Shown here piece by piece: positions 1 through 64,000 of a DNA stretch of 64,000 bases; within the stretch, counting starts at the first letter, position 1, and the number at the start of each line of letters is the position of its first letter. This stretch comes from an uncultured Planctomycetales bacterium. GTDB taxonomy: Bacteria > Omnitrophota > Gorgyraeia > Zapsychrales > Fredricksoniimonadaceae. A program made the position numbers and the translations under genes. The notes below the pieces were generated by a model, which was not told the origin of the DNA, did no database searches, and worked only from the letters and a program-made list of their open reading frames with translations. The DNA lies in assembly GCA_964572155.1 (NCBI GenBank), contig CAZNDZ010000001.1, positions 79,300 through 143,299 of the forward strand, in the 5' to 3' direction.

Positions 1-1225
1 CCAACAAGGCTTTGGCCGTCGATAAAGCTTGGATATGACGGGCATTGCTAATGACAATCGACGTGCTTGTTGATTCTATACCTTGATAGACTTGAGCTAG
101 GATGGCTTCTTCCAGATGGGCAATCGATGTCTGATGCAAAGCTGAAATCTTAACCTTAACACCATGCGGAAGTTGTTGCTCATCGAGTAACTGAGGTAAA
201 TCGGTTTTATTTAAAACAATGATGACCTTGCGGCCTTGTATTTTTTCAATCAGCAATCGATCCGCATCCTCTAGAGGCTTACTCGCATCTAAGATGAGCA
301 TGACCAAATCAGCACTATCTATAAACAGGTGACTGCGTTTGATAGCTTCGGCTTCAATCAAGTCGCGCGGTTCTAGGATGCCTGCTGTATCTACCAATTG
401 TAATGGGACACCTTTAATCTGCGCAGTTTCTTCTAAGACATCGCGTGTTGTTCCGGCGATGTCGGTCACAATAGCGCGATCTTGTTTTAACAATACATTG
501 AGTAAGGATGATTTTCCGGCATTGGGTTTACCACATAACACAATGCGTATGCCTTCTTTTAAAATACGCCCTTGCTTAGATGAGGCTAACAATTGATCAA
601 TGCGTTTTTTTGCATCTTTGACACGTTCTAATAAACGGGCACGATCGTCTGGGGCAATGTCATCCTCGGGAAAATTAATGGCCGCTTCAATGTGCAAATA
701 AGTCGACATCAACGCTTCGCGAATCTCTTCAAGGACGCTTGATAATTCACCCTTTAATTGATGCTGACTGACGCGGGCAAAATCATTGGTTTTGGCATGA
801 ATGACATCTAAGACAGCTTCGGCTTGTGTTAAATCAATGCGGCCATTAAGATAAGCACGCTTTGTAAATTCCCCTGGCTCAGCCAATCGCGCGCCTTGTT
901 TTAATACAAGGGCTAAGACAGATTGTAAGGTGACGATCCCACCATGCACACTTAACTCAACCACATCTTGGGTGGTATAGCTTTTTGGCGCGCGCATGAT
1001 GCTCACTAAAACTTCATCGATGATCTGCGAATCTTCTTTAACCCATCCTAGACTTAGAGTAAAACTCTTTAATTGCGAAGGCTTTAGGTTATTTTTAAGT
1101 GTAACCATTCTATCGACGATGCTGATGGCTTCTGGCCCAGAAATGCGCACCATGCCAATGCCGCCGGCACCCAATGGCGTTGCAATCGCGGCTATCGTAT
1201 CTTCATGACTTTTGAATTGGTACAT
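1..1225 (-). CDS. mnmE: tRNA modification GTPase MnmE/TrmE, 3'-truncated by window edge; ATG at 1223-1225
   Basis: Minus-strand translation gives MYQFKSHEDTIAAIATPLGAGGIGMVRISGPEAI..., G-domain LCGKPNAGKSSLLN, IAGTTRD, DTAG, NKTDL; the C-terminal end runs off the window start; overlaps folC stop by 23 nt. Confidence 0.85.
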   Translation of the reverse strand, partial: MYQFKSHEDTIAAIATPLGAGGIGMVRISGPEAISIVDRMVTLKNNLKPSQLKSFTLSLGWVKEDSQIIDEVLVSIMRAPKSYTTQDVVELSVHGGIVTLQSVLALVLKQGARLAEPGEFTKRAYLNGRIDLTQAEAVLDVIHAKTNDFARVSQHQLKGELSSVLEEIREALMSTYLHIEAAINFPEDDIAPDDRARLLERVKDAKKRIDQLLASSKQGRILKEGIRIVLCGKPNAGKSSLLNVLLKQDRAIVTDIAGTTRDVLEETAQIKGVPLQLVDTAGILEPRDLIEAEAIKRSHLFIDSADLVMLILDASKPLEDADRLLIEKIQGRKVIIVLNKTDLPQLLDEQQLPHGVKVKISALHQTSIAHLEEAILAQVYQGIESTSTSIVISNARHIQALSTAKALL

Positions 1226-2489
1226 ACGCTTGCTTCCTTGCTGTCGCAACGATAAATAATGAACCTGTGATTAAGATCACATGATCCTTGCTTGTTTTTG
1301 AGATGGCAAGTTCAATGGCTTCTGATATGCTCTGCGTCATAAACCACGTCTTTGGTGCAAATAATTCTTCGGCCTCGCGGCGATTAAAAACATGTGCACG
1401 CGGATGATCTGCTTTTGTCACAATCACTGTATCTGCCATGTGCTTGATTTCTTGTGCAACGGCCGTGATATCTTTGTCCGTTGACATCCCTAAAATCATC
1501 ATCACGTGATGTTTTGGATAATAATCTTTAACTGTTCGAGCCAAAGCGCGCATGGAAGCAGCATTATGCGCCCCATCTGCAATGACCAAGGGGTCTTGAT
1601 TCAAAACTTCAAAACGACCTGCCCATCGGGTAACCGCAATGGCTTGATGAATTAACCCTGGGTATGCGGGTGAACCAAATACTTTAAGTGCTTCAATGGC
1701 ATGTGCTGCCACCGACGCATTAACCCGCTGATGTGCACCTTTTAATAAAAATTCTTGATGAACCGCAATCTCCCCGTCGACAACCACCGGCGTAATACCA
1801 TACTCTTGGCATCGTGCCAAAATAACTTTAAGCGCCTCTGGTTCTTGGGGCGCAATCACAACCGCTTGATGAGAATTCTTTATAATCCCCGCTTTCTCTT
1901 CTGCAATCGCCTCGATCGTATCACCTAAGATGTGCATGTGGTCCAAGCTAATGGGTGTTATGACCGCCACATCGCTTAAGACAACATTAGTTGCATCAAG
2001 CCTACCGCCTAAACCTGTTTCTAAGATCACATAATCAACTTTTTGCTGACGATAGAACATCAAGGCAATCACGGTCATCACTTCAAAATAGGTCAATTCT
2101 AACCCACGATTAGACAACGCTGCGATGTGTGGCCGGATAATATGAATGATTTGATTTAATTGATCGTCGCTGATCATCCCATAAAAATCATCAAGGGATG
2201 CCATGACGCCCTTATCTAAAATACGGATGCGCTCATTTAAGCGATGCAAATGTGGAGACGTATATAAACCAACCTTAAACCCTGCATTGGCGAGGATGTA
2301 ACTGATAAAGGCGCACGTCGAGCCTTTGCCCTTAGTGCCGGCAACATGGATGACTTTCAAATCTTTTTGTGGGTTATCTAAAAAACTTAATAATTCTTCA
2401 ACACGGCCAAGTCCAAATTCTTTAGACGACACCGTATTTAATTTCGATTCGAAATTAGTAAATGAATTTAAGTAATCGTGAACAGACAT
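1203..2489 (-). CDS. folC: folylpolyglutamate synthase / dihydrofolate synthase
   Basis: 428 aa; P-loop HVAGTKGKGST, Mur-ligase-like central and C-terminal domains. Confidence 0.85.
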   Translation of the reverse strand: MSVHDYLNSFTNFESKLNTVSSKEFGLGRVEELLSFLDNPQKDLKVIHVAGTKGKGSTCAFISYILANAGFKVGLYTSPHLHRLNERIRILDKGVMASLDDFYGMISDDQLNQIIHIIRPHIAALSNRGLELTYFEVMTVIALMFYRQQKVDYVILETGLGGRLDATNVVLSDVAVITPISLDHMHILGDTIEAIAEEKAGIIKNSHQAVVIAPQEPEALKVILARCQEYGITPVVVDGEIAVHQEFLLKGAHQRVNASVAAHAIEALKVFGSPAYPGLIHQAIAVTRWAGRFEVLNQDPLVIADGAHNAASMRALARTVKDYYPKHHVMMILGMSTDKDITAVAQEIKHMADTVIVTKADHPRAHVFNRREAEELFAPKTWFMTQSISEAIELAISKTSKDHVILITGSLFIVATARKQAYVPIQKS

Positions 2490-4048
2490 TAATGTTTGAA
2501 ATGGCGCACGCCGGTTGTGACCATGGCAATCTTGCGCTTATTGGCTTCGTTGATCACTTCTTGATCGGCGATGGAACCGCCGGTCTGAATGATTGCCACA
2601 ACCCCTGCTTTGGCAGCAAAGGTAACAGTATCGGCTTTAGGTAAGAATGCATCGGAGATTAAAACAGAACCTTTGGCTAATTTGCCGGCTTTGCGAATCG
2701 CATGCAATGCGGAATCAACCCGACTGGTTTGGCCAGCGCCGATGCCAATGGTTTGAGTCCCCTTAACTAAAGCAATGGCATTAGACTTCACATGTTTGAT
2801 GAAGGTCCAGCCAAATTTCATTGCTTCCAATTGCGCCTTGGTTGGTTTAATCGTACCGACAACTTTAATATCTTCATCTTTAAGCACACGGGTATCTTTT
2901 TCTTGTAACAATAACCCGCCGGAAACTTTCTTAAAATCATATTTCTCAGGCACAATGCCGTATATGTCTAATTCTAACAAACGTAAATTCTTTTTTTCCT
3001 TCAATATTTTCAAACTCTCTGCATCAAAGCTTGGCGCAATGACACATTCCATAAAACCGCTCTTAAAAATGGCCTTTGCTGTTGCCACATCCACCTTGCG
3101 ATTAAGGCCAATGATACCGCCAAAGGCTGAGAGCGCATCACATTTCAACGCTTTAACAAATGCTTTATCCAATGTTTTATCAACAGCAATGCCGGATGGA
3201 TTATTATGTTTGATCACAACAGCTGCCGGCTGATCATAATCACGGATGATGTCAACCGCTGCTTGAAGGTCTAAAATATTATTAAACGACAATTCTTTGC
3301 CATGCAATTGCTTTAAACCAGCCAAACCTTCCGCCTTGCGACCCTCGGCGTAGAATGCCGCTTGCTGATGTGGGTTTTCACCATAACGCAAATCCTGTTT
3401 TTTGGTAAAAGTCACTGAGAAATCTTTGGGGAAAGTGGAAAAGACATTGTCGTTCTTAAAGCGGCTACTTAAAAAATTATATATCGCACTGTCATAACTG
3501 CTGGTGCGTTCAAAAACTTCAATGCTCAAATTGGTTAACACCTTATCAGATAAAATGCCAGAATTATTATTAAGCTCACTTAATACTTCCGCATAACGGG
3601 CTGGGTTGCAAATGACCGCAACGCTTTTATAATTCTTTGCCGCAGAACGCAACATCGAAGGCCCACCAATATCGATATTTTCGATGCATTCTTCTAAAGA
3701 TACATTTTTCTTAGCGGAAATCTTTTCAAAAGGATACAAGTTAACTACAACCATATCAATGGGTTGTATGCCATGATCTTTCATTTCTTTGATGTGTTGT
3801 AGATTATCGCGAACCCCGAGCAACCCTCCGTGAATCTTGGGGTGTAGGGTCTTCACGCGCCCATCTAACATTTCCGGAAAACCCGTATAGTCAGCAACTT
3901 CGATGACCTCAATGTTATTGGTGCGCAAGAGTGCAGCGGTGCCGCCTGTAGAAATGATTTCGACCCCGAGTTTGGATAAACCCTTGGCAAAATCAAGCAG
4001 GCCCGTCTTATCAGAAACTGAAATAAGCGCCCGGCGGACTTTGATCAT
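2489..4048 (-). CDS. purH: bifunctional AICAR transformylase / IMP cyclohydrolase
   Basis: 519 aa; MGS-like N-terminal domain (ALISVSDKTGL...STGGTA) and AICARFT domain. Confidence 0.9.
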   Translation of the reverse strand: MIKVRRALISVSDKTGLLDFAKGLSKLGVEIISTGGTAALLRTNNIEVIEVADYTGFPEMLDGRVKTLHPKIHGGLLGVRDNLQHIKEMKDHGIQPIDMVVVNLYPFEKISAKKNVSLEECIENIDIGGPSMLRSAAKNYKSVAVICNPARYAEVLSELNNNSGILSDKVLTNLSIEVFERTSSYDSAIYNFLSSRFKNDNVFSTFPKDFSVTFTKKQDLRYGENPHQQAAFYAEGRKAEGLAGLKQLHGKELSFNNILDLQAAVDIIRDYDQPAAVVIKHNNPSGIAVDKTLDKAFVKALKCDALSAFGGIIGLNRKVDVATAKAIFKSGFMECVIAPSFDAESLKILKEKKNLRLLELDIYGIVPEKYDFKKVSGGLLLQEKDTRVLKDEDIKVVGTIKPTKAQLEAMKFGWTFIKHVKSNAIALVKGTQTIGIGAGQTSRVDSALHAIRKAGKLAKGSVLISDAFLPKADTVTFAAKAGVVAIIQTGGSIADQEVINEANKRKIAMVTTGVRHFKH

Positions 4049-4062
4049 ACCTTACAAAAGAA

Positions 4063-4218
4063 TTATCTTTTGCCTTTTTTGCGTTTCAATTCGGAAGGCT
4101 TAGAATAAAAGCGGCGTTCTTTGAGCTCGACTAAGAAACCGTCTTTTTGACACTGCTTCTTAAATTGGCGCATCGCTTTTTCAAAACTGTTCTTGTCATT
4201 AATTTTAACTTCCAACAT
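4063..4218 (-). CDS. rpsU: 30S ribosomal protein S21 (51 aa), missed by the >=60 aa ORF track
   Basis: Hand translation MLEVKINDKNSFEKAMRQFKKQCQKDGFLVELKERRFYSKPSELKRKKGKR, classic S21 pattern; AAGGAG Shine-Dalgarno 7 nt upstream. Confidence 0.6.
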   Translation of the reverse strand: MLEVKINDKNSFEKAMRQFKKQCQKDGFLVELKERRFYSKPSELKRKKGKR

Positions 4219-4223
4219 GCTAA

Positions 4224-4230
4224 TCACGAC
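4224..4230 (-). promoter_or_regulatory. Shine-Dalgarno (AAGGAG) for rpsU
   Basis: RC of ctcctt immediately upstream of the ATG at 4218. Confidence 0.4.
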
Positions 4231-4315
4231 TCCTTACAAGTGTTTAGAATTAAAAGGTTTGTGTATTATATTCAGTTTGCTTTTTTTGTCAAATTAAAAA
4301 TAACACCCACGAGCC

Positions 4316-4912
4316 TCATTTCTTTTTTACCTTGGGCTTTGAACTTCCCCTCTCAATTGCCGCAGCAAAACCTAATGGCCCTCGCTTTTTGGTTGCTTCG
4401 TCTTTATCAGTCAATAACTGTTTAATTGCATTAAAAATTAATACGAATTTCTGATCATGTTCTTTAAACTTTCCTTGAAATTTAATCTCTAGATCTTCGA
4501 TCTTCTGAGCTAAATCTTTATGAGACAACATCAATTCTCTTAACTTAGTAAATACACGAATAATTTGTATATTGACATAAATTGCTCTTTTAGAAGTAAG
4601 GACACTTGAAAGCATCGCTACGCCTTGTTCTGTAAAAACCATTGGTACTTTTCGTGTGCCTCCCCATCTTGATGTTCCAAACTGGAACTTCAAGTTTTGG
4701 AATTCATTTTTTGTCAGTACAAACCCAAAGTCTGGTGGAAACCTGTCAATGTTTCTTCTTACAGCCTTATTTAGATTTCTTGTTAATACACCATATAATT
4801 CTGCTAGGTCTCGATCAAGCATTACCTTTTGCCCCCGAATTAAATAAATCTTATTTTGAATTATTTCAACTGGAACTAACGTCCCTGTTTTCTGAACAGT
4901 TTTTCGTTTCAT
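4316..4912 (-). CDS. ORF6N-domain protein (phage/ICE-associated antirepressor-like)
   Basis: 198 aa; IYLIRGQKVMLDRDLAELYGV...NLNKAVRRNIDRFP...FTEQGVAMLSSVL matches the ORF6N domain pattern; flanked by AT-rich spacers. Confidence 0.6.
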   Translation of the reverse strand: MKRKTVQKTGTLVPVEIIQNKIYLIRGQKVMLDRDLAELYGVLTRNLNKAVRRNIDRFPPDFGFVLTKNEFQNLKFQFGTSRWGGTRKVPMVFTEQGVAMLSSVLTSKRAIYVNIQIIRVFTKLRELMLSHKDLAQKIEDLEIKFQGKFKEHDQKFVLIFNAIKQLLTDKDEATKKRGPLGFAAAIERGSSKPKVKKK

Positions 4913-5018
4913 AAAACACCTCTAAATAAAATGGTTTTATAAGAAATTAAAAAATTTCGGGGGATTTACACTGTGTTTCAGATCTGATCGGGGGAATCAG
5001 ATTACAACAAATTCTTTC

Positions 5019-6218
5019 CTAATACGTCGGGTCGACGTAGGTGTATTCTTCGCCTTTGAAGTTGCGGACGGTGTGTATGCCGCTTTTGCTTTTGACCATG
5101 TAGTTGGGGGCAATAGGGATTTTGCCGCCGCCACCTGGGCCGTCGATGACATAGGTTGGTACGGCATAACCTGTCGTATGACCGCGCAAGTTTTCCATGA
5201 TGTTAATGCCAGTTTCAACGGAAGTGCGAAAATGTTTGGATCCGACAATTGGATCACATTGATAAATATAGTAAGGGCGAACGCGAATCTTTAAAAGTTC
5301 ATGAAACAATTTTTTCATGATTTCTGGTTTATCGTTAACACCGCGCAGCAAGACGGTTTGACTGCCCATGGGGATACCGGCATCGGCAATCATGTTGCAC
5401 GCATGTTTGACACGTGGGGTCACTTCTTTAGGATGATTAAAGTGAATGCTCATCCAAATGGGTGAATATTTCTTAAACATGGCAATCAACTCTGGGGTCA
5501 CGCGTTGTGGCAAGGTGACAGGGATACGGGTGCCAATGCGCACAAATTCCACGTGTGGAATGGCTTTAACGCTTGAAATCAAATATTCCAACATGCGGTC
5601 GCCCAAGGTTAACGGGTCGCCGCCAGAAATTAAAACATCACGGATTTCTTTATGTTCACGAATATAATTAAGCGCTGCATCATACGTTCCTGTATTTAAC
5701 GTGTGATTACCATCGCCCACCATCCGAGAACGAGTGCAATAACGGCAATACATGGCGCACATTTCATTGACTAAAAATAACACGCGATCCGGATAACGAT
5801 GAACAAGGCCATGCACGGCGGAACTTTTATCTTCGCCGCATGGATCTAACATTTCTTCGGGTGCTGTTTCAAATTCTTCTGCTTGAGGTACCGACTGCAA
5901 ACGGATCGGACAACCCACATCATGTGTGTCAATTAACGCCGCAAAATATGGCGGGATGGACATGGTCAACTTATCCCCTGCCCCTTTAACCCCTTTTTCT
6001 TCCGACGGGGTTAAAGTCATGAATTTAGAAATTTGATCGAAGGTGCGCACGCGGTTGCGAATTTGCCAACGCCAATCTTCAAAGTCAGCCAAGGTAGCCC
6101 CTGGGTAAAGACGAATGATGCGTTCTTCATCAGGAGATAGCGGTATATTCGGTCCTTTGGATAAAATGGGTGCGGTTAATGCTTGTTCTTCATTGGCGGC
6201 AACTGCGACAGGGTTCAT
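5019..6218 (-). CDS. kamA: lysine 2,3-aminomutase family radical SAM enzyme (KamA/EpmB-like)
   Basis: 399 aa; CAMYCRYCTRS radical-SAM cysteine motif, KamA-family C-terminal region. Confidence 0.8.
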   Translation of the reverse strand: MNPVAVAANEEQALTAPILSKGPNIPLSPDEERIIRLYPGATLADFEDWRWQIRNRVRTFDQISKFMTLTPSEEKGVKGAGDKLTMSIPPYFAALIDTHDVGCPIRLQSVPQAEEFETAPEEMLDPCGEDKSSAVHGLVHRYPDRVLFLVNEMCAMYCRYCTRSRMVGDGNHTLNTGTYDAALNYIREHKEIRDVLISGGDPLTLGDRMLEYLISSVKAIPHVEFVRIGTRIPVTLPQRVTPELIAMFKKYSPIWMSIHFNHPKEVTPRVKHACNMIADAGIPMGSQTVLLRGVNDKPEIMKKLFHELLKIRVRPYYIYQCDPIVGSKHFRTSVETGINIMENLRGHTTGYAVPTYVIDGPGGGGKIPIAPNYMVKSKSGIHTVRNFKGEEYTYVDPTY

Positions 6219-7252
6219 TTTCGTGATACAGCCTCCGTTTTGTTCAAGCCTAAACGTTGTACGGCTTGGTCTAAAATGCTAAGAATGATTTGATTATACG
6301 ACATTCCTTTTACTTTGCCAAATAAAACAAAAACATCATCTGGATTTAAATTAGGTAACGGATTAATCTCTAAAACATAGGGATTACCTTTTTCATCCAC
6401 ACGAAAATCAACACGACCAAAATCACGGCAATCAACCGACTTATACGCCTTAACGGCAATGTCTTGCAATTTCTTAGCTAAAGCAGCGTCGATCGGTGCT
6501 GGACAAATATGATTAACAACCTTTTCTGCCACATAACGGTATGTATAAAATTCATTGCCCAAATCTGTTTTATTACCAATTGCATATTGCACCACGGGCA
6601 TGGCTTGTGCATTTTCATTGCCAATGACGCCAACGGTATATTCCGTACCCTTAATAAATTCTTCAACCAACGCTGGCTGATTGTAATTGCTATAAATGCG
6701 GTCAACTTGCGTTTTTAATTGTTCTGGTGTTTGCACGCGAGAATCCGCGGTGATGCCCTTCGATGTGCCCTCATGCAAGGTTTTTACAAACAATGGAAAA
6801 CCAATGGTGTTTAATGTTTTAAGATCATCATGAGAAGTTGCTTTAAAATATCTGGCTGTTGGTACTCCGTCAGCAATGAAACATTTTTTAGCGACAACCT
6901 TATCAAGGGTTACGCCTAACGTCAACGCATCGGCCCCAGCAAAGGGAATGCGGTACAAATCTAAGATGGCTGGGATTTGAGATTCGCGGTTGCGGCCATG
7001 ATGACCTTCGGCAATATTAAAAACCAAATCAACGCCCAAATCAGGCAATGCTTTTAATAAGTTCTTTGCATTACCAATTAGTCGAACACTGTGGCCAGCA
7101 GATTCAAACGCTGCTTTTAGCGCTTCTACCGTCGCAAAACTATCTAGCTCCGCCGATGCATCAATGGGATCATTGGCGCCGGGCGTCCAGTCTGTTTTTA
7201 AATCGTATGTTAAACCAATGGTTAATTTCATATGCAGGAACAAATTTATCAA
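6215..7252 (-). CDS. D-alanine--D-alanine ligase-like ATP-grasp enzyme (alternative start at 7231, MKLTIGL)
   Basis: 345 aa; Ddl N-terminal domain and ATP-grasp core (EYTVGVIGN...VDFRVDEKGNPYVLEINPLP); 4-nt overlap with kamA stop. Confidence 0.7.
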   Translation of the reverse strand: MINLFLHMKLTIGLTYDLKTDWTPGANDPIDASAELDSFATVEALKAAFESAGHSVRLIGNAKNLLKALPDLGVDLVFNIAEGHHGRNRESQIPAILDLYRIPFAGADALTLGVTLDKVVAKKCFIADGVPTARYFKATSHDDLKTLNTIGFPLFVKTLHEGTSKGITADSRVQTPEQLKTQVDRIYSNYNQPALVEEFIKGTEYTVGVIGNENAQAMPVVQYAIGNKTDLGNEFYTYRYVAEKVVNHICPAPIDAALAKKLQDIAVKAYKSVDCRDFGRVDFRVDEKGNPYVLEINPLPNLNPDDVFVLFGKVKGMSYNQIILSILDQAVQRLGLNKTEAVSRK

Positions 7253-7293
7253 ATTCTGCCAAAAATGCTATTAAAATTTTTGTGCAGGCCTAA

Positions 7294-8583
7294 TTATAAT
7301 TTCTCTTTATATTTACTCCACACCAAGGCAATCAACTCTTCCATAACGTCGTCGATGGTGATCACACCTTGCATGATATCCTCATGGTTTAACACAGGGA
7401 TTGAGGATGTTTTATTGCGCTCCAAAAGCAACGCGACTTCCTCAACTGTTGCATCCGTATAAACAAACACATTTTCTGGATAACATGTCTCTATTAATTT
7501 CTTCTGTGGGTCTTCATTAATAAAATGTCGTAACGAGGTAGTCCCTAGATAGCGATGATTTTCATCGACGACGTAAAGAAAAAATATGCTTCCTGGAAAG
7601 CCAGTGCTTTCTTTGATCTTGCGGATCCCATCCTCAACCGTTGCATCTGGTTTCACCGTTAGATACTCCGTTGTCATCAAACCACCCGCGGAATCTTTCG
7701 CAAAACTTAATAACTTGCGTAATTTCTTATTGGTCTCTGTTCCCAGTGCCCCCATTAATTCATGCGTGCGACTGCGTGGCAATTTCATCAACAGATCTGT
7801 TGCTTCATCGGCAGGAATATTGGTAATGAGCGTTGCGGCTTCTTTCTTTTCAAGTTGATCAATCAACTCTGTTTTAAAACCTATGTTCATGTCGGTAAAA
7901 ACTTTATTCTGCAAACTACCATCCAACGATTTAAATAATGACACCCGCGCATACATATCCAAGTCTTCCATGATCTCAGCCAGAGCTGCTGGTGGTATCG
8001 ACGCTAACTTATTGCTCTTAACATCTAACTTAACAACACTTTTCATGCGGCCAAGTTTTGGTAGGATTTGAGTATTCTTCCAAGAAATTAATTCTTCATG
8101 TGTTAGAAAATTGGATCTGGGGTTGATGATTTTAACACCATGATCAATGACAAATGTCCACCCAAGCCGTCGGACTAAAGCCCGTAGCCCCACATCAACA
8201 TGCGCGGCATATAATTGATTTTCGACACGTAACAAATGTATGTCATTGACCCGCACAACCCGCTGATCATCGGTATCAACAACTTGTTGATCTAAAATAT
8301 CACGGCGCAGTGTAAAATCGCATTTGATGAGCTCTGTTTGGAAAATAACTTGGTGGGCATCGATCTTAAGGCGAATTTCATCTTCAATATAAACAACATC
8401 TTCCCATTTGATACGTGCATATTGCTTGCGCCATTGTCCGGTGGTAATGATCAAATCGCTTGCACGCGGGTATATATCTCCTTGCGGATTCATGATCAAG
8501 TCATGCAAGCTCCCCAAGTACTCACCCTTGCTGTCTAGCACGTCCATACCAATCAAATGTGCAAAATATAAAAATAATTTCAT
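7294..8583 (-). CDS. MgtE-N/CBS-pair domain protein lacking the MgtE transmembrane channel domain
   Basis: 429 aa; PRC-barrel-like N-terminus, MgtE intracellular N domain, two CBS motifs; no hydrophobic C-terminal segment. Confidence 0.6.
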   Translation of the reverse strand: MKLFLYFAHLIGMDVLDSKGEYLGSLHDLIMNPQGDIYPRASDLIITTGQWRKQYARIKWEDVVYIEDEIRLKIDAHQVIFQTELIKCDFTLRRDILDQQVVDTDDQRVVRVNDIHLLRVENQLYAAHVDVGLRALVRRLGWTFVIDHGVKIINPRSNFLTHEELISWKNTQILPKLGRMKSVVKLDVKSNKLASIPPAALAEIMEDLDMYARVSLFKSLDGSLQNKVFTDMNIGFKTELIDQLEKKEAATLITNIPADEATDLLMKLPRSRTHELMGALGTETNKKLRKLLSFAKDSAGGLMTTEYLTVKPDATVEDGIRKIKESTGFPGSIFFLYVVDENHRYLGTTSLRHFINEDPQKKLIETCYPENVFVYTDATVEEVALLLERNKTSSIPVLNHEDIMQGVITIDDVMEELIALVWSKYKEKL

Positions 8584-9239
8584 CGCGTCTTTCCAACACC
8601 TTTTTTCTCACACATACGATTCACTGGGCATTTGCTGCACCATGGCGAGATCGGGGCACACACATTTTGTCCCCATGTGACCAAGAGCGCATTATACGTA
8701 TTCCAATATTTTTTAGGTAACTTTTTTCTTAAGGCAAATTCTGTTTCCTCAGGAGTCTTGGTTGCTACATATCCCAATCTATTTGAAATGCGGTGCACAT
8801 GCGTATCAACACACATGGCCAATTTTCCAAAACCTTCGGTTATGACCAAATTTGCTGTCTTTCGCCCCACACCTTTTAGTGTAAGCAATTGATCCAAATC
8901 ATCCGGTACGGTGCTGTTAAAACGATCCTTTAAATCTTGGCAAATACTTAAAATGGTACGTGCTTTGGTTTTATAAAAACCTACAGGATAAATTAATGTC
9001 TCAATTTCTGTTGGGGTTAATTTTAGAAATCCGTCAATGGTACTAACTTTAGGAAAAAGGCGTTCGCACACGGGTAAGGTGGTGGTATCTTTGGTGCGCA
9101 ATGACAATAAACAGGAAATAAGAACTAAAAAAGGACTCTTAAACTTCTTTCCAACCAGTGTTACGGAAGGGTCAGGCAAGTCTCGCATGGCAAGGGTTAA
9201 GCAGTCCATCACCTTTGCCATTTGGACATTGTCGATCAT
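8580..9239 (-). CDS. nth: endonuclease III (HhH-GPD DNA glycosylase with 4Fe-4S cluster)
   Basis: 219 aa; HhH motif LKGVGRKTANLV, C-x6-C-x2-C-x5-C (CAPISPWCSKCPVNRMC). Confidence 0.85.
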   Translation of the reverse strand: MIDNVQMAKVMDCLTLAMRDLPDPSVTLVGKKFKSPFLVLISCLLSLRTKDTTTLPVCERLFPKVSTIDGFLKLTPTEIETLIYPVGFYKTKARTILSICQDLKDRFNSTVPDDLDQLLTLKGVGRKTANLVITEGFGKLAMCVDTHVHRISNRLGYVATKTPEETEFALRKKLPKKYWNTYNALLVTWGQNVCAPISPWCSKCPVNRMCEKKGVGKTR

Positions 9240-10183
9240 GCCGTCCCTTCAAAAATATAACCCATCTCCTCAAGCACAGATGGATTATCCCTCCAATTCT
9301 TGGTTGTCTTCACATACAGCTCTAAGAAAACTTTTTGACCAACTAGCTCTTCGAGATCAGCGCGAGCGGCGGTGCCAATGTTCTTTAATACTTCACCCTT
9401 TTTACCAATCACAATTTCTTTTTGTGTTTCACGCTCGACAATTATCAACGCCTTAATTAATAAGACCTTGCCTTTGCGTGGGCTGACATGCTCAATCTTA
9501 ACGGCGATTGAATGTGGCACTTCCTCACGCATGGTTTGAAATAATTTCTCACGGATCAAATCAGCCATGGCCAGACGCTGAGGCAAATCCGTGATCACAT
9601 CTTCTGGATATAGCAACGGCCCGACTGGCAACATCTCAAATATCATATCCAACAACTTATCAACATTGGTATTTTGTAGCGCCGATAATGGCAAAAGCGT
9701 TAAATGTTTAAGTTCGTGAATTGATTTTCCCGTGGCTGTTTCCCAAAGGTCAATATATTCTTGAATGCATTTACCTTTCTTATAATCCACTTTATTTAAC
9801 CCCACAATGATGGGCACTTTTAATTTCTTAAGTGAATTAACGACAAAATTTTCTTCTTTGCCCACTTGCTCGCTGCTATCAACCAAATGAATCAACACAT
9901 CAACACCCTGCATCGCGCCCATTGAGGAGCGATTCATGAATTTATCTAAACCATCACCGCCTAAATGAAGCCCTGGGGTATCGATAAAAACAATTTGGCC
10001 ACGCTCATCGTGATAAATGCCACGGATTTGCTGACGGGTCGTTTGAGGGATATCTGAGGTGATGGACACCTTCTCACCGACAATCGCATTTAGCAACGTG
10101 GACTTGCCCACATTGGGACGCCCGACGATGCTGACAATGCCGGATTTAAACGCATTACTTTTTTTGACGGTACTTGAAGGCAA
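9236..10183 (-). CDS. era: GTPase Era
   Basis: 315 aa; GRPNVGKSTLLN, DTPG, NKVD, C-terminal KH domain. Confidence 0.9.
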   Translation of the reverse strand: MPSSTVKKSNAFKSGIVSIVGRPNVGKSTLLNAIVGEKVSITSDIPQTTRQQIRGIYHDERGQIVFIDTPGLHLGGDGLDKFMNRSSMGAMQGVDVLIHLVDSSEQVGKEENFVVNSLKKLKVPIIVGLNKVDYKKGKCIQEYIDLWETATGKSIHELKHLTLLPLSALQNTNVDKLLDMIFEMLPVGPLLYPEDVITDLPQRLAMADLIREKLFQTMREEVPHSIAVKIEHVSPRKGKVLLIKALIIVERETQKEIVIGKKGEVLKNIGTAARADLEELVGQKVFLELYVKTTKNWRDNPSVLEEMGYIFEGTA

Positions 10184-10427
10184 CGATCACCACCCCTGTA
10201 AACAACGTTATATTCACAATGCTAAAAGACTTTAAAACCACATCATGCGAGAGCAGCCCATTGGGCAACATCATGAGCGAACAAACCCAAACACCAACAA
10301 GCCAGCTTGCCGATAAATCTGCGGAAGAACGACGCTTGCAAATATTAATGATCAGTGGGATGTTCCATAATGGCAAGCCAACCGACGCTACTAACCCCAT
10401 CTTTTCGACAAATGATAAGCTTTCCAT
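10155..10427 (-). CDS. small 3-TM membrane protein, possibly PQ-loop/SemiSWEET-like
   Basis: 90 aa, three hydrophobic segments; pattern P..N.P....I.KRRS..D.S resembles the SemiSWEET TM1 region; 29-nt overlap with era start. Confidence 0.3.
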   Translation of the reverse strand: MESLSFVEKMGLVASVGLPLWNIPLIINICKRRSSADLSASWLVGVWVCSLMMLPNGLLSHDVVLKSFSIVNITLFTGVVIVAFKYRQKK

Positions 10428-10428
10428 A

Positions 10429-11331
10429 TTAGATGCTAAAAAACTTAACTAAGTGTTTCATACGTTCTTCAACCTCACGCATGGACAATGGTGCGGTTTT
10501 CGCCATCCCAAAGCCTTCGACGTTAAACGAAGCGACCGTCGTCGCATATAGTAACGCTTTACGTAAATTACGTTCATCTACTTTATTAACCTTGCTTAAA
10601 TACCCCATGAGCCCGCCGGCAAATGTATCCCCTGCACCGGTTGGGTCAACAACCTTGGTGACGGGATAGGCAGGAAATGAGAACATAAAACTTTTGCTGT
10701 AAAATAAAACCCCATGTTCGCCTTTTTTCAAGACCACCATGCGCGGCCCCATCGCAGACAATGCCTTAGCCGCCATGATCAAATTATGTTCCCCCGTCAA
10801 GGCGCGTGCTTCACTGTCATTAGCGACGAATAAATGCACTTGTTTCATCAAGCGCTTTAAAGATTTTAATTTGATATTAATCCACAAGTTCATGCTATCC
10901 AACCCAATTAATTGCGGGGACTTCACTTGAGAAATCAACTTTAATTGCAAATCTGGATCAAAGTTTGCTAAGAATAAATTTGGCAAATGCTTTTGATGAT
11001 CAGTTAGTGACGGAGAATAACTTTCCAAGACGCCTAACTGGGTGCCTAAGGTTAACGCGGTATTAAAATCACCCTTTTTATATTCACCTGTCCAACGAAA
11101 TGTTTTGCCAGAACCGATTTGCAACGATGTTAAATCAATGCCTTTGCGACGCAAAAAATCTAAATGACGCGCAGGAAAATCTTTACCTACAACAGCCACC
11201 AAATGCACGGGCGTAAATAAACGTGCACTCATGGAAAAATGTGCAGCTGACCCACCCAACATATCTTTTTTACTTCCCGACGGTGTTTTAACATGGTCCA
11301 ATGCCACGGTCCCTAAAACTACTAAACTCAT
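10429..11331 (-). CDS. PfkB-family carbohydrate kinase (ribokinase-like)
   Basis: 300 aa; DPTGAGDTFAGG signature. Confidence 0.8.
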   Translation of the reverse strand: MSLVVLGTVALDHVKTPSGSKKDMLGGSAAHFSMSARLFTPVHLVAVVGKDFPARHLDFLRRKGIDLTSLQIGSGKTFRWTGEYKKGDFNTALTLGTQLGVLESYSPSLTDHQKHLPNLFLANFDPDLQLKLISQVKSPQLIGLDSMNLWINIKLKSLKRLMKQVHLFVANDSEARALTGEHNLIMAAKALSAMGPRMVVLKKGEHGVLFYSKSFMFSFPAYPVTKVVDPTGAGDTFAGGLMGYLSKVNKVDERNLRKALLYATTVASFNVEGFGMAKTAPLSMREVEERMKHLVKFFSI

Positions 11332-11753
11332 GCGTGTTCTCCCTTTGACGTTGCTTTCTTCTTTTTCTTTTCCATGTCTTTTAAGAATGCCTGAACATGT
11401 GTGTCTTTAAGTAAATTGCTTAAATCTGCGTCTTGACGCATAAACGCAAAATCATCATAACCACAGTCGATGGCTTCGGCCAATGTGGCAAGTGCGGCGC
11501 GCGTGTTATTTAACAGCGCATAGGAACAAGCCAAATTATATAAAACATTTGGATCTTGCGGACGCAATTTTGAAAGCTTGATATCCACATCCAAGCCTTT
11601 TTGCCAATGACCCGCGCGGGTATAAAGATCCCCCATCACGACGAGGGCTTCGATAAAATTTGGCGCTTCTTTTAAAATATTTTCATAAAAAGCTATTTCA
11701 AATTCAATGTCATCTTTGCTCTTAGGAAGCTTTTTGGCATGTTCTTTACGCAC
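11328..11753 (-). CDS. TPR-repeat protein
   Basis: 141 aa; TPR-like helical repeats, lysine-rich tail. Confidence 0.6.
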   Translation of the reverse strand: MRKEHAKKLPKSKDDIEFEIAFYENILKEAPNFIEALVVMGDLYTRAGHWQKGLDVDIKLSKLRPQDPNVLYNLACSYALLNNTRAALATLAEAIDCGYDDFAFMRQDADLSNLLKDTHVQAFLKDMEKKKKKATSKGEHA

Positions 11754-11773
11754 GTAAGGTTCCTTCCTAGGTA

Positions 11774-12925
<1,152 letters not shown>

Positions 12926-12932
12926 ATATTTC

Positions 12933-13262
12933 CTAATACGAAATGTTCTCTCGGCGTTCCTTCTTGCTGTGATGCAGGACTTGACCATCTTCTTTATATT
13001 TGCGCAACAAGAAATGCGTTGCGGTTTGGCGCACATTGGCCATGGACGATAATTTAGCCGCTACAAAATCAGCAATATTGGTGATATTATCGCCTTCGAC
13101 AACAACCAATAAATCATACCCGCCGGAAACTAAGTAGCAGGTTTTAACTTCTGGATAACTATAAATGCGTTCGGCGATTTGATCAAAGCCCACATCTTTT
13201 TGTGGGGTGATGCTCACTTCAATCAACGCGCGAACAACGGTTGAACTTGCTGCTTTTGCCAT
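12933..13262 (-). CDS. Lrp/AsnC-type RAM (ligand-binding) domain protein without N-terminal HTH
   Basis: 109 aa; resembles the C-terminal regulatory domain of AsnC/Lrp only. Confidence 0.5.
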   Translation of the reverse strand: MAKAASSTVVRALIEVSITPQKDVGFDQIAERIYSYPEVKTCYLVSGGYDLLVVVEGDNITNIADFVAAKLSSMANVRQTATHFLLRKYKEDGQVLHHSKKERRENISY

Positions 13263-13274
13263 ACCCTGCTCCTC

Positions 13275-14240
13275 TTATTTTTTATTACTAAAAAGCACGC
13301 GTTTTTCTAAAACACCGATTTGCGTTTTTAGAAGCGTGATATTTTCTTTAAGTTCTTTGATCTCATTGACGAGCTTCTTATTGCGCGCATCGCCTTGAAC
13401 AATGGCGTGCACCATTTCTTTACGACCAGCACTCCATGAACTATCTAAAGAAGATGAGGATTTTAACACTTCAATCCTCTTTTCGAAAGCACGAATTTTT
13501 ACTTCCAATTCTTCCTTTTTCGCATGCATCAAATAATATTTTGATTTATCCGCTGGCGCCGTCGCTAAAGGCTTTCCTGACAAGGCCGTTTTTTGAGATT
13601 GCAACGCAGTCAACTTATTCCTTAATTGATCAATCTCTGCGGAAGACCCGCTATAACCACTACCACTCATTTGTTGCATTAAAGCTGCTTCTGCCTGTGT
13701 TTGAGCCGCTAAATCCTTACGCAACGCAACAAGCTCCGGATCTTCCACCGCTGGCATTACTTGTTTTGCCGCATTTTCGCCTTGATGCAATTCATACTCA
13801 GAAACCTTCAGCCGCTTTTCTTCCAATTGTTTTTCAACTTGCTCCGCCTTAGCATGCTCAGTTTTATAGTCGAGCAAGGTTTTATTTAAGAGCAATCGCT
13901 TTAAATTCAACTGATCATTTAACACATCCAAACGCAAATCTTGATCCGACTTACCCGCACGCTGCTTTAAAAACGCATTTAACGCATCAATTTTCTGACG
14001 CTGCTCCTCAATCAATTTGATCAAATCTTTTTCCTGCACCTTATCTTGATTATACTGACGCGTTAACTCATCGTTCTGTCGAATCAACACATCCACCTGC
14101 CCCCGAATCGCATCCACACTATTCTGCCACTGCTGCAACGCAGAACCACCAACCCCCCCTTGATACATGGGAGACAGCTCCTGCGCCGAGGCATATGATG
14201 ATAAAAGCAATAAACTAAAAATTATACATAAACGCATCAT
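13275..14240 (-). CDS. secreted coiled-coil protein (signal peptide)
   Basis: 321 aa; N-terminal MMRLCIIFSLLLLSSYASA, Q/E/K/L-rich heptad-like repeats. Confidence 0.6.
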   Translation of the reverse strand: MMRLCIIFSLLLLSSYASAQELSPMYQGGVGGSALQQWQNSVDAIRGQVDVLIRQNDELTRQYNQDKVQEKDLIKLIEEQRQKIDALNAFLKQRAGKSDQDLRLDVLNDQLNLKRLLLNKTLLDYKTEHAKAEQVEKQLEEKRLKVSEYELHQGENAAKQVMPAVEDPELVALRKDLAAQTQAEAALMQQMSGSGYSGSSAEIDQLRNKLTALQSQKTALSGKPLATAPADKSKYYLMHAKKEELEVKIRAFEKRIEVLKSSSSLDSSWSAGRKEMVHAIVQGDARNKKLVNEIKELKENITLLKTQIGVLEKRVLFSNKK

Positions 14241-14383
14241 AGGTGTAATTATACCTTTTTATTCTCGAAGAGGCAATGGAGGATATAAACTTTTAAAATT
14301 ACAATATCCTAGTAGCAATGATCCTGTTGAATGTTATAAAATGAGAAATACTCTCAACATATATCTTAACCATTAAGGTTCAT
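14241..14383. promoter_or_regulatory. AT-rich divergent intergenic region, likely bidirectional promoters
   Basis: 143-bp spacer between divergently oriented genes. Confidence 0.3.
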
Positions 14384-15604
14384 TTGATAAAACAACTCAG
14401 ACTATATTTCGACCAACAAATTAACGAAATAAACGATGATGCGGCATTGCGCCTTTATGGAGCGTTTATTTCCATGACATTTGCTGTTGTTGCATTTCAT
14501 TGGATTTTCCATCGATTCGCCAGCATCATCTCATTCCAACCAATCTGCTGGCCATTCTTTGAAAATTGCTTCCAATATAGACTACTATCTATCGATCAAA
14601 TTAGAATTATTTTTTATTTGCTAGGTGGCCTTGCACTTATTGGCACCGTACTATTTCTCATTCCCAAATACTCTCGCATTGCCTTTTGGTGGTTACTATG
14701 CATGGATCTATTATACGCCATCGTTTATACGCAAGATTTTCGATTCCATTGCGAGCAAAATATTATCCTAAATTGGGTGACGCTTTCTTTCTTATGTTTA
14801 CCAAATAAGCGTAATGGTTTAAGGTATTTGCTCGTTTTTATTTATTTTTGTGCCAGTTTATTAAAGTTTAATAATGGATGGATTTCCGGCAATAACCTGT
14901 ATAAAGATTTACTGTGGATTAAGGGCTCTTGGGTTTCGGTTGCATGTATATACGTCGTTGTTTTAGAAGCAATCCTTGTATTTGGATTACTAGCTAAACA
15001 AAATTGGATTTTTTGGCTAACCTTATTTCAACTTATCCTGTTTCACTTAATGTCATGGCCGATCGTCGGTTTTTATTACCCCATCGTCATGTTTTGCATG
15101 TTAAGCATTTTCCCATTAACACATTTCTTAAATTACCGTGAACAGTCCATGAGTTTAATTCTCTCATTGCTCAAAGGAAAGCAAGCCATATCCACGTATA
15201 TTTGCATTGCAATATTGCTTGGTTTTCAGATTTTTCCCATGACTTTTCCGGGAAACAGTAAAATCACCAGCGAAGGGCGCATTATTTCACTACATATGTT
15301 TGACGCGCGCATACAATGCGAAGGCTTATTAACACTTAAATTCAAGAACGGCCTTAATGTCCCCATCGCAGTCCCTATACGAGAAACAGTGAGAATAAAA
15401 TGTGACCCTCTTGTTTATTTTAGTATAGCTAAACGATATTGCTGGATCTATAAACAAGATCCTAACTTTCTGGATATTGACCTAAAATATAATGCCTGCC
15501 AAATCAAAGAACCCCCCATGAAACCATTAGTCAACATTACCAATTTTTGCCAACAAAATCTACATTACAATATGTTTAAAACTAATGAATGGGTAATTAA
15601 ATAA
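14384..15604 (+). CDS. polytopic membrane protein, possibly HTTM (vitamin-K gamma-carboxylase-like) family
   Basis: 406 aa; at least 8 hydrophobic helices and a Cys-containing C-terminal region; family assignment is tentative. Confidence 0.35.
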   Translation: MIKQLRLYFDQQINEINDDAALRLYGAFISMTFAVVAFHWIFHRFASIISFQPICWPFFENCFQYRLLSIDQIRIIFYLLGGLALIGTVLFLIPKYSRIAFWWLLCMDLLYAIVYTQDFRFHCEQNIILNWVTLSFLCLPNKRNGLRYLLVFIYFCASLLKFNNGWISGNNLYKDLLWIKGSWVSVACIYVVVLEAILVFGLLAKQNWIFWLTLFQLILFHLMSWPIVGFYYPIVMFCMLSIFPLTHFLNYREQSMSLILSLLKGKQAISTYICIAILLGFQIFPMTFPGNSKITSEGRIISLHMFDARIQCEGLLTLKFKNGLNVPIAVPIRETVRIKCDPLVYFSIAKRYCWIYKQDPNFLDIDLKYNACQIKEPPMKPLVNITNFCQQNLHYNMFKTNEWVIK

Positions 15605-15611
15605 CCATTGA

Positions 15612-16859
15612 CTATCTGTAGTCTGGTGGTGGGACGTAACACGCATCATGACTAGAATTGTACACACAAAAACACTCTGGTGCTGAAGGCCCCATATCAC
15701 AAGGCGCGTAGTAATACGGAAGCCCGCAAGAATTTCCACCAAAAGCTGGGGTAGGATTATTACAACTAATGACTTTATATCCAGCACAAGAACCTGAATA
15801 ATATGGATAACATTGGGATCCTGAATTCCATCCACCATTAACCGACACACACCCATTACCCCTATATGCATAACCTCTTATTTCTGAAGGATCGTGCCCG
15901 CCACCCCCATCCCATGATGTAACATCTAGATGTTTTGCGCTTACTCTAATATCTACACAATTAAGATTATCATTGCCATCCGAAGCATTGCAACCCCAAG
16001 CAACGTTGCCAGCGCAACTTCCTTCCCATGGACCTCCATCTTTTCTATAAGAATAATTTAAATCATCCGCACATATTTGAAGTACAAAATTTACCGCTGT
16101 TGGATAAGTACCAGAGCTATATTGATTATACACGCCTCCAGCGTAAATAGTCTCAACCTGCTCACAAGGACAATTTACCGCATCGCAAGTCTTTGTTTGA
16201 GGACAAAATGATAAATCGACACTAACCCCATCACTACGTAGACAACTCGTCGGAGACAATGTCGACGCTGCAGAACCACAAGCTGAAGGACATGCAGCAT
16301 ACCCTGGCGTATATGTACACCCTGCCGTTGCGGTGATGTTGCGTCGGCTATCGCCAACACATGGTGTACCGGCGTACTGAGCGTTATTTAAATAATAGCA
16401 TTGCCGTGTTTCAGTGCAATTCCCACACGCACCCTCACATCCAGTCCATGGTCCCCAACCACCATTATCACAACCCGCATGAAAGGTTAAAACATTTGCA
16501 TTATTAGCCGCCCACGTTAAGAAACTTTGATACTCTGCTTGTGTTTTGGCAGGTATAAATAGGCTCACGCCATTGTTAACTGACATAATATAATTACAAT
16601 ATGAAATTGTTTGATTATGATACTCGTAAGAAGATTCGAGCTTTATCTTTGAATCACCTGTAGCTTTGCAACCATTTGTATCGTTGGATTTACAATCATA
16701 CGTGGTTGATTGTCTATCTAATGTGGAATATGTATCATTTGAACTAATATCAATGGTTTGCGTGTCCGTAGCTAATGAAGAACTGGTGAGTAAACAAAAA
16801 AATACGCACGTTGCAAGAACAACGCCTGTAAACAACTTATGTGATTTGCGTATTTTCAT
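15612..16859 (-). CDS. secreted cysteine-rich protein with thrombospondin type-1-like repeat(s)
   Basis: 415 aa; signal peptide; about 40 Cys, Gly/Tyr-rich; GGWGPWTGCEGACGNCTETRQC matches W-x-x-W-x-x-C...C-G...R-x-C of TSP1 repeats. Confidence 0.55.
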   Translation of the reverse strand: MKIRKSHKLFTGVVLATCVFFCLLTSSSLATDTQTIDISSNDTYSTLDRQSTTYDCKSNDTNGCKATGDSKIKLESSYEYHNQTISYCNYIMSVNNGVSLFIPAKTQAEYQSFLTWAANNANVLTFHAGCDNGGWGPWTGCEGACGNCTETRQCYYLNNAQYAGTPCVGDSRRNITATAGCTYTPGYAACPSACGSAASTLSPTSCLRSDGVSVDLSFCPQTKTCDAVNCPCEQVETIYAGGVYNQYSSGTYPTAVNFVLQICADDLNYSYRKDGGPWEGSCAGNVAWGCNASDGNDNLNCVDIRVSAKHLDVTSWDGGGGHDPSEIRGYAYRGNGCVSVNGGWNSGSQCYPYYSGSCAGYKVISCNNPTPAFGGNSCGLPYYYAPCDMGPSAPECFCVYNSSHDACYVPPPDYR

Positions 16860-16913
16860 ATGCCTCTCCTACTAAAAGTCTACCCTATGTGCTACATAAA
16901 TCAAGCCCTCTGG

Positions 16914-17738
16914 TTATTTTTTTGAAAGCGCTTTCTTCGTCTGGGTTTTAAGATTTATGCGTATTAGACCTAATAATGAATTTGACATAAACATCGATGT
17001 TGTGTTTTTTAGCATTTTTGGAGTGATGGGTTTCTCTTGAATCAAAAGGCCCATTTTCTTGGATAAATCAATGACGCGTTGACGCGTGATGCCGTTTAAA
17101 CAACCACTAGATAACGGCGGGGTGAACCATTGATTATGATGAAGGATGAAAATATTGCCGCGGGTGGTTTCGAAAATGTGGCCTGCTTTATTAACTAGGA
17201 TGGCTTCGTCATAACCTAAATGTTGCGCTTGAGCTAGGGCATCGGCAAAGCATGCGTAGTCTAGTGATTTGACGTTGGCGTATCGTCGATTTGCAGGGCG
17301 ATTGGTTTTTATTAACGTGGCTTTCAAGCCTTTTTTATATTGGCTTTCTGTATAAGGCTTATACGGCAACAGCATGCACAGGCAATGCACCTGCGTGCCT
17401 GTTTTAAAGACCATCAGCCGCAGCCGTCCCTCTTTACTTAACGCATTCTTCTTAACCACTTGATGGATAATGGCTTTAAACCCTGCTAATTTGCTAGGAG
17501 ATTTTATTTTTATGACTTTCAAGCCTTTTAAAAGCCGCATTACATGTGCATCTAAATCATCGACCTTTTTACCTTGCACCAACATGGTCTCAAAAACACC
17601 GTGGTATTTTACGCGGCCTGGGGTGAAGATATCAAGTTGCTTTACATCAGCTTTTACATACTTGCTGTCGATATATAGAACTGGTCTTAGATCCAATCTC
17701 TCCCTACTTTCTCGGATACTGATTAGGATATCAGACAT
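16914..17738 (-). CDS. pabC: aminodeoxychorismate lyase / class IV aminotransferase (PabC-like); start chosen at MSDILISI
   Basis: Fold-type IV PLP enzyme motifs (ETTRGNIFI, GCLNGITRQ); longer ORF to 17870 would overlap hicB. Confidence 0.65.
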   Translation of the reverse strand: MSDILISIRESRERLDLRPVLYIDSKYVKADVKQLDIFTPGRVKYHGVFETMLVQGKKVDDLDAHVMRLLKGLKVIKIKSPSKLAGFKAIIHQVVKKNALSKEGRLRLMVFKTGTQVHCLCMLLPYKPYTESQYKKGLKATLIKTNRPANRRYANVKSLDYACFADALAQAQHLGYDEAILVNKAGHIFETTRGNIFILHHNQWFTPPLSSGCLNGITRQRVIDLSKKMGLLIQEKPITPKMLKNTTSMFMSNSLLGLIRINLKTQTKKALSKK

Positions 17739-17796
17739 GGTTGCTTGTGTTCTAACAGAGGAGACATCCAGCGGTGATATAGAAGTATGCTTGTTT

Positions 17797-18006
17797 TCAG
17801 ACAATAACATATTCAGATACTGCGTGAGATTTTGGAACGGGGATCCTATCTTCAATAAGGCCCTGCACATGTAATTTTATTGCTTCGTACATATTCTTTT
17901 CCGTCTCCGCTAATGTGCGACCAGTGGCAACACATCCTGGAAGATCAGGCGAATAAGCAGAAAAATTCTTTTTAGCTTGTTCAATAACAATTAAGAAACG
18001 ACGCAT
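17797..18006 (-). CDS. hicB: HicB-family antitoxin
   Basis: 69 aa; YSPDLPGCVATGRTLAE is the typical HicB N-terminal (RNase-H-like) motif. Confidence 0.7.
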   Translation of the reverse strand: MRRFLIVIEQAKKNFSAYSPDLPGCVATGRTLAETEKNMYEAIKLHVQGLIEDRIPVPKSHAVSEYVIV

Positions 18007-18200
18007 TATATTTCCCCTTTTAATTTAGCTTGCTTTAAGATGCTGTTCAATGTTCCCCGTGCTAAATCATGCCCTAGATTTCCAGCAATAGTAACTCTTC
18101 CAGGCTTATCAGGATATTTAAACTGACGATGGCTACCGCTTGTTACAACCCAATACCAGCCATCTTTTTCAATCATTTTAATAGCATCTCTAACCTTCAT
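18006..18200 (-). CDS. hicA: HicA-family mRNA interferase toxin
   Basis: 64 aa; IEKDGWYWVVTSGSHRQFKYP is the YcfA/HicA signature; abuts hicB. Confidence 0.7.
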   Translation of the reverse strand: MKVRDAIKMIEKDGWYWVVTSGSHRQFKYPDKPGRVTIAGNLGHDLARGTLNSILKQAKLKGEI

Positions 18201-18262
18201 TGTTATAGTTTAACATTACCTACACTTTTCATCCATGAATAATTTACTTCACCCTTACCCAA

Positions 18263-19483
18263 TTATTTAGATAAAGACCGAATGGCTTGTTCCATGGCTT
18301 TGGCTTTGAGGGTTGTTTCAGCGTATTCTTGGGCGGGATTGGAGTCAGCGACGATGCCGCCGCCTACATGGTAGCGGATATTCTTTTTGGTGACCAGCAT
18401 AGAACGGATTAAAACGCTTAGATCCATGTTGCCATCAGAATCAATATATCCAAAGGCGCCGGTATAAAATCCTCGGGGTGCTTTCTCAATTTTTTTGATA
18501 AGCTTCATTGCAGCTATTTTAGGACAGCCTGTGACTGAGCCACTAGGGAAGGTTGCTTTGATCAGATCAAGGGTATCGTAATCTTTATGAAGCTTTCCTT
18601 CAATCGTCGCTGTTGCTTGAAAAACGGTCTTATAACGTTCGATGGTGCGCATGGATGTTACTTTGACCGAACCATAGTCGCAGACGCGCCCTAGGTCATT
18701 GCGTTCAAGGTCTGTGACCATCAACAACTCGGCGATTTCTTTCGCGCTATGTTTAAGATCTTCGCGCAAGCGCGTGTCTTCTGCTTTTGTCTTTCCCCGA
18801 GGGCGCGTGCCCTTCATGGGTTTAACTGAAACAATGCCTTGATCTAATTTTAAGAAACGCTCTGGAGAAGAACTTAAAATCTGCTTATCACCACAATCAT
18901 AGTATGCGGCAAATGGCGACGGGGAAAAAGTGCGCAAAGCTGCATATAAAGCCATGGGATCAATCTGAACGTTAGCTTGAATGACCCTTGAAAGGTTAAT
19001 TTGATAAATATCGCCACGCGTAATGGCCTCGAGTGCATGCTTTACAGCGTTGACATACGCTGTTTTATTAAAATTGCTTTTAAAGGTCACGCGTTGTGGT
19101 TGAATCACAGGCACCGTCGTGGGTGCATGCTCTAGGATATCTACGATATTACTTATTGATTGTTGTGTTGCCGCATGAATGGTGATGCGTTGTGTTTTAT
19201 GGTTAATTGCAAGCCACTGTTGATACAAACCAAAATGAAAATCACCTTCGTATCCAATATAGCCAACAGCTTTCGCTTTTAGTTTACGTTGTCCTTGAAG
19301 GACGGCACACAGTTGATTCAAATTTTTTCCAACAATGACTTTAACCGGAGAAAACCCTATATAGGAATGAACATGGGCGGTATTGCGCAGGCTGGAATCT
19401 AAAAAAAATAGGCCGCTCTTGCCGCTAAATTTCTTTAATACGGCAAAAGTATCACCTTTAAAGGACAATGATTTTTTTATCAT
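18263..19483 (-). CDS. pabB: aminodeoxychorismate synthase component I (chorismate-binding enzyme)
   Basis: 406 aa; chorismate-binding C-terminal motifs (GAFGYIDSDGNMDLSVLIRS, GGGIVADSNPAQEYAET). Confidence 0.8.
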   Translation of the reverse strand: MIKKSLSFKGDTFAVLKKFSGKSGLFFLDSSLRNTAHVHSYIGFSPVKVIVGKNLNQLCAVLQGQRKLKAKAVGYIGYEGDFHFGLYQQWLAINHKTQRITIHAATQQSISNIVDILEHAPTTVPVIQPQRVTFKSNFNKTAYVNAVKHALEAITRGDIYQINLSRVIQANVQIDPMALYAALRTFSPSPFAAYYDCGDKQILSSSPERFLKLDQGIVSVKPMKGTRPRGKTKAEDTRLREDLKHSAKEIAELLMVTDLERNDLGRVCDYGSVKVTSMRTIERYKTVFQATATIEGKLHKDYDTLDLIKATFPSGSVTGCPKIAAMKLIKKIEKAPRGFYTGAFGYIDSDGNMDLSVLIRSMLVTKKNIRYHVGGGIVADSNPAQEYAETTLKAKAMEQAIRSLSK

Positions 19484-20103
19484 TAAAATAACGATGATTG
19501 TGCGACACTGGCTGTCTTAAAGACCGGTTTCTCGACGCTAAACTGTGCAAAAAATTTCTGGATCTGACCTAGATCTTGCGTTTGGGCTTTTTCAATCAAA
19601 CGCAATAAAACCTTCACGGTGATCTCAACGTCGGCTAAAGCGCGATGGGTTTGATTGACGGTAATCCCCAAGGCGCGTGCTAAATACGCCAACTTATAGG
19701 TGCTTAAATAGGGGAACAATTCCTTGGCCATTTTAAGCGTATCGATCGCTGGTGTTTGTTCTTTAAGCTTACGGTTGTGTAATGATAATTCATAACAAAC
19801 AAAATTCAAGTCAAAACGCACATTGTGGCCAGCCACACAAGCGCCGCCGACAAAATCTACAAATTTTGGTAACACATCTTCTGAAAATGGTGCATCAGCT
19901 ATCATGTCTTCGGTGATGCCGTTAACGCTCATGGCTGCAGCAGGCAAAAAACGCTTAGGGTTTACCAAAGAATAAAATTGATCAACAACCTCTAAGCCTC
20001 TGACTTTCATGGCGGCAATCTCTACAATACGGTCACCGTCGATCGGCGACAAACCTGTTGTTTCCACGTCAAAGACTACTATTTCTAAGCCATTGATATT
20101 CAT
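19483..20103 (-). CDS. DEDDh 3'-5' exonuclease (DnaQ/epsilon-like)
   Basis: 206 aa; Exo I VVFDVETTGL, Exo II GHNVRFD, Exo III H...D. Confidence 0.75.
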   Translation of the reverse strand: MNINGLEIVVFDVETTGLSPIDGDRIVEIAAMKVRGLEVVDQFYSLVNPKRFLPAAAMSVNGITEDMIADAPFSEDVLPKFVDFVGGACVAGHNVRFDLNFVCYELSLHNRKLKEQTPAIDTLKMAKELFPYLSTYKLAYLARALGITVNQTHRALADVEITVKVLLRLIEKAQTQDLGQIQKFFAQFSVEKPVFKTASVAQSSLF

Positions 20104-20978
20104 GCTGATTCCTTAATATTATAAACAGGTAGCTTTTGTATTGGATGATACGCCATCTTGGCCTTCGCAATGTTGGGCATGCCAAAATCATCCATGGTAT
20201 TGATCAATTGAAAATCTCTAACGACAGGATCCTGACAAAACTGATTAAATATAAACGCTGCTAATCCTGTCTTAACCACATCAACTATTTCTAAAGCAAC
20301 ACAAAATGTTTGTTCGTTTAAGACAAAGCCAAATGTATACCCAACAATATTCCCGTCGATCTCAACAACCCTGCCAATTAGTCCCAACTGTTGTGCCTGT
20401 GCCATTAACTTAAGGTGTACTGACGCATTTTCGTCGAGCATTTGAACATAAACAGGGTCTGATTCTTTGCTGCGCCGGTCCGAGGCCCAAATTTGGTATA
20501 ACTTCTTACAACCTTCAAGGTCTTCAGGCTGAAAAGCCCTAAAAATGGTGTTGGGATACCGATTTAAAAAAACATGAATGTCATGCCGTTTGGATTTATA
20601 CGCATGACCAGCAAGCATTTGAAGATCTGTATTGTTGTATACATATTCATGCGCCTTTAAGTAACCATTATAGCCAGCGGCTTTAAGCATTGGCAATGCA
20701 TTATCCAAAATATTTTCGATGCGAGCAATGGAGGTTCTGCCCATGCGCTCAAAACAAGCTTTATAAACCTCGATCGATGGTTCAATCCCTAACGGTGGCA
20801 AATATAAAAAACTATGCTTACCCTGAAAGGCAAAAACACATAGATTGTCTTCGATCACCTCAAACTCAAAACGAAAGAATTCGTCCCACGCAACAAGGCT
20901 GCTAAAATGATACGCCGACATAGGGCGCGGTGTTTGAGCTACAAATTGATCAAAGAGCGGCTTGTATTGTAAAGACAT
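20100..20978 (-). CDS. hypothetical protein, possibly DUF2156/LPG-synthase-C-like
   Basis: 292 aa; weak resemblance only. Confidence 0.3.
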   Translation of the reverse strand: MSLQYKPLFDQFVAQTPRPMSAYHFSSLVAWDEFFRFEFEVIEDNLCVFAFQGKHSFLYLPPLGIEPSIEVYKACFERMGRTSIARIENILDNALPMLKAAGYNGYLKAHEYVYNNTDLQMLAGHAYKSKRHDIHVFLNRYPNTIFRAFQPEDLEGCKKLYQIWASDRRSKESDPVYVQMLDENASVHLKLMAQAQQLGLIGRVVEIDGNIVGYTFGFVLNEQTFCVALEIVDVVKTGLAAFIFNQFCQDPVVRDFQLINTMDDFGMPNIAKAKMAYHPIQKLPVYNIKESA

Positions 20979-21426
20979 ATTGTAATTCCATCATGGCAGG
21001 CGAATAATCATGAATCAAATGGCGTTGTCGTTTTAAAAAATCAAGCGTCTGTGGTTCGTTAAAGAATTGTTTTAGATAATCCATATAGCCTTGCAGTGCA
21101 GGATCTGTTTGATGGTCTTGAATGTAGGGACAGGCCAAATGCACGTAAACTTGAATGGCATCCCCGCTTGAAGATAAAACAAACGGATATAACGCACATT
21201 CAAACGGGCGATCTGTGTAAGCCTTACAGGTATTGTCCGCCTTATCAAGGAATCGACACAAATGTTTGCCGCAGTCTTGGATGGTTGTGACATAGTCATT
21301 GTCGTCGACAAATTCTTTTTTATCCCATTTGGGACGCCACATGGAGTCTGATAGATCATATCGGCAACACCCCTCGCATTTTAAACAAACATGAGAAGGG
21401 ACAAATTGTTTTATTAGTATTTGCAT
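20950..21426 (-). CDS. YkgJ-family CxxCxxCC cysteine-cluster protein
   Basis: 158 aa; CLKCEGCC motif. Confidence 0.5.
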   Translation of the reverse strand: MQILIKQFVPSHVCLKCEGCCRYDLSDSMWRPKWDKKEFVDDNDYVTTIQDCGKHLCRFLDKADNTCKAYTDRPFECALYPFVLSSSGDAIQVYVHLACPYIQDHQTDPALQGYMDYLKQFFNEPQTLDFLKRQRHLIHDYSPAMMELQYVFTIQAAL

Positions 21427-21434
21427 AAAGCTTC

Positions 21435-22181
21435 GTGTATAATTTTTTAAAATTTATGAATGAACTCTCTGTAATTATCCCTGCATATAATGAAGCCGCG
21501 GCCATTAAGGGCAACGTAGCGCTCGTCGTTCAAAAACTTGACGCCTTAAAGATATCTTATGAAATCATCTTAGTCAATGACGGGTCTACAGATGATACCT
21601 TGGCCGTCATGCGCACGCTACAAAACCACAACATCCACATCATCACCTACCCGATCAATCAAGGTAAAGGCCATGCCGTTAAAAGTGGCATGATGTCGGC
21701 TAAGGGAAAATTTCACCTCTTTATGGATGCAGACCTCTCGACTTCGCTTGAGAGCATCGGTATTTTTATGTCGCATATGCGCAACAATGAATATGATCTT
21801 ATCTTAGGTGAACGCGTATCTTCTACCAAACACCGACGGCTGCATCAACCGTTTTACCGCATTTTGCTTGGAAAAATATTTACCGGCTTGTCTCGACTTT
21901 GCGTTGGCCGCATGATCAATGACTTTACCTGTGGCTTTAAAATACTAAATAGCGACGCGTCTCGACTATTATTTTCCCAACAGCGCATCAAACGCTGGGG
22001 CTTTGACACAGAAATCATTTATATCGCCATTCGAAATCGCCTGCGCATCGGCCAAATCCCCGTCATGTGGAACCATCACCCTAATTCTAAAGTGCATGCC
22101 TTAAGCGCTGTCTTTACATCCCTTGGTGACTTGCTTTATATCACTTATAACGGCATCACCGGTCAATATTCCCGTCGGTGA
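21435..22181 (+). CDS. GT2 glycosyltransferase, polyprenol-phosphate sugar synthase-like (DPM1/GtrB/ArnC type)
   Basis: 248 aa; SVIIPAYNEAAAI...ILVNDGSTDDT...DADL DXD motif. Confidence 0.75.
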   Translation: MYNFLKFMNELSVIIPAYNEAAAIKGNVALVVQKLDALKISYEIILVNDGSTDDTLAVMRTLQNHNIHIITYPINQGKGHAVKSGMMSAKGKFHLFMDADLSTSLESIGIFMSHMRNNEYDLILGERVSSTKHRRLHQPFYRILLGKIFTGLSRLCVGRMINDFTCGFKILNSDASRLLFSQQRIKRWGFDTEIIYIAIRNRLRIGQIPVMWNHHPNSKVHALSAVFTSLGDLLYITYNGITGQYSRR

Positions 22182-22190
22182 ATTAAAATC

Positions 22191-22210
22191 AGACGCCATA
22201 AATGGCGTCT
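22191..22210. terminator. bidirectional rho-independent-type hairpin between convergent genes
   Basis: agacgcca-taaa-tggcgtct 8-bp perfect stem; T-rich tract on the minus-strand side; sits between the GT2 stop (22181) and the stop of the last gene of the long minus-strand array (22211). Confidence 0.5.
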
Positions 22211-22531
22211 CTACTTAACAATACTGCCGATGGCCACATCTTTTTCTGGCATGAGTAGCGCCATTTGTGTTTCATCAGATGCCGCCAACAACATCCCATT
22301 CGACGCCTCACCTCGAATAACCGCAGGTTCTAGATTGGCAATTAAGATAACTCGACGACCAACCAATTGTTCAATCGTATATGCCCGACGGATGCCAGCT
22401 ACAACTTGACGCACATCTTTGCCGGTGTCTACTTGCAACACATATAAACGATCGGCATTGGGATGTTCCTTGGCTTCTTTGATTTGAGCCACCACCAACT
22501 CGATCTTCTTAAAATCTTCCATTGTTGCCAT
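22211..22531 (-). CDS. tRNA-binding (Myf/EMAP-like, CsaA-type) domain protein
   Basis: 106 aa; KIELVVAQIKEAKEHPNADRLYVLQVDTG pattern. Confidence 0.65.
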   Translation of the reverse strand: MATMEDFKKIELVVAQIKEAKEHPNADRLYVLQVDTGKDVRQVVAGIRRAYTIEQLVGRRVILIANLEPAVIRGEASNGMLLAASDETQMALLMPEKDVAIGSIVK

Positions 22532-22532
22532 A

Positions 22533-24656
22533 CTAATCCTTTCGCTTCATTGCGGTTAAATATTGTCCTTGTGCATACGGGGCATAATTCTGCCTGATAT
22601 AGCTTACAATTGTCAATATGTTTGCATTGCTCTCCTTATAAGACGCTGGGTACACATCTTGCAAGAATACATTCTCGATAAAAACATAAGTTGGACGTTG
22701 ATCTGCCAATTGCGCTATGGTGTCTTTTAGAAAACTTGGGCTATGAGCGGCATCGGCTGGAAAATATCGAACACGCATGGGTTGTGAGGTCACCAGCGGC
22801 GTATGGTAAAAAAATGGGGCGCGCTTGGCTTGGATTAAAATCTTCGTCTCAAAACTGCTTAACAGCGCAACGCGTTCGTTAGAGCCAATTAAATCCGTAA
22901 TGAGTTTTGCATCTTTGGTAAAATCACTTTCTTGCTCGATAAAGCGGATCAATTGTTGATCATTTTTAAAACTGTCTTCCGTGGCTAAATGCTCATCCTG
23001 ATCACCGGCCGCATTCAACAATACCTTGTCTTCTTCTTTAATATGTTTGACCAAGTGATGGAAATAACCCTGCCGGTCTGGAAAACGCTGGGCTACCTTG
23101 ATGTCCGTCATTGGGTTCGCACTAAAATTAAAAACATTAGGATAACTGATGTAATTATGATTGGTAACTAAGGCATATAAAGCCAAGATTAGACAAGCCC
23201 ATTGCACTTTTTTCACATCGGCTGATTTTAATTGTTTTAAAATAATATGTACCCAAAACGCACATATCAAAACAAACGGAACAGCACTTAAATAATAGCT
23301 GGTCATCGCTGAACGCACGACAAAGTATTGATAATTAACCAAGCCATAGACGGCAATAACAACGCATAAGAAATATTTTCGGTCAATTTTCTTATGCCAC
23401 ATTAAAATAGAAAGCGTTAAAACTGTTGCCACATACAATAACGGCATGGCAAGTGCGATTAAACCCACCCAAAAATTACGATACTTTAAACTTTCAAACA
23501 TGGGTAAGGCCCCACGGCCAGTAGCAAAATAGCTCATATATTCAATGCAGTTCTTCCAGAATAGAGAACTAAATACATGCGCGCCCAATGTCATCCAGAA
23601 AAAGATAAAAGCAACCACCAGCGGTAATATGGCCACCCATAGGTGTTGTTTCTTTAAGTGGCCAAGTAAGAAAGCGCCCGCCATATAAAAATACAGGGTC
23701 ATAATGATGCAAATACCCGACGATGTCATATAATAAACAGCAAAACCGCTATAGGCAGCAGCGAGTATTAAAAATAAAATTCTGCCTGTTTGCAAATGTC
23801 GCCACAAAAACCATAACCAGACGATATCAAGGCCAAACCGGATGGGCGTTGAGGATGGGTAAATCCAACATAACGGGCTTACCCCATAATGAAACATTTG
23901 AAGACGAAACACCACCAAGAACGCCGCGAACGCTAGGATTGCACTGCCAAGCCAGACACGGGTAAAGCAATAAAAAAGGATAAAGTATAAAATGCCAAAT
24001 GCAACATTCATGCGTAAGAATGGCAAATAATCAAAACCACCGAATAGCACGCATAACTTAGACAATAAAACAGGTATGCCCACCCCATATTGGGAGATCA
24101 CATCCACATAAGGCAGCCCACCATAAACAGACGAAACACCTGGGGCCATTAAAAAGAAATCTAAGTGATGGGCTTGCTCGCCTATAAATATTTCAGCTAA
24201 GACGGCTTTTAAATTTGGGACATAAACAAATGCGGCGATCAACACACAGGCAATCCATGTTTGCCAAGGCGATAATGCTACATAGGCTTTTAAGACGTGC
24301 GTTTTAAGCTTAGGCATTTCTTGCCAAAATAATTTTAAGATGATGGCTAAGCCCAATAAAGACAACGTTGCTTTACTGGCAAGCCATGGGCTATTGTCAT
24401 AAATCGTGGCTTTAAAAACAGCGCTGACTAATAAAAATGTCACCACAGCCTCAAGGCCAACATACCACGCAGGCTTCTGGTCTTGGATCAATAAATAGAC
24501 TAAAACGGATGATGCAATAAAAACAACATACAAAATCGCATCATATGCATTTGAGGGCGTATTAAGTGCGCTTAATGCTTGGGCCATTAAGACCGTAACT
24601 TGAACGCTAAAGCATAATGCTAAAAAACTTCTGACGATTTTTTGTTTATCAACCAT
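22533..24656 (-). CDS. family-A large polytopic membrane protein (copy A1) with conserved C-terminal soluble domain; putative GT-C-like glycosyltransferase
   Basis: 707 aa; at least 12 TM; motifs ILKLFWQEMPK, GEQAHHLDFF...VISQYGVG, MFHYGVSPLCW, YPNVFNFSANPMTD, VALLSSFETKILIQAKRAPFFYHTP, YVFIENVFL, YAPYAQGQYLTAMKRK. Confidence 0.7.
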   Translation of the reverse strand: MVDKQKIVRSFLALCFSVQVTVLMAQALSALNTPSNAYDAILYVVFIASSVLVYLLIQDQKPAWYVGLEAVVTFLLVSAVFKATIYDNSPWLASKATLSLLGLAIILKLFWQEMPKLKTHVLKAYVALSPWQTWIACVLIAAFVYVPNLKAVLAEIFIGEQAHHLDFFLMAPGVSSVYGGLPYVDVISQYGVGIPVLLSKLCVLFGGFDYLPFLRMNVAFGILYFILFYCFTRVWLGSAILAFAAFLVVFRLQMFHYGVSPLCWIYPSSTPIRFGLDIVWLWFLWRHLQTGRILFLILAAAYSGFAVYYMTSSGICIIMTLYFYMAGAFLLGHLKKQHLWVAILPLVVAFIFFWMTLGAHVFSSLFWKNCIEYMSYFATGRGALPMFESLKYRNFWVGLIALAMPLLYVATVLTLSILMWHKKIDRKYFLCVVIAVYGLVNYQYFVVRSAMTSYYLSAVPFVLICAFWVHIILKQLKSADVKKVQWACLILALYALVTNHNYISYPNVFNFSANPMTDIKVAQRFPDRQGYFHHLVKHIKEEDKVLLNAAGDQDEHLATEDSFKNDQQLIRFIEQESDFTKDAKLITDLIGSNERVALLSSFETKILIQAKRAPFFYHTPLVTSQPMRVRYFPADAAHSPSFLKDTIAQLADQRPTYVFIENVFLQDVYPASYKESNANILTIVSYIRQNYAPYAQGQYLTAMKRKD

Positions 24657-25890
24657 GGCTCATCCAAAAATGTGGGTACGTCACCCAAACCCTGCTTGTG
24701 AGTAGCGCCAACACGGCCAATAGCACACACGCCGCATAAATGAACCTTGCTTGTGCCTTAAAAAATTTCTGTGTGCAGGCGTGTAACCACCATGCACTTA
24801 ATATGACCGCAGGCCAACATACAGCGCCATAAGCAAAAACGTTCGCATGCCCAATGTATCGGGTATAAATCAATAACCCATAAATGCTTAATATCGTGGC
24901 TATCCTATGCTTCCCCCACGCATTTAATAACGTAAAGACATAAAAGATAACTAACGCATAGCCCATGAAAAATGAAAAGAATTGTCGCACGCGTAATGCC
25001 GCAAACATCGGCAAATGCGTGGGATCTTTATAGAAACCAAAATCCCCCCACACATTGATCAACGTGTTTTGGGGATAGTTCCAGCACAGCGGAGACATGC
25101 CATAATGAAACAATGTCATGCGTATGACCACCACAACAACGAGCACAGATAACCACAGGTTTTGACACAAACGCTTCGTTATAACAAAAATGCCGATGAT
25201 AAGAATCACATTGATATAAAACAAAAACAATACAATTTGCTGCGCACTAAAACCTCTGGAAATTAAAAAGTTGGTCAACCCAAAAGCACGCCACTCTGAA
25301 AAATTACTCCATTGCGCAATGATCGACGTGCTCATCTCCACATTAGGATATAACCCAATCAAAACAACAGCAAAGAAACCCCCATAAACCAACCACGTAA
25401 ATTGTTTGGGCAAAACAGCATGTTGCCATGCTTGAAATAATTTCTTCGTCACCTTATCCACTTCTGGCCAGAATATCTTGCTAAGCAAACTCAGTGCAAC
25501 AACCCCATAGAAGAATGGATAAACCCATCGATTATTTTCTAGCGACAAGATGTTATAAAACGGGTATTGATAGGTAATCCATTTAAAAAACGTGAACAAC
25601 ATCAACACCAACCACATCACTTCTATCCACAAAAATTTCCAGCATTTCTTTAATAAAACCTCATCATCCAATCGTTTAAAAATAAACGCCGCGCCAAGCC
25701 CCAACACAAACGTCGTCGATAAAAATACCATGTAAAAAAAGCTTTCCCGTTCTGGTTCAAGCCCTGCCAACGCTGGGCCTTTGACGATGATGGGAATATA
25801 ACTATAAACATGAGCCACCATGCATAATAGTTGCAAGGCCTCAACGATCACAAGCGCTGTCAAAATTCCAATCGCCCTTGGATTAAACAT
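24649..25890 (-). CDS. family-A paralog truncated after the membrane domain (413 aa, no C-terminal soluble domain)
   Basis: PERESFFY, SKIFWPEVDKV and LFHYGMSPLCWNYPQNT motifs align to A-family N-terminal and TM regions; ends at the YP(H/N)FW junction; 8-nt overlap with A1 start. Confidence 0.6.
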   Translation of the reverse strand: MFNPRAIGILTALVIVEALQLLCMVAHVYSYIPIIVKGPALAGLEPERESFFYMVFLSTTFVLGLGAAFIFKRLDDEVLLKKCWKFLWIEVMWLVLMLFTFFKWITYQYPFYNILSLENNRWVYPFFYGVVALSLLSKIFWPEVDKVTKKLFQAWQHAVLPKQFTWLVYGGFFAVVLIGLYPNVEMSTSIIAQWSNFSEWRAFGLTNFLISRGFSAQQIVLFLFYINVILIIGIFVITKRLCQNLWLSVLVVVVVIRMTLFHYGMSPLCWNYPQNTLINVWGDFGFYKDPTHLPMFAALRVRQFFSFFMGYALVIFYVFTLLNAWGKHRIATILSIYGLLIYTRYIGHANVFAYGAVCWPAVILSAWWLHACTQKFFKAQARFIYAACVLLAVLALLTSRVWVTYPHFWMSHG

Positions 25891-27649
25891 TCGGCTTCCT
25901 TTTCATGGCTACTAAATATTTACCCTGAGATACAGGGGTATAGTAATACTTCACATAACGGATCACACGGATTAAATCTTCAAACTCTTCAAAATACCAC
26001 GGATGCACTTGCTCGGTTAAAAACACCGCTTCCATGAAAATATATTTAGGCTTAGCTTGATCCAGCTGGCTAATGATGCGCTCAATTTGCGGATAACTAA
26101 AAACCGTTGTGACCACAAAATTACGCATGCGCATGGGGTGCGAATTAAGCAACGGGAAAAAATAAAACAATGGTTTACGCTTTGCTTTAGATAAAATCAT
26201 CACTTCAAAACTGCTTAGCAACGCAACACGTTCATCGCTTTTTGTTAATGAAGCAATCATCCCTGCGTCTTCCTTAAAAGCTGTTTCCAAGCGGTAATGT
26301 GACTTTAATGCATCATGATTAACAAAATCCCTTTCGTATTTAAACTTCTCATCGACTTCACCCAAAGAATTAACTGGCACTTTAATCCAATCAGGAAAAT
26401 CAACAGCGAGCTGACCAAAATATGGTTTGCCTCCTGGGATTTTCATCGATACAGCGGGATCAACAACAGGATTCTTAGATGTATTGAGCAAATTCGGATA
26501 TGCCCGAAACATCGGTTCACTAATTAAAGCATAAATAGAAACGGCTAAGAGAATGCCTGTGATGCGAAACTGCCAAACCTGTGATTTTCTTTTAATGAAC
26601 TCATCTATGACTAAAATGGTGATAAACGTCATGGGCAAAGACACGGTTGAATATTTATGTGACATGCCAACAAAATACGTAAATGTGCCCAACCCATAAG
26701 CAGCCAACAAGACGATCCATATATCCCTTGCTGTCCGCTGTGGTGTTAAATATCGCCACCCATAAAAAAATGCACTGGCGCAGTATGCAACTGGAATTAA
26801 CAAGCCGACAATGACCATCCAATAATTACCCCGCGCGATGGGTGCTAGCATCGGACTATAAAAGAATCCTTTTGCAAAGTATGAAGCAAAACCTGCGGTG
26901 TTCTGCCAGAACAGCGACGTAAAGATATACGCGCCTACAACGCAATAATATAGGAATAGTACAACAATCGGGATAAAAATAACCGGACGTGAAAGACCAA
27001 TCGTGTGCAGCAACCCTTGCCACCCTTGTTTGATGATCGCATCTAGTGCCTTCATTCCTAAATAAACAATCATCGTAGAGAATAAAAATATCCCCATGGT
27101 CGGCATATGAAAAATGCCAAGCGCCACGGACAAAGCCATGAGCCACAGATAACGCGGCTTTTGATGCTTTTCATACAAAAACAAACTCCAGAAAAATAAC
27201 GCATCAAAATAAAATCGCAATACGGAACATTGAATGTCATTCCAAACAATGGGGATTAAGATTGAGACAAACATTTGAAAGCGCATGCCTAAGATAATGG
27301 CCGTTAAAGCTAAGATGGGATGATACAAAATCCTGCGTAATAAATAATACCATGCAATGAAATATCCAATGCCAAGCCAAAATAGAACAATGAGCGCATG
27401 GGTATAATCAAAACCCCCTATGATTTGCATCCCCCATTTGATCAGCAGGCTCAGACCAAAACCATAGGTCGTGTTAATATCAATATTAGGAACTAAGTCA
27501 CAGAACAATCCATAAATGGGCCCCATAAAGACCACATCCCAATCATGAAAAAAATCCCCCATGAACAATTGAGCAACTGTTGCCGTCGGATCAGGAATAA
27601 ATAAAATCAAAAATATAATGATCACTGCAGTTACATCTAACCAAAGCAT
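25883..27649 (-). CDS. family-A membrane protein (copy A2), C-terminal 588-aa portion of an apparently frameshift-split gene
   Basis: FMGDFFHDWDVVFMGP, YPNLLNTSKNPVVD, VALLSSFEVMILSKAKRKPLFYFFP, YIFMEAVFL, YTPVSQGKYLVAMKRK. Confidence 0.65.
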   Translation of the reverse strand: MLWLDVTAVIIIFLILFIPDPTATVAQLFMGDFFHDWDVVFMGPIYGLFCDLVPNIDINTTYGFGLSLLIKWGMQIIGGFDYTHALIVLFWLGIGYFIAWYYLLRRILYHPILALTAIILGMRFQMFVSILIPIVWNDIQCSVLRFYFDALFFWSLFLYEKHQKPRYLWLMALSVALGIFHMPTMGIFLFSTMIVYLGMKALDAIIKQGWQGLLHTIGLSRPVIFIPIVVLFLYYCVVGAYIFTSLFWQNTAGFASYFAKGFFYSPMLAPIARGNYWMVIVGLLIPVAYCASAFFYGWRYLTPQRTARDIWIVLLAAYGLGTFTYFVGMSHKYSTVSLPMTFITILVIDEFIKRKSQVWQFRITGILLAVSIYALISEPMFRAYPNLLNTSKNPVVDPAVSMKIPGGKPYFGQLAVDFPDWIKVPVNSLGEVDEKFKYERDFVNHDALKSHYRLETAFKEDAGMIASLTKSDERVALLSSFEVMILSKAKRKPLFYFFPLLNSHPMRMRNFVVTTVFSYPQIERIISQLDQAKPKYIFMEAVFLTEQVHPWYFEEFEDLIRVIRYVKYYYTPVSQGKYLVAMKRKPNV

Positions 27650-28101
27650 CGATTAATCTCACTATAAAATATTTTAATAAGGGCAGAAATAACTAAAACA
27701 CCATATAACCACGCCCACCAAAAAGATGACGTCGGTGTAATGGTTAGCTGAAATACAAAACCAATTTCAAGAACTACTAAAACACCATGCATCAATATAT
27801 ATCGAATGGTGCCGGAAACAAATGCGGCACGACTGAAGCGTTCATATAAGAAAATTGTCCCAAGAATAAAGAATGCTATTGCTAATGCCACACCTGCCAT
27901 ATATAACTGCAGCTCACGCTCCCCCAAGAAACCTTTGCGGTAATGAAAGAAAATATCCGCAAGCGCAGGATCTGGTTTGAATGGAATATGAAATGAGATA
28001 ATGCCCAAAAGAATCAGTACTTCAATTGCGGATAATATCGCAACAGCAATAATCAAGATTGCTTTAAAGGGCTCGAAATTATGGAAAATGCTTTGTTTCA
28101 T
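27637..28101 (-). CDS. N-terminal 154-aa fragment of the split family-A gene (copy A2)
   Basis: IKIFYSEINRCFG aligns to the (K/H)IFWPE motif of full-length paralogs; different frame, 13-nt overlap with the 25883..27649 ORF. Confidence 0.5.
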   Translation of the reverse strand: MKQSIFHNFEPFKAILIIAVAILSAIEVLILLGIISFHIPFKPDPALADIFFHYRKGFLGERELQLYMAGVALAIAFFILGTIFLYERFSRAAFVSGTIRYILMHGVLVVLEIGFVFQLTITPTSSFWWAWLYGVLVISALIKIFYSEINRCFG

Positions 28102-30488
28102 CCTTGCTTATTCCTTTGCATGGCAACCAAGTATCGACCTTCTTTATATGGATGATACTCTCTTAAAATATAGTTGATGATACCCAGTATTTCCTCATGA
28201 TCCCTTGCATATGATGGTGGTAAAGTTTGATTTAAAAATATCTTCTCCATAAATATATACATGGGCTTTGTTTGTTCTAAATCTTGTATTGTACGCTGCA
28301 ACATCTGACGTGTATAAATATTGGTGTGTGGGAACGTGCGTATATTAAGTCCTCGTGATGAAATGATTGGAAAATAAAAGAAGAATGGTCGACGCTCTGC
28401 TTGGATCAACATTTCAATCTCAAAGCTGCTAAGCAGGGCAACCTTGTCTTTGGGTTTAGTTAATGACTGGATCAGCGTCGCATCTTCCTTAAAATTAAAT
28501 TCTTGATTGTATAAGGCTTTTAAATTGTCGTGATCCGGTACTTGCCATTCAAAAAATATTCGCTCTTCGGTTGTGCCCAAAGAATTTGTCTTTAATTTGT
28601 CGAATTCTTGAGCCCATGCATCTTGATGAAAGAAATATGGCCTTCCATCCTCGGGTAATCCATATGCAACCCGACGGTCCACCATAGGATTGCGATAGGT
28701 CTGCATATTCCATATATTAGGGAAAGCAACATACAAATGATTTGTCAGCAACATGATCGCTGATCCAGCAGCTAGAGCCCATGCTGTCAGAGCGCGTGTT
28801 CGCGTTGAAGTGATTTTTTCCATCCACAACTTGACCCAAAAGAAGATCACCCAAACCAGCGGGATCGCGCGCATGAAATAATTGTTCTCTAGCGACAATA
28901 CCAAATAGTGATGATACAAATTAAGCCCATACGCACATACGATGAGGGTGATCAGATCCTCTTTAACTCCTCGGCCAGCGAATAGGCGCATTGTTATCCA
29001 TATAAATGTGCCTAAATATACGATGGGGATAAAGCAACCGATCGCAAATTCCCAATACTTCCCATGCACCAAACTGTCCCAAAACCACACATCATAAAAA
29101 CCATTGGTAAACAAGCTGGGATAATACATCAAGTCCTTCCAAAACCCGACGCTTAAAACAGCATGGCCACAAAAAAACCAGAACACAAAAAATGCAGCGA
29201 TAACAGGAATTGCCATGATCCATAACGGCACCGAAGGTGTTGCTCTGACCGACGGGATAAAACGAATGGCCAAAATGTATGCAAAGAAACCAACCATCAG
29301 GTCAATGCCTGTTGTGGGCATAAAGAATATGGCGCCACCGATCGCCGCAGCCGCCGCAAATACATATGCCCTTGTGCCGTTTTTGATATGAAAAAATATT
29401 AATAACAAAATGGGAATATCCCAAAAACATCGCAACGGTGATCCATTGGGATAAATCGCGCTTACAGGATACGACAGCGCATAGAAGACTTGCCACTTGA
29501 TTGCCAATATCGTCGCTGCCAAAGCCAGAAGCACACTACCCAGCCATAAACGCAAACAGATATAAAATGCCACATAATAAAGGCACGATAACCACCAATA
29601 GACATTAAACACATTTAAATAATCAACCGCCCCAAAAAATTTTGAAATCCCAGCAACGAGCATGGGCATGCCCAGTCCATAAAATACATTTTGATCCACC
29701 CCCAAGACATTACCAACGCTACTCGCATAAGCGCCAGCCATGAGCATAAAATCAAAGTGATAATAATGTTCGCCAAATGCTGTTTTGGCCAATACGGCAA
29801 TTGGATCAATGATCGTCAACATTGAAACAATCCACAAGACGCCGCCTACAAAACCTATGGTTGCCAGCATTGGCTTGGATGACATCCAAACCAAAAAATC
29901 CACCCATGGCACAACAAATGCAGGCATCTTAAATGAGATGTTAGGTTTTATCTTTGTAAGTGACAACACACATGCCAACACAACCGACCATATGCAAAAA
30001 TATCCAACGGCATAAGCTGGCGCACGCAACCATAAGAATACCACCACTGCCATCACCGCAGCAGTGATAATGCCCTTTTGATGCAGGGCTGATCGACGAA
30101 GCATCATGGCAATTTCAGGATAAAATATTTTAGCTAGTATGGAACTTATGCCGACTAATCCCAATAAATGCCACGCCCATGTAGGCTGCGGAGCTTTTAA
30201 AATAAAAACGATGGCAAATATTTCAAGGAAAACAAAAGCAGCGCTCATGGTGACAAATAATGCAGAGCTTTTTATCTTTCTAAAACGCGTTGCTAATAAG
30301 ATCGCTGCAACAATAGCGAGACCAATTGCGGCATGATAGACCAACATCTTCCAATCTTTTTTGGTGATATGCATGTCTTTATCAAAGACCTGTGCCAACA
30401 TTGCCCGCTGATCCATCGGTACAAAAGACATAAGTGCGCCGAAAAGCAACGTGAACTCAACCGTTAACAATAAAATAACATTGGTCAT
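28098..30488 (-). CDS. family-A large polytopic membrane protein (copy A3)
   Basis: 796 aa; AKIFYPEIAMM, GEHYYHFDFMLMAG, YPNGSPLRCFWDIPILL, VALLSSFEIEMLIQAERRPFFFYFP, YIFMEKIFL, YHPYKEGRYLVAMQR. Confidence 0.7.
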   Translation of the reverse strand: MTNVILLLTVEFTLLFGALMSFVPMDQRAMLAQVFDKDMHITKKDWKMLVYHAAIGLAIVAAILLATRFRKIKSSALFVTMSAAFVFLEIFAIVFILKAPQPTWAWHLLGLVGISSILAKIFYPEIAMMLRRSALHQKGIITAAVMAVVVFLWLRAPAYAVGYFCIWSVVLACVLSLTKIKPNISFKMPAFVVPWVDFLVWMSSKPMLATIGFVGGVLWIVSMLTIIDPIAVLAKTAFGEHYYHFDFMLMAGAYASSVGNVLGVDQNVFYGLGMPMLVAGISKFFGAVDYLNVFNVYWWLSCLYYVAFYICLRLWLGSVLLALAATILAIKWQVFYALSYPVSAIYPNGSPLRCFWDIPILLLIFFHIKNGTRAYVFAAAAAIGGAIFFMPTTGIDLMVGFFAYILAIRFIPSVRATPSVPLWIMAIPVIAAFFVFWFFCGHAVLSVGFWKDLMYYPSLFTNGFYDVWFWDSLVHGKYWEFAIGCFIPIVYLGTFIWITMRLFAGRGVKEDLITLIVCAYGLNLYHHYLVLSLENNYFMRAIPLVWVIFFWVKLWMEKITSTRTRALTAWALAAGSAIMLLTNHLYVAFPNIWNMQTYRNPMVDRRVAYGLPEDGRPYFFHQDAWAQEFDKLKTNSLGTTEERIFFEWQVPDHDNLKALYNQEFNFKEDATLIQSLTKPKDKVALLSSFEIEMLIQAERRPFFFYFPIISSRGLNIRTFPHTNIYTRQMLQRTIQDLEQTKPMYIFMEKIFLNQTLPPSYARDHEEILGIINYILREYHPYKEGRYLVAMQRNKQG

Positions 30489-31900
30489 TTTCTCACCGCC
30501 ACCGCAACCAAGGTTGTTCCAAAAGGCATGGGGATTTTACCGTATAGAAAAACTTCTGCTTTAAGCAATGTTGTCATAAAACCATTGAATCCGGATACTG
30601 GATTCAAATACATATCAGTCGACGGTGACGCATCACGCGCGAATATCTTGTGCAATATACGCACGATGGCAACAGGAAGAAATGGCAGGCAGAATAAATA
30701 ATTTAACTGCTTGATCTCAAACCCTGCTTCTTCTAATAATGTCCTCACATCCCGTGGATTATATCTGCGCAAATGCGACAAAGCCTCATCATGGGGCCCA
30801 AATAAAAAACGGCACGCCGGTACTGTTATGATCAGTTGTCCATTTTCTTTGAGTGTATCTTTTAACTGACGAACCACCGCCCAAGGATTACGTGTGTGTT
30901 CAATGACATCTAATGACAAGACAACATCAAATGTATTGGCTTTAAATGGCAATTGATCTAAATTCCCACGCACCAAGCTTGTATGCCCATTGGCTTGACA
31001 AAACTTTAATGCCTGCGACGAGACATCAAGACCAACATATGGACCTTGGGCGCCTAAAAAACGCATATTATGCCCTGTCCCACAACCCGCATCTAACACC
31101 AATGGGTTTTTAACGTTAACGCATTGTTGTAAAATCTTTCGCATAAAAGCCGCCTTGGTCACAAACCACCAATGATGACTTTCATTCTCATACATCTGGG
31201 CAACATCTTTATCTGACATGTGCTCGTCCTGAGTATTAATCTTTGGAAAATGCCAGATGCGAATACATAAAACATCCCAAAACATTTTAAAATTCATGCT
31301 CAACTGTTTTCGCCTAGAACCATCAACCGTAATAACCTTGGTCTTATAACCTAACTGATAACTAACATAAGCCCATTCCACATCAAAACCATCATCCTCT
31401 AAATAAATACGCCCTAATAATCCCCCTAAATCTTTTTGCCGGATAATACGAAACATGCATGGCAAGAAACATAATTTATCAGCCAAACATGCAGCAACCC
31501 ATCGATCAAAAGCTTTATGTGGCACAACACTTGCCTTAACCCCCAAAACAACTTCTTTAGTATTATCAAATTTATCGACGCATGACAGCACATCGCTTAA
31601 GGACACGTTCAAATCTTCGATAACAACAAGAACACGACCCTTCGCATCAAACAATCCACGTTTAATAGCCGCGGCCCGTCCTAATCCTTTTGGTATTTCA
31701 AGGATACGTCCCGACTTAGGTTGTGTTGCTTTTGCATCATTGACGACAAAAACAATCTCATCACCACCATTCTTTTCACAGAGATCAACGAGTTGCTTAA
31801 TAATTGGTGCTTGCGCTTCAATGATGTTTAATAGAGGAACAATGAAGGAGCGCTCGATCTGCTTATTCATGCGCCCACCTATATAATTTTCGAAAGACAA
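30485..31900 (-). CDS. fusion protein: GT2-like glycosyltransferase N-domain plus class I SAM-dependent methyltransferase C-domain
   Basis: 471 aa; N-half IVFVVNDAKATQ...VVIEDL...DGFDVEW; C-half LDAGCGTGHNMRFL...FDVVLSLDVIEH. Confidence 0.5.
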   Translation of the reverse strand: MSFENYIGGRMNKQIERSFIVPLLNIIEAQAPIIKQLVDLCEKNGGDEIVFVVNDAKATQPKSGRILEIPKGLGRAAAIKRGLFDAKGRVLVVIEDLNVSLSDVLSCVDKFDNTKEVVLGVKASVVPHKAFDRWVAACLADKLCFLPCMFRIIRQKDLGGLLGRIYLEDDGFDVEWAYVSYQLGYKTKVITVDGSRRKQLSMNFKMFWDVLCIRIWHFPKINTQDEHMSDKDVAQMYENESHHWWFVTKAAFMRKILQQCVNVKNPLVLDAGCGTGHNMRFLGAQGPYVGLDVSSQALKFCQANGHTSLVRGNLDQLPFKANTFDVVLSLDVIEHTRNPWAVVRQLKDTLKENGQLIITVPACRFLFGPHDEALSHLRRYNPRDVRTLLEEAGFEIKQLNYLFCLPFLPVAIVRILHKIFARDASPSTDMYLNPVSGFNGFMTTLLKAEVFLYGKIPMPFGTTLVAVAVRK

Positions 31901-34460
31901 TGAACATGGCTATTAACGCCGCTATGACAGCAACAACAATCAAAATTCTTAAAGGACTATCTGGCCAATAAGTTAATAGAATTTGATGCTCACCCGCCTT
32001 TAATGGGGCACCGATAAAATAACCATTAATCTTTGAGATCGGCGTTCTTACCCCGTCAATGGTTAACTGCCACTTCGGATCATATGGCATATGCATGACC
32101 CACCAACCATCACGTTTGACTTGATAGGTAAATCCAAATTCATCTTGAGTGTTACGCCAAACATCGAGCAAAGCTTCTGGGGTGTCAACGCGCAACGACA
32201 ATGAATCCTGTTTGATGGGCGATGTTGCTGGCATTAAAACTGTTAAATATCCATCACGAACATTATTAACATCAAATGTAAACGGCGCAACCAAAGCCCC
32301 TTGTGCAGGGATTAAGGGTTGAGCGCCAATAGAGAGTTGCCATAGCTGAACATCGGGTGTAAATACTGTGGTTGATAGGTACCTTGGAAAGTCATCCGGC
32401 AGCGCCCACTGATATTCAATGTTTTTTTCTTTCTTTTGCATCTTAGCCAGATTTAACGAGAACATATATTCATTGCGTTTAAAATTCACTGGCAATGGCG
32501 CTGGTAAAATTAAACCATTGAAGTTTTTAACTTTATCTAAATTTTCCCCTTCTGCTTGAACAATCCGACGATCCAAATTTCCCGATAAGATTGTTGCAAA
32601 GTGATCTTGATTAGGCAAGATTGCTGCATCAGCCATAAACATGATCCGCCCATCTCTTCGGATGTATTGTTGAATATGCTTATCCTTGTTAATATCCTTA
32701 AACACTTTTAAACGTGGCACATAAATAGACGTGTCTCGCTCTAGGCGTAACACCAGCGGCATGTACTGATAAAACTGTCCGAACATGCCTTGGAACTCAA
32801 CGAGCAATGGGAATACCACCTGATCGTCTGTTCGATAAAAGAAGCGCACTGGCAAGATCCTAGGATTCTGATAATCTAAGATCATAGGTACGGGCGGTGT
32901 ATACATCGGGCTAAAAACACGGGGCTTAACCCGCAACCCATCCCAATAGGCACCATTCATGTCGACGCTGGGGGTATTGATGTATTGTTTAAGCACACTA
33001 AATTCAACCGCCATCACCATGGTAAACAATGCCAAGGCCAACCACACCCTCAAAGCAGCTTTGATTTGTTTGAGATCAAAGAGTATGAAGAATATAAAAA
33101 ATATAACTAACACCTTCATTGCATATACTTTCACCAAAGGATTGGCAATGTAGGCACAAGCAATGATAAGACTGCCTAAAACTCCCTTAATGAAATTGAT
33201 GCGTTTGGCGTAAATTTTGGTCGTATCTTTTTTAATGATGGCGATGCATGCATTGATCCCAAGACACACCGGAACAGCGAGCGTCAAATACCACAACAAT
33301 ACGGCATAGTGAAAACTGCGCACTAAAAAACAAAATGGATTGGTCAACGCATCTAGCCAATGCGCCCACATCATCCATCCCCCTTGATTCGAGGGTACAT
33401 TTAAAAAAGCCATCATGATGGCTGCTGTGATAAAAATTGGCTTATAAGGATGTTTTCCTAATATTAGACCAATCGCCGATAAAACCATGATGGTAATTCC
33501 TAAAAATATCCCGCTTAAGTACCAACCGCTTGTCGTAAAATCAACCGCATGTGAAAAGACTTGCTGGCTGGAGACAAAGTAACGCAATGGGTCGTGCATC
33601 ATCGCATGTGGATTATAAATGCGGCTAAAACGGCCTTCCGATCCCCCCAAACCTGTCCCCACCATCTCAAAATCACTTATCACATTTGTACCCCACCATA
33701 TCACGGGTAGAAAGATCAAGATCGCGACTAAACACGCCTGCGAAACTTTTAACCAATTGACCTTATCTTTCACCAAAGGCTTTTGCCGTCTCTGGAAAAT
33801 AAGCCAAATCATCAACATATCAAATAAAAATAAATGCACTGTCTGATAAAAGAAGCCTAGCCCAACATACAGTGCGTTGTTTGCTGCAAATAAAAACACC
33901 AAGATAGATGCGATGACCGCTTTAAATGATCGTGTGTCCCAGAAATAAACCAAACAAAACATTAAAAGTGGTAAATAATTGTAGACAGATGAAATACATA
34001 AACCGCCTAAATGGATCATGGCTATAGCGCAAAAACAATTGACCAAGATTGTTGTGATCAATGCAGTCAAACGTGATTTTGTCATATACCGCGTTAAAAG
34101 ATAAATCCCAAATGTCCGCAAGATTAAACCCAGACCATGGAATGCTAATAAATACCAGTGATGAAAGAACTGGGCAGGATCTTTTACAAACGGAGACAAA
34201 ACAACATACCCGAGAGCAATCACAAAATTAAACGGCGTATACAGTCCGACGGATAATTGGGCATATGATCCATTTAGTAAATCGTATCGATTAAACAGCT
34301 GGATATTGCCTTGATAAAACTGGCCAATTAAATAAAACACATATTGCATGGGGCCACAGGTTTCATGCCCTTGCACCAAACGCATGTCAAGCTTTGTAAA
34401 AAGCTCCGGATAGAGACATGCTGCAATAATAAGATTAATAACAATGCTTAAAAACAACAC
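31863..34460 (-). CDS. family-B large membrane protein (copy B1), tentatively YfhO-like GT-C glycosyltransferase
   Basis: 865 aa; N-terminal LYPELF...FYQGNIQLFNRYD, multi-TM core, C-terminal PYDPKWQLTIDGVRTPISKINGYFIGAPLKAGEHQILLTYWPDSPLRIL plus final TM helix. Confidence 0.6.
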   Translation of the reverse strand: MLFLSIVINLIIAACLYPELFTKLDMRLVQGHETCGPMQYVFYLIGQFYQGNIQLFNRYDLLNGSYAQLSVGLYTPFNFVIALGYVVLSPFVKDPAQFFHHWYLLAFHGLGLILRTFGIYLLTRYMTKSRLTALITTILVNCFCAIAMIHLGGLCISSVYNYLPLLMFCLVYFWDTRSFKAVIASILVFLFAANNALYVGLGFFYQTVHLFLFDMLMIWLIFQRRQKPLVKDKVNWLKVSQACLVAILIFLPVIWWGTNVISDFEMVGTGLGGSEGRFSRIYNPHAMMHDPLRYFVSSQQVFSHAVDFTTSGWYLSGIFLGITIMVLSAIGLILGKHPYKPIFITAAIMMAFLNVPSNQGGWMMWAHWLDALTNPFCFLVRSFHYAVLLWYLTLAVPVCLGINACIAIIKKDTTKIYAKRINFIKGVLGSLIIACAYIANPLVKVYAMKVLVIFFIFFILFDLKQIKAALRVWLALALFTMVMAVEFSVLKQYINTPSVDMNGAYWDGLRVKPRVFSPMYTPPVPMILDYQNPRILPVRFFYRTDDQVVFPLLVEFQGMFGQFYQYMPLVLRLERDTSIYVPRLKVFKDINKDKHIQQYIRRDGRIMFMADAAILPNQDHFATILSGNLDRRIVQAEGENLDKVKNFNGLILPAPLPVNFKRNEYMFSLNLAKMQKKEKNIEYQWALPDDFPRYLSTTVFTPDVQLWQLSIGAQPLIPAQGALVAPFTFDVNNVRDGYLTVLMPATSPIKQDSLSLRVDTPEALLDVWRNTQDEFGFTYQVKRDGWWVMHMPYDPKWQLTIDGVRTPISKINGYFIGAPLKAGEHQILLTYWPDSPLRILIVVAVIAALIAMFIVFRKLYRWAHE

Positions 34461-36679
34461 TATGTGCTCCCCTTTAATTTATAGGCAACCAAATATTTTC
34501 CTTGTGCAACAGGCTCATAGTTTTGAAAAACAAAATCCGTTACATACAACATGCTTGAATAATAAAAGTAGAACTGCTCTGAGAGTGGCCGCATGGTTAG
34601 AACGCGCTCAACAAAAACATACTGTGGCTTATCTTTCGACAATCGCTCAATGACTTTGTTTAATTGATCAATGGTATAAATACTGCTGCGCACCAATGTC
34701 CTTGATCGCAAAGGATGCGAAATCGCTAATGGGAAATAATAAAAATACGGACGCCGTTTGGCATCCATCAACATTTTAATTTCAAAACTACTAATCAATG
34801 CAACAGGCTCTTGAGGCCCAGTCAAACGGTCGATCAAATCAGCATCAACACCAAAATCTGATTCAGCTTTGTAATATAACAACAACGCGTCATCCGAGGT
34901 AAAATTACCTTCCTCAACAATGGCTTCATTGTTGTCTCCAAGAGAGTTAACAGGGACTTTCAACGCTTCATTATAACCGCGATATAAATGATTAAAATAC
35001 GGATCCCCACTGCTTAATGGTTGAGCAAATTGAACATCGGTCAAAGGATTACGTGTAAGGCTTAAACGATTTGGATAGGCAATAAAATTTTGATTCAGCA
35101 CAAGTAAAGCGATGCTCAATGACAACACAATGACATGAAACAACCGTCGCTGATAGCAACTGGCCCCAAACATAAGGATCATGACAAACGGCAAGGATAC
35201 GACGTAGTAGCTCGACGGACCTGAACGGGCTACATAGTAGTGATACACACACAACCCATAAACACCGATAACACAGGCAAAGATATGTCGCTGACTGATC
35301 TTCTTTAAAACTATGAGTGTCCCAACGACTAAAAGTGCCAATACATAGACAGCAGGCAAAACAAAGCCCATGAGACTGGCCAAGAATTGCCGGTCTTGTA
35401 AACCGCTGTAGATCGGCGTTAATCCAAAGCCGTTTAAGAAATACGCAACAAATTCTGAGGTGTTATTCCAAAATTGTTTTGTTGCTACGACTGGACCAAT
35501 AAAAATAAACATGCATACAATCATGACAATAGGCGGCACCATCAACACACCTAAATAGGCAATGCGTCGCATCAGGCCATTGTGCCATACCCAATAAAAA
35601 AGATAGAAAGTAAACATGGCAAGCAAATAAACACCATCGGATGGGATATAAAACAATTGCAAGCCGCATGCAACAGCGCCCATGATCAACCAACCCACAG
35701 AAGGACGATAGATATGCACTAAAATGGATATCATGACAAAGATATCAAACCAGTTGCGTAAGACAGTGGCGCTGCCATACGTAAATGCAAACGGGTAAAC
35801 GCCTGCATTAAACAATTGAAATTTTAAAACCAAGAATACACCCGCGGCAGCTAGAATCGTGCTCTTTAACCACGCACGCATGAGAAAGAACCAAAGGGTG
35901 TAATAGATGATCGCCCCCCATATCATCATTTGTAATCCGCTTTCATAGGTGAACCCACCAAAAAGCTGACCAAGGCTTCCAAATATAGCCCCCACCCCAA
36001 CCCCATACTGACTAATGATATCCCAATCAAGCCGGCTTCCGCTCACATAAGCCCACGCTGGCCCATAAATAAAACTATCATTATGATGGAATTGCTCTCC
36101 GACAAAGAACCGCGCCACCACGCCAGGTAAATTAGGAACATCGATGATCAAAAAAATAATGATCGGCATGACAAGCATTAAGGCTCGATCTAAAAAGACT
36201 TCGTTGTCTTTATCCTTACAAAAATGGCTGAGGGCATCAAGACAACGCTGTGCCCATGGCCATAATGCCTTGATTATGAAAGCTACAACACTTAAAAGAA
36301 GCAAAGCTCTCTTAGCTAGTTCAGGATGCGCGGCATAAACACTGATTTTAAAACAAGCTCCCAGCATTGCTACAGTGAGTAATCCTTCTATAACAATATA
36401 TCGCCGGATAGACGTAACTTTATTAACCCAAAAATACCAAAAGATCGCACTGGCAATCGTGCTTAAGATAAAGCATCGATATAACAATGTTTCCCATTCT
36501 GGACGTAATAATGACAGCCATTCGGGGACAATGGTTGCACTCAATGCCAAATGAGGCGTCTGCGCTGATAAGACCTGCGCTAAAATAATGGTCAGCTGAA
36601 TGCCGCACATCAAACTTAGCACAACCATTTGGATATAATCTTTATGCTTGTTCACGACGATACCCTTCCCAGAATACAT
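34460..36679 (-). CDS. family-A large polytopic membrane protein (copy A4)
   Basis: 739 aa; LRPEWETLLYR, IKALWPWAQRC, GEQFHHNDSF...IISQYGVG, YPNRLSLTRNPLTD, VALISSFEIKMLMDAKRRPYFYYFP, YVFVERVL, YEPVAQGKYLVAYK. Confidence 0.7.
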   Translation of the reverse strand: MYSGKGIVVNKHKDYIQMVVLSLMCGIQLTIILAQVLSAQTPHLALSATIVPEWLSLLRPEWETLLYRCFILSTIASAIFWYFWVNKVTSIRRYIVIEGLLTVAMLGACFKISVYAAHPELAKRALLLLSVVAFIIKALWPWAQRCLDALSHFCKDKDNEVFLDRALMLVMPIIIFLIIDVPNLPGVVARFFVGEQFHHNDSFIYGPAWAYVSGSRLDWDIISQYGVGVGAIFGSLGQLFGGFTYESGLQMMIWGAIIYYTLWFFLMRAWLKSTILAAAGVFLVLKFQLFNAGVYPFAFTYGSATVLRNWFDIFVMISILVHIYRPSVGWLIMGAVACGLQLFYIPSDGVYLLAMFTFYLFYWVWHNGLMRRIAYLGVLMVPPIVMIVCMFIFIGPVVATKQFWNNTSEFVAYFLNGFGLTPIYSGLQDRQFLASLMGFVLPAVYVLALLVVGTLIVLKKISQRHIFACVIGVYGLCVYHYYVARSGPSSYYVVSLPFVMILMFGASCYQRRLFHVIVLSLSIALLVLNQNFIAYPNRLSLTRNPLTDVQFAQPLSSGDPYFNHLYRGYNEALKVPVNSLGDNNEAIVEEGNFTSDDALLLYYKAESDFGVDADLIDRLTGPQEPVALISSFEIKMLMDAKRRPYFYYFPLAISHPLRSRTLVRSSIYTIDQLNKVIERLSKDKPQYVFVERVLTMRPLSEQFYFYYSSMLYVTDFVFQNYEPVAQGKYLVAYKLKGST

Positions 36680-39215
36680 ATACCAAACCCACGATGCTTA
36701 AAATTGCTGATAATAGCAGCATTGCCCTTAAAAGCGTCTGGGGCCAATATTGCAACAAGATGCGATGCTCACCTGATGTAAGAAAAGTTGTCATGTAATA
36801 TTTATTGGCACGATATAAATTTTGCGTTTTCCCGTCGACTTGAATTCTCCACTTTGGATCAAAAGGATACTGAAATACAATCCACCCATCCTTTGGTGCT
36901 TTATAATTAAATCCCCACGCATCGTGCGTATTACGCCAAACTGATGATATGTCATCAAATTGTTTCAATGTTAATTGTGCTTTCTTTCCTCGAATATCGA
37001 CATCAACTGGTAAACGTAAAACAACTTTTCCTTCTTTGACATTTCCAACATCAAATGAATAGGCATGATTTAAATAACCTTGAGCTGGCTCAAAACGTTT
37101 AGCATCAATCGTTAGCTCCAATGCAGCATAATCTTGCGTAAACAACGATGTGGCAACATGCTTAGGGAAACTTTTAGGCAAATCAATGAAATATAACATC
37201 GCATCGCCCCGCCTGATCTTTAGTGCCGCATCTACATCCAGTTCAAAATCTGTCTTCAGCTGTGTAGGCAAAGAAAGCGGCTTAACAGCGACATCAGGCG
37301 ACGTTAAATTATCGACGCTTTGATCAACCAACACAACCTGACGATCTAGATTATTTGCTAACAAATCACCCATACTTACTTTCGCTTGATCCATGGCATA
37401 AGGCGCAAAGAACACATTGCGCCCGTTTCGTTGCAAATATAATGCATTGGCTTGATCGTCCCCTAAATCTTTAAACGCCATTGGCCTTGGATCATAAATC
37501 CGACTCGGACGAACGTAACGCTCTGGGATTGGACAATAACTATAAAATGCGCCGTAAGCATTTTGATTAGTTTTTATCGGAGGATCCACTTCTGATAAGC
37601 TGGTCTTATAAAAAATGCGCTGAGGGAATATTTTTGGATTCTGATAATCCAAAATTTGTGGACGATCAGACATTGTGTTTTTATACACTTGCGCTTTTAA
37701 TTGTACCTGTTCATCAAGGTCCCAATTAATATAATGATGCAGCGCCCAGAAATCGACACCCAGCAACCCCACCCCGAGAACCGCCGCGACAAAAACATGC
37801 TTAAGGTACTTTGACTGGCTAAAAATCAATAAGAAGGCAATGATGAAAAACGATTGGATAAATAAATACCGCTTAAACCCCGCTGGACCAAAATACAGAA
37901 ATAATCCACAAAGCCCAGCAAAAATTCCGCACACAATAAGCACCCGATCCTGATAAATCTTTTCATGCTGTTTTAAAACAAGCGCCAACACGGCCTCTAC
38001 CCCTAACGCTATTAACGGCACAAGAGAGAAATACCACAATAAGGCTGACATATGAAAACTGCGATCTAAAAAATGAAATGGATTGGTCAATACGTTAATC
38101 CAATGGGCGAAGGCAAATATATCTTTGGGATTGGCTGGAACATTTAGACTAAATAAAAATACAGCTAGCCATATCACCGCATGTTTTAGCTTCTGTCGTG
38201 ATAGAACAGCCCCCATGACCACTAGAAAAAACGCACCAAAACCCACAAACATCCAATTTGAACCCCATCGTGTTTCTTGGTAATCAAAGGTCTTGATCAA
38301 TAATAAGAGCGGGTGTGCATATGAACGTCCTGGAAAATTAAAATAATCTTGTATACCCTGTCCTTGTAGACGCCCTTGAGTCCCATTCAAACCTGAATCA
38401 GCAATAAAAAAATCCGTCTTAAAATAATGATTCATCACGATGTACGGCAAAAGTATACCGCCGATTATTGCTAGGATGCTAAGCGAATAACGCCACGACG
38501 CAGGTTGAAATGTTTTTGGAATTTTTTTTAAATAAAAAATTGTCACAATAACCATGCTTATAACAAAAAAGTGCACCAGCAGATAAAAATAACTTAAAGC
38601 AAAGAACGGCGAATTAGCGATGGCAATCGCCATGACCAGCGCCGCAAGCAAAAAGTCTCTTAACTTATAATGTTCAAAGAAATTTATAATGAAATAAAAC
38701 ACCAAGGGCAAATAGCTGTAAAGAATATTGGTGTGCATGCCGCGATTTATCAATTGTGACGATAAGAACACATTAAAGAAAATTAGACTTACTACAATCG
38801 CCACTTTATTTTTTGTGAACTTACAGATCAACAAATACCCGCCTAGAATGCGTAACACCGCAGCCAAGGTGTAAAATCCTATGGAATAAACTTGATGTAG
38901 GAGTTCACCTGAAAAATGACTTAACGGACTGATCACAAGATAAACAGCAGCTAAAATCATATCTGCGATCGAATATAGCCCTGCTGTCATCAAATTATAG
39001 ATATTACTTAAATGGTCGAAGCGGTCATATAGCTGCACCCCGCCTTGAAAAAAATGCGACACCAGCATGAAAAGATTTTCTTCATGCAATTCCGTATCAT
39101 GAGACATCATGAATCGACGAGAACAATGGATGAATTGATCAGGATAAAGCAACGCTAAGATGACCATGGTCAATAAAAATGTCACGCCTATATCACGCCA
39201 CACGTGCTGTTTCAT
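36642..39215 (-). CDS. family-B large membrane protein (copy B2), YfhO-like
   Basis: 857 aa; LYPDQF...FFQGGVQLYDRFD; C-terminal PFDPKWRIQVDGKTQNLYRANKYYMTTFLTSGEHRILLQYWPQTLLR plus terminal TM. Confidence 0.6.
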   Translation of the reverse strand: MKQHVWRDIGVTFLLTMVILALLYPDQFIHCSRRFMMSHDTELHEENLFMLVSHFFQGGVQLYDRFDHLSNIYNLMTAGLYSIADMILAAVYLVISPLSHFSGELLHQVYSIGFYTLAAVLRILGGYLLICKFTKNKVAIVVSLIFFNVFLSSQLINRGMHTNILYSYLPLVFYFIINFFEHYKLRDFLLAALVMAIAIANSPFFALSYFYLLVHFFVISMVIVTIFYLKKIPKTFQPASWRYSLSILAIIGGILLPYIVMNHYFKTDFFIADSGLNGTQGRLQGQGIQDYFNFPGRSYAHPLLLLIKTFDYQETRWGSNWMFVGFGAFFLVVMGAVLSRQKLKHAVIWLAVFLFSLNVPANPKDIFAFAHWINVLTNPFHFLDRSFHMSALLWYFSLVPLIALGVEAVLALVLKQHEKIYQDRVLIVCGIFAGLCGLFLYFGPAGFKRYLFIQSFFIIAFLLIFSQSKYLKHVFVAAVLGVGLLGVDFWALHHYINWDLDEQVQLKAQVYKNTMSDRPQILDYQNPKIFPQRIFYKTSLSEVDPPIKTNQNAYGAFYSYCPIPERYVRPSRIYDPRPMAFKDLGDDQANALYLQRNGRNVFFAPYAMDQAKVSMGDLLANNLDRQVVLVDQSVDNLTSPDVAVKPLSLPTQLKTDFELDVDAALKIRRGDAMLYFIDLPKSFPKHVATSLFTQDYAALELTIDAKRFEPAQGYLNHAYSFDVGNVKEGKVVLRLPVDVDIRGKKAQLTLKQFDDISSVWRNTHDAWGFNYKAPKDGWIVFQYPFDPKWRIQVDGKTQNLYRANKYYMTTFLTSGEHRILLQYWPQTLLRAMLLLSAILSIVGLVYVFWEGYRREQA

Positions 39216-41224
39216 GAACCTATCCTTTTATAAGCGATCAAATATGTCCCCACCTTAAAAGGCATGTAATGTTGGCTGATGTGCTTAACTAATCCTGTCA
39301 ATGCGCTTTGGCCTTGTTGCTGTAACTCTTTCTTCTCAATGAAAATATACTGAGGTTTTTCTTTCTCAATTTGCGCGATGGTTTTCCTTAATCGGTCATA
39401 GGTATGTAAATACGTTAAACGCGCTTGAGGATTATCCATTAGCGACGATTCAATCAACGGTGAATAATAAAAGAATGGCGGACGATTGGCTTGCATGAGG
39501 ATTTTTGTTTCAAAACTACTGATGATAGCGATGCGTTCATTGGGCTTAGTCAGCACAGCAATAAAGGCGGCATCATCTTTAAAATCAAAACGTTGTTGAT
39601 AATAACCAACCTCTTCCTGCCATTTAAGGCCACTTAAATTCAAAATGTTGGGATAATAGGTAAATAAATAGCTCGTCATCAATATAGGCAACATGATGAT
39701 GGCCGCAAGCTTCCTAACATACTGTGGCAGAATTTCTTTAAGCCAAAGACATAAAATTAAAACAAGTGGGATGCAGACAGCGTAATAACTTGTCACACCC
39801 GAGCGATGAATAAAATAATGATATAAGCCCAAACCATATAGGCTTAAAAACAACGTGAAGTACTGCTTACGTAAAAAGCTGTACACCATATTGCCGGCAT
39901 AAAAAATGGGGATCATAAAGCCGATGATAAACGCAAAATATTGTTTTTCTTTAAGCCCCTCCGTCATAGGCAATGCGCCCCAACCTTGCACAAATAAACC
40001 TGCGAACTCAAATTGATGCTGCCAAAAGCTAGGTGTCAACACTGCGTGTGGTTGTAGGATCGCCAGAAAACAAAATGCTAAAAATAAAATCGCAGGAACA
40101 ACAATAAAGACTTTCTTCCATTGGGTTAGCAACAAATACGCGCCTAATGCTGCCATCAGGTAAACCCCAACATCAATCATCCAACATAAAGACAAAGCCA
40201 CTGAAACAACGCTCATATAAAACCATCGGCGCTGTTGTGTTTGTAAATATTGCCAAAATGCAAAAAAGAATATCACATCTGGCAAGTGACGCAAAGCCGT
40301 CGCACTAGGGTATTGCCAAACAAGCGGAGCTACTCCCCAATGAAACAACTGCAACTTAATGGCCAATAATGTTCCAAAAACCGCAACCGCTCTTGACCCC
40401 AACCAAAACACTATAAAAAAATACAGAGCCGCATAATACGCAAGATTAAGACCAATCAACAACGTTACAGCCCCTTGATAATTAAATTGATGCAGTAAAT
40501 TAAGGATGTTCGACAAGACAATAGGAAGGCCGACGCTATATTGACTGGTGATATCACTGTTTAACACTAGGTGCTTTAAATGCGCCCACCCTGGGGTCAT
40601 GAGCATGCTATCTAAATGATAGAATTGATCGTGCACAAACATACGGCCAAGAACACGATCCATTTGAAATGGAAATAACAACACAACCATCCCTACAAGA
40701 AATGCAAAATCCCAAGCCATAGGAAACGTTACGGATGCAAATGATACTCGACGCTCCCATAATTTAAGCATCACCTTCTCAATCTCTGGCCAAAAAATAT
40801 GAGCAAACACCGTCGCTATCATTACCCCATACATCATAACCACCGCCCATAACGGCGCGCCCCATACAAGGACTTTAAACACAAAAAAGATCTGCACAAA
40901 TATGCAACATCCGCTAAAAATGATGTAATTGATATAGCGTCGCCATAAACCTTCTTGGTCTATGTGATTGCGCAGATGCCTAACCCATAGGAACATCACC
41001 GCCATCGCTATGATCACAAAAAGCCTAAACAATAGCATTTCTCTCTCAGGGCGAACCTCTGGCAAATAAACAGGAAAAATTTTCGCGACAAAATCTGTTT
41101 TCTTGTAGGGAATGAATTGAATGGTCGCAGCAATGAAGATAAGGCATTGCAGGGCCTGCAAAAAGCTCATTGCAGCCAACGTCACAACATTAAGAAAGCC
41201 AAGTTCTTTGAAAATTTTCTTCAT
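39212..41224 (-). CDS. family-A large polytopic membrane protein (copy A5)
   Basis: 670 aa; LPEVRPEREMLLFR, AHIFWPEIEKV, HDQFYHLDSM...ITSQYSVG, LFHWGVAPLVWQYPSAT, IAIISSFETKILMQANRPPFFYYSP, YIFIEKKEL, YMPFKVGTYLIAYKR. Confidence 0.7.
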   Translation of the reverse strand: MKKIFKELGFLNVVTLAAMSFLQALQCLIFIAATIQFIPYKKTDFVAKIFPVYLPEVRPEREMLLFRLFVIIAMAVMFLWVRHLRNHIDQEGLWRRYINYIIFSGCCIFVQIFFVFKVLVWGAPLWAVVMMYGVMIATVFAHIFWPEIEKVMLKLWERRVSFASVTFPMAWDFAFLVGMVVLLFPFQMDRVLGRMFVHDQFYHLDSMLMTPGWAHLKHLVLNSDITSQYSVGLPIVLSNILNLLHQFNYQGAVTLLIGLNLAYYAALYFFIVFWLGSRAVAVFGTLLAIKLQLFHWGVAPLVWQYPSATALRHLPDVIFFFAFWQYLQTQQRRWFYMSVVSVALSLCWMIDVGVYLMAALGAYLLLTQWKKVFIVVPAILFLAFCFLAILQPHAVLTPSFWQHQFEFAGLFVQGWGALPMTEGLKEKQYFAFIIGFMIPIFYAGNMVYSFLRKQYFTLFLSLYGLGLYHYFIHRSGVTSYYAVCIPLVLILCLWLKEILPQYVRKLAAIIMLPILMTSYLFTYYPNILNLSGLKWQEEVGYYQQRFDFKDDAAFIAVLTKPNERIAIISSFETKILMQANRPPFFYYSPLIESSLMDNPQARLTYLHTYDRLRKTIAQIEKEKPQYIFIEKKELQQQGQSALTGLVKHISQHYMPFKVGTYLIAYKRIGS

Positions 41225-42552
41225 GAATATTTTATAAAATGCTCAGCATTACGCCGTGCCAAAGCCATGATGGTGGCTTGCGGATTAACCCCTGGCGTCG
41301 AAGGTAAAATACTCGCATCATTGATATAAACATTGTCAAAGCCATGTAATTTTCCAAAAGAATCAACCGCGGCTGTGCTTACATCTTCCCCCATAGGGCA
41401 AGAACAAAACAAATGGATCGTCGATAAATTTACTTGGGCAGAATGATAAATATTTTTAACACCTGCGGCTTTGAGCAATTCTTCCAACCGCTTTAATCCC
41501 AAATTTAACAAATCCCAATCCGCTTTAACCATGGGCAACTTAACCAAAGGTTCGTCGATAAATGGGATGGCTCTTACTTTCCCTGGGGTGGATGCCATGA
41601 TCAAGGCATAAAAGATGGCCCGACGGCGCCACGCATGTAAGTGCTCTTTTAAATCTTTGCGCTCGGCTAACCACAACGCCAAATGCGGCAACCCACTATA
41701 CGACCCTCCTAAAGAAATTTCCGGCTTAAACTCACTGACCTGATACACCGGCACACCTTCTTGAGGATCATTGATGTCACGGTCGAATTCTGCGACCACA
41801 CGCACAGCAGGGTGCATGCGCAAATTATTGCCAATATTTTTTTTGATGCCGCTACGACGTAATAGCAAAGGCGTTTGAATCGCCCCTGCACAAATAAACA
41901 CATGATTAAATTTAATCTTTAATAATCGGCTATTGGCTTCCGTCGCCCTTTTCCCTGAAATATACAAACGCCCGACGCGTGATTGTGGGATCAAACGACC
42001 GCCGGCTTTGATAAATTGCGGAATGGCCGTCTCACTCATGGATTGCTTTTTATTGGTCGCATGGTCCCATAAACGCGGGACTTCGCCAGCTTGCCATCCA
42101 AGCTTTGCTGCACCTTGCTGCAAGATCGCTGATGCGGCAGGCAATTTTCCCTTGATGCGTTCCACTTTTAACATCTGCTCATTCTTTAAGAAAAATGACT
42201 CCATCACTTCAGCAGAAAAATTTTTAAGCTTATATGTTTGTCCCCAATCATCCAATGTCTTTGGCAATGGCCGATGGTATAACCCTGCGTTGATCTCACT
42301 TGCACCACCAACACAACAGCCTTCCAAATATGAAACCTTAGGACTTCCGACGCTAACCGCAAGTCCACCATGACGATACTTCAAATCCATTTCTTCCAGG
42401 GAATACGCCGGGGCTTGGTCGATGGCCACATGCTTGCCTTCTTCTAATAAAATGACGTCCCGCCCAGCTTGAGCCAACAGCATCGCTGTCACCGCACCGC
42501 CTGGGCCAGAACCGATCACCAAACAATCACATGTTAATTTTTCTTTGGGCAT
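41221..42552 (-). CDS. GMC-family FAD-dependent oxidoreductase
   Basis: 443 aa; N-terminal Rossmann CDCLVIGSGPGGAVTA; GMC C-terminal signature HLFCSCPMGE...GFDNVYINDASILPSTPGVNPQATIMALA. Confidence 0.7.
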   Translation of the reverse strand: MPKEKLTCDCLVIGSGPGGAVTAMLLAQAGRDVILLEEGKHVAIDQAPAYSLEEMDLKYRHGGLAVSVGSPKVSYLEGCCVGGASEINAGLYHRPLPKTLDDWGQTYKLKNFSAEVMESFFLKNEQMLKVERIKGKLPAASAILQQGAAKLGWQAGEVPRLWDHATNKKQSMSETAIPQFIKAGGRLIPQSRVGRLYISGKRATEANSRLLKIKFNHVFICAGAIQTPLLLRRSGIKKNIGNNLRMHPAVRVVAEFDRDINDPQEGVPVYQVSEFKPEISLGGSYSGLPHLALWLAERKDLKEHLHAWRRRAIFYALIMASTPGKVRAIPFIDEPLVKLPMVKADWDLLNLGLKRLEELLKAAGVKNIYHSAQVNLSTIHLFCSCPMGEDVSTAAVDSFGKLHGFDNVYINDASILPSTPGVNPQATIMALARRNAEHFIKYS

Positions 42553-42875
42553 AGGGTAAAATATATGAACAATGTCATCTTAGTAAAAAAAGCTGCAACA
42601 TCACGGCAAGAGCCAATCTTACTCTCCTGCCACTGACGCAATTGTTTTTGTCGACGGGTAAGATCTTGATTTTCAAAGAAAGAAGCCGCACCAAATACGC
42701 CAGACCAATTAAAAACATAAATCACCATGATCATAAGCGTCCGCAATAAGGTCGGCATGCCCATGATCTTGCGGTATAATTTCTCTGCGGTTTGAACAAC
42801 GATGTGATGTTCTAAATCGCTGACATAGGCGGGACACAAAATGCCTTGTACAATACAGAAAATGATCTTATCCAA
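42534..42875 (-). CDS. small hypothetical membrane protein
   Basis: 113 aa; one or two hydrophobic segments; sits between the GMC gene and B3 with overlaps typical of coupling. Confidence 0.3.
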   Translation of the reverse strand: MDKIIFCIVQGILCPAYVSDLEHHIVVQTAEKLYRKIMGMPTLLRTLMIMVIYVFNWSGVFGAASFFENQDLTRRQKQLRQWQESKIGSCRDVAAFFTKMTLFIYFTLCPKKN

Positions 42876-45369
42876 CTGCTCTCCTAACTGCCCAAATCAC
42901 CACGCCCATGCTCAAAAGAATGGACAATGGTATTAAAACTCTTAATGGTGAATTTGGCCAATATTTAAACAAGACTTGATGTTTCCCTGCTGATATAGGA
43001 ACGCCTAAAAAATACCCATTAACTTTAGATATCGCTGCACGTTTGCCATCAATCCACACTTGCCATTTTTCATCATAGGGATAATGCGCAATCAACCAAC
43101 CATCTGTGCTTGCTTGAAACGTAACCCCAAGCTGATCACTCGTATTACGCCAAATATTTAAAATATCCCCGCTTTGTACTAAGCGTAATGTTAACTTTAT
43201 ATTGCCCTTAAGGTATCCCTTTGGCAACCCAAGTACTAAGTATCCATCTTTGACATTATTAACATCAAAGGTAAATGACTCTGCAATGGCACCTTGAACT
43301 GGTGTAAGCAAGCTTTCTAACCCTTCTAATATAAGCCGATTACGATCTTGTGTAAATATCGCTGTTGATTCATAGCTTGGAAAACTCTTTGGTAATTTAA
43401 TGGCATATAGCACAGGATTTCCATTTTTAATCATTTGCGCTTTGCTTAATGGTATTTGAAATTCACGGACACGCGCCGGTAACATTTGACGTGGACCTTC
43501 AGGTGTACCGCTAGCTAAAACTAAAAATCGTTGGTCTTGAGCCAATGCTTGATATAACCTCTGATTATTTCCCCAATCTTGGTATATTTTTGGTCTTGGT
43601 TCATAAATATCCGCATGATCAGCAAATCGCTCTAAGGGCATATACGAAAAGAAATACCCATAATGACCTTGGAATGTATGCATATGCGGATCCGTGGCTG
43701 AAGGCAGGATGCGGAAATATTCTCGGAAAGGTAAAATTTTAGGATTCTGATAGTCGACTAACAAAGAACGCTGATCTTCAAACCCATCGTATACGCTTGG
43801 CTTAATATGTCGTCCATCTTTGATAGATAAGTATCCACCACGATTAGCAAATTCACCATGATATTGATTGTTGTCATAATATTGTTTTAATGCAAAAACA
43901 TCCACCCCCATAAAAACACAAAACAAGAATATGCCAACATGTTTGCGTGCTACTCCATTTAAGTCGATTAACTTTTTCTGGCAAACATAAACATAAAGAA
44001 TAGCTACGCTTAACATCAACAACATATACGTTTTAAACTCAAATGACAAAAACCACGCTGATAGAAAAAGTAACATCAGATAAACCGCTAAAAGCACCCT
44101 TAGCCGTATCTGACTTACACGGTCATGCAGCATGTCATAGCCCGATTGCAAACCAAATGCAACTAAAGGGAAAATTAAGTATGGCAATAACAAAACAGGC
44201 ATGTGATAGCTTCGCAATAAAAAACTAAACGGATTCGTTAAGGCATTGATCCAATGAGCGACGGACAAAAGACCCGTGTCATTGAGCGGCACATTGGTCA
44301 AGAGCACAAGTGTGCTAGCTATGGCAAAAACATATTTGGCTCGAATTTTTGAACAGATGAGGCCCATGAAAATCAACAAGACAACAGCAGCACCCCAGAA
44401 TATCCAAGATTTTTCCCAAGTTGCATTTGTAAAATCAATCAACTTTTCAGGCAACTCTGTTAATGGCAAAATTGTTTCGCCTTTTGGAGCAAAATACTTC
44501 TGTGGATTAAACATCCTGCTAAATCGACCTTGTGTGCCGTTTAAACCAGAACCTTCCACAAAGAAATCTTTTCCGAGTATATTGAAAAACATCACGCTCG
44601 GCAAAATAATGCACGCGCCTATAACAATGGTAATACCTATGGCTTTAAGATTTTTTGGTGCAACCATTCCTGTAAATGAAATGTTGCGACGATGAAAAAT
44701 GATTCCATAAATCAAAGCAACCATCATTAAGAAATGAACATTTTGATAAAAATATCCAGCACCCAACAAGGGATTCCCTGCGATGGCCACGATTAACAAT
44801 AGTACAAAACCAATAAAATCACGCGTTTGAAATTTCTCGACATAACTAATGATGAAATATGCCAAAAAAGGGAAATAACTATATAGATTGTTTGCAACAA
44901 GGCCTAAATACATCGACGACGATAAGAATGTGTTAAGTATCACTAGCGCAATGATGATCATGCCGTCATTAAGTTTAAATTTACGTAATAACACATAACC
45001 GCCAATGAGCCGCAATAAAATATTAAAGGCTGGGTGAACAAGACTAAAAATATGTTGGAATGCTTCGCCTGGGTTTGATTGAAATGGTAATAAAACAATC
45101 CCCACAAGCGCTGTTAAAATATTAGACAATGTATACAGGCCATGCCCCAAATGGTTGAACGCAAAGGTCATCCCATCATATCGGTCAAATATTTGCAATC
45201 CGCCTTGAAAGAAATTAGAAATCAGAAAAAATACGCTTTCATATGGGATCTCAGCGTCGTGGTGCCATAACATGCTTTGATTGTGAAACCAGAAAAGGTC
45301 GCTAAATATCACCATGCAAGCGCACAAGGTAAATGCAAAACTTAAAGTAATGATCTTTAATGCATTCAT
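42868..45369 (-). CDS. family-B large membrane protein (copy B3), YfhO-like
   Basis: 833 aa; NFFQGGLQIFDRYD; C-terminal PYDEKWQVWIDGKRAAISKVNGYFLGVPISAGKHQVLFKYWPNSPLRVL plus terminal TM. Confidence 0.6.
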   Translation of the reverse strand: MNALKIITLSFAFTLCACMVIFSDLFWFHNQSMLWHHDAEIPYESVFFLISNFFQGGLQIFDRYDGMTFAFNHLGHGLYTLSNILTALVGIVLLPFQSNPGEAFQHIFSLVHPAFNILLRLIGGYVLLRKFKLNDGMIIIALVILNTFLSSSMYLGLVANNLYSYFPFLAYFIISYVEKFQTRDFIGFVLLLIVAIAGNPLLGAGYFYQNVHFLMMVALIYGIIFHRRNISFTGMVAPKNLKAIGITIVIGACIILPSVMFFNILGKDFFVEGSGLNGTQGRFSRMFNPQKYFAPKGETILPLTELPEKLIDFTNATWEKSWIFWGAAVVLLIFMGLICSKIRAKYVFAIASTLVLLTNVPLNDTGLLSVAHWINALTNPFSFLLRSYHMPVLLLPYLIFPLVAFGLQSGYDMLHDRVSQIRLRVLLAVYLMLLFLSAWFLSFEFKTYMLLMLSVAILYVYVCQKKLIDLNGVARKHVGIFLFCVFMGVDVFALKQYYDNNQYHGEFANRGGYLSIKDGRHIKPSVYDGFEDQRSLLVDYQNPKILPFREYFRILPSATDPHMHTFQGHYGYFFSYMPLERFADHADIYEPRPKIYQDWGNNQRLYQALAQDQRFLVLASGTPEGPRQMLPARVREFQIPLSKAQMIKNGNPVLYAIKLPKSFPSYESTAIFTQDRNRLILEGLESLLTPVQGAIAESFTFDVNNVKDGYLVLGLPKGYLKGNIKLTLRLVQSGDILNIWRNTSDQLGVTFQASTDGWLIAHYPYDEKWQVWIDGKRAAISKVNGYFLGVPISAGKHQVLFKYWPNSPLRVLIPLSILLSMGVVIWAVRRAVG

Positions 45370-45372
45370 GAA

Positions 45373-45768
45373 TTACCTGCCTGCCAACTGAGATAATTTG
45401 ATCTTATATTGTTGGGTATTGTATTCAGACAATTGCAAGGCCATGGATAATTTCTTAACCGCGGAGGCAACATCGCCACGAGCTTCGTCTTCCAGTGCCA
45501 TATGATATAGCGCGTCGGTATTATTATTCATCGACATGGCGGTTAAAAATTGATTTTGTTTTTCCATGCTCGCCACTTGCCCCTTTAACGTGGATAACAT
45601 GGCATCCGTCTTGCGATAATCTGCCCTAAAAACAAGCACCATGGCCAAATACACCGCCACGACCACAATCACGGCTTTCACCCCAAAATCCAACCACGTT
45701 TTCATTAATGTGTTCATACATTCCCTTTCATGTGTTTGTGCCAAATCTGCAGGGTTAACAATCCCCAC
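45373..45768 (-). CDS. small single-TM protein with coiled-coil/TPR-like tail (true start possibly 45717)
   Basis: 131 aa ORF; hydrophobic helix AVIVVVAVYLAMVLVF; overlaps asnB at its 5' end unless an internal start is used. Confidence 0.3.
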   Translation of the reverse strand: MGIVNPADLAQTHERECMNTLMKTWLDFGVKAVIVVVAVYLAMVLVFRADYRKTDAMLSTLKGQVASMEKQNQFLTAMSMNNNTDALYHMALEDEARGDVASAVKKLSMALQLSEYNTQQYKIKLSQLAGR

Positions 45769-47594
45769 AAGAGCCGGCTATTATCTTTTTGTTTGCGCCA
45801 ATGTGTTTGACATAGATCGTCGACAACCGATGCATTAAATAGTTGGCCCACAACACCATCTTTTAAACTATCAGCCACATAACTTTTAAGAGGCCCGTCG
45901 ATCCAGCCAGCTATGGGCGAGGTTAGACCCTTCTTTTTACCACGGATCACCGGCTTGGGTAAATAAGCACTCGCCACATCTTTGAGGATGCGCTTGGTCT
46001 GACGCAGATTTACTTTATAGCCATACGGCAATGAACAAGCAAATTCTACGACGTGATGATCTAACATAGGAACGCGTGCCTCTAAACCATGAGCCATGGT
46101 CATGCGATCAACTTTTCGTAAATGATCATTGAGCAAATACGTATTTAAATCAACGTTCATCAACTGATTGATCCTTGATAAATTCTGGGCTTTGTCAAAA
46201 TAACGCTCTGCGACGCTAAATGGGTTATAGCCACCTAAACTGGCAAAATGATCTGTTTGCCATAAAGCACGTTGTTGTTCTAAGGAAGCCACTTGCCGCC
46301 ACGTCATATGCGCATGCTGATAATCAACGCCTATGCCTTGCATCAATTGCTTTAAACGAAAATCAAGTGAGATGCGTTTATGAGAGACGGGCATGTTCGC
46401 AATATTAGTGCTAATTAGCTTTCTGACATAGGCGGGAGTTTTTTGCCACATGGCTTGATAGTATGGCGCTTGATAGGTCGGATAACCGCCAAACAATTCA
46501 TCACCCCCATCGCCCGTTAACACCACTTTTAATTTTTGTCGTGCGGCTTTAGCTAGTAAATACGTCGGCACATAGCTGGCATTGCCCAACGGCTCATCAA
46601 ACGCTTTGATGATGGTTTCAATCAAATCTGGATTCACATCTTCCATGATGTGTATATCTAAATCAACACCACATCGTGCAGCCGTTAATTTTGCTAAGTC
46701 GGTCTCATCATAACTTTTGTCGGCAAAACCAATGCCAAAAGATTGCAATCTTCCCGATGCACTTTGTGCCGCGATGGCCGTGACCAACCCCGAATCAATG
46801 CCGCCACTTAAGAACGTTCCCAACGGCACATCCGCGCCTAGATGAGATGCCACGGCCTTTTTAAGCAAACCATCTAATTGATCTTTGGCATCATGATAGG
46901 TAATAGATTTTTCTTGATCGACGGGGATTTGCCAATAAGGCTTGATCGACATCTGCCCATTTTTAATGATGGCATAATGCGCAGGCGGCAATTGATAGAC
47001 ATTCTCAAATATTGTTTCTGGTTCGCAAATATACCAATAGCTTAAATAATCACTGATGGCTTTTAAGTTAAGCTTCAAATCAAAGAAGCCGCTTTTAACG
47101 ATAGGGGTCAATTCAGATGAAAACAGGATACGTCGAGCATCTTGCGTATAATACAACGGTTTTTGACCCATGCGATCTCGGGCCACAAACAAGGTTTTTT
47201 CTTTCGCATCCCATATGCTAAACGCAAACATCCCATTTAATTGCTTTAAGCAATCAACGCCCCACGCGATATAGGCTTGCAATAATACTTCCGTATCACT
47301 ATGCGTCTTGCAATAAAATCCCTTATCTTTAAGGATCGTCCTTAATTGTGCGTGATTATAAATCTCCCCATTGAAAACAATGGTGTATCGCCCGTCACCC
47401 GACGACAATGGCTGATGACCACCTGCTAAATCAATGATGGATAAACGCCGCTGGCCCAAGGCCACATGGCCGCTAATAAAGACACCTTCATCATCTGGGC
47501 CACGGTGTGTTAAATAATTATTTAGGGTGGAACATTGGTGCTGATCAATGCAGCTCTTAGCATCGAAACTTAGATGGGTGATGATCCCGCACAT
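45714..47594 (-). CDS. asnB: asparagine synthetase (glutamine-hydrolysing) family amidotransferase
   Basis: 626 aa; N-terminal MCGI (Cys2 nucleophile), GATase-II domain, PP-loop SGGIDS. Confidence 0.8.
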   Translation of the reverse strand: MCGIITHLSFDAKSCIDQHQCSTLNNYLTHRGPDDEGVFISGHVALGQRRLSIIDLAGGHQPLSSGDGRYTIVFNGEIYNHAQLRTILKDKGFYCKTHSDTEVLLQAYIAWGVDCLKQLNGMFAFSIWDAKEKTLFVARDRMGQKPLYYTQDARRILFSSELTPIVKSGFFDLKLNLKAISDYLSYWYICEPETIFENVYQLPPAHYAIIKNGQMSIKPYWQIPVDQEKSITYHDAKDQLDGLLKKAVASHLGADVPLGTFLSGGIDSGLVTAIAAQSASGRLQSFGIGFADKSYDETDLAKLTAARCGVDLDIHIMEDVNPDLIETIIKAFDEPLGNASYVPTYLLAKAARQKLKVVLTGDGGDELFGGYPTYQAPYYQAMWQKTPAYVRKLISTNIANMPVSHKRISLDFRLKQLMQGIGVDYQHAHMTWRQVASLEQQRALWQTDHFASLGGYNPFSVAERYFDKAQNLSRINQLMNVDLNTYLLNDHLRKVDRMTMAHGLEARVPMLDHHVVEFACSLPYGYKVNLRQTKRILKDVASAYLPKPVIRGKKKGLTSPIAGWIDGPLKSYVADSLKDGVVGQLFNASVVDDLCQTHWRKQKDNSRLLWGLLTLQIWHKHMKGNV

Positions 47595-47600
47595 AGAGGA

Positions 47601-48377
47601 TTATATCCCGAAGAATTTTTTCATAACGGACAAGGCTCTGTCTCTTCCAAGAATCCGTTTGGCCCAATGGGCTTTAAGGGCGTTTTGTCCGACGATATAG
47701 GAAAACTTTGGTCGCGCGGCTTCAATAGCAGCAACAATGACGCGCGCAACATCTTGAGGCGGCATGCCTAAGCGGCTATCGATGCGTTTTAAGATTGTTT
47801 GATAAGGCTGATCGACCGCTGCTTGACCTGTGCCTTTAAAATCATTATGTTTTTCATTAAAGCCTGTGTTCACATTACCGGGCTGAATGATGGAACAATG
47901 AATGCCACGATAAGCAATCTCGACAGATAATGATTCATAAAACATTTCTAAACCGGCTTTTGATGCACTATACAAAGATTCCATGGGTATCCCCACCCCT
48001 GCTGCAATCGACGATACCGCAATGATGCGTCCATCGTGTTGCATGAGCGGGATCATGTCGCGCACAAATTTAATATGCCCTGTTAAATTAACGGCCATAA
48101 CCTGATCGATCAACTGATCCGTCACATATTCACTTGGGAATGCAGTGTGCATGGCCGCGGTGATGATTAAAGCATCAAACTTTTTTTGTTGGGATTTAAA
48201 CTGGGCCAACGCATTGGCATAGCCGGTTGGATGGCTAATATCTAGTGTGACAAAATCAACTTGAGAGTTTGGCTTTTGAATATCAGCGACGTGCACATGA
48301 TATTGCTTGGCATTGAGCGCTTCGACTACCGCCCTGCCTATACCACTTGCACCACCAACAACCAAAATATTTTTCAT
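47601..48377 (-). CDS. SDR-family NAD(P)-dependent oxidoreductase
   Basis: 258 aa; VVGGASGIGRAV, catalytic YSASK. Confidence 0.75.
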   Translation of the reverse strand: MKNILVVGGASGIGRAVVEALNAKQYHVHVADIQKPNSQVDFVTLDISHPTGYANALAQFKSQQKKFDALIITAAMHTAFPSEYVTDQLIDQVMAVNLTGHIKFVRDMIPLMQHDGRIIAVSSIAAGVGIPMESLYSASKAGLEMFYESLSVEIAYRGIHCSIIQPGNVNTGFNEKHNDFKGTGQAAVDQPYQTILKRIDSRLGMPPQDVARVIVAAIEAARPKFSYIVGQNALKAHWAKRILGRDRALSVMKKFFGI

Positions 48378-48380
48378 GGA

Positions 48381-49793
48381 TTATCCTTGTGATTCTTGAT
48401 GTGCTGCACTGCCATATAAGCCACCAAAATAATTGCGATAATCAAACGCTTGCTTTTGGGTTCCAAGCAACTTATCCGCCATCTCAATCGCAAAGCGGAT
48501 GGAATGATCAGAATTGTTATACCAAAACGCACCGCTGCGGCCTAATAAATGAATGCGTTTAGAATAGTTCATAATCCCTGCCTTCACACGTCCAAAATCT
48601 TGTGCATAGCGACGATGATAAATCGGATATGTATCGAGGACAGGCTCAACATGCACCGCATCGACATATTTTCTATTCTTAATAAATCGCATGCCAACCA
48701 ATTCATCTAAAACACCATCTTTATGTTCTTGTGGGTTCTTAAAATAAAATGGCTCTTTTTGTGAATCGGTTAATTCACAAATCATGTTGTAATAACCTTC
48801 TTTACACGTGTATGGCAAAAATTCTTTCATGCAGGTGATGCGGCTGATCAAACTATCCCCACGGCTCACATAAATCCATTGTGCTTTTTGTTTGCCCACA
48901 CCCTCGTCTTTACAGATGACATTATAAAAAATTGTATTTAAATAATGCACCGACGTATTCTGAGGCGCAATGAGACTGCTTAGGGCATTTAAATTCCCCG
49001 TCCACAAAAGCTCGGTAAATGTAAAATCTTTGCCCTTTTGGGTTTTAACCTCAAATGTTTTGCCATTATCATTAATCTTTGAGATTGTATCAGACAACAC
49101 CAAATGAAATCCTTTCATCCCTTGGCATAAACCCAACATTTGCTCATAAAAACCACCAAAACCACCCTCCAACGGATATAAGAATTCTGTCTCTATCTTG
49201 GCGGGCAAGAGCAATGACTTAAACAAATCCATCAATGAGTTGGCATTAACCCGCTTATCAATGACCGTACGATTAATCCCCGTCGATGCCCAGTCAGAAT
49301 GAATATCCTCAGTATCCCAACGCAAGAATTTCTGTGTATATGGTTTAAAGAAAATACCATAAAGTGTTTCGCCATATTTTGAATTGATATATTGATGAAA
49401 GGAGGTCTTATCTGTAATCGGTCGTTCTTTTAAAAGATCCAAGGCACATTTGACCGATACATTAAGCGGCATCTTGATTAAGTCTTTGGTTTGCAGCGGC
49501 CATTCAAAATATTGATTTAAGAAGAATACCTTGGTCGATCGACCAATGGTTGCAATATGCCCTTGTGTGATCTCTTGGATAAAATCTAAAACAATGGGGT
49601 CATCGGTGTGAAAACGTTTTGGCCCTGTATCAAAAATATGTCCATCGTATTCATAACTTTTAGCCAAGCCACCGACACGGTCATCGCGTTCTATTAATAA
49701 AACGCTCTTACCCCCTTTGAGCAATTTATATGCCGCGGTTAAACCGCTAGGGCCGCTACCAACAACGCAATAATCATAATGTGTTTTATTCAT
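48381..49793 (-). CDS. FAD-dependent oxidoreductase, UDP-galactopyranose mutase (GLF)-like
   Basis: 470 aa; YCVVGSGPSGLTAAY FAD fold; GPKRFHTDD and IFFKPYTQKFLRWDTEDIHSDW parallel Glf motifs GPHIFHT and FFKGYTxKQWG. Confidence 0.45.
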   Translation of the reverse strand: MNKTHYDYCVVGSGPSGLTAAYKLLKGGKSVLLIERDDRVGGLAKSYEYDGHIFDTGPKRFHTDDPIVLDFIQEITQGHIATIGRSTKVFFLNQYFEWPLQTKDLIKMPLNVSVKCALDLLKERPITDKTSFHQYINSKYGETLYGIFFKPYTQKFLRWDTEDIHSDWASTGINRTVIDKRVNANSLMDLFKSLLLPAKIETEFLYPLEGGFGGFYEQMLGLCQGMKGFHLVLSDTISKINDNGKTFEVKTQKGKDFTFTELLWTGNLNALSSLIAPQNTSVHYLNTIFYNVICKDEGVGKQKAQWIYVSRGDSLISRITCMKEFLPYTCKEGYYNMICELTDSQKEPFYFKNPQEHKDGVLDELVGMRFIKNRKYVDAVHVEPVLDTYPIYHRRYAQDFGRVKAGIMNYSKRIHLLGRSGAFWYNNSDHSIRFAIEMADKLLGTQKQAFDYRNYFGGLYGSAAHQESQG

Positions 49794-49804
49794 GTATCGC
49801 TCAA

Positions 49805-50575
49805 TTAAACTTTAAATGGCTTTTGAAAATACACGGCGCTACGATCAACGCGAATTAATGTGATCTTGTCCTCTAAACCTTGCTCTTTAATAAAATCGGT
49901 GAGCGCTGCCTTGCATCCTTGATGAAACCAATAATCATCAACGACAACATATCCTCCAGGAACGACCTTAGGATAAAGATAATCTAGGGGAGCCTTGACG
50001 CAATCATACCAATCGGTATCAATGTGCAATAAAGCAATCGCCTCTGGTAATTCTTGCTTTAAGGTGGTGTCGAGCCAGCCTTTGACGACATGAACATCGT
50101 CAAAACTAAGATGGAGTTTACGGAAAATGTCTTTCACGTTATTCAATCCACCTTTACAAAACCCCACGAAGTAGCATTCTTGCTCACCTTTACTGTCCTT
50201 CTCCGTCGGTGGTGGCAAACCTTCAAATGAGTCATACAACCAAATCTTGCGTTTGATTTTTTTGCCTGCATCTGCGTAACTGCGTGCAATCATGGCCGAC
50301 GCTCCGCCATTCCAAGTACCACACTCAACAATGTCGCCTTTAGTCCCCGACACTTCGATTTGCTTCGTCAAACGATATAAATTAAGCAAACGCGTGGTCG
50401 AGAGCATGGAATAAAATGGTTTGATCCGTAAAATACAGCCGTATAAACGCAACAATGAACGCGAGGGCTTTTGAATAAAAATGATAGGCATTTCAAGTAA
50501 GGACAACATCAATGACATGGACTTACCAAAAAAATAGTCTTGGGTGAGTACTTTTAAATAATTAATTTTGAACAT
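49805..50575 (-). CDS. TylF/MycF-family (macrocin-O-methyltransferase-like) SAM-dependent O-methyltransferase; start uncertain (ORF to 50713)
   Basis: LYDSFEGLPPP and ECGTWNGG motifs typical of the TylF family. Confidence 0.6.
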   Translation of the reverse strand: MFKINYLKVLTQDYFFGKSMSLMLSLLEMPIIFIQKPSRSLLRLYGCILRIKPFYSMLSTTRLLNLYRLTKQIEVSGTKGDIVECGTWNGGASAMIARSYADAGKKIKRKIWLYDSFEGLPPPTEKDSKGEQECYFVGFCKGGLNNVKDIFRKLHLSFDDVHVVKGWLDTTLKQELPEAIALLHIDTDWYDCVKAPLDYLYPKVVPGGYVVVDDYWFHQGCKAALTDFIKEQGLEDKITLIRVDRSAVYFQKPFKV

Positions 50576-51284
50576 GTGCTTTTTTGTCTCCTCCCAAATA
50601 AACATCTTGGTATAAATCCCAGACCGCCACAAACGCCGCTTTAATGCTCTTAAAACGCAAGGCGCTTGATTTTCCTTTTTGACGATGCACGTGAATGAAA
50701 GGAATCTCAACACAGCTGTGACCTTGTCGCATCATCTTGACCTTACATTCTGCGAGCACGGTTAAACCTGTTGAATTGATTTTCAATGCTTGCAATATTT
50801 CCCGTCGAGCAATGAAAGGTCCATTGAAATATTTCATCCTAAGCCCAAATAGAATATTCATCAATAATGTAAAGAATCCAGAAAGAGCTCGACGTAAGAT
50901 TGGGCGATCATGGGTATTGCTTGTATAAGGAGAAATAATGTCGGCGCGTTCTATATTGACTATCAAATCACGAAAAGATTCCCATGACATATCATTATCC
51001 GACGTATACACCCCAACATAATCTTTGGTGGCAAGTTTTACACCACGTTGATAGGAATAGCCGTAGCCACGATTAACCTCATTGGAAACACAGCGTATGC
51101 GCTGATCTTTGGCGGCGCGTTGTGCGGCGATCTTAGGGGTATCATCCTGACTTCCATCGTCGATGACAATGATTTCAAGATCACTAACCAAACCATCGAC
51201 GGCGCGTAAAACATTATCGATGGCTTCGTTTAAATTCTCTTGTTCATTAAAGGCGGGCAAAAGTACGGTTAAAGATATCTTCAT
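50562..51284 (-). CDS. GT2 glycosyltransferase, polyprenol-phosphate sugar synthase-like
   Basis: 240 aa; LTVLLPAFNEQENL...IVIDDGSQDDT...DNDM; DPM1/ArnC-like. Confidence 0.7.
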   Translation of the reverse strand: MKISLTVLLPAFNEQENLNEAIDNVLRAVDGLVSDLEIIVIDDGSQDDTPKIAAQRAAKDQRIRCVSNEVNRGYGYSYQRGVKLATKDYVGVYTSDNDMSWESFRDLIVNIERADIISPYTSNTHDRPILRRALSGFFTLLMNILFGLRMKYFNGPFIARREILQALKINSTGLTVLAECKVKMMRQGHSCVEIPFIHVHRQKGKSSALRFKSIKAAFVAVWDLYQDVYLGGDKKAHVQN

Positions 51285-51811
51285 TTTCGACCAATCATTT
51301 TTATAAGAAAGCCCGTGATAATATCAAAAACAAAAAAGACATTGGTGGCTGTTCCCACACGGTACACGCCATTTTCTTCAACCATATAATTAGAGCCGGT
51401 CAATCGTCGTACACGAATACGGGCAATGATCTGTGCATTATAACAACGGTCTAATTCTGCCTGCGTCAACCCATGCGGCGATGCTTTAAAAATTTCTCGA
51501 ACCAACCGCATGCGCACCGAGGTTTCATATGGCCCAAATATGCACAGCACATAAACGAAACATAACACGCCCTGCAATAATGTTGAAAAAGCCGCAATGC
51601 AAACCCACACCATGAGCGGCAAAGTACTTACCTTCAACAAAAACAATGCCGTAGTTATTATAAGCGGAAAAATCATGGTCATCGCACAGGTGCGCCACAA
51701 TGATTTTAATAAATCATCCGCGCTCATGCGCCTGCAGGCCATCATGTGAATCCCTAAGAACAATCCAAAAGACGTCGCGGCAACCAAAATTGTCAGAACA
51801 TCCATCACCAT
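51281..51811 (-). CDS. membrane protein with C-terminal soluble (winged-helix-like?) domain; paralog of 51813..52328
   Basis: About 4 TM then SVRMRLVREIFKASPHGLTQAEL...GVYRVGTATN; ORF extends to 51853 but M15 avoids the overlap. Confidence 0.35.
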   Translation of the reverse strand: MVMDVLTILVAATSFGLFLGIHMMACRRMSADDLLKSLWRTCAMTMIFPLIITTALFLLKVSTLPLMVWVCIAAFSTLLQGVLCFVYVLCIFGPYETSVRMRLVREIFKASPHGLTQAELDRCYNAQIIARIRVRRLTGSNYMVEENGVYRVGTATNVFFVFDIITGFLIKMIGRK

Positions 51812-51812
51812 A

Positions 51813-52328
51813 TCACCCGCCCGCTTCCCGACCAAGCAAAACTTGCATGCCATTTAAAATCATGGCAATGCTTTTTCCAGATGCTGTTAACATGTAGCGG
51901 CCATCTTTTTGAACCACGCACCCGCTTTGTTGCAATTCACCCATGCGCGTCCCAATGAAATTCTCTGCTTCAATGCCACGAACCGCATCATCAAATGTCA
52001 ACGTACTTTGCTTTTGTAGCAATAATAAGATTTTCTTAGATGGGCTCATCAGCTGCGTTAACACATAGAAGGTCAAATACGTTGGGATACCAAGGATATA
52101 AACAAACCCCGACGTAAAAATAAAGGGCAGCCCCCAAAATGTTTCAGGATTGATCCATCCACCGTGAGAAATCACAAGAGAACCTACAACATAAACACCA
52201 AAGAACGCACCGGCCATGAAGATAAATACTTTTGATTGAAGCCCTGCCGTAACGGTTTGGCGACAAAATATGATATGAAATGTCACGGCAAGTAAGAAAC
52301 ACAACAACGCAAAAACAAAATAAAACAT
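51813..52328 (-). CDS. membrane protein with C-terminal soluble domain; paralog of 51281..51811
   Basis: 171 aa; about 4 TM then SPSKKILLLLQKQSTLTFDDAV...GRYMLTASGKS. Confidence 0.35.
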   Translation of the reverse strand: MFYFVFALLCFLLAVTFHIIFCRQTVTAGLQSKVFIFMAGAFFGVYVVGSLVISHGGWINPETFWGLPFIFTSGFVYILGIPTYLTFYVLTQLMSPSKKILLLLQKQSTLTFDDAVRGIEAENFIGTRMGELQQSGCVVQKDGRYMLTASGKSIAMILNGMQVLLGREAGG

Positions 52329-52332
52329 AAAA

Positions 52333-53010
52333 TTATTTCAACCCCACGCCAAGACCCCAAATATAGTGACACATGGGCGCATACCCCGTATGGACCACCT
52401 CATCGTTCATCCCAAACATGAATACATTCTTAAAATATTTTTCCATTTGGCGGCGCAATGTGCTGTGGCTCTTTAAATTAATGTGTTGCACCTTGCTGCG
52501 ATGGCAGGCAAACTTGTTAGCGGTAATATTCGGCGTCCCAATCAAACACACCCCATCTTGATCAAGCAGGGCGCATTGATTTTCCATAAAATTTTTATTC
52601 AAGGGCTTGTCTAAATGTTCGATAACATCGACGGAATAGATTGCATCAAACTTTCCCTTAGGAGGGTTGGAACAAATGTCACCATGTTCAAAGGTCAAAT
52701 TCTTAATGCGGTCCAAACGCTCGCGATTGCTCTTTATAACGCGGATTTCTGGGTCAATGCCAAGCAATTTACCAACCGCTTGAGCTACAATCGGCGCACC
52801 AAAGGCATCACCACAACCAACTTCAAGCACATTTTTCCTGCCTTCAAACATTTTGGCAACAAACTTATACCGCGACAACACAAATGCCATATGTTTGGGG
52901 TCATCTAACAAACTATATGTAGTCCAAGGCCCAAGTGTGACGCCTTTAATAAACTGATATTCAATGCCTTCCTTATATGCTTGCTTTTGAGTCAATTTCC
53001 GACGTGCCAT
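52333..53010 (-). CDS. class I SAM-dependent methyltransferase
   Basis: 225 aa; VLEVGCGDAFGAPI motif I, DAIYSVDVIEHL. Confidence 0.65.
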   Translation of the reverse strand: MARRKLTQKQAYKEGIEYQFIKGVTLGPWTTYSLLDDPKHMAFVLSRYKFVAKMFEGRKNVLEVGCGDAFGAPIVAQAVGKLLGIDPEIRVIKSNRERLDRIKNLTFEHGDICSNPPKGKFDAIYSVDVIEHLDKPLNKNFMENQCALLDQDGVCLIGTPNITANKFACHRSKVQHINLKSHSTLRRQMEKYFKNVFMFGMNDEVVHTGYAPMCHYIWGLGVGLK

Positions 53011-53068
53011 ATTACCCTTTCTTGGTTGGTGATCTAATAAAGATATAATAAAGGACGGTGTGGTTAAA

Positions 53069-54931
53069 TCAAGGATTTTTGCGCTTTAAAGCAATCAGAT
53101 ACTTACCCTCTGCAACAGGCTCATAGTGCTGATGAAAGTATGATATTAGGATCATAAGCGTCTGAAAATGCTCATAATAGGGCGCGGGCAATCCGGAATA
53201 AAGTTTTTTCTCAACAAAGGCATACTCTAAGCGGGTTTGGTCTAATTCAGCCAACGTATGCTGCATCCGCTCCTTGGTCCAAAGCACGCTACCTCTAAAT
53301 TGCAGCACATCTAATTGATCGGTATAAATCACAGCAAAGAAGTAAAAGAAAGGCTTACGCTTAGCCTCCATTAGGATCTTAACTTCGCGACCTGAAACCA
53401 AAATCACCCGTTCTTCTGGTTTGGTCAGCTGTTGAATCAAGGCAATGTCTTGGGATATGTCAGGTTCTGCAGGCACCACATTGTTCTTTTTAGCAGCAAA
53501 ATTCCAAATGCCTGGGTAATCCCGCACCAAAGGATTTAAAACCAAGAGCAGACAAACACCAACCGCAACACTGGCCCACGCGATGCGTGACATTAACACA
53601 GATAGTCGCCCTATACCCAACGCGATCACATAGATGATAATGGCAACCAAAGGCAAACAAACCGCAGCATAGCTCGTCGGCGCTGAACGCACCACATAAT
53701 AGTGATACAACCCTAAACCATACACCGATAACACGCAAATAAAAATATGTTCCCAATCCAATTTCTTTAAGAAGCATGAAGTCGCAAAAAATATTAGCGC
53801 AAGCACATAAAGGATTGGTACGGCTAAGCTAAGAGCAAATGCAATATATTGATGCGCGTCTAAGGAATAAGTCATGGGCAAGGCGCCAAAACCTGATAAA
53901 AATAATCCTGCAAATTCAAAGGTGTTATACCAAAACGCCTTTTGAAAAATCGCTGGGCCTTGGATGATCCACAGGATCAAAAAAGCTACTAGAAATGGCA
54001 ACGCTAATACAGCCGCCATCAAACCAGACGCATTCAACCACTGTTTGCGTTGTTGATATACATAAAACACCCCATATGTTGCGAGTGATAACCACAAATA
54101 AACACCTGCATCCAACGTCCAAACCAAGGCAAGCCCAACGCCCACGGACGCCAACCACAGATAAATGCTCTTGCCTGTTCGTAAATGCGCTAATAGCGCA
54201 AGTAAAATGGGAATGTCCCACCAAAATCGAATAACGGTGGCACTAGGAAATTGCCAGACGAGCGGAAAAACACCTGGATGAAACATTTGAACACTGATGC
54301 CTGCAAAAACGCCGATCAAAGCCGCGATGCGTAAATGCATCCAAATACGTAAGAACAGATAAAACATGCAAAAATAAATAGCCCCCAAGGACATTTCAAA
54401 TGACAGGATGCCAAGATAATTAAAATGCTTGAGCGCATTTAATATATTGGCTGCAATGACAGGAATTAAAATGCTGTATTCGCTAATCTGATCAACATTG
54501 AGTTTTAAACCACCAATGACAGCCAAGCCTGGGGATGTGAAAAAACTATCGACGTGAAAACACCTATCCGTGATGCGCGCAAATACCGCTTGAGATGATG
54601 GGACAAAAATAAAAAAGAAGACAATAAAACACACAACCGCATCAATGACATTAAAACGAATATCTTTTTTAGGCGAAGCTTGATTAACCCCGTGTGAAAA
54701 ATGGGGTTTAAATATAAAAAACCCTATCACTTGAGCAATGATGCCTGCGACAACAAAAATGCGGAAGAATAAAACCTCACGTTCAGGCTTAAAATCACTG
54801 AGCCATTCCCCAAAAACACCGACGGATAAATCTAAAGCAATGGGATGAAAACTAAAATACCAAATCGCAAGCCCCGTGACAAGGGACGCCACCGTGACGC
54901 TACATAACGACAACAGGATGATTGGAAGCAT
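53069..54931 (-). CDS. family-A large polytopic membrane protein (copy A6)
   Basis: 620 aa; FKPEREVLFFR, DRCFHVDSFF...QISEYS, MFHPGVFPLVWQFPSAT, YPGIWNFAAKKNNVVP, VILVSGREVKILMEAKRKPFFYFFA, YAFVEKKL, YEPVAEGKYLIALKRK. Confidence 0.7.
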   Translation of the reverse strand: MLPIILLSLCSVTVASLVTGLAIWYFSFHPIALDLSVGVFGEWLSDFKPEREVLFFRIFVVAGIIAQVIGFFIFKPHFSHGVNQASPKKDIRFNVIDAVVCFIVFFFIFVPSSQAVFARITDRCFHVDSFFTSPGLAVIGGLKLNVDQISEYSILIPVIAANILNALKHFNYLGILSFEMSLGAIYFCMFYLFLRIWMHLRIAALIGVFAGISVQMFHPGVFPLVWQFPSATVIRFWWDIPILLALLAHLRTGKSIYLWLASVGVGLALVWTLDAGVYLWLSLATYGVFYVYQQRKQWLNASGLMAAVLALPFLVAFLILWIIQGPAIFQKAFWYNTFEFAGLFLSGFGALPMTYSLDAHQYIAFALSLAVPILYVLALIFFATSCFLKKLDWEHIFICVLSVYGLGLYHYYVVRSAPTSYAAVCLPLVAIIIYVIALGIGRLSVLMSRIAWASVAVGVCLLLVLNPLVRDYPGIWNFAAKKNNVVPAEPDISQDIALIQQLTKPEERVILVSGREVKILMEAKRKPFFYFFAVIYTDQLDVLQFRGSVLWTKERMQHTLAELDQTRLEYAFVEKKLYSGLPAPYYEHFQTLMILISYFHQHYEPVAEGKYLIALKRKNP

Positions 54932-55710
54932 TAATATAATCCGAAGAAATGTTTGCTTTGACTGCCATCAATACCAACATTATCACCGAAGAAATACCCC
55001 GCCTTCTGTGAACACAGGAAAGCAACAACACTGCTAACCTCGTCGGGAGTTCCAAAACGACCGAGCGGCAGGCGCTCATCAATATAACGTTTCACATGAT
55101 CGGGTTTGGCCAACAATGTCCGATCCCAATAACTACCTTTGGCAATGATCGCGCCTGGCATGATGGCGGAAACAACAATGCCATCCGTCGCTAATTCACG
55201 GCCAATCTGCGCGGAATATTCTGCCAAGGCGGCTTTTGGTACACAATACGTTACAGGCCCACTATTTTCCATCGCTGCGGTTGATGCAATATGCACAATA
55301 CGCCCCCACCCCTGATGTTTCATATAAGGGACGCACAATTCATTAAACTCAACCGCAATTTCAAAGTTAATGCGAAATGCCCGACGCCAGTCTTTGATGG
55401 AACAATAATGATCCGTGATCCCTAAGGTGTCGCCGATATTGTTAACAATGATATCTGGATTACCAAATTTTTTTATGGCAGCTTTGATGGCTTTGGCGGG
55501 TCCGCCTTTTTTAGTTAAGTCACAGGCAATGGACGCATGCCCCTTATCGGCGCCGCCCATTTCTTTAAACACCTCTTGGATGCTCACCAACGACCTGCCA
55601 ATGACCAAGACATGCGCATTTTCTTGGGCCATACGCAAGGCAATGGCACGACCTATGCCTCTTGTTCCGCCGGTGACTAAAACTTTTTTATTGGCTAACC
55701 CTAAGTCCAT
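54931..55710 (-). CDS. SDR-family oxidoreductase (start chosen at MDLGLANKKVLVTGG)
   Basis: VLVTGGTRGIGRAIA, catalytic Y..K; ORF extends to 55791 but would overlap the upstream SDR. Confidence 0.7.
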   Translation of the reverse strand: MDLGLANKKVLVTGGTRGIGRAIALRMAQENAHVLVIGRSLVSIQEVFKEMGGADKGHASIACDLTKKGGPAKAIKAAIKKFGNPDIIVNNIGDTLGITDHYCSIKDWRRAFRINFEIAVEFNELCVPYMKHQGWGRIVHIASTAAMENSGPVTYCVPKAALAEYSAQIGRELATDGIVVSAIMPGAIIAKGSYWDRTLLAKPDHVKRYIDERLPLGRFGTPDEVSSVVAFLCSQKAGYFFGDNVGIDGSQSKHFFGLY

Positions 55711-55721
55711 GATGAAAAATA

Positions 55722-56513
55722 TCAGGATCTTTCTACGTTGTAATAATGACGCGCTTGACCGCCGTCGATAGGAATAATGGCGCCTTGGCAATACGTTGCT
55801 AAACTAGAGCACAGCATGGCAACCATGGGGCTTATTTCCTCTGGTTTTCCAAAACGACCCGAAGGTGAATTTTGTCGGAGAAATTCTTTGGCATCATTAG
55901 GCTTGGTTTTAGACACCTTTTGCCAATAACCATCCTCCATGAGCATGGCCCCTGGCAAAACAGCCGACATAACGACATTACTCGCCTCAATCGCCAAAAT
56001 TCTTCCCATGCATCGTGTGTATGCCGTTAAGGCCGCCTTGCTTGCGCAATACGATACCGTCGCTGAATGTTCCATCGATGCACCGGAAGAAAGATTGATG
56101 ATGCGCCCCCAATTGCGTTGTTTCATCTGTGGGATAAATAAATTATTGATCTCAATGGCAATTTCTAAGTTATTGCGAAATATCTTTCGCCATCCATCAA
56201 TCGTTGTATGTAATTTTCCTGTATATGCATAGGTGTCTAGGCAATTGACGATGATATCAACATGCCCAAATGATTTCTTAACATTGTTAAAGAGCTTCTT
56301 GGCATTGCCCTCACGCACCAAATCAATAGCGAATGCTGCATGACCCAATTTACTACCGCCTAAGGCATGTAGGATGCGATTCATTTTAGGAGCATCATCA
56401 GAAACTACTGCAACGATAACACCTTCGTGGGCTAATTCAAGGGCAATGGCTTTGGCTAAACCATGATGCGCACCGACGATCAATGCTCTTTTTTGCTGAA
56501 TATCTAAATTCAT
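55722..56513 (-). CDS. SDR-family oxidoreductase
   Basis: 263 aa; ALIVGAHHGLAKAIA, YCASK catalytic motif. Confidence 0.7.
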   Translation of the reverse strand: MNLDIQQKRALIVGAHHGLAKAIALELAHEGVIVAVVSDDAPKMNRILHALGGSKLGHAAFAIDLVREGNAKKLFNNVKKSFGHVDIIVNCLDTYAYTGKLHTTIDGWRKIFRNNLEIAIEINNLFIPQMKQRNWGRIINLSSGASMEHSATVSYCASKAALTAYTRCMGRILAIEASNVVMSAVLPGAMLMEDGYWQKVSKTKPNDAKEFLRQNSPSGRFGKPEEISPMVAMLCSSLATYCQGAIIPIDGGQARHYYNVERS

Positions 56514-57380
56514 CTACGCCTTTCTGCCTTGCAAATGTGTCCATTTCTCTTTTGGGACACAAAAAATATTTGTGGTGATCTTTTGATTCTTATAAACATC
56601 TAACTCTTTACTTTTATCAAATGGATAAAACGTATCCGTCGCATGTTCATAGGTCAAAAAGCAATAGTCCAACTTTTCAAAATAATCCGTCAAGCGTTCC
56701 ATCAGGTTAGGATTGTGTTCTATCAAGATTGCAGGACGGGAAGATTTTATTGTTTTAACCAACCCTAAAAGTACTTCATCATCAAAACCTTCCGTATCAA
56801 TCTTAATGATATCTGGCTTTAAATTCAACTCATCAATCGGCAAAATATCAACCTTGTACTCCACAATCACAATGCTTTTATCTTTATCGTCGGGTAAATG
56901 CTGTTCGATCATCGTGGTTTGAACATAATCTTTGCGCAATGACGCGGCGGTATAGATGGGCACGCTGTTATAGATTGGTATATAGAGCGTCATCTGAGAT
57001 CTTTCACGTCCAGCGCCAATCAACTTATAGTCAAAACGCGGCAATCGCTTCTTTAACTTGCGTAGCGAACGCTCATGACACAAGTTTGGCTCAAGGGACA
57101 AAATGCGGTAATCGCTATGAATATGACGAAAACCAATGGCCGATATCCCATCATTCGCGCCAATATCCAAAAACAACCCATCCCCGGGATGCACCAAATG
57201 CATAAAGCCATAATAACTTTTATCATGAGGCAATAAGAACGGGATGTACTGAAAAAGGCGACGGCCAATAAAACCCGTATAAGGGTTATAGCGCAACAAA
57301 CGCGGGATCGCTGAATTGATCCGCCATAGGCGGATGATTTGTCGACGAAACTGACGGAACAATATTCTTAAACGGATCAT
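56514..57380 (-). CDS. FkbM-family methyltransferase
   Basis: LFLDIGANDGISAIGF (Methyltransf_21 motif); start MIRLRILF forms an ATGA overlap with the upstream gene stop; ORF extends to 57455. Confidence 0.6.
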   Translation of the reverse strand: MIRLRILFRQFRRQIIRLWRINSAIPRLLRYNPYTGFIGRRLFQYIPFLLPHDKSYYGFMHLVHPGDGLFLDIGANDGISAIGFRHIHSDYRILSLEPNLCHERSLRKLKKRLPRFDYKLIGAGRERSQMTLYIPIYNSVPIYTAASLRKDYVQTTMIEQHLPDDKDKSIVIVEYKVDILPIDELNLKPDIIKIDTEGFDDEVLLGLVKTIKSSRPAILIEHNPNLMERLTDYFEKLDYCFLTYEHATDTFYPFDKSKELDVYKNQKITTNIFCVPKEKWTHLQGRKA

Positions 57381-59062
57381 GTTTTTCCTATAAGTTCTCG
57401 GATCGTTAGAGCATCTGGATAAGGGTAAAGTTTTTGTAAATCCCACGTATAACAATATTCTTTGATCTTGTCTAAACCAGAACGTTCAAGGAATTCTAAA
57501 CACGGCTGATTTTTTTCTGTCTTCACATAATCCGCAACCAACAACCTCGATGTGGATTTTGCCAACACCACGGCTTTGGCCATCATAGCATCTTCTACAA
57601 AACGACCAAATACGCGGCAACTTAAAATAAAATCTTCAAGATACGCCGTATCAGGCCCAACGGATAAACCAATCATACCTGTCAATCCAGAATCACCTAA
57701 ATCATCTGACACCCGAAAAACAAACACATGACGGCCGGACATATTTGCCCACTGCCAATATTCTTGTTCTGTCATCCGTCGGGTTTTTAAATTCATCTGA
57801 TTGGTCTTATTGAGTAGTTGCACAGCCCTTGATAAATTCGACGAATCTAATGGCTCAATCGTTAAAACCATATGCAATGAAGTCAACCAATCTTTGACAG
57901 ACATGGCAGGTTGTTTTAAATCTTGACGTTTTTGTTCAGCCACATACATATCCGTGCGTTGCTTATCTTCCGTTGTTACAGCGACCATATCAAAATATGG
58001 CATGGCAGCTAAGGTTTGAGCATACAAATAATGTTCTGTTGGCCACGTCGGGACAGTGATATCAGCAATCGATGTTTTAATCCGATCTCGCTCAGCGGGA
58101 TGATCATCAATATAAACAGCCGCTGACGCAGGCAAATTTAATTCATTTAGAATATCAACGATGTTTTGGGCTTTATCCGACCAGTTAATGCGCCAAGCCG
58201 CAAAATCTTCTTTTCTTAGAATCATTTCTGGATGCGTGGTAATGGCATCCAATGCCGTGCTTTCATCGTTCTTACTAACAATGGCCAAAACAATGCCGCG
58301 TTGTCTTAAGATTTTAAGCTGACGTTGAAAATCAACAAAGGCTTCACCCGTTGCGTCATGCCCTCCAAGTTTAATATTGTTTTTGCCAAGATCGCCGAGC
58401 TCTCCACCCCAAAGCGTATTATCTAAATCAAGGATGATCAATTTTTTGGTTTGTCCGTAAAAAACGCCCAGTGTTTGTTTAATATCAATCGCCGCTGTTT
58501 TTAACACTTCCATGTCATATGGCAATTTGCTCACGTACCATAATTTTGGATTTACCGCTTTAGGACCTATGGCATGCAACCAATGATTAGGGTCTTTAAA
58601 GATCACATTTGGTGTATGTGTCAACGCATCAATCAACAACCCATTGGCCCTATGTAACCAGCGACGGACACCGTTTTGACTATAGTCCAACGGGCCTGTC
58701 CCACGATAATGATGTGGCAAGGCAAATAAACAAACAATCACATGTTTGACGCTTGCGGCCTTTTCTCTAATGTGACTCGCCAACGTTAGAACTTCTTGTT
58801 CGATCGACGACGGATTAACATCTTGAAAATTCATGAGCTTGGCTAAGGATGGCAAAATGCTCCACGGTTGGCACCATATCACCGCAAAATCTGAAGCATC
58901 ATCCCATGCAGGATGTTTTGGATTTGATAATGTTTGATATACCTGCCCAAATGGTAATGTTTTAATGGAACATGCAGGAGCCATGGCGAGGTTGTTCAAA
59001 TATCCAACCATGACATCACAATTAAAATCCGAAATGATTACACCTTTTAAACGCTCTTGCAT
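57377..59062 (-). CDS. FkbH-like / HAD-superfamily subfamily IIIC domain protein
   Basis: 561 aa; LIILDLDNTLWGGELGD HAD motif I, VSKNDE motif; N-terminal region as in FkbH-type proteins. Confidence 0.65.
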   Translation of the reverse strand: MQERLKGVIISDFNCDVMVGYLNNLAMAPACSIKTLPFGQVYQTLSNPKHPAWDDASDFAVIWCQPWSILPSLAKLMNFQDVNPSSIEQEVLTLASHIREKAASVKHVIVCLFALPHHYRGTGPLDYSQNGVRRWLHRANGLLIDALTHTPNVIFKDPNHWLHAIGPKAVNPKLWYVSKLPYDMEVLKTAAIDIKQTLGVFYGQTKKLIILDLDNTLWGGELGDLGKNNIKLGGHDATGEAFVDFQRQLKILRQRGIVLAIVSKNDESTALDAITTHPEMILRKEDFAAWRINWSDKAQNIVDILNELNLPASAAVYIDDHPAERDRIKTSIADITVPTWPTEHYLYAQTLAAMPYFDMVAVTTEDKQRTDMYVAEQKRQDLKQPAMSVKDWLTSLHMVLTIEPLDSSNLSRAVQLLNKTNQMNLKTRRMTEQEYWQWANMSGRHVFVFRVSDDLGDSGLTGMIGLSVGPDTAYLEDFILSCRVFGRFVEDAMMAKAVVLAKSTSRLLVADYVKTEKNQPCLEFLERSGLDKIKEYCYTWDLQKLYPYPDALTIRELIGKT

Positions 59063-60237
59063 TATTTATGCTCGACTTGACCCCAAAGGGCTTTAAACAT
59101 CCTATTAATTGGCTCTGGTCGCAGATGGCCAAAATCCACAAAATCTCTATCACTTAAACCCACATCTGTTGGGTTATATGACCCAAAAACTTTAATGCCC
59201 TTATCTTTAGCAAAATTACGCATCCATTGTTCTGAAATCTTAACCATTGGATATTGATCCGTTTGATACATGCGCTCAAAACTTGCCGTATAATACGGAG
59301 GAATATAAAAATATATTTCAACGCCTTTTTTCTGCAAAACGTCGATCATCTTAACAAAAAATGTTTGTAACATAGGATCAATGGCATAAAAATCTTCCAC
59401 ATTAGACATTCTACCATCGATGGCGCGCTTTTTCTCTGTCTCATCAACCTCTGCTATCGTCTTACCAAAAGCTTCGGGGATCACAATGCCAGAACCATCA
59501 GGACTTAAAAGCATGCCAAAGCCTTCTTTAACGCTATTATAATTCCATGTCAGCTTTGGTTCTTTTAATACTTCATATTCATTATAATCCCAAGGTGCTT
59601 GGCCCTTTCTCCATATAGAGAAGTTATACGTTGCAATCTCTGGATTAAATAGATTTGACGCACGCTCCCAAGGTATGTCTTTTAATACATCCTTGATTTT
59701 ATCGGTGAATGTCAGCGGCTTGCCTTCAAAAACGGAATTGATCATGTAATCATGATAAAATGCCAACTTCTGCCATTCATTGCGCGTTGAATCATCTGGC
59801 GCAACATTTAATAACCAAGGTTCTATGGTAAAAATCATACGTTTTGGAAAGCTAAGCTTATGGTACGCATAAACACCCACTAAACCTAAATAATCATGAA
59901 CGGAAGCGCCTCCAACCCATAGGTTTAGAAATGTTCCTTGTTCTTTGAAAACGTCTTTATTGAGATTTAAAATGCGGCTACTGCCTAAAATCACGGTATC
60001 GGCCACGGGATTGGCCTTGATCATGGCTTGTTTAAGATATCGATCCGCCCAATGTTGGGGACCTAAAATATACTCGCCTTTTTGCAAATGCCAGACAAAT
60101 TGGTCATAAATGCCTTTGGGTACAAACACATTAGCATAGTCAAAGCGTAAATTGAACCATGCCAGACTGCCCATGATGACAAAAAAAGACACAATGAGGC
60201 TGACCCCAAGAATCTTAATAGATCGTTTTTCAACCAT
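59062..60237 (-). CDS. DltD-like membrane-anchored SGNH-type protein (MBOAT partner)
   Basis: 391 aa; N-terminal TM anchor; VILGSSRI (DltD-like Ser motif) and C-terminal DFVDFGHL (D-x-x-H). Confidence 0.5.
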   Translation of the reverse strand: MVEKRSIKILGVSLIVSFFVIMGSLAWFNLRFDYANVFVPKGIYDQFVWHLQKGEYILGPQHWADRYLKQAMIKANPVADTVILGSSRILNLNKDVFKEQGTFLNLWVGGASVHDYLGLVGVYAYHKLSFPKRMIFTIEPWLLNVAPDDSTRNEWQKLAFYHDYMINSVFEGKPLTFTDKIKDVLKDIPWERASNLFNPEIATYNFSIWRKGQAPWDYNEYEVLKEPKLTWNYNSVKEGFGMLLSPDGSGIVIPEAFGKTIAEVDETEKKRAIDGRMSNVEDFYAIDPMLQTFFVKMIDVLQKKGVEIYFYIPPYYTASFERMYQTDQYPMVKISEQWMRNFAKDKGIKVFGSYNPTDVGLSDRDFVDFGHLRPEPINRMFKALWGQVEHK

Positions 60238-60262
60238 ATAATTTTTTGATATACTATATCAC

Positions 60263-61702
60263 ATGTTGTTTAATTCATTCCAGTTTCTTGTTTTTTTTAT
60301 CCTTGTTTTCGGCGTCTACCTGTTATGCACCCACCGTTGGCAGAATCGGCTCTTGCTTGTAGCTAGCTGTATCTTTTACGCATCATGGAACTGGAAATTC
60401 CTTTTTCTCATGGTCTTATCTATAAGCAATAACTACATTTGCTGCTGGTTCATGGGTCGCACTGAACAACCAAAAATACGCAAGTTTCTGCTCATTATTA
60501 GCCTTGTTATTAGCGTTGCCATCCTTGGCGTTTTCAAATATTACAATTTCTTTGCTGAAAATGTCACCGCATTAGTCAATGTGTTTGCTACCAGAGAATA
60601 TGTGCCGGTTTTTCTAAATATAGCCCTGCCTTTGGGGATTTCTTTCTATACATTTGAAGCCATGAGTTATTCGATTGACGTCTACCGCCGCACCGTTAAA
60701 CCCGCTGGCACCTATTGGGATTACCTTTTATTCGTCATGTATTTCCCTCATTTGATTGCTGGTCCTATCATGAGATTTGGAAAATTTGTGCCACAAATCC
60801 TCAAAGAACGCGAAATCACGTGGCCCAAAATTCACGATGGGCTGTATCTAACTTTCCTCGGACTATTTCAAAAAATGTTTGTAGCGGATAATCTTGCCAA
60901 AATTGTCAATCCCGTCTTTGGTCAAAGTACTAACGCTAATGGCGTTGACATCCTAATTGCCATGTATGCGTTTGCCTTGCAAATCTTTAGTGATTTTGCT
61001 GGATATAGCAATATCGCCCGTGGATTAGGGATGATGATGGGATTTGACATCGCTGTCAACTTCAATACCCCATTCTTTTCAACCAATGTTCAAGAATTCT
61101 GGAACAGATGGCATGTTAGCTTAGGACATTGGGTGCGTGATTACATCTATATGCCCCTTTTGGGTGGCCTTAAGATCGTCAAGGGCAATGGCCGCATTTA
61201 CTTGGCTTTGATTATTTCCATGACCTTGGTGGGTTTCTGGCACGGAGCACAATGGAATTTCGTTATCTTTGGTATCTACTATGGGATTTTGTTATCCCTT
61301 TATATCAAATTTATCAAAATGAAGTACGCAAATTTAATTCTACCCAAAAGCGCTTGGGGTAAAGTCTTATGGTTTTGGACCCGTGTTATTTTTATCTTCC
61401 ATGTTACAATACTTGCGACAACGATTTTCCGCTGTCAAACCATCCCACAAGCCAAACATATCTTTGCTGGCCTAATAGGAAATTTTCATCTTGCATCCAT
61501 GCAACCTTCGCTATTTTACAAATTGATTGGATTTGGGGCGCCCTTGATGATCTTGCAATGGATGGAATACCACACCAATAACATTTTCTTCCTCTTTAAA
61601 TATAAAAAACCAATTACATATAGTATCTTAGCATTAATGTTGTGGATGCTAATATCGTGGGGATCCGTGCGTCACGAAGGATTTATTTACTTCATCTTCT
61701 AA
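60263..61702 (+). CDS. MBOAT-family membrane-bound O-acyltransferase (DltB/AlgI-like)
   Basis: 479 aa; at least 10 TM; conserved His regions EFWNRWHVSLGHWVRDY and FWHGAQWNF. Confidence 0.8.
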   Translation: MLFNSFQFLVFFILVFGVYLLCTHRWQNRLLLVASCIFYASWNWKFLFLMVLSISNNYICCWFMGRTEQPKIRKFLLIISLVISVAILGVFKYYNFFAENVTALVNVFATREYVPVFLNIALPLGISFYTFEAMSYSIDVYRRTVKPAGTYWDYLLFVMYFPHLIAGPIMRFGKFVPQILKEREITWPKIHDGLYLTFLGLFQKMFVADNLAKIVNPVFGQSTNANGVDILIAMYAFALQIFSDFAGYSNIARGLGMMMGFDIAVNFNTPFFSTNVQEFWNRWHVSLGHWVRDYIYMPLLGGLKIVKGNGRIYLALIISMTLVGFWHGAQWNFVIFGIYYGILLSLYIKFIKMKYANLILPKSAWGKVLWFWTRVIFIFHVTILATTIFRCQTIPQAKHIFAGLIGNFHLASMQPSLFYKLIGFGAPLMILQWMEYHTNNIFFLFKYKKPITYSILALMLWMLISWGSVRHEGFIYFIF

Positions 61703-61704
61703 TT

Positions 61705-63228
61705 ATGTGGAATAAACATTTAAAAGTTGATACAGCCTCTATTGATGCCTTCGCAAAACTCAGCGGTGACTACAATAGCCTGCACATGAATGACGAACAG
61801 GCGAGAACCTATTCTTACCGTCAACGCGTGGCACATGGCATGTTGGGTGTCGGTCTTCTAATTCATTGCCCCTTACTTCACAATCGTTCGATCAAGAAAA
61901 TTGCTGGGCGTTTTAACCGTCCTATTTTTATTAATGACGACATCACCTTGCAGGTGACACCAGCGAGTAATGATCTTTTGCAATTCTCGATCGATGCCCC
62001 ATCGCAATCACAGCCGATCATGTCAGGGCAATTAACCCTTGGCAATCCATGCCCTCAAACCACAACTGTTGATTCACGCGCCTTGATCGATATCAAGCTC
62101 ACGGAGAACACCTATACAATCGACGCATTATCCAGCGGCCTAAAAGAAAGCTTTCCTTTCACATTATCATCAAAACTTTCTACGCTTGCAAATAATGCGC
62201 AAGTTCCTTTAGAAATAATCCCTGTGCTTTTATCTTCCACCATGGTCGGCATGCGCCTGCCTGGGAAATTAGCTACCTATATAGATTTTAGTTTTGAATT
62301 CTTAAAAGAATTTCAACATGGTGCATCCTGTCAGATGGAAGCCACCGTTAATTTTGTTTCCTTGTCCGCCGGTGTGATGATTGTAACAGTGGATGTTTTA
62401 TGTGAATCAACAAAAATTGCGCAAGGCAAACTCACGGTTAAGGTACAAGAACCAAGCAAACCTCTGCCCTCTTTTAACACCATTAAATCATCCGATGGGT
62501 CCAGTGAATTAGCAAATAAAGTCGCGCTCATCACTGGTTCAAGCCGTGGCATTGGCGCAACCACCGCTCGATTATTGGCTGCTAAAGGAGCCCATGTTAT
62601 TGTGAATTTCCATTCAAGTCATACCTTGGCAAAAGCGGTTGTCGACGACATTATCGACAATGGCGGCAAAGCGTTTGCCATCCAAGCGGATGTGAGTAGC
62701 CCTTGCCAAGTCACAGCCATGTTTGAGAAAATTGCGCAAACATGCGGTGGGATTGATATCTTAATTAACAATGCCGTATCCGACGCATTGCCTCAACCAT
62801 TTCAAACATTATCTTGGGAAGATCTTCAGAAAGATATTGATGTGACCGTCAAAGGGGCTTTTTTATGCAGCAAAATTGCCGTCGATCAGATGATCCGACG
62901 TGGTGGTGGGCATATTGTTAATGTCAGCACTGCCTATACCCAAGAACCGCCACCGAGCATGACCAAATATGTTGTTTCCAAAAGTGGATTGGTTGGTTTA
63001 AGCAAAAGTATGGCTGTTGAACTCAAAGCTAAAAATATATGCGTCAATATGGTTGAACCAAGCTTAGTTGAAACAGATTTATCAAAAGCTATCCCGCCGA
63101 TCATTAAAGAGAAAATGCGCAAAGAACAACCCAACGGAAAATTCCCCTCAACGCTGGACGTGGCCAAAGCCATTGCCTCATTGGTGTGCCAAAACGCTCC
63201 AACAGGACAGACCGTCGCTGTTAAATGA
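61705..63228 (+). CDS. fusion: MaoC-like (hot-dog) dehydratase domain(s) plus C-terminal SDR (FabG-like reductase)
   Basis: N-terminal FAKLSGDYNSLHMNDEQAR...HGML (MaoC motif); C-terminal VALITGSSRGIGATTA, YVVSKSG; start set at MWNKHL just after the MBOAT stop. Confidence 0.65.
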   Translation: MWNKHLKVDTASIDAFAKLSGDYNSLHMNDEQARTYSYRQRVAHGMLGVGLLIHCPLLHNRSIKKIAGRFNRPIFINDDITLQVTPASNDLLQFSIDAPSQSQPIMSGQLTLGNPCPQTTTVDSRALIDIKLTENTYTIDALSSGLKESFPFTLSSKLSTLANNAQVPLEIIPVLLSSTMVGMRLPGKLATYIDFSFEFLKEFQHGASCQMEATVNFVSLSAGVMIVTVDVLCESTKIAQGKLTVKVQEPSKPLPSFNTIKSSDGSSELANKVALITGSSRGIGATTARLLAAKGAHVIVNFHSSHTLAKAVVDDIIDNGGKAFAIQADVSSPCQVTAMFEKIAQTCGGIDILINNAVSDALPQPFQTLSWEDLQKDIDVTVKGAFLCSKIAVDQMIRRGGGHIVNVSTAYTQEPPPSMTKYVVSKSGLVGLSKSMAVELKAKNICVNMVEPSLVETDLSKAIPPIIKEKMRKEQPNGKFPSTLDVAKAIASLVCQNAPTGQTVAVK

Positions 63229-63981
63229 TTATTTGCTTAAGATGCAGGCATAATTAATAGCTTCATCACGCATGCCTTTGGTATGATCTTTGAATGATGC
63301 GGGTAAGATTAATTCTGAATGAATCTTAAAATATTTACTTAACATGTCGGTTACTTCTTCAGCTGTATTAAACAAATAAATATGATCGACATTAGCTGCA
63401 AAGATGGCTGTTGTTAAGAATAATACGCCATCATCTTTGAGCATTGCTTTTAGTTTCACCAACAATTCTTCAGGTTTTTCCAAGTGTTCCAAAAGTTCGC
63501 CGCAGACAATCAAATCGTACACCGGTGTATTTGGCAAATCAAAAACATTGCTTGTTGAAATATTCATCTTCGAGGACAAACGTTGGCTCGATGTTAAAAA
63601 TCGTTTAGAAAAATCAACGGCAATTCCGCTAATATCAAAAGCATCAAGGCGATCAAATTTTAAATGTTCCTGCATATGATATACAAATATCCCATCGCCG
63701 ATTGGAACATCCATCACCCGCGACGCCTTGCCAAGTTTCTTAATAAAATCTAAAAAGTACGTGCCAAACTTATAATGATTAGGCCAAAAGATTTGCGTAT
63801 ACAATAACCCATGCATATAGGAAGGCATGATATCTTTATTAAGGTATACCTTGTCCAAGACATCTGAAAAAGATGAGCTGGCATATGAACCTGTTTTGAT
63901 GAGTTGATTTTGTAAGACAAGATACTCTAATGATAACTTGATAAAGCTATCTAAACCTGCCGTTGATTCCTTGCCATCCAT
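63229..63981 (-). CDS. class I SAM-dependent methyltransferase
   Basis: 250 aa; DISGIAVDF, DLIVCGELLEHLEKPEELL. Confidence 0.55.
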   Translation of the reverse strand: MDGKESTAGLDSFIKLSLEYLVLQNQLIKTGSYASSSFSDVLDKVYLNKDIMPSYMHGLLYTQIFWPNHYKFGTYFLDFIKKLGKASRVMDVPIGDGIFVYHMQEHLKFDRLDAFDISGIAVDFSKRFLTSSQRLSSKMNISTSNVFDLPNTPVYDLIVCGELLEHLEKPEELLVKLKAMLKDDGVLFLTTAIFAANVDHIYLFNTAEEVTDMLSKYFKIHSELILPASFKDHTKGMRDEAINYACILSK

Positions 63982-64000
63982 TTTCTGAATGTCAGTAATC

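Follow-up and report, generated by a model that had tools for sequence, protein, structure and literature searches.

A divergent thrombospondin type-1 repeat in a predicted exported, modular protein of an Omnitrophota bacterium

Gene, modules and predicted export

We analyzed a 64-kb stretch of DNA (hereafter, the window) from an Omnitrophota bacterium, in which a gene on the minus strand encodes a cysteine-rich protein of 415 residues. Judged from the sequence itself, Omnitrophota is the most likely phylum, given a PurH identity of 59-67% and one named homolog contig. We refer to this product as the TSR protein, after the thrombospondin type-1 repeat (TSR) that it contains. The features assigned to the gene are as follows.

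15612..16859, minus strand: coding sequence of the 415-residue Cys-rich TSR protein, stop codon included (ORF list, ATG start)
16863..16870, minus strand: Shine-Dalgarno-like AGGAGAGG, with 3 nt between its end and the ATG (read directly from the sequence)
16770..16859, minus strand: residues 1-30, probable Sec signal peptide with a basic n-region, a hydrophobic core and SLA↓TD (the sole hydrophobic window)
16470..16712, minus strand: residues 50-130, family-specific N-terminal domain with 4 Cys (YDC..GC..C.Y.S..NG.SLFIPAKT..EY.SF..WA..C; conserved in homologs)
16317..16469, minus strand: residues 131-181, TSR-A, divergent thrombospondin type-1 repeat (WGPWTGCEGACGNC..TRQC; Pfam, PDB profile, homologs, AF2/Foldseek)
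16164..16319, minus strand: residues 181-232, module B, Trp-less 8-Cys repeat (C.TYTP.YA.CP..CG...S.LSP.SC.RSDG....C....C....C; repeat HMM)
15849..16163, minus strand: residues 233-337, middle domain (..DDLNYSYRKDGGPWEGSC..WDGGGGHD..; common to P0009 and P0011)
15666..15848, minus strand: residues 338-398, TSR-C, degenerate TSR that has a single Trp and lacks an Arg ladder (GGW345..C350..C358..C366NNPTPAFGGNSC378..C387)
15615..15665, minus strand: residues 399-415, short C-terminal tail (VYNSSHDACYVPPPDYR; no hydrophobic window, similar to the tail of P0009)

The exact 415-residue protein is already recorded in NCBI and in Logan assemblies. A scan for promoters and terminators gave the same counts as in shuffled sequence, and no tRNA or Rfam features were found within the window. 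The protein contains a single hydrophobic segment (residues 6-32), preceded by K2, R4, K5 and K8 and followed by SLA↓TD, which we read manually as a probable Sec-type signal peptide and cleavage site. Homologs have similar N-termini. The sequence is rich in Ser, Gly, Thr, Ala, Cys and Asn. There are 32 cysteines, not the approximately 40 counted in the initial annotation, of which 30 remain once the signal peptide is removed; being even, this number would allow every one of them to take part in a disulfide. With a pI of about 4.6, the mature protein is acidic. Inspection of the hydrophobicity window and the C-terminal tail revealed no recognizable anchor or sorting motif, and no secretion-system gene adjoins the TSR gene in the window. 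When examined as a possible pilin, the protein displayed an N-terminus (MKIRKSHKLFTGVVLATCVFFCLL) without G-xxxx-E and gave no Pfam or NCBIfam pilin match.

Relationship of the modules to thrombospondin repeats

The initial annotation described a secreted protein, rich in cysteines, whose TSP1 repeat resembles those of eukaryotes; this agrees with the manual reading of the signal peptide and with homology established at the family level. The string in question, GGWGPWTGCEGACGNCTETRQCYY, sits at residues 133-156 within TSR-A, which follows the pattern W135xxW138xxC141xxxC145G..TR152xC154..C167..C181. In the profile search that had been suggested, Pfam TSP_1 (PF00090) was the top match to the protein (residues 134-173, E=0.0025), with TSP1_spondin next, yet its score of 18.4 bits lies under the gathering threshold of 21.6 bits. 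The 92%-identical ortholog P0002 scores 22.2 bits and five homologs (P0011, P0014, P0016, P0015 and P0026) score 22.3-47.4 bits at the aligned position, all over the cut-off. An exhaustive HMMER search retrieved family members carrying the canonical WSxWSxCSxxCGxGxxTRxC at the position aligned to TSR-A. A profile of the target and its bacterial homologs (A3), aligned without eukaryotic sequences, matched the thrombospondin-1 structures 1LSL and 3R6B at E~1e-9. Across TSR structures of thrombospondin-1, BAI1, UNC5 and F-spondin, its E values ranged from 1.2e-9 to 1.9e-4, and all listed PDB matches were TSR-containing proteins. TSR-A alone also retrieved only TSR chains from the PDB, with thrombospondin-1 at E=1.1e-3.

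In structure prediction, a single-sequence AF2 model of the protein was disordered (pLDDT 34.6) and uninformative. Residues 131-232 were confidently modelled by AF2, with pLDDT values of 61-89 for TSR-A and 89-95 for module B. AF2 performed poorly on the N-terminal, middle and C-terminal parts of the protein. Comparison of the predicted residues 131-232 with the PDB by Foldseek returned TSR-fold structures for 10 of the 11 top matches, but none at E<=1e-3.

A chance occurrence of WxxWxxC...CG...RxC in a low-complexity orphan rich in Cys, Gly and Ser, with no TSR domain at all, would fit the sub-threshold TSP_1 score, the disordered single-sequence model, the residue composition and a word-indexed homology search (single protein and profile) that returned almost nothing except the TSR protein itself. 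It is difficult to reconcile with a family that carries the canonical motif at the aligned position and scores over the Pfam cut-off, with a bacterial-only profile that finds thrombospondin-1, with the prevalence of TSRs at the top of the Foldseek list, and with a second, independent segment (residues 339-378) that also retrieves only TSRs. We consider this explanation very improbable; the homolog Pfam scores and the bacterial-only profile already largely refute it. Based on these sequence comparisons, we interpret residues 131-181 as a true but divergent TSR, with homology at the level of the family.

The TSR protein resembles thrombospondin-1 in being disulfide-rich, in its tandem arrangement of modules and in its extracellular location, which is predicted here. 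Relative to TSR2 and TSR3 of thrombospondin-1 (1LSL, 3R6B), TSR-A has WxxWxxC, CxxxCG, TRxC and GxPC.G at matching positions. The Trp ladder consists of W135 and W138, which are kept across the family, while TSR-C contains W345 alone and module B lacks Trp. The Arg ladder of TSR-A is reduced to R152 (TETRQC; TRTRQC or STRTC in homologs), and K362 takes the place of Arg in TSR-C. TSR-A contains six cysteines (141, 145, 148, 154, 167 and 181). Unlike in thrombospondin-1, the fifth canonical Cys is absent and an extra one, C148, stands in place of the second Gly in CGxG (CGNC), a paired change that is common to P0008. The C2-C3 loop is shorter by 2 residues and the O-fucosylation site is missing (CEGACG versus CSxTCG). 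The TSR protein also departs from thrombospondin-1 in being bacterial, acidic rather than basic, and under the TSP_1 cut-off. The acidic pI, together with the absence of one ladder arginine of the usual two, makes a heparin-like polyanion, as bound by basic animal TSRs, an unlikely ligand.

The initial annotation placed a second degenerate copy at GPWEGSCAGNVAWGC (residues 276-290; 15990-16034). No TSR profile matches this stretch, which falls inside the middle domain common to P0009 and P0011. The second TSR-like segment, which that annotation did not list, lies at residues ~339-390. Our own TSR HMM scored 17.3 bits at residues 344-378, and residues 334-415 retrieved only TSR-containing chains from the PDB, including thrombospondin-1 (E=0.0017), ADAMTS13 (E=0.014) and UNC5B. 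The CNNPTPxFGGxxC of TSR-C is nearly letter-for-letter identical to thrombospondin-1 TSR3, and P0009 has a more canonical TSR at this position. The middle domain, modelled by AF2 with low confidence, occurs in P0011 and in P0009, to which the protein is 41% identical over residues 218-408. The N-terminal domain is conserved in P0008, P0011, P0014-P0017 and P0026, has no Pfam or PDB match, and was modelled with a beta/alpha pattern at a pLDDT of about 53-81.

Module B was recognized with 51.7 bits by an HMM built from the repeats of P0010 and P0015, with the target left out. In a MAFFT alignment it matches, column for column, the certified Pfam TSP1_ADAMTS domain of P0026, including C.RSDG...V....C. 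Six of its cysteines are in the same order and similarly spaced as in ADAMTS-type TSRs (TSP1_ADAMTS, PF19030), with CG after the second Cys. However, module B differs from these in having no Trp, two extra Cys and a shorter C4-C5 segment, and profile comparisons are not significant. Comparison with eukaryotic TSRs by hhalign did not reach significance, a module-B profile found only a spurious antibody match in the PDB, and just one of 11 module-B repeats gave a Pfam TSP1_ADAMTS match, a weak one (E=0.0087). Module B is possibly derived from an ADAMTS-type TSR, as judged from the alignment.

A small bacterial family and its variable locus

The protein belongs to a small and rare bacterial family: 1.84 billion representative proteins yielded 23 matches, and 241 million metagenome records a single further locus. 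The phylogenetic survey proposed in the initial annotation recovered relatives, but none among GTDB representatives in a contig scan with the TSR protein alone. Our literature searches found no account of prokaryotic TSR proteins; in the established view, TSRs are an animal adhesion module that was laterally acquired by apicomplexan parasites (PMC3417536). The uncharacterized homologs P0008, P0011, P0014-P0017 and P0026, for which no source gives a name, share with the target the signal peptide, N-terminal domain and TSR-A. They differ in what follows, which may be nothing, an ADAMTS-type TSR, DUF4215-like Cys repeats or arrays of module B.

Several of these genes occupy the same place downstream of pabC. 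This slot holds the target, P0008 (379 aa), P0015 (833 aa), or P0011 plus the ortholog, and the orthologs P0002 (92% identity) and P0008 (46-50%) are syntenic with the target. Identity among TSR proteins is 28-50%, versus 54-88% for the neighboring genes (locus L088) and 60% for PabC (loci L083 and L084). DNA identity to locus L085 jumps from 68-89% to about 100% near window position 16250, which suggests a recombination-like breakpoint in the sequence. The post-pabC orthologs retain the N-terminal part and exchange C-terminal modules. From these sequence patterns, we infer that the locus diversifies rapidly through recombination and the exchange of modules, in a manner often seen in genes whose products interact with surfaces.

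The same modules also occur in P0009 and P0010, where they follow N-termini that carry a prepilin-like G↓xxxxE (RRG↓QSMIE and RKG↓QGVLE). The Pfam Class_IIIsignal score of P0010 is sub-threshold (19.3 versus 23.7 bits), and NCBIfam found nothing in the two N-termini. A convergent gene for a 406-residue membrane protein next to the TSR gene was considered as a dedicated partner and rejected, since its family is widespread without TSR neighbors (Bacteriovorax, Myxococcaceae, Binatia and Omnitrophota). This neighbor weakly matches MauE (E=0.001) and the gene after P0015 weakly matches DoxX; the lack of similarity between the two products was a second reason for the rejection.

Proposed tryptophan modification and function

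The window contains a large membrane-protein cluster about 6 kb from the TSR gene, as had been reported: its first large membrane-protein gene begins at 22533, at a distance of 5.7 kb. The cluster (22.5-45.4 kb) encodes 8-9 large polytopic membrane proteins, three of them similar to the C-terminus of YfhO and one with a weak match to PgfM1. Positions 21435-22181 encode a GT2 of the polyprenol-phosphate-glycosyltransferase type. The initial annotation speculatively linked this cluster to C-mannosylation of the TSR protein. Under this proposal, W135 and W138 would be C-glycosylated by a GT-C-like protein of the cluster with a polyprenyl-phosphate sugar supplied by the GT2, as a bacterial counterpart of DPY19. 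TSR-A does contain the eukaryotic WxxW/C acceptor consensus (W135-G-P-W138-T-G-C141), and enzymes of the YfhO/Pgf type can attach glycans to surface adhesins in Firmicutes. Yet the motif is unspecific, since it is also required by the TSR structure, and the structural role of the tryptophans in the TSR core already accounts for their conservation. No DPY19-family GT-C enzyme was found in the window. Pfam Dpy19 matched nothing in the cluster (six proteins scanned at E<=10 and two YfhO-type proteins at E<=0.01, with 42868-45369 scanned by NCBIfam only), and profiles of both membrane-protein paralog families matched no solved GT-C structure, DPY19 included. Unrelated genes (pabC, hicAB, pabB, RNase T, LPG_synthase_C and CxxCxxCC) fill the 5.7 kb between the cluster and the TSR gene, and such GT-C-like clusters normally decorate cell-envelope polymers. 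Moreover, C-mannosylation has been reported from metazoa and alveolates only (PMC6801728). Tryptophan C-glycosylation by these paralogs, whether as an independent invention or through a very remote DPY19 relative, is in our estimation extremely unlikely.

The gene is predicted to encode a Sec-exported, disulfide-rich, modular extracytoplasmic protein, composed of a signal peptide, a family-specific N-terminal domain, TSR-A, the possibly TSR-derived module B, a middle domain and the degenerate TSR-C. In the great majority of TSRs whose function is known, the module serves in binding, as in thrombospondin, properdin, BAI1 and the apicomplexan proteins TRAP and CSP. By analogy, we infer that the TSR protein may serve in ligand binding or adhesion, its target being a partner protein or a component of another cell's surface or matrix. 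The locus would diversify quickly, as is common for surface-interaction genes. We regard a binding or adhesion protein at a fast-diversifying locus as a reasonably probable description of this gene.

TRAP and CSP offer a microbial parallel, in that a TSR is placed on a secreted or surface protein of a microbe dependent on other cells, which is putative here, and the TSR of TRAP was among both the Foldseek and the PDB sequence matches. Unlike TRAP and CSP, the TSR protein has no vWA domain, transmembrane anchor or link to a gliding motor, and Omnitrophota are proposed to partner with other prokaryotes and not with cells of animals (PMC10066038). An epibiotic or predatory lifestyle, with reliance on pili and adhesins, has been put forward for this phylum (PMC10066038); as this lifestyle is proposed and not proven, the earlier description of TSP1 domains as typical of host-interacting organisms stands here as conjecture. 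A broader proposal, that TSR modules constitute a shuffling adhesin toolkit, partly carried on type IV pilin-like proteins, for attachment of Omnitrophota to hosts or prey, is tentative and in our judgment rather unlikely.

The modules may instead be disulfide scaffolds in a protein that is not an adhesin, such as a cysteine-knot-like effector, toxin or inhibitor, or a structural protein of the envelope or periplasm. Toxins and inhibitors are commonly built on small disulfide-rich modules, and rapid diversification is equally expected of antagonistic effectors. The lack of a visible anchor or sorting signal and the absence of detectable relatives of known function for the N-terminal and middle domains are compatible with such a role. 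It is opposed by the absence of any detected catalytic or toxin domain in the TSR protein, the predominance of binding functions among known TSRs and the occurrence of the same modules behind pilin-like N-termini in relatives. We consider a role of this kind possible but doubtful, and favor binding or adhesion.

If the protein is only a disulfide scaffold, the result is a minor gain in annotation. In either case, true TSRs and new Cys-rich modules appear to be combined at a recombining, module-swapping locus in a phylum whose cells are ultra-small and putatively live as epibionts or predators. As an attachment factor, the TSR protein would provide a concrete candidate for partner-cell recognition by Omnitrophota, a case in which to test whether TSRs passed from eukaryotes to bacteria or the reverse, and, judging from its Cys pattern, a naturally occurring TSR in which a disulfide has been rearranged.

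A divergent thrombospondin type-1 repeat

The cysteine-rich protein is encoded by the following gene, in which a Shine-Dalgarno-like AGGAGAGG ends 3 nt ahead of the ATG.

15612-16859, minus strand: target ORF from the ORF list, 415 aa, ATG start

Residues 6-32 form the sole hydrophobic stretch of the protein, with four basic residues ahead of it and SLA/TD behind. From manual reading of these features we predict a Sec signal peptide, in agreement with the initial annotation. The protein contains 32 cysteines rather than the about 40 first estimated. Removal of the signal peptide, whose hydrophobic segment includes two of these, leaves an even count of 30 in the predicted mature form, which is acidic (pI ~4.6) and has no visible anchor or sorting signal.

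The string originally read as a thrombospondin type-1 repeat (TSR) motif, GGWGPWTGCEGACGNCTETRQCYY, is located at residues 133-156. The best Pfam match of the protein is TSP_1 (PF00090) over residues 134-173, followed by TSP1_spondin. The TSP_1 score (18.4 bits, E=0.0025) is below the Pfam cut-off of 21.6 bits. NCBIfam gave no match, and a word-indexed search of 5.8 billion proteins returned only the protein itself. Scanned exhaustively with HMMER, 1.84 billion cluster representatives gave 23 matches. About half are bacterial-type proteins that have a signal peptide and conserved N-terminal domain in common with the target, and carry a canonical TSR, such as WSPWSACSNTCGKGESTRTC, at the position aligned with its motif. 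The remaining matches carry multiple TSRs, are of eukaryote type and reach 64-446 bits in Pfam. Several bacterial relatives exceed the TSP_1 cut-off.

TSP_1 scores of proteins homologous to the target
P0002 (92%-identical ortholog): 22.2 bits
P0011: 26.9 bits
P0014: 26.2 bits
P0016: 26.0 bits
P0015: 22.3 bits
P0026: 47.4 bits, and TSP1_ADAMTS 55.2

The cleanest test used a profile made solely from bacterial sequences (the target and its relatives). Run against every PDB sequence, this profile retrieved human thrombospondin-1 TSR structures (3R6B, 1LSL) at E~1e-9, followed by the TSRs of BAI1/vasculostatin, UNC5 and F-spondin, and every match listed was a TSR-containing protein. The target alone also had thrombospondin-1 as its top PDB match (E=1.1e-3). 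Structure prediction, to which we give less weight than to sequence profiles on this question, used AF2 with a 19-row alignment and gave pLDDT values of 61-89 at residues 131-180, 89-95 at residues 181-232 and below 50 elsewhere. Fold comparison favored a TSR in rank and not in significance: in a Foldseek search of 350,000 PDB chains, 10 of the 11 top matches were TSR-fold structures (among them a MAC component, TRAP, properdin, midkine, semaphorin-5A TSR3-4, F-spondin TSR1 and TSR4, and a POFUT2-TSR complex; TM 0.50 to F-spondin TSR4), and no PDB match reached E<=1e-3. Such E-values are usual for a domain of ~50 residues within a 415-residue query. Taken together, the TSRs of the family, the bacterial-only profile and the top Foldseek matches essentially refute a chance occurrence of the motif, and residues 131-181 (TSR-A) are a real, divergent TSR. 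In TSR-A of the target and of its homolog P0008, the fifth canonical cysteine is lost and a cysteine replaces the second glycine of CGxG (CGNC, CGSC); the other homologs keep the canonical pattern. This suggests that a disulfide has been rewired in these two proteins.

Accompanying modules

A second, degenerate TSR had been assigned to GPWEGSCAGNVAWGC (residues 276-290). This segment has no TSR profile match, and falls instead in a middle domain (DDLNYSYRKDGGPW...WDGGGGHD) common to the target, P0009 and P0011. The genuine second TSR-like segment, as judged from sequence comparison, is C-terminal (TSR-C, residues 338-398). A TSR HMM built from eukaryote-type repeats gives residues 344-378 a score of 17.3 bits, a partly circular test since those repeats were retrieved by the target itself. 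Residues 334-415 alone matched only TSR-containing chains in the PDB (thrombospondin-1, E=0.0017; ADAMTS13, 0.014; UNC5B), and CNNPTPQFGGKDC of human TSP-1 corresponds to CNNPTPAFGGNSC of TSR-C. The segment is degenerate, with a single tryptophan and without the arginine ladder; P0009 has a more canonical GGWGEWGPC...NRSCNNPAPAYGG at this position.

Module B (residues 181-232) is a separate 8-cysteine repeat. P0010 has seven copies of it and P0015 has others; an HMM made from these, with the target left out, gives the target 51.7 bits. In a MAFFT alignment, module B lines up column by column with the Pfam-certified TSP1_ADAMTS domain of P0026 (C..CG...C.RSDG..V...C...C...C), and P0008 has a tryptophan-containing ADAMTS-like unit at this position, yet none of the profile tests for a link between module B and TSRs was significant. 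Module B is thus only likely to be a tryptophan-less TSR derivative. TSR, module-B and family profiles matched no other ORF in the window.

A variable slot behind pabC

The PurH encoded in the window shares 59-67% identity with its counterparts in Candidatus Omnitrophota MAGs and no more than 56% with any other. The target gene follows pabB-hicAB-pabC. In related loci the slot behind pabC holds P0008 (379 aa; L083 and L084, PabC 60% identical), P0011 and an ortholog of the target (L085), or P0015 (L088, syntenic neighbors 54-88% identical), an 833-aa protein with DUF4215-like cysteine repeats and four copies of module B. In L085 (2239-4779) the two genes are tandem paralogs, P0011 (330 aa; N-domain, TSR and middle domain) coming first, where the window has one gene. 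The TSR proteins of the slot are 28-50% identical over their N-terminal 200-250 residues only, beyond which their architectures diverge. A metagenome scan found one further locus only (L093, 84% identity), and the family is rare. The window has a HicA/HicB toxin-antitoxin pair inserted between pabB and pabC (17797-18200, minus strand) and L088 has a Fic/HTH_17 gene there, indicating that this neighborhood accumulates mobile or defense-type insertions. GC content is ~41% along the whole window with no compositional break at the target gene, and no tRNA or Rfam features were found in the window.

Comparison with L085, from a related strain, revealed a sharp, recombination-like breakpoint near codon 203 of the target gene. 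DNA identity is 68-89% over the 5' half (16251-16936), and switches abruptly to ~99-100% from 16250 to ~14050, a span that takes in the convergent membrane-protein gene; for pabB and pabC it is 78-81%. The L085 contig may be an assembly chimera at the junction, since its copy of the target gene has a frameshift exactly there. The same break is found in P0002, an independent intact ortholog, in which the last amino-acid difference is S202T.

The convergent gene (14384-15604, plus strand), 8 bp from the target gene, encodes a 406-aa polytopic membrane protein with a weak MauE match (E=0.001). Its family is widespread and unnamed (~400 aa; Bacteriovorax stolpii, Myxococcaceae, Binatia, Omnitrophota), with the closest homolog on contig Omnitrophota_Kpj58rc. 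Elsewhere its members stand in operons with other uncharacterized proteins, and have neither a TSR gene beside them nor a recurrent TSR partner. In L088 (7974-10964), the P0015 gene is followed by two same-strand membrane proteins: one of 468 aa, with a weak DoxX match, an N-terminus that is HTTM-like by eye and no similarity to the 406-aa protein, and one of 502 aa with no match.

Glycosylation and proposed function

A cluster of tandem large polytopic proteins (11-14 TM) in two paralog families occupies 22533-45369 on the minus strand.

22533, 25883, 28098, 34460, 39212, minus strand: family 1; shorter related ORFs at 24649 and 27637
31863, 36642, 42868, minus strand: family 2; YfhO/PgfM1 match, C-terminal ~65 residues only
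30485-31900: SAM methyltransferase, within the cluster
21435-22181: GT2, near the cluster

The target had been suggested to be a glycosylation substrate of this cluster, then described as GT-C-like. None of its membrane proteins matched Pfam Dpy19 in the scans run, profiles of both families matched no solved structure in the PDB, GT-C included, unrelated genes stand between the cluster and the target gene, and C-mannosylation is described in PMC6801728 as confined to metazoa and alveolates. The proposed link thus lacks support. The cluster is probably devoted to cell-envelope glycan decoration. Other envelope-related genes lie at 45714-47594 and 57377-61702, namely those for an asparagine-synthase-type amidotransferase (sub-threshold XrtA/PEP-CTERM amidotransferase match), an FkbH-domain protein and a DltB-like MBOAT.

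Two segments of this exported, modular and disulfide-rich protein are homologous to TSRs. TSRs have known roles in binding and adhesion which, together with the module-swapping, recombining locus, suggest that the target is probably a binding or adhesion protein; a toxin, effector or scaffold is a serious rival. Apicomplexan adhesins use TSRs (PMC3417536). Binding or adhesion is also suggested by P0009 (L086 3629-4996) and P0010 (L087 1112-2947), which have module B, the middle domain and TSR-C in common with the target behind prepilin-like N-termini. These begin RRG/QSMIE and RKG/QGVLE, each followed by a hydrophobic helix, a G/xxxxE motif of type IV pilin/Flp-like form that would place the cysteine-rich modules on pilin-like proteins. 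The sole profile support is a sub-threshold Pfam Class_IIIsignal match in P0010 (E=0.0011); neither N-terminus matched NCBIfam. Such a role would also fit Omnitrophota, which have been proposed to be epibiotic or predatory nanobacteria dependent on pili and adhesins (PMC10066038). A heparin-type ligand would not be expected for a protein that, like the target, is acidic and has just one ladder arginine. In L089 (1374-2087) the P0026 gene adjoins a convergent gene of the DsbA/thioredoxin family and one for a T2SSE/MshE ATPase, which might point to partners of the TSR protein family in oxidative folding and secretion.

The initial annotation is confirmed in part: its TSR interpretation is supported and its glycosylation proposal is not. 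The target is a variant, from bacteria, of a known domain family, accompanied by modules that are novel. Its interest lies mainly in a candidate role in cell-cell interaction of Omnitrophota, and in the evolution of TSRs outside eukaryotes.

Follow-up and report, generated by a model that had tools for sequence, protein, structure and literature searches.

An unnamed family of putative GT-C membrane proteins in tandem arrays with YfhO paralogs in uncultured Omnitrophota-type bacteria

We describe family A, an unnamed family of large membrane proteins of probable GT-C type that is encoded in tandem within a 64,000-nucleotide stretch of DNA (the window). We think it likely that six catalytically equipped family-A paralogs and three YfhO-type enzymes jointly assemble a surface glycan, or decorate one, on the outer side of the inner membrane. 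GT-C enzymes elsewhere act in protein N- and O-glycosylation, in the making of GPI anchors and mycobacterial cell walls, and in lipid A modification.

A family-A HMM matches exactly eight open reading frames (ORFs) in the window and none besides, all on the minus strand (Table 1). Copies that contain both the core and the C-terminal domain (C-domain) match one another in BLASTP with E values of 1e-51 to 1e-125, and pairs that include the 154-aa or 413-aa ORF match much more weakly (7e-6 to 1e-12), yet far beyond chance. These matches bear out the paralogous family that an earlier, sequence-only reading had placed here, but its count of six full-length copies has to be revised: the eight ORFs form seven units, comprising five uninterrupted full-length genes, one split pair and one short paralog. 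They occupy 14 kb of the window, or 22 kb with the YfhO genes added. The same reading had taken low to moderate identity as a sign of old paralogs, which broadly agrees with the 24–36% identity among paralogs compared with 45–74% among orthologs. The 707-aa copy carries the motifs GEQAHHLD, VISQYGVG and ALLSSFE..AKRAPFFY and has a 67% identical ortholog in related locus L039, and the 670-aa copy has one of 60% identity in L002. Hydropathy and alignment place two additional helices between the N-terminal module (N-module) and the core of the 796-aa copy, whose 825-aa ortholog is 55% identical. The N-module of the 620-aa copy is cut down to two helices and is without the KIFWPE motif; no ortholog of more than 36% identity was found for this copy among the seven related loci used for comparison (L001, L002, L004, L008, L012, L026 and L039).

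Table 1. Features of the window, with domain and functional assignments as predicted.
Feature	Coordinates	Strand	Evidence
Small GT2, 248 aa, second candidate polyprenyl-phosphate sugar synthase	21435..22181	+	PF00535
Family-A gene, 707 aa, full length: 4-helix N-module, GT-C core, C-domain	22533..24656	-	HMM 836 bits
Short family-A paralog, 413 aa; N-module (KIFWPE) and part of core kept	24649..25890	-	HMM 123 bits
Split family-A gene, core and C-domain ORF, 588 aa; variant loop motif GDFFHDWD	25883..27649	-	HMM 717 bits
Split family-A gene, 4-helix N-module as its own ORF, 154 aa	27637..28101	-	HMM 50 bits
Family-A gene, 796 aa	28098..30488	-	HMM 808 bits; hydropathy, alignment
YfhO-like GT-C paralog, 865 aa, interleaved with family A	31863..34460	-	PF09586, E 3.5e-12, C-terminal stretch only
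Family-A gene, 739 aa, copy used for the structure model	34460..36679	-	
C-terminal alpha/beta domain (residues 536-739) of the 739-aa copy, starting at the YPN junction	34463..35074	-	
First-loop motif GEQFHHND (residues 194-201) of the 739-aa copy	36077..36100	-	Translation
YfhO-like GT-C paralog, 857 aa, interleaved with family A	36642..39215	-	PF09586, E 1.5e-9
Family-A gene, 670 aa; short linker from YPN to C-domain	39212..41224	-	HMM 671 bits
YfhO-like GT-C paralog, 833 aa	42868..45369	-	PF09586, E 1.6e-14; weak NCBIfam match to PgfM1
Small GT2, 240 aa, candidate polyprenyl-phosphate sugar synthase	50562..51284	-	PF00535
Family-A gene, 620 aa, apart from the main array	53069..54931	-	HMM 641 bits

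Searches of Pfam gave no real match for any of the eight window ORFs at E values up to 1 and no match for 66 diverse family-A relatives. Neither set matched the PMT, PMT_2 or ArnT-like families (PF02366, PF13231; GT39/GT83), no copy matched YfhO (PF09586) at E values up to 1, and neither the WWDxG motif nor a profile match to STT3/PglB/AglB (PF02516; GT66) was present in family A. NCBIfam 20.0 (E up to 0.1) returned zero families for seven of the ORFs, the 154-aa N-module ORF being left out, and a profile search of PDB sequences yielded nothing below an E value of 1, noise only. A second, word-indexed homolog search using a diverse alignment (E up to 1) recovered only unannotated family members and two marginal unnamed matches. 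An exact-sequence look-up of the 739-aa protein found no record, the cluster members of ten distant relatives are named solely 'hypothetical protein [Candidatus Omnitrophota bacterium]', and a literature search on Omnitrophota and glycosyltransferases turned up nothing about family A. Alignment of a 42-sequence family-A profile to the three co-resident YfhO paralogs with hhalign gave a probability of 3.6%, and the two families are thus not detectably related by sequence. Judged by its sequence, family A is a previously unnamed family, in line with the sequence-only reading, which could not place its signature, and no known family, glycosyltransferase or other, was matched in Pfam, NCBIfam or the PDB profile search.

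The GT-C membrane domain has about 7–13 transmembrane helices (PMC11127046), and the helix count of family A conforms to this: hydropathy identifies 9–14 segments per copy (leaving out the 154-aa N-module ORF, which has 4), and an AF2 model of the 739-aa copy consists of an 11-helix core and 4 N-terminal helices. The modelled core resembles solved GT-C enzymes in three dimensions, and the loop after core transmembrane helix 1 (residues 180–244) includes helices at 184–194 and 198–212, both as expected of a GT-C member. Short loops predicted to be cytoplasmic contain a mean of 0.8–3.7 Lys plus Arg residues (at least 1.9 in five of the six) and those predicted to be periplasmic 0–1.0, a bias from which the first core loop and the C-domain are predicted to lie outside; N-module variants have 2, 4 or 6 helices, differing by even numbers. 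We predict that a full-length family-A protein is composed of a variable N-module, an 11-helix GT-C core and a periplasmic alpha/beta domain of ~200 aa, and that the periplasmic first core loop has two juxtamembrane helices, a conserved [E/D]xx[H/Y]HxD motif and a further Asp residue. The structural case draws throughout on one predicted model, and D201, D220, R308 and D312 are known from sequence conservation. Large polytopic proteins in a glycan locus with no recognisable flippase or polymerase could instead be transporters, flippases or Wzy/WaaL/SEDS-type polymerases or ligases that resemble GT-C proteins superficially, and the finding of no sequence similarity to GT families would fit such a role. 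However, fold searches with the model favour GT-C and lead us to reject the transporter and polymerase readings, and we regard this explanation as extremely improbable. Membership of family A in the GT-C fold superfamily, a resemblance raised in the sequence-only reading, is supported by the predicted fold, the loop conservation and the charge-based topology.

The first-loop, LFH.G..P..W.YP and YPN junction motifs, and the C-terminal motifs SSFE..L..A.R.PFFY, Y.F.E and Y.P...G.YL.A.KR, are present in the family as originally described and are conserved across 201 relatives. Other parts of that description require correction. The N-terminal motif, attributed to every copy, occurs as K(I/L)F(W/Y)(P/Q/S)E in the others but is absent from the copy at 53069, and in the split gene it sits in the separate 154-aa ORF; its distance from the first-loop motif is ~55 aa (~130 aa in the 796-aa copy) rather than ~25 aa. 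Nor does the 413-aa copy share the full architecture, with alignment gaps in place of the acidic first-loop motif and the C-domain. Among the 201 relatives the loop residues are conserved at 94% (E/D195), 91% (H199), 90% (D201) and 90% (D220), and residues elsewhere at 98% (R308), 95% (D312), 99% (D612), 99% (R642) and 100% (Y721). We propose that GEQFHHND of the 739-aa copy is a catalytic or metal site.

The split and short copies had been described as two degraded genes, but both are intact in related genomes. The 154-aa ORF ends ...KIFYSEINRCFG with a 13-nt overlap with the next ATG, and is 45% identical to a 157-aa ORF of L039 that has the same ...FG end residue; the 588-aa ORF is 74% identical to a 594-aa ORF of L039, making it the best-conserved copy. 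Orthologs of the 413-aa paralog are of like length (L039, 415 aa, 53% identity; L026, 403 aa, 41%). Because these ORFs are intact in related genomes and the split falls at the same site, the copies are maintained genes and not decay products, and a pseudogene reading is ruled out. Its missing motif and domain suggest that the 413-aa paralog is probably non-catalytic. Family A offers natural cases of a GT-C protein split in two and of a GT-C paralog that is conserved although catalytically stripped.

Family A counts ~1,300 hits in all and ~400 representatives (50% clustering, E ≤1e-30), and each of the related genome loci recovered comes from a MAG that bears the label Candidatus Omnitrophota or 'uncultured Planctomycetales'. 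The tandem arrangement alongside YfhO genes is seen again in 40 related loci, with up to seven or eight family-A ORFs and YfhO genes usually present; the strict alternation of the two in the window is lost in more distant genomes, and individual paralogs are kept as a syntenic set across genomes. If the YfhO enzymes were the sole catalysts, family A could provide GT-C-fold lipid-binding or scaffold subunits similar to PIG-U/GAB1. We consider this very unlikely, as the full-length copies retain the loop acidic and His residues, with R308 and D312, at 90–98% in the 201 sequences in the pattern of an active site, and the ratio of family A to YfhO reaches 7:1 in related loci, some of which have family A but no YfhO.

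The nearest solved relatives of the 240-aa GT2 are dolichol-P-mannose synthase (5mlz, 1.3e-12) and ArnC, and those of the 248-aa GT2 are the GtrB-type sll0501 (5ekp, 2.2e-13), ArnC and DPMS. Against nine putative GT-C catalysts, there are just these two clear lipid-sugar synthases. In a 471-aa methyltransferase fusion, the N-terminal 218 aa looked GT2-like by eye, but this candidate was dropped when phmmer against the PDB came back empty. No GT-B, phosphoglycosyltransferase, Wzx/Wzy/WaaL or ABC-exporter domains were found in the 54 ORFs scanned, and no recognisable flippase was found at the locus.

A three-component logic of lipid-sugar synthase, flippase and GT-C enzyme is established in bacterial periplasmic glycosylation (PMC11127046). 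Family, predicted fold, residue conservation, charge-based topology and synteny were computed here, and we infer the donor, the acceptor, the roles of catalytic residues and the division of labour. The DPMS/GtrB/ArnC-like GT2 enzymes would make a polyprenyl-phosphate-linked sugar at the cytoplasmic face, which would then be flipped across the membrane. The lipid-linked sugar may sit in a membrane-embedded groove where the near-invariant R308 (and K286) would grip its phosphate; the Asp, Glu and His residues of the loop would either activate the hydroxyl of the acceptor or bind a metal, and the C-domain, with invariant D612, R642 and Y721, may place the acceptor. What sets the six catalytically equipped paralogs apart is most likely their donor, acceptor or linkage, and they may add different residues in turn to one glycan, as the sequence-only reading suggested. 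The 413-aa paralog, lacking loop motif and C-domain, is probably a non-catalytic partner. Methyltransferases, oxidoreductases and an amidotransferase presumably act beside the GT-C enzymes on the surface glycan or glycoconjugate.

Alternatively, the GT-C transferases could be independent decorators, each adding one sugar, possibly from one or two shared donors, to a different acceptor, either separate surface proteins or separate sites on a polymer that is synthesised elsewhere, on the model of the Gtr* serotype-converting enzymes, PMT isoforms and streptococcal PgfM1. This is possible but rather unlikely: the paralogs form one co-directional, overlapping gene string together with sugar-modifying enzymes, they are conserved with synteny as a set across genomes, and the window contains no backbone-synthesis machinery to decorate for. 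A bolder version of joint glycan assembly, which we put forward tentatively and think improbable, is a lineage-specific coat of surface glycan or glycoprotein built wholly in the periplasm by about ten GT-C enzymes of two unrelated sequence families, with the catalytically dead paralog and the detachable 4-helix module as fixed members of a multi-enzyme complex. If so, cytoplasmic GT-B assembly, a phosphoglycosyltransferase, Wzx/Wzy and ABC export would play no part in Omnitrophota-type coat building, which would parallel, in these bacteria, ER-lumen or mycobacterial arabinan assembly, and the family-A C-domain would be a new acceptor-recognition fold.

Family A escapes Pfam and NCBIfam; once it is named, a set of hypothetical proteins becomes a pathway that can be tested, with D201, D220, R308, D312, D612, R642 and Y721 as concrete targets for mutation. 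In all 40 of the 40 loci recovered it belongs to uncultured Omnitrophota-type bacteria. New GT-C sequence families are still being founded, such as GT136 in 2024 (PMC11127046).

The closest known systems differ from family A in several respects. Unlike the protein O-mannosyltransferases Pmt1/2/4 (GT39, GT-C), family A is bacterial, lacks a MIR domain and any Pfam PMT or PMT_2 match, and has an extra 2–6-helix N-terminal module and a C-terminal alpha/beta domain that are absent from PMTs. ArnT (GT83), the undecaprenyl-phosphate-L-Ara4N:lipid A transferase, is single-copy with a defined lipid A acceptor, whereas family A is without sequence similarity to it, has an added N-module and another loop motif, and is found as arrays that reach seven or eight members. 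STT3/AglB/PglB (GT66) use pyrophosphate-linked oligosaccharide donors, whereas the family-A locus context points to monophosphate sugars. The mycobacterial Emb/Aft arabinosyltransferases (GT53, GT85, GT89 and others) belong to other sequence families, another phylum and another envelope; Emb and AftD bear carbohydrate-binding modules, and no PRPP-type donor synthase was seen at the family-A locus. PIG-U/GAB1, a non-catalytic GT-C-fold component of the GPI transamidase, is eukaryotic and of GT-C(B) type, unlike bacterial family A. YfhO enzymes (PF09586), which work with CsbB/GtrB-type synthases to glycosylate LTA/WTA and proteins (e.g. PgfM1), are also GT-C members of three-component systems (PMC5836110, PMC11127046, PMC12041528); three of them are interleaved with family A, but the two families have no profile similarity (hhalign, 3.6%) and their C-terminal domains are not alike.

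Exactly eight ORFs in the window match the family-A HMM, and like every other gene from about 22 to 60 kb they lie on the minus strand. Copies with both the membrane core and the C-domain share 24-36% identity pairwise (BLASTP, E 1e-51 to 1e-125), and pairs that involve the 154-aa or 413-aa ORF are far weaker. The sequence-only reading had correctly recognized a paralogous family and its motifs, which are found in the window copies, but its count of six full-length, one truncated and one split copy becomes five uninterrupted full-length genes, one split in two ORFs and one short, making seven units spread over eight ORFs. The K(I/L)F(W/Y)xE motif, described for each copy, is missing from the copy starting at 53069 and in the split gene sits in the separate 154-aa ORF, and the loop motif lies about 55 rather than 25 residues beyond it. 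The 413-aa copy is indeed shortened through lack of the C-domain, but contrary to the shared architecture it also lacks the loop motif.

Coordinates of family-A genes and other features in the window
Feature	Length (aa)	Coordinates	Strand	Basis or remark
ORF6N-domain protein		4316-4912	minus	E 2e-34
Small GT2		21435-22181		closest solved proteins: polyprenyl-phosphate sugar makers
Family-A ORF	707	22533-24656	minus	family HMM
Family-A short paralog	413	24649-25890	minus	family HMM
Family-A split gene, core part	588	25883-27649	minus	family HMM
Family-A split gene, N-module part	154	27637-28101	minus	family HMM
Family-A ORF	796	28098-30488	minus	family HMM
Methyltransferase-domain protein	471	30485-31900	minus	class I domain, residues 250-400
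YfhO-like GT-C	865	31863-34460	minus	
Family-A ORF	739	34460-36679	minus	family HMM
YfhO-like GT-C	857	36642-39215	minus	
Family-A ORF	670	39212-41224	minus	family HMM
YfhO-like GT-C	833	42868-45369	minus	
Small GT2		50562-51284		closest solved proteins: polyprenyl-phosphate sugar makers
Unannotated ORF	190	51281-51853	minus	no Pfam match
Unannotated ORF	171	51813-52328	minus	no Pfam match
Family-A ORF	620	53069-54931	minus	family HMM

Within the libraries searched the family is unrecognized, as had been proposed: none of the eight ORFs has a real match in Pfam-A (E up to 1), none of the seven scanned matches NCBIfam (E up to 0.1), Pfam is likewise negative for 66 diverse relatives, and a profile search over all PDB sequences returns noise only. 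Among 1.84 billion representative proteins, a 42-sequence profile picks out 1,328 at E <= 1e-3 and 405 at E <= 1e-30, and all named relatives are labelled 'hypothetical protein'. Six relatives (P0073, P0100, P0110, P0112, P0149 and P0173) measure 930-1,170 aa, of which 250-450 are additional N-terminal residues matching the profile in further stretches that may be duplicated or fused N-modules; Pfam finds no domain in P0073, P0100, P0110, P0149 or P0173.

AlphaFold2, given the 739-aa copy and the 42-sequence alignment, yields a confident model (pLDDT 90.7, pTM 0.90) with four N-terminal helices, a core helix (157-179), a 65-residue loop holding two short helices (184-194 and 198-212), ten further core helices and, after the YPN junction, an alpha/beta domain. 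The first 32 Foldseek matches are all GT-C proteins, the best being ArnT (E 6e-6). Membership of a non-glycosyltransferase family such as a transporter, or a lack of GT-C features, would have spoken against the proposed GT-C fold; neither is seen by HMM, AlphaFold2 or Foldseek, where transporters appear with a probability below 0.1 only, and family A very probably has this fold. The C-domain is a weak echo of periplasmic domains in other GT-C enzymes, not a member of them, and lacks the WWDxG motif that oligosaccharyltransferases carry.

In the 42-sequence alignment, predicted-cytoplasmic short loops average 0.8-3.7 Lys+Arg (at least 1.9 in five of six) and predicted-periplasmic ones 0-1.0. 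By the positive-inside rule this bias places the N-terminus in the cytoplasm and the first core loop and C-domain in the periplasm, a layout that is the GT-C arrangement (PMC11127046). The N-module usually has four helices, with two in the 53069 copy and six in the 28098 copy, and the split gene encodes it as an ORF of its own; because it varies by even numbers only, topology is preserved.

Among 201 family-A proteins aligned to the HMM (numbering of the 739-aa copy), the first loop is conserved at position 195 (acidic in 94%), H199 (91%), D201 (90%), D220 (90%, plus 5% Glu) and Y225 (94%), the periplasmic end of the next helices at R308 (98%) and D312 (95%), and the C-domain at D612, R642 and F689 (99% each), Y721 (100%) and G727 (98%). 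Such conservation is what an active site together with another functional surface would show. The first-loop acids and histidine would form a putative catalytic or metal site, R308 with K286 would bind the lipid phosphate, and the C-domain may hold the acceptor. Family-A proteins are probably active periplasmic transferases that use polyprenyl-phosphate sugars.

The nearest solved proteins to both GT2 genes are dolichol-phosphate mannose synthase, the GtrB-type sll0501 and ArnC, all of which make polyprenyl-phosphate sugars. The same gene string encodes four methyltransferases, three SDRs, a GMC oxidoreductase, an FAD amine-oxidase-like protein, an AsnB-type amidotransferase and an MBOAT with a DUF1574 partner. 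The glycosyltransferase genes of the locus are GT-C genes and the two small GT2 genes only; across 54 scanned ORFs there is no match to a GT-B, phosphoglycosyltransferase, Wzx, Wzy, WaaL or ABC exporter, and no flippase can be named among the locus genes. This gene set at 22-60 kb suggests either that assembly takes place wholly outside the membrane or that other DNA encodes the backbone. Directly upstream of the DPMS-like GT2 are the overlapping 190-aa and 171-aa ORFs, each combining hydrophobic helices with a soluble tail; they are positional candidates only for a lipid-sugar flippase or regulator.

Three YfhO-like genes, 31-33% identical to one another, alternate with those of family A, overlapping by 1-38 nt, and profile comparison finds no similarity to family A. 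Their Pfam YfhO match covers only the last ~65 profile positions; because the membrane parts are unmatched, the three may form a divergent subfamily related to YfhO. The 471-aa protein has an unassigned ~230-aa N-terminal part that looks GT2-like by eye (phmmer against PDB is negative), and a 467-aa ortholog occupies the corresponding position in L001, the syntenic genome. At 56514-63228, beside the glycan genes, an FkbM-type methyltransferase, a 561-aa protein (weak HAD match), a DUF1574 protein, an MBOAT O-acyltransferase (plus) and a MaoC dehydratase-SDR fusion (plus) form a possible acyl-modification module. Housekeeping genes flank the glycan locus, which is therefore chromosomal; the ORF6N-domain protein (phage antirepressor-type) among them may be a mobile-element remnant. 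ORFs of 321, 406 and 415 aa at 13275-16859 have no significant Pfam match, with weak hints of MauE (E 1e-3) and thrombospondin type 1 repeat (E 2.5e-3).

Scanning 185,579 species genomes with three family-specific peptide patterns, and thus with a bias to close relatives, recovered 40 family-A loci, all in metagenome-assembled genomes that carry the label Candidatus Omnitrophota or 'uncultured Planctomycetales' (third-party assemblies). In these loci as many as seven or eight family-A ORFs stand in tandem, usually with YfhO-like genes among them, and one genome (contig CAZFNI010000007) is syntenic with the window. Relative to L001 and L039, two related loci, there is a local rearrangement: AsnB and GMC genes flank the 833-aa YfhO gene in the window, whereas in the syntenic genome its counterpart lies between an 825-aa family-A gene and a 157-aa N-module ORF, and a 113-aa ORF stands at the window's position.

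For seven of the eight ORFs, related genomes contain an ortholog that is 45-74% identical, the exception being the 53069 copy (best match about 35% in seven loci compared). Because these values far exceed those between paralogs, the duplications are old, as had been surmised, and the copies individually maintained. The split and short copies, earlier taken as degraded, are not so, since each has an ortholog: that of the 154-aa ORF is 157 aa long (45%, with the same ...FG end), the 588-aa core is the most conserved of all copies (74%), and for the 413-aa paralog two genomes encode full-length orthologs, 415 aa (53%) and 403 aa (41%) long. The paralogs may form one sequential assembly line, and a set of independent decorating enzymes is only somewhat less likely.

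Family A matters because it explains 14 kb of the window's hypothetical genes, appears restricted to one lineage and heavily expanded there, and supplies naturally occurring GT-C forms that are split or catalytically stripped. It is a new sequence family and an architectural variant inside the known GT-C superfamily, not a new kind of system. The gene context fits extracytoplasmic glycosylation from lipid-monophosphate sugars, in which a synthase, a flippase and a GT-C enzyme act as three components (PMC11127046, PMC5836110); compared with such systems, this locus is expanded to about nine putative catalysts.

Follow-up and report, generated by a model that had tools for sequence, protein, structure and literature searches.

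A recurrent gene cassette that may tailor lipid-linked sugar donors within a glycosyltransferase operon of Omnitrophota

The gene cluster at positions 41221–56513 of the window (the entire stretch of 64,000 nucleotides analyzed here, from an uncultured member of the Omnitrophota) contains a set of genes that is shared with distantly related bacteria. A UGM-like flavoprotein, an AsnB-like amidotransferase, a GMC oxidase with its small hydrophobic ORF, and a YfhO-type GT-C glycosyltransferase occur together in about 15 loci of several phyla, with carriers among Omnitrophota, Rhodospirillales and Tistlia, Acidimicrobiia, Leptospiraceae, and others. Because the same set recurs in different phyla, the arrangement is not a product of chance. 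To judge from sequence and gene context, the most likely role of the cassette is to remodel a sugar, probably a furanose, on its lipid carrier before this sugar is added to a surface glycan. The explanation as a whole, a conserved cassette for the tailoring of sugar donors that sits among the GT-C-type membrane glycosyltransferase genes of a very large operon, is tentative, and we rate its chances as just short of even. The points newly contributed by comparative genomics are the recurrence of the cassette, the fusion of the flavoprotein to membrane domains, and a GMC subfamily in the position of DprE1.

All genes named in a preliminary description of the region are present, on the minus strand and with unchanged coordinates. 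Neighboring genes overlap or abut, which fits a single operon with the following features:

39212–41224, minus strand: polytopic membrane protein, 670 aa; no Pfam or NCBIfam match, about 13 hydrophobic segments
41221–42552, minus strand: GMC-family FAD oxidoreductase, 443 aa; GMC_oxred_N 4e-28 and GMC_oxred_C 6e-19, both above Pfam cut-offs; predicted oxidase of a hydroxyl on a lipid-linked sugar
42534–42875, minus strand: small hydrophobic GMC partner, 113 aa; no Pfam match, one hydrophobic helix
42868–45369, minus strand: YfhO-family GT-C glycosyltransferase, 833 aa; Pfam YfhO 1.6e-14, above cut-off; predicted to use the lipid-linked donor
45373–45768, minus strand: small membrane-anchored protein, 131 aa; no Pfam match, one hydrophobic segment
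45714–47594, minus strand: AsnB-like glutamine-dependent amidotransferase, 626 aa; Asn_synthase 9e-92, GATase_7 2e-46
47601–48377, minus strand: classical SDR (SDR258), 258 aa; adh_short 5e-39; predicted accessory reductase or epimerase partner of the flavoprotein
48381–49793, minus strand: UGM-like FAD flavoprotein, 470 aa; NAD_binding_8 and Amino_oxidase (Pfam)
49805–50575, minus strand: TylF-type sugar O-methyltransferase, 256 aa (gene call from L001); TylF 1.6e-46
50562–51284, minus strand: soluble GT2, 240 aa; Glycos_transf_2 2e-23
51281–52328, minus strand: two small membrane proteins, 190 and 171 aa; no Pfam or NCBIfam match, 2–4 hydrophobic segments each
54931–56513, minus strand: tandem pair of FabG-like SDRs; adh_short 3e-37 (54931–55710) and 2e-30 (55722–56513), adh_short_C2 1e-37 and 1e-34

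The four or five genes of the cassette stay linked across phyla while their surroundings change. The flavoprotein is most constantly accompanied by the amidotransferase (present in 13 of 14 cassette loci), which the preliminary description had overlooked; the SDR258 ortholog is missing from 5 of the 14. A YfhO-like gene adjoins the cassette in most loci, and nucleotide-sugar genes (GmhA/HldE-like, epimerases, dehydratases) often accompany it.

The nearest solved relatives of the flavoprotein are UGMs by sequence, family profile, and fold. A search of the PDB with the family profile ranks 27 distinct UGM sequences (E 3e-26 to 5e-13) ahead of all other proteins; amine oxidases align through their N-terminal Rossmann part only. 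The top Foldseek matches of the AF2 model (pLDDT 88) are the eukaryotic UGMs of A. fumigatus and T. cruzi (TMq 0.79), with PPO as the second-best fold (0.73). The UGM residues W315, Y317, R327, Y419, R447, Y453, and N457 are conserved in the flavoprotein family; W306, Y308, R318, Y389, R419, Y425, and N427 of the flavoprotein are conserved family-wide, and the phosphate- and sugar-binding residues are invariant. In its own clade, the histidine of the His loop is replaced by lysine and the uridine contacts of UGM are lost; more distant family members keep the GPH/GGH loop of UGM and the uracil-stacking tryptophan. The protein has no match to Pfam GLF and falls below the curated Glf model (TIGR00031, 52 bits; cut-off 304); its best NCBIfam match, PRK07208 (“hypothetical”), is also below cut-off. 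The preliminary description had posed the choice between a mutase and an amine or protoporphyrinogen oxidase, the labels given by Pfam and the source annotations; the oxidase identity was set aside, because UGMs rank first in the profile search, reach the higher TMq, and share their characteristic residues with the flavoprotein. The enzyme is predicted to be a pyranose-to-furanose mutase that acts on a sugar-1-phosphate ester, with an uncertain carrier (nucleotide or polyprenyl phosphate). Some of its relatives are fused to a GtrA_DPMS_TM domain and others to a polytopic membrane protein (about 12 TM); among Acidobacteriota, the flavoprotein gene has polytopic membrane genes on its flanks in 21 of 27 and 18 of 27 loci.

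The GMC protein represents an orphan subfamily that is about equidistant from choline DH, pyridoxine oxidase, pyranose oxidase, and cholesterol oxidase; its catalytic His/Asn pair (H380 and N423) is invariant in 45 homologs. The ORF of the small partner overlaps the start of the GMC gene by 19 nt, and a homolog with the shared motifs KI..MP and FY.KM..F.YFS is located directly upstream of GMC in all contexts; its product is probably a membrane anchor for the oxidase. The cassette-linked GMC clade is distinct from a HAD-UbiA-linked sister clade (about 44% identity), whose operons have the order HAD-UbiA, small ORF, GMC, and one or two epimerase-type SDRs. Of the sister-clade loci, 24 of the 38 with an assessable upstream side encode HAD-UbiA, and 19 of the 36 with an assessable downstream side encode an epimerase. 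In the PDB, the HAD-UbiA protein has no relatives other than decaprenyl-phosphate phosphoribosyltransferase (E 3e-28), and the GMC of the sister clade holds the position that DprE1 has in mycobacteria. Since neither a UbiA/PRPP entry step nor an extended-SDR epimerase was found in the window, the analogy to DprE1 is carried over from the sister clade, with its identity of only about 44%. A third GMC clade occurs by itself, in surroundings that have nothing to do with glycans. The concern that GMC might be a stray choline or alcohol dehydrogenase was set aside in view of its orphan subfamily, its constant small hydrophobic partner, and the placement of one large clade after HAD-UbiA, in the DprE1 position.

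The AsnB-like protein has both the N-terminal MCGI (Cys2 nucleophile) and the PP-loop SGGIDS. It exceeds the cut-off of TIGR01536 (generic asparagine synthase), whereas its closest model, the uncharacterized XrtA/PEP-CTERM amidotransferase TIGR03108, is matched below cut-off. Homologs of the small membrane-anchored protein (45373–45768) directly follow AsnB in five loci (L015, L018, L019, L020, and L065). SDR258, whose gene follows that of the flavoprotein after 3 nt, resembles DprE2 only generically; its ortholog adjoins the flavoprotein in L006, L008, L012, L013, L021, L024, L025, and L055 but is absent in L014–L018. Matches to adh_short confirm all three SDRs of the preliminary description, but only SDR258 belongs to the conserved set. 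The FabG-like pair (39% identical paralogs; the longest ORF of the 54931–55710 member extends to 55791) is outside the cassette, with homologs in only one of 30 related loci (L019). Direct reading of the sequences shows no signal peptide in any of the four soluble enzymes.

The earlier observation that GMC is embedded among GT-C-like genes holds: three paralogous proteins exceed the Pfam YfhO threshold, and the top Foldseek matches of the 42868–45369 model (pLDDT 87.6), namely, ArnT, EmbA/B, AftD, STT3, and PglB, are all GT-C proteins, albeit all weak (E 2e-3, TMq about 0.3). The membrane complement also includes seven proteins of a second polytopic family. Its member at 39212–41224 (670 aa; paralogues 620, 707, 739, 796, 588, and 413) is translationally coupled to the GMC gene by a 4-nt overlap, and its ortholog comes after GMC in L012, L013, and L015. 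Pfam detected no GtrA-type flippase or GtrA/GtcA homolog in the window. The GT2 at 50562–51284 is closest to dolichol-P-mannose synthase (DPMS; 5mlz, 1e-12, over the full catalytic domain) and ArnC, so that the label “Pol-P-sugar synthase-like” is fair; nevertheless, it is the only one within 41221–56513, where two had been counted. A second GT2 is encoded at 21435–22181 on the plus strand, outside that region, and the methyltransferase at 30485–31900 has a GT2-like N terminus. Like the TylF-type methyltransferase, a lineage-specific decoration, the GT2 at 50562–51284 has no counterpart in 30 related loci and is a lineage-specific gene outside the cassette; other methyltransferases and the FkbH module are also not conserved among related loci. 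The two small membrane proteins upstream of the GT2, which could serve as anchor or flippase, are not conserved in the 30 loci.

Protein families, active-site residues, synteny, fusions, and the DprE1-like position of the sister clade point to a route whose substrates, order of steps, and product we infer, and to which we give a little less than an even chance. A hexose would be activated and, in this organism, loaded onto polyprenyl phosphate by the DPMS/ArnC-like GT2 (50562–51284) at the cytoplasmic face. The UGM-like flavoenzyme (48381–49793) with reduced FAD would contract the pyranose ring to a furanose, either on a nucleotide sugar or on the lipid-linked sugar, the latter option being suggested by the fusions to GtrA and polytopic membrane domains. 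The GMC oxidase (41221–42552), held at the membrane by its partner (42534–42875), would oxidize a hydroxyl of the lipid-linked furanose. The resulting keto group may then be reduced by SDR258 (47601–48377) with inverted stereochemistry, as in a DprE1/DprE2-like epimerization; alternatively, a primary alcohol may be oxidized fully to a carboxylate. The AsnB-like amidotransferase (45714–47594) would amidate the carboxylate or turn an N-acetyl group into an amidine. After flipping, the YfhO-type GT-C (42868–45369) and its paralogs would transfer the modified sugar to a surface glycan. The hypothesis of a furanosyl, oxidized lipid-linked donor is thereby strengthened but unproven: the flavoprotein groups with UGMs and GMC stands apart from choline and alcohol dehydrogenases, but the epimerizing pathway originally proposed did not include the amidotransferase, SDR258 is optional in the cassette, and the window has no UbiA/PRPP step.

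An unlikely alternative is an exchange of roles, with the flavoprotein and SDR258 as a DprE1/DprE2-like epimerase pair and GMC oxidizing C6 to a uronic acid that is amidated by AsnB, without any furanose. The two genes of the presumed pair are nearly abutting neighbors here and in at least eight loci, and GMC and AsnB persist together in the SDR-less loci L014–L018. A Pfam search found no Ugd-type dehydrogenase (UDP-sugar 6-dehydrogenase) that would give AsnB its carboxylate, and the four-electron oxidation of alcohols to acids is carried out by some members of the GMC family (e.g., choline oxidase and HMF oxidase). However, the conserved residues of the flavoprotein are exactly the diphosphate and sugar binders of UGM, the wider family keeps the His loop, and this fold is not known to oxidize alcohols. 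Moreover, it is the relatives of GMC, not those of the flavoprotein, that occupy the DprE1 position next to a phosphoribosyltransferase-like gene, and the flavoprotein of Acidobacteriota occurs without any SDR.

It is improbable that the cassette modifies the lipid carrier or a membrane lipid (polyprenol, hopanoid, or carotenoid-like), with the flavoprotein as a CrtI/PPO-type desaturase, isomerase, or reductase and GMC and SDR as alcohol/aldehyde oxidoreductases. Such a function would accord with the annotation of the flavoprotein and its second-best fold, with cholesterol oxidase as the top single-sequence PDB match of GMC (via the C-terminal 60 residues), and with the relationships of SDR258 (closest to steroid and ketosphinganine reductases; best PDB match 17-beta-HSD1); GMC also has a membrane partner, and the pair is found by itself in Myxococcota. 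Yet the sugar- and phosphate-binding residues specific to UGM are kept, it is not obvious what AsnB would do on a lipid, YfhO-type GT-C genes always and nucleotide-sugar genes often accompany the cassette, and the sister GMC clade is linked to a phosphoribosyltransferase-like gene. Very improbable is the absence of any common pathway, in which case a choline/alcohol dehydrogenase, an asparagine synthetase, a PPO-like oxidase, and FabG, all with housekeeping or decorating functions, would have come together by chance in a glycan island of variable content. Each protein passes generic family models only, including AsnB and all SDRs, and glycan islands are mosaic, as illustrated by the non-conserved GT2, methyltransferases, and FkbH module; against this stand the linkage of the same four or five genes across phyla in varying surroundings, the fusions that tie the flavoprotein to membrane glycosylation domains, and the translational coupling of genes.

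Among known systems, UGM/Glf shares with the flavoprotein the three-domain fold, the FAD site, and the essential Arg, Tyr pair, and Trp/Arg/Asn of the sugar/diphosphate site; the flavoprotein differs by its low identity (about 19%, below Glf family thresholds), the lysine in the His loop, the loss of uridine contacts, and its adjacency or fusion to polytopic membrane or GtrA domains. In O-antigen loci, AsnB-like amidotransferases form uronamides (WbpS/WbtH type) or acetamidino groups (WbpG/PseA type). Like them, the protein at 45714–47594 is a glutamine-dependent PP-loop enzyme encoded in a glycan locus, but it is nearest to TIGR03108 (below cut-off) and has no UDP-sugar 6-dehydrogenase beside it. 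The CsbB/GtcA/YfhO-type extracytoplasmic glycosylation of teichoic acids (reviewed in PMC8035078) has in common a GT2 polyprenyl-P-sugar synthase and a YfhO-family GT-C; these Gram-positive systems lack donor-tailoring enzymes, whereas the present locus has no detected GtrA/GtcA homolog but three YfhO paralogs and seven proteins of the second polytopic family.

The three-component systems for pentofuranose side chains of Gram-negative O antigens comprise PPPRS-PRP, a MATE flippase, a GT136 GT-C, and an auxiliary epimerase (Kelly et al. 2024, PMC11127046). The cassette would resemble them in a cytoplasmic lipid-linked furanose donor, optional epimerization before export, and use by a GT-C, and HAD-UbiA fusions like their ORF15 accompany the sister GMC clade. 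The only epimerases named in PMC11127046 are an ORF13-type SDR and DprE1/E2 homologs, and the terms GMC, FAD, and oxidoreductase are absent; the present locus has a YfhO-type GT-C and no observed MATE gene, and ring contraction, instead of PRPP, would be the source of its furanose. The mycobacterial decaprenyl-phosphoryl-arabinofuranose pathway (UbiA/Rv3806c, Rv3807c, DprE1, and DprE2, followed by Emb/Aft GT-Cs) differs by its UbiA/PRPP step and by the VAO fold of DprE1 in place of a GMC fold with a dedicated small membrane partner; in the cassette, the SDR is optional, and there are also an amidotransferase and a UGM-like enzyme. In the sister clade, GMC directly follows the HAD-UbiA protein (sole PDB relative Rv3806c) and precedes SDR epimerases; the proposed likeness is that an FAD oxidase and an NAD(P)H reductase remodel a polyprenyl-P-furanose for use by GT-C glycosyltransferases.

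The minus strand of the window carries a single unbroken gene array (22533-60237) in which neighbouring genes abut or overlap. The gene of the GMC oxidoreductase overlaps that of a 670-aa membrane protein by 4 nt, a small ORF runs 19 nt into the GMC start, and a gap of 3 nt separates the gene of a flavoprotein resembling UDP-galactopyranose mutases (UGMs) from that of the adjacent classical SDR (47601-48377; hereafter SDR258). All ORFs named in a preliminary description of this DNA exist where it placed them. Of the two polyprenyl-phosphate-sugar synthases of family GT2 that it reported, however, one lies within the region concerned, whereas the second is located outside it on the opposite strand. 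A TylF methyltransferase and small membrane ORFs, on which that description was silent, are also present.

Genes of the glycan gene island (window positions)
41221-42552, minus strand: GMC oxidoreductase, both Pfam domains above threshold
45714-47594, minus strand: AsnB-like amidotransferase, not mentioned in the preliminary description
47601-48377, 54931-55710/55791, and 55722-56513, minus strand: classical SDRs
48381-49793, minus strand: FAD protein (the flavoprotein), Pfam NAD_binding_8/Amino_oxidase, without a GLF match
50562-51284, minus strand: GT2, the sole GT2 inside the region of the preliminary description
21435-22181, plus strand: second GT2, outside that region

Ten large polytopic membrane proteins belonging to two paralogue families are encoded in 22533-45369 and 53069-54931. 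Three of them are YfhO-like (833, 857, and 865 aa); the second family has seven members (707, 739, 796, 670, 620, and 413 aa, and a split gene of 154 + 588 aa) and lacks any match in Pfam or NCBIfam.

The flavoprotein (470 aa) had been called Glf-like. This designation holds insofar as UGMs are its nearest relatives by sequence, profile, fold, and active-site residues, but it does not extend to the curated thresholds, the histidine loop, or the uridine contacts. The Pfam model GLF (PF03275) gave no match at E ≤ 0.01, TIGR00031 (cut-off 303.75 bits) gave a score of 52.4 and covered only the N-terminal 160 residues, and the closest NCBIfam models, the uncharacterised PRK07208 models, remained below their cut-offs. 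A single-sequence search of the PDB placed eukaryotic UGMs on top, several of them aligned over almost the full length. When a profile built from 45 homologues was used, the top 27 distinct sequences were all UGMs (E 2.7e-26 to 4.6e-13), followed by amine oxidases, whose matches were confined to the N-terminal Rossmann part. The protein has an N-terminal FAD Rossmann motif (GSGPSG) and the three-domain fold of UGMs. Almost all of the top 30 Foldseek matches of its AlphaFold (AF2) model (pLDDT 88) are UGMs (TMq 0.78-0.80); the best superposition is with the enzymes of Aspergillus fumigatus (AfUGM) and T. cruzi (TMq 0.79), and protoporphyrinogen oxidase (PPO) comes next (0.73).

Seven residues of the flavoprotein (W306, Y308, R318, Y389, R419, Y425, and N427) align with W315, Y317, R327, Y419, R447, Y453, and N457 of AfUGM; they are invariant among the 45 homologues and are retained also in distant members of the family. 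We take R327 of AfUGM to be the essential diphosphate-binding arginine, and the aligned Tyr, Trp, Arg, and Asn residues to form the sugar/phosphate site. In both model and alignment, a low-confidence loop (176-187) following R175 occupies the place of the mobile arginine flap of UGMs. In the clade of the flavoprotein, the histidine loop reads G57-P58-K59 instead of GPH or GGH, and the positions of the uridine contacts N163 and W167 of AfUGM are taken by T153 and L157. Distant members of the family, which comprises about 1000 clusters (50% identity, E ≤ 1e-30), possess a GPH or GGH loop and the tryptophan.

The gene neighbourhoods of divergent homologues and 42 loci obtained by scanning species-representative genomes were compared by BLAST. 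The nearest relatives in the species-representative scan (84% identity) stem from Omnitrophota MAGs and MAGs labelled 'Planctomycetales', and the orthologue clade (≥54% identity) spans MAGs of Omnitrophota, 'Planctomycetales', Rhodospirillales, Acidimicrobiia, and Leptospiraceae and also includes Tistlia consotensis. Within this clade, the companions of the flavoprotein gene are the AsnB-like gene (13 of 14 loci), the small hydrophobic ORF together with the GMC gene (10 of the 12 assessable loci), YfhO-like genes, and often B12-radical-SAM enzymes. The amidotransferase is a core member of this cassette. The SDRs, which the preliminary description had enlisted as pathway partners, are less constant: SDR258 adjoins the flavoprotein in at least eight loci but is dispensable, being absent from five of the 14 cassette loci (L014-L018), and the pair of FabG-like SDRs (54931-55710/55791 and 55722-56513) falls outside the set, with homologues in 1/30 related loci. 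Homologues of the GT2, TylF, and FkbH genes were found by BLAST in none of these 30 loci. Cassette loci of other organisms (L008, L010, and L055) contain heptose-pathway or GDP-mannose-dehydratase-type genes, including a GmhA-like SIS protein, an HldE-like PfkB+CTP_transf protein, several epimerases, and E1-type TPP enzymes, which hints at varied sugar substrates.

In a clade of Acidobacteriota (about 41% identity to the flavoprotein), AsnB, GMC, and SDR genes are absent; the flavoprotein gene is flanked by polytopic membrane genes on its two sides (21/27 and 18/27 loci) and is accompanied by a methyltransferase and sometimes by a nitroreductase-family gene. Methyltransferase, polytopic protein, flavoprotein, and second polytopic protein form a conserved unit in L028, L035, and about 20 more loci of this phylum (around 7100-13700). 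The nitroreductase-family gene is added in six of the Acidobacteriota loci and could encode a flavin reductase that serves the mutase-like protein. Two natural fusions link the flavoprotein family to membrane glycosylation. One relative (P0363; L057:554-2452) carries a C-terminal GtrA_DPMS_TM domain, on a contig of only 2.9 kb whose gene context is uninformative. The other (P0297; L058:5945-9436) is fused to a domain of roughly 12 transmembrane helices that is homologous to the polytopic neighbours in Acidobacteriota (E 1e-63), and is solitary, its locus containing no further glycan genes.

The N and C domains of the GMC oxidoreductase score 99 and 69 bits, respectively, against cut-offs of 23 and 24.6. 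Its FAD motif (GSGPGG), H380, and N423 are invariant among 45 homologues; by motif comparison, the latter two are presumably the catalytic His/Asn pair of GMC enzymes. In a profile search, choline dehydrogenase, pyridoxine 4-oxidase, pyranose oxidase, cholesterol oxidase, and cellobiose dehydrogenase were about equally distant, and the protein therefore represents an orphan subfamily. Directly upstream of its gene there is always an ORF of weak conservation (100-140 aa) that encodes a single hydrophobic helix. An identity of this small partner with the Tat-signal 'hitch-hiker' subunit of membrane sugar dehydrogenases was rejected, as it has neither a twin-arginine motif nor a Pfam match.

A metagenome scan for the GMC subfamily yielded 80 loci, and only 4 of the 36 long ones contain the cassette. 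Among the others, the recurrent operon consists of a HAD-UbiA fusion (about 520 aa), the small ORF, the GMC gene, and one or two extended-SDR 'epimerases'; the HAD-UbiA gene lies upstream of the GMC gene in 24 of 38 loci with an assessable upstream side, and an epimerase gene lies downstream in 19 of 36 loci with an assessable downstream side. In the PDB, the HAD-UbiA protein is related to nothing but the decaprenyl-phosphate phosphoribosyltransferase of M. tuberculosis (E 2.9e-28), and in NCBIfam the models of this enzyme come next after PRK08238, the HAD-UbiA protein's own model. A neighbour-joining tree resolved the GMC proteins into three clades: cassette-linked (including that of the window), UbiA/epimerase-linked, and stand-alone. 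A tblastn search with HAD-UbiA proteins found no match in the window, nor does the window encode an extended-SDR homologue. In six metagenomic loci (L097:8058-13546, and L102, L105, L115, L121, and L127), the HAD-UbiA gene, small ORF, and GMC gene are followed by two tandem extended-SDR epimerases. By analogy, this operon looks like a pathway for decaprenyl-phosphoryl-arabinofuranose (DPA) in which GMC would replace DprE1; no description of it was found in the searchable literature.

The AsnB-like protein combines an N-terminal MCGI, with Cys2 as nucleophile, with a PP-loop (FLSGGIDSG); it scores 471 on the generic asparagine synthase model TIGR01536 (cut-off 267), and its nearest model is an uncharacterised amidotransferase of XrtA/PEP-CTERM systems. 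GT2 50562-51284 aligns across its whole catalytic domain with dolichol-phosphate-mannose synthase (5mlz; 1e-12) and ArnC (2e-10), lacks a transmembrane helix, stays far below all NCBIfam cut-offs, and does not travel with the cassette. The GMC gene had been described as embedded among GT-C-like genes, which is borne out by three proteins that pass the Pfam cut-off for YfhO (GT-C); YfhO-family genes flank the cassette. The top fold matches of the YfhO-type protein 42868-45369 (model pLDDT 87.6) are weak and exclusively GT-C (ArnT, EmbA/B, AftD, STT3, and PglB). The 25 best NCBIfam matches of SDR258 include no DprE2 model, and comparison with a DprE2 sequence gave only a generic match of 59 residues; on these grounds a specific relationship between the two was discarded. 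The soluble enzymes lack a signal peptide, so their chemistry should take place in the cytoplasm or on the inner side of the membrane.

Further genes of note lie in or beside the array. The region 56514-63228 encodes an FkbH-domain protein (TIGR01686, above cut-off), an FkbM methyltransferase, and a DUF1574 protein; divergent genes specify a DltB-like MBOAT (E 1e-51) and a protein in which a MaoC dehydratase is fused to an SDR. The region probably represents a Dlt-like O-acylation module; a search of the small ORFs near FkbH for an acyl carrier protein found none. The methyltransferase at 30485-31900 (471 aa) is similar in its N-terminal region to GT2 21435-22181 (BLAST E 5e-7), which raises the possibility of a GT2-methyltransferase fusion missed by Pfam. 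At the edge of the island (20100-21426), a stand-alone homologue of LPG_synthase_C (292 aa), the C-terminal domain of phosphatidylglycerol lysyltransferase, is encoded with a CxxCxxCC protein; LPG_synthase_TM proteins adjoin the cassette in L006 and L008.

The best-supported reading is that the cassette would be a donor-tailoring set serving GT-C glycosyltransferases. The flavoprotein would supply the furanose ring, the membrane-tethered GMC would act on the lipid-linked sugar by oxidising a hydroxyl, an SDR, if present, would finish the epimerisation, and AsnB would add an amide or amidine. This pathway is inferred entirely from sequence, structure prediction, and synteny. In its core it agrees with the epimerised or furanosyl donor proposed previously, which the comparative evidence strengthens, but the analogy with DprE1, the roles of the SDRs, and the place of the amidotransferase need correction. 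It seems rather improbable that the flavoprotein family acts as a pyranose-to-furanose mutase of polyprenyl-phosphate-linked instead of nucleotide-linked sugars, with GMC as a non-homologous, membrane-tethered replacement of DprE1, and that the product they form together with the amidotransferase is a hexofuranosyl-phospholipid donor, amidated and either oxidised or epimerised.

Alternatively, GMC may produce a uronate for amidation while the flavoprotein-SDR pair carries out the epimerisation, an explanation kept alive by the five loci in which GMC and AsnB occur without the SDR. It is less likely that the cassette modifies a lipid, and likewise that its genes, despite their recurrent association, serve no common pathway.

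Furanoses and the epimerisation of lipid-linked donors play a central part in the assembly of the mycobacterial cell wall and in its drug targets (DprE1); in Gram-negative O antigens they have been recognised only recently. If the proposed roles of the cassette as a donor-tailoring set are true, the enzymology of lipid-linked donor tailoring would extend well past Actinobacteria and Proteobacteria by an oxidase of GMC fold that occupies the position of DprE1 and has a membrane partner of its own, a UGM-like family wired to polytopic proteins, and an amidotransferase in the cassette. The genes would then be markers by which glycans with furanoses and amides could be predicted in uncultured phyla (for example, Omnitrophota and Acidobacteriota). 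A donor made in the less probable way set out above, by a mutase of polyprenyl-phosphate-linked sugars, GMC, and amidotransferase, would allow bacteria a PRPP-independent addition of furanoses outside the cytoplasm via GT-C enzymes.

No description of the cassette, or of GMC with a UbiA-type phosphoribosyltransferase, was found in the searchable literature. One of the closest described systems is the mycobacterial DPA pathway. The analogy with DprE1 is drawn from the sister clade of GMC proteins encoded beside HAD-UbiA and epimerases, but the window lacks the PRPP entry step: the DprE1/DprE2 pathway starts from a polyprenyl-phosphate-ribose made by a UbiA-family phosphoribosyltransferase, whose gene is absent from the window but present in the sister clade (24/38). 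DprE1 is a VAO-type enzyme, and no island ORF has a VAO-type domain, whereas the candidate oxidases of the window have a GMC fold and a UGM/PPO fold. DprE2 is an obligatory reductase, whereas SDR258 is missing in 5/14 cassette loci. The DprE1/DprE2 product is consumed by GT-C glycosyltransferases; the YfhO-family proteins, with their weak fold matches to ArnT, Emb, and AftD, would be candidates for such a role. The rhizobial noeCHOP genes, also among the closest systems, are orthologues of DprE type, not GMC (PMC5080398). A further close system is that of the three-component pentofuranose systems (Kelly et al. 2024). Only an ORF13-type SDR or DprE1/E2 are named as epimerases for pentofuranose systems, and the terms GMC, FAD, and oxidoreductase are absent (PMC11127046). 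Three-component systems for polyprenyl-phosphate sugars combine a GtrB/CsbB GT2, a GtrA/GtcA flippase, and a GT-C enzyme; no island ORF matches PF04138 (GtrA), but the flavoprotein relative P0363 has a GtrA_DPMS_TM domain fused to it.

Follow-up and report, generated by a model that had tools for sequence, protein, structure and literature searches.

Which acyl group is built by the gene module at positions 57377-63228 of this locus, and to which acceptor is it transferred? Profile and structure searches of the window, namely the whole stretch of 64,000 nucleotides analyzed here, revealed an FkbH-family loader, a membrane-anchored SGNH protein, an MBOAT and a MaoC-dehydratase/SDR fusion. The four ORFs are present where the initial annotation had placed them. 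The 25-nt spacer (60238-60262) reported between the divergent SGNH and MBOAT genes is correct for the longest ORFs, the starts of which are supported by N-termini that align with those of homologues. The analysis establishes the identity of the domains and of the carrier, the catalytic motifs, the fold and the recurrence of the gene linkage. With support that is comparative throughout, we consider it slightly more probable than not that these genes form a carrier-protein-fed MBOAT-SGNH acyl relay, which would esterify an extracytoplasmic glycan with a three-carbon hydroxy-acyl group, most likely lactyl. A literature search found no published account of such a module.

The FkbH-family enzyme (561 aa, 57377-59062, minus strand) consists of a HAD phosphatase core and a C-terminal Cys domain. 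As suspected from the initial annotation, it contains a full-length FkbH domain (TIGR01686, 270.9 bits against a cut-off of 146.65 bits; TIGR01681 HAD-IIIC, 65.3 bits), with the motifs DLDNTLWGG at residue 212, SKN at 263, DDHPAER at 319 and SCR at 481. Residues Asp212/Asp214, Ser263-Lys264-Asn265, Asp319 and Cys482 are invariant among 20 homologues. More than 6400 homologues share ~45% identity along the full length, and some of them carry a fused hexapeptide acyltransferase. Loading of ACPs is a known activity of FkbH domains (PMC4552970), and we propose that this enzyme loads glyceryl from 1,3-bisphosphoglycerate onto a carrier protein. According to gene calls on contig L001, which shares 11,791 nt with the window at 100% identity, FkbH shares one operon with an FkbM-family methyltransferase (56514-57380, minus strand, 288 aa from the gene-caller start; Methyltransf_21, 40.5 bits; TIGR01444, 58.3 bits), the gene of which overlaps the FkbH stop by 4 nt. 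Further 3' in the same operon are two tandem FabG-like SDR genes (55722-56513 and 54931-55710, spanning 54931-56513, minus strand; adh_short/adh_short_C2). Either the acyl group or a sugar could be the substrate of the FkbM methyltransferase, the role of which is uncertain, as is that of the two SDRs in the module; the main relay reading leaves all three unexplained.

The MaoC hot-dog dehydratase/FabG-type SDR fusion (507 aa, 61705-63228, plus strand) matches the profiles MaoC_dehydratas (42.3 bits) and adh_short (163.8 bits), in agreement with its initial assignment. The longest ORF (61642-63228, plus strand) begins with a GTG at 61642; more likely, the true start is the ATG at 61705, 3 nt past the MBOAT stop, which the gene caller picked on L001. 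The catalytic motifs of both halves are intact (hydratase-2 GDYNSLH, TGSSRGIG, NNA and YVVSK). Full-length homologues (E 1e-75 to 1e-121) are located directly 3' of FkbH in six other loci (L004, L005, L007, L025, L030 and L032). DH-KR proteins are known to turn glyceryl-S-ACP into lactyl-S-ACP (PMC4765723); by analogy, we propose that the fusion converts glyceryl-ACP via pyruvoyl-ACP to lactyl-ACP. The acyl group built by the module appears to be a three-carbon hydroxy-acid of the lactate or glycerate type, and lactyl is likelier than glyceryl because of the fusion. The original suggestion of a glyceryl- or hydroxyacyl-type group is retained, with lactyl as the likelier form.

The window itself holds neither carrier protein nor ligase, as had been stated: ACP profiles matched none of its 332 ORFs of at least 40 aa, and profile searches found no AMP-binding domain. 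Following the advice to search beyond position 64000, we found on L001 a divergent ACP gene of 99 codons at 205 nt past the window end (window-equivalent 64205-64504, plus strand), with Ser46 in the motif GSTDSL. A class I SAM methyltransferase gene (63229-64000, minus strand, truncated at the window end; full length of 305 aa on L001; Methyltransf_23/12) sits between the MaoC/SDR and carrier genes, an order also seen in the related contig L084. The carrier gene is ~5 kb from FkbH, and the opposite-strand methyltransferase gene separates it from the MBOAT operon. The carrier alone scores 14.8 bits against Pfam PP-binding, below the cut-off of 20.8 bits. Its family covers 26 loci with an invariant serine in the (L/T)DSL motif, and is encoded immediately 5' of FkbH in 24 other genomes. 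All 33 PDB profile matches are ACP, DltC or PCP chains, the attachment serines of which align with the carrier serine. In addition, hhalign aligned the carrier at 90% probability with a second ACP family found next to FkbH, and that family matches solved ACPs with an E of 2e-23.

The SGNH protein (391 aa, 59062-60237, minus strand) is DltD-like and DUF1574-like, with an N-terminal membrane anchor (TM-like segment at residues 4-32). Sequence search matched it to DUF1574 alone, at a sub-threshold 23.5 bits (cut-off 29.1 bits). It has 1736 relatives, some encoded directly 3' of an MBOAT gene; in the family, Gly85/Ser87, Asn105, Gly352, Asp368 and His371 are invariant, and among 83 members DUF1574 matches 38 and the DltD profile, weakly, four. 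Structural similarity search with its AlphaFold (AF2) model (pLDDT 90.8) using Foldseek revealed that the 12 best solved matches are all DltD (E 3e-5 to 6e-4, at TM-scores of only ~0.4), followed by SGNH esterases. This SGNH/DltD-like fold agrees with the predicted SGNH/DltD homology, and we propose that the protein is the final acyltransferase, acting on the outer side of the membrane.

The MBOAT (479 aa, 60263-61702, plus strand; Pfam MBOAT, 76.3 bits) has the catalytic His284 in WNRWH and a WHG motif at 326. It matches the DltB structures 8JEM and 6BUG with an E of 1e-34, in an alignment that reaches residue 379 only. Compared to DltB, it has ~90 more C-terminal residues, ending in the acyl-shuttle motif FIYFIF (Tyr476). 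With this FxYxxF shuttle of its own and a TIGR04091 DltB score of 176 bits, below the cut-off of 375 bits, the DltB-type assignment was rejected; judged by sequence, the architecture is PatA/AlgI-type with a fused shuttle. The motif is common to most FkbH-linked MBOATs. In MBOAT-SGNH relays, the acyl group passes via an acyl-tyrosine in the FxYxxF motif, as defined previously, and the fused-shuttle architecture is associated with acyl-CoA donors (PMC12148441). Gene context is what links the MBOAT to the carrier. In locus L004, the MBOAT of which is 50% identical to that of the window, these genes again occur together, in one operon; the closest relatives of the window MBOAT are carrier-less pairs.

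Together, these proteins suggest a four-step path; its reactions, the acyl donor used by the MBOAT and the polymer that receives the group are all part of the proposal. From known family function, FkbH would dephosphorylate 1,3-bisphosphoglycerate and keep the glyceryl on Cys482, to be passed to the phosphopantetheine attached to the carrier at Ser46. If the fusion acts like the DH-KR proteins known from FR901464 and lankacidin, its MaoC domain would strip the 3-hydroxyl to yield the enol of pyruvoyl-ACP, and the SDR domain would reduce the 2-keto group to give lactyl-ACP. Following the PatA/DltX mechanism, the MBOAT (His284) may then take the acyl group off the pantetheine arm and deliver it, across the membrane, to its own Tyr476. 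Finally, the SGNH protein (Ser87, Asp368 and His371) would receive the acyl group and esterify a hydroxyl of the glycan that the neighbouring GT2, YfhO-like and orphan polytopic membrane proteins putatively synthesize. The carrier, the fold, the full FkbH domain and the L004 operon support the initial proposal that a non-amino-acid glyceryl or hydroxyacyl group is transferred to an envelope glycan by a Dlt-like relay.

Several points speak against this relay: the carrier-less MBOAT relatives, the fused shuttle, the distant carrier gene and the sub-cut-off carrier score. The genes might instead belong to two independent systems in one glycan locus, in which an acetyl-CoA-dependent O-acetyltransferase pair of PatA/PatB or AlgI/AlgJ type coexists with separate acyl-ACP synthesis by FkbH, ACP and MaoC/SDR for use in the cytoplasm, e.g. 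by an unrecognised enzyme that N- or O-acylates a sugar precursor. The nearest MBOAT relatives (80 metagenomic loci, 35-45% identity) all lack FkbH, ACP and MaoC/SDR in their vicinity, and 14 of them possess a partner of the DltD-like family. The pair is thus a member of a widespread class that apparently lacks carriers and presumably depends on acetyl-CoA, and since these relatives lack carrier and FkbH, an ordinary acetyl-CoA pair stays a real rival, albeit a rather doubtful one. It is further favored by the fused architecture typical of acyl-CoA users, by the hexapeptide fusions of FkbH homologues, and by the closest FkbH subfamily, most loci of which have varied neighbours and no MBOAT (L004 is the only MBOAT-bearing one of 33). 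Gene context, which is what putatively ties the MBOAT to the carrier, points the other way. The transfer and acyl-ACP genes are interleaved and translationally coupled, since the SGNH stop overlaps the FkbH start by 1 nt and the MBOAT stop lies 3 nt before the MaoC/SDR start. Synteny is conserved in the related contig L084. In L004 (Omnitrophota), ACP, FkbH, MaoC/SDR, MBOAT and SGNH-like genes form one isolated operon, with no glycosyltransferase, other transferase or glycan gene found within ~10 kb. The 79 FkbH loci come from many phyla, and 22 of them also have an MBOAT gene, almost always next to FkbH or in one operon with it and frequently in the order FkbH-ACP-MBOAT; an ACP is found beside FkbH in 53 of the 79, and a MaoC hot-dog gene within 4 kb in 20 (SDR-fused in seven). 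In the window and a 5-kb extension, profile searches detected no further recognised acyltransferase as candidate consumer, nor homologues of the neighbour families from MBOAT-less FkbH loci. In addition, CoA and holo-ACP share the pantetheine arm, so a donor switch need not leave a strong sequence signature.

It is also conceivable, though unlikely, that the relay is unchanged and the group is glyceryl or an O-methylated or oxidised derivative, with the MaoC/SDR fusion, the FkbM methyltransferase and the two SDRs tailoring something else or tailoring the acyl differently. Gellan bears glycerate esters (PMC4432689, PMC4443731), the latter three genes lie directly 3' of FkbH, and neither MaoC nor SDR was matched in 14 of the 22 loci that combine FkbH with an MBOAT, among them the loci of Sphingomonas rustica and Novosphingobium album. 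Lactyl is nevertheless favored by the documented product of DH and KR on glyceryl-ACP, the intact motifs of the fusion, its start right behind the MBOAT stop and its homologues after FkbH in the six other loci. Lipids and proteins, too, are acylated by members of the MBOAT superfamily, but a membrane lipid, lipoprotein or secreted small molecule as target, or a small thiotemplated natural-product pathway, seems very improbable. The L004 cassette does lie outside any glycan locus, and FkbH is best known from polyketide pathways (PMC4552970). However, ketosynthase, condensation and thioesterase genes are absent from the window and L004, and the MBOAT partner, an SGNH/DltD-like protein with a membrane anchor, is of the kind seen in pairs that acylate polymers. 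Moreover, the window module is embedded in a ~45 kb locus with GT2, YfhO-like and methyltransferase genes, and the S. rustica module adjoins Wzy-like and GT4 genes.

The relay reading can be compared with several known systems. FkbH-domain genes also occur in surface-glycan loci, such as cj1302 in the flagellar glycosylation locus of C. jejuni and BF1531 of B. fragilis (PDB 3SLR), the latter matching the window FkbH with an E of 2e-35; in the literature consulted, we found neither functional characterisation of the two nor a report linking them to an MBOAT. Known FkbH-ACP systems include the methoxymalonyl-ACP FkbH/FkbJ pair and the FR901464/lankacidin starter-unit FkbH-ACP with DH-KR. The latter likewise combines FkbH, a dedicated ACP, a dehydratase and a ketoreductase, and makes lactyl-S-ACP from glyceryl-S-ACP (PMC4765723). 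By contrast, the window has a free-standing fusion of a MaoC (hydratase-2) hot-dog and a FabG-type SDR rather than PKS-type DH and KR domains, and lacks a downstream ketosynthase/PKS, the MBOAT being the proposed consumer.

The MBOAT-SGNH O-acetyltransferase pairs PatA/PatB, AlgI/AlgJ/AlgX and WssH/WssI share the two-protein architecture, the MBOAT catalytic His and C-terminal FxYxxF, and the SGNH Ser-Asp-His triad; the nearest relatives of the window MBOAT are generic pairs of that class, with the DltD-like partner family. However, these systems use acetyl-CoA without a carrier protein (PMC12148441), whereas the window pair is interleaved with FkbH and MaoC/SDR genes and has a dedicated carrier gene nearby, all five being in one operon in L004. 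In the Dlt pathway (DltA, DltC, DltB, DltX and DltD), which D-alanylates teichoic acids, an acyl thioester on a small phosphopantetheinylated carrier is likewise passed to an MBOAT, an FxYxxF tyrosine, a membrane-anchored SGNH protein and an extracytoplasmic polymer (PMC12148441). The DltB and DltD structural matches agree with this scheme, and lactyl is the hydroxy analogue of alanyl. Nevertheless, the window has FkbH as loader in place of the adenylating ligase DltA, a carrier that is not DltC-like by sequence, and an SGNH protein that is DUF1574-like and outside Pfam's DltD family. Its MBOAT falls under the DltB equivalog cut-off and bears the shuttle motif on its C-terminal extension, compared to the separate DltX microprotein of Dlt, and the acyl group would be uncharged. 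If the relay reading is true, the module represents an uncharacterised cousin of the Gram-positive cell-wall D-alanine system.

The four open reading frames named in the initial annotation are all present in the window, and the two flanking ones proved to be what it had suggested. Domain analysis of the gene at 57377-59062 (minus strand) revealed a full-length FkbH-family domain, scoring 270.9 bits against TIGR01686 (cut-off 146.65) and 65.3 bits against HAD-IIIC. It harbors the motifs DLDNTLWGG at 212, SKN at 263 and DDHPAER at 319, together with the cysteine of a C-terminal SCR motif, Cys482; all of these, including D212/D214 and Cys482, are invariant in an alignment with 19 homologues. The protein combines a score above the curated TIGR01686 cut-off, the HAD DxD motif and a conserved cysteine in the C-terminal domain with a putative dedicated acyl carrier protein (ACP) encoded nearby, a 99-residue protein whose gene lies past the window end at window-equivalent 64205-64504. 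The second gene, at 61642-63228 (plus strand), was correctly read as a fusion of a MaoC hot-dog domain and a FabG-type SDR, with the motifs GDYNSLH, TGSSRGIG, NNA and YVVSK intact. Its true start is probably the ATG at 61705, 3 nt past the MBOAT stop, as a gene caller picked that start on a public contig identical to the window. Two FkbH homologues, P0209 (799 aa) and P0229 (727 aa), contain a hexapeptide-repeat (PF00132) acyltransferase domain, which suggests that other systems use this acyl-ACP supply for a cytoplasmic LbH acyltransferase and not for an MBOAT.

At the sequence level, the protein encoded at 59062-60237 (minus strand) is the weakest of the four gene calls, with a sub-threshold DUF1574 match and no other. 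It has no match to Pfam DltD (PF04914), neither its single sequence nor its family profile matches any PDB sequence, and a word-indexed search of 5.8 billion proteins returned only the protein itself. An exhaustive HMMER search yielded 1736 relatives. Alignment of 83 sequences revealed that residues G85, S87, N105, G352, D368 and H371 are invariant, an SGNH-type "GSS ... DxxH" pattern; DUF1574 is matched by 38 of these 83 members, and a few show weak matches to DltD (four members, Pfam) or to GDSL lipases. The AlphaFold model has a pLDDT of 90.8 with the 83-sequence alignment, compared to 38 from the single sequence. In a structural similarity search with this model, DltD takes all of the first 12 places among solved structures (E 3e-5 to 6e-4) and SGNH esterases come next; the TM-scores against the DltD structures are modest, about 0.4. 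The earlier description as a DltD-like SGNH protein holds at the level of the predicted fold. In addition, an N-terminal transmembrane segment provides a membrane anchor.

The MBOAT (60263-61702, plus strand; 479 aa; Pfam MBOAT 76.3 bits) possesses a WNRWH motif with His284, a WHG motif at 326 and FIYFIF at 474-479. Both solved DltB proteins match it at E 1e-34, and the alignment ends at residue 379, about 90 residues short of the C-terminus; the DltB equivalog TIGR04091 gives 176.2 bits, below its cut-off of 375. The C-terminus itself reads ...GFIYFIF, an exact FxYxxF. A 2025 study in JBC (PMC12148441) reported that DltB transfers D-alanine from the carrier DltC to the tyrosine in the FxYxxF of the microprotein DltX, whereas all other bacterial polymer-acylating MBOATs, including PatA and AlgI, have FxYxxF at their own C-terminus, on two extra helices. 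In the view of that study, a carrier protein is used by the Dlt system only and all other MBOAT-SGNH relays use acyl-CoA. Judged by its sequence, the window MBOAT has a PatA/AlgI-type architecture, though in a carrier-protein context. The former label of DltB-like MBOAT is right as to the MBOAT fold, given the match to the DltB structures, and wrong as to the DltB type, given the TIGR04091 score and the enzyme's own FIYFIF. With its catalytic histidine and C-terminal FxYxxF, next to an adjacent, divergent, membrane-anchored SGNH-fold partner with invariant S87, D368 and H371, the enzyme forms a pair that is of the PatAB type in its structural features. Among the FkbH-linked MBOATs of other loci, five have only 390-444 aa and end without the FxYxxF motif, an architecture like that of DltB (L047 12831-14045, L049 4626-5828, L054 707-1879, L073 12831-14042 and L076 11722-13056); these might use a separate DltX-like microprotein as the shuttle.

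The statement that neither a DltA-like ligase nor a carrier protein lies within the window is literally right, as no ACP is detectable there and there is no adenylating ligase; a candidate for the small ACP gene sought past position 64000 does exist. Public contig L001, which overlaps the window by 11,791 bases without a single difference, extends about 5 kb past the window end and encodes a methyltransferase (cut by the window; 305 aa in full) followed by the 99-residue protein (64205-64504, plus strand), which contains "...YGSTDSLVLTMLIVAIEQ...". On its own, this protein scores 14.8 bits against PP-binding (PF00550), compared to a cut-off of 20.8. Its homologues were found in 26 loci retrieved with the FkbH protein; in 24 loci besides that of the window they lie immediately upstream of FkbH, and their ends nearly always fall at the FkbH start codon. 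The family has an invariant serine (S46 in the window protein) within an "LDSL" motif. Searched against the PDB, the family profile matches only ACP, D-alanyl carrier (DltC) and PCP chains (best E 0.003), with the family serine aligned to their attachment serine. Moreover, hhalign relates the family at 90% probability to a second FkbH-adjacent family of small proteins with a "WDSL" motif, which matches solved ACPs at E 2e-23. On these grounds, we conclude that the 99-residue protein is a putative divergent carrier protein. No AMP-binding or DltA-like protein was found in ORFs of at least 150 aa between 21435 and 64000, nor in the 5-kb extension. A conserved 77-residue membrane microprotein (L001 4324-4557, plus strand; window-equivalent about 64506-64739, minus strand; also L084 4562-4795) is encoded directly next to the carrier gene, by a gene with an overlap into the stop codon of a YfhO-like gene. 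It has an internal "IVYNGF"; a DltX-like role was rejected, as it lacks a C-terminal FxYxxF.

The genes for acyl-ACP supply and for export are interleaved in the window, with tight coupling. There is a one-base overlap between the SGNH stop and the FkbH start, the MBOAT stop is separated from the MaoC/SDR start by 3 nt, and the divergent spacer between the SGNH and MBOAT genes measures 25 nt, as noted before. The same gene order is found in the related contig L084, whose carrier is 83% identical. No other acyltransferase is recognizable in the window. At the divergent SGNH/MBOAT starts (60215-60262) there is no obvious Shine-Dalgarno sequence. A promoter-like TTAATA-16-TATAAT at 60215-60242 lies within the SGNH coding start, 20 nt ahead of the MBOAT ATG, and would leave a very short leader; promoter and terminator scans performed no better than shuffles, with promoter-like sites no commoner than in shuffled sequence. 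An Rfam search gave no match, and no tRNAs were found.

Among FkbH loci retrieved from species-representative genomes, 79 have a callable FkbH ORF. An ACP lies beside FkbH in 53 of these 79 loci, and an MBOAT is present in 22. With few exceptions, the MBOAT belongs to the same operon or is an immediate neighbor, and the genes frequently run FkbH-ACP-MBOAT, with a partner gene of 330-480 aa next in line. The 22 loci belong to Alphaproteobacteria (Bradyrhizobium, Sphingomonas, Novosphingobium, Reyranella), Betaproteobacteria (Massilia), Acidobacteriota, Desulfovibrio, Clostridia, a cyanobacterium, Omnitrophota and a Micrarchaeota genome. The clearest case is the Omnitrophota locus L004, where the ACP, FkbH, MaoC/SDR fusion, MBOAT and an SGNH-like protein are encoded in one operon, flanked by unrelated housekeeping genes and with no glycosyltransferase within about 10 kb. 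Its MBOAT is 50% identical to that of the window. The family profile of the window SGNH protein gave no hhalign match to the SGNH-like partner of L004, and the two partners are members of different SGNH families. In 20 of the 79 loci, FkbH has a MaoC hot-dog gene at a distance of no more than 4 kb, and in seven this gene forms a fusion with an SDR. About ten loci encode small VOC/glyoxalase-family proteins, similar to methylmalonyl-CoA epimerase, beside FkbH/ACP (L081 15349-15753; also L010, L012, L015, L041, L042, L044, L055, L061 and L068); in Sphingomonas rustica, one follows directly after the MBOAT partner gene. Speculatively, these proteins could act as epimerases that turn D-glyceryl-ACP into L-glyceryl-ACP, in agreement with the occurrence of L-glycerate on gellan.

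Gene context points to a carrier-borne donor for the MBOAT-SGNH pair, and we consider it less likely, though credible, that the two genes are instead an ordinary O-acetyltransferase pair adjoining an unrelated FkbH pathway. That alternative draws on the relatives of the MBOAT itself. When metagenomes were scanned with the MBOAT as seed, 80 loci at 35-45% identity came up, all of them devoid of FkbH, ACP and MaoC/SDR genes in the vicinity; the MBOAT is followed by a member of the same DltD-like family in 14 of the 80 and by one partner cluster in 24, so that the window pair is part of a large class of apparently carrier-less pairs. In the distance analysis, the window and L004 MBOATs are mutual nearest neighbors, yet stand beside generic MBOATs, and L004 is the only one with an MBOAT among the 33 loci with the closest FkbH relatives. 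The MBOAT sequence alone is therefore not predictive of a carrier-borne donor. Nevertheless, CoA and holo-ACP presumably offer the acyl group on the same phosphopantetheine arm, so that switching of the donor may need little change. The neighbor families of FkbH loci devoid of an MBOAT have no homologue in the window, and PDB searches with two of these families gave no match. The generic, carrier-less version of the pair is exemplified by L003 179-7956, in which a homologue of the DltD-like protein, together with its MBOAT, comes last in a gene set for nonulosonic acid (Epimerase_2, NeuB, CTP_transf_3, Polysacc_synt_2 and DegT), with no ACP or FkbH on that contig.

The module is surrounded by a locus of about 45 kb with GT2 genes, three YfhO-like proteins, seven orphan polytopic membrane paralogues, several methyltransferases, oxidoreductases and an AsnB-like amidotransferase. 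An FkbM methyltransferase and two extra SDRs accompany the module. Housekeeping genes (FolC, PurH, Era, PabB) are found in the first 21 kb of the window. The seven paralogues (22533-24656, 24649-25890, 25883-27649, 28098-30488, 34460-36679, 39212-41224 and 53069-54931, all on the minus strand), one of which is included in the FkbH operon, have 8-14 TM-like segments and mostly match one another at E 1e-45 to 1e-113; the short copy at 24649-25890 matches just three others, at 1e-7 to 1e-17. They are interleaved with the YfhO-like paralogues (31863-34460, 36642-39215 and 42868-45369). The seven match neither a Pfam family nor any solved structure; they would seem to form an orphan family, whose members are candidates for GT-C-like glycosyltransferases or polymerases. 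The long minus-strand glycan operon also encodes an AsnB-type glutamine amidotransferase (45714-47594), an amine-oxidase-like flavoprotein (48381-49793) and a GMC oxidoreductase (41221-42552), which hint at amidated or oxidized sugar residues in the target polymer.

On the basis of homologues and of the gene neighborhood, we propose a four-step route for the carrier-fed module. As expected from its family, in which FkbH domains load ACPs (PMC4552970), FkbH would convert 1,3-bisphosphoglycerate into glyceryl-S-Cys482 and load Ser46 of the carrier. The MaoC domain would then dehydrate glyceryl-ACP to the enol of pyruvoyl-ACP, which the SDR would reduce to lactyl-ACP; a glyceryl- to lactyl-ACP activity is documented for bifunctional DH-KR proteins that take part in making FR901464 and lankacidin (PMC4765723). 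Subsequently, the MBOAT, via His284, would pass the acyl group to Tyr476 of its own FIYFIF tail at the outer face of the membrane, from where the anchored SGNH protein (Ser87, Asp368 and His371) would hand it on to a glycan hydroxyl; this glycan is presumably made by the surrounding locus. As the hydroxy counterpart of D-alanyl, lactyl would yield an ester that mimics the D-alanyl one but has no charge. Cassettes that lack MaoC/SDR, such as those of sphingomonads, would have glyceryl as their cargo.

Exopolysaccharides with glycerate and lactate substituents are known, for instance L-glycerate on gellan (PMC4432689, PMC4443731); for gellan, a 2015 review lists a single verified acetyltransferase (PMC4432689). 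In open-access full texts, we found no paper that ties FkbH (or HAD-IIIC) to MBOAT, AlgI or DltB, no description of such a system in searches for FkbH with polysaccharide or gellan acyltransferase, and no report identifying genes for glycerate or lactate esters on exopolysaccharides; of three papers that name both FkbH and polysaccharide, the sole glycan-relevant one concerns C. jejuni cj1302, of the flagellar glycosylation locus, in which an FkbH domain is merely noted. We tentatively propose, as a possibility that we rate somewhat below even, a second carrier-fed MBOAT-SGNH pathway, independent of Dlt and loaded by FkbH with no adenylating ligase, that places lactate or glycerate esters on extracytoplasmic glycans. 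As a joint reading, it would extend over Omnitrophota, Alphaproteobacteria, Betaproteobacteria, Acidobacteriota, Clostridia, Cyanobacteria and one Micrarchaeota genome, and span both fused-shuttle (PatA-like) and short (DltB-like) MBOATs; the sphingomonad cassette (ACP-FkbH-MBOAT-partner plus a putative epimerase of the VOC family) would be a candidate enzyme set for L-glycerate on gellan-type sphingans. MBOAT-SGNH relays are the general bacterial route for acylating polymers outside the cytoplasm. A widespread branch fed by FkbH/ACP would mark the relay as a modular exporter of acyl groups, with exchangeable loaders in the cytoplasm that decide on the cargo. Such a branch would also lead one to expect surface modifications of a new class, in which uncharged esters of lactyl or glyceryl, isosteric with D-alanyl esters, are likely to affect recognition by phages, antibodies and antimicrobial peptides, and it would offer a testable genetic candidate for glycerate or lactate esters on exopolysaccharides such as gellan. 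Related cassettes occur in the cultured Bradyrhizobium sp. Pha-3, Massilia sp. 9I, Sphingomonas rustica HF-S3 and Novosphingobium album, so the idea is directly testable.

Compared to known systems, the hot-dog/SDR pair differs from the DH-KR enzymes of FR901464 and lankacidin biosynthesis and would work like them by analogy of arrangement, with the fusion beside FkbH in seven loci, its motifs intact and the function taken from the literature (PMC4765723). The module as a whole would work in a similar way to the Dlt pathway, but falls outside it, and we rejected its filing as a Dlt operon, as it has no DltA and its MBOAT, which includes the shuttle as a fused part, does not reach the DltB cut-off. 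In Dlt, the microprotein DltX carries the FxYxxF and DltB is an MBOAT of about 400 aa without a C-terminal shuttle, whereas the 479-residue MBOAT of the module ends in FIYFIF and its SGNH partner has no Pfam DltD match. By contrast, the module shares the structural features of PatAB-type MBOAT-SGNH pairs, to which it would add a loader and a carrier, both said to be absent from that class.
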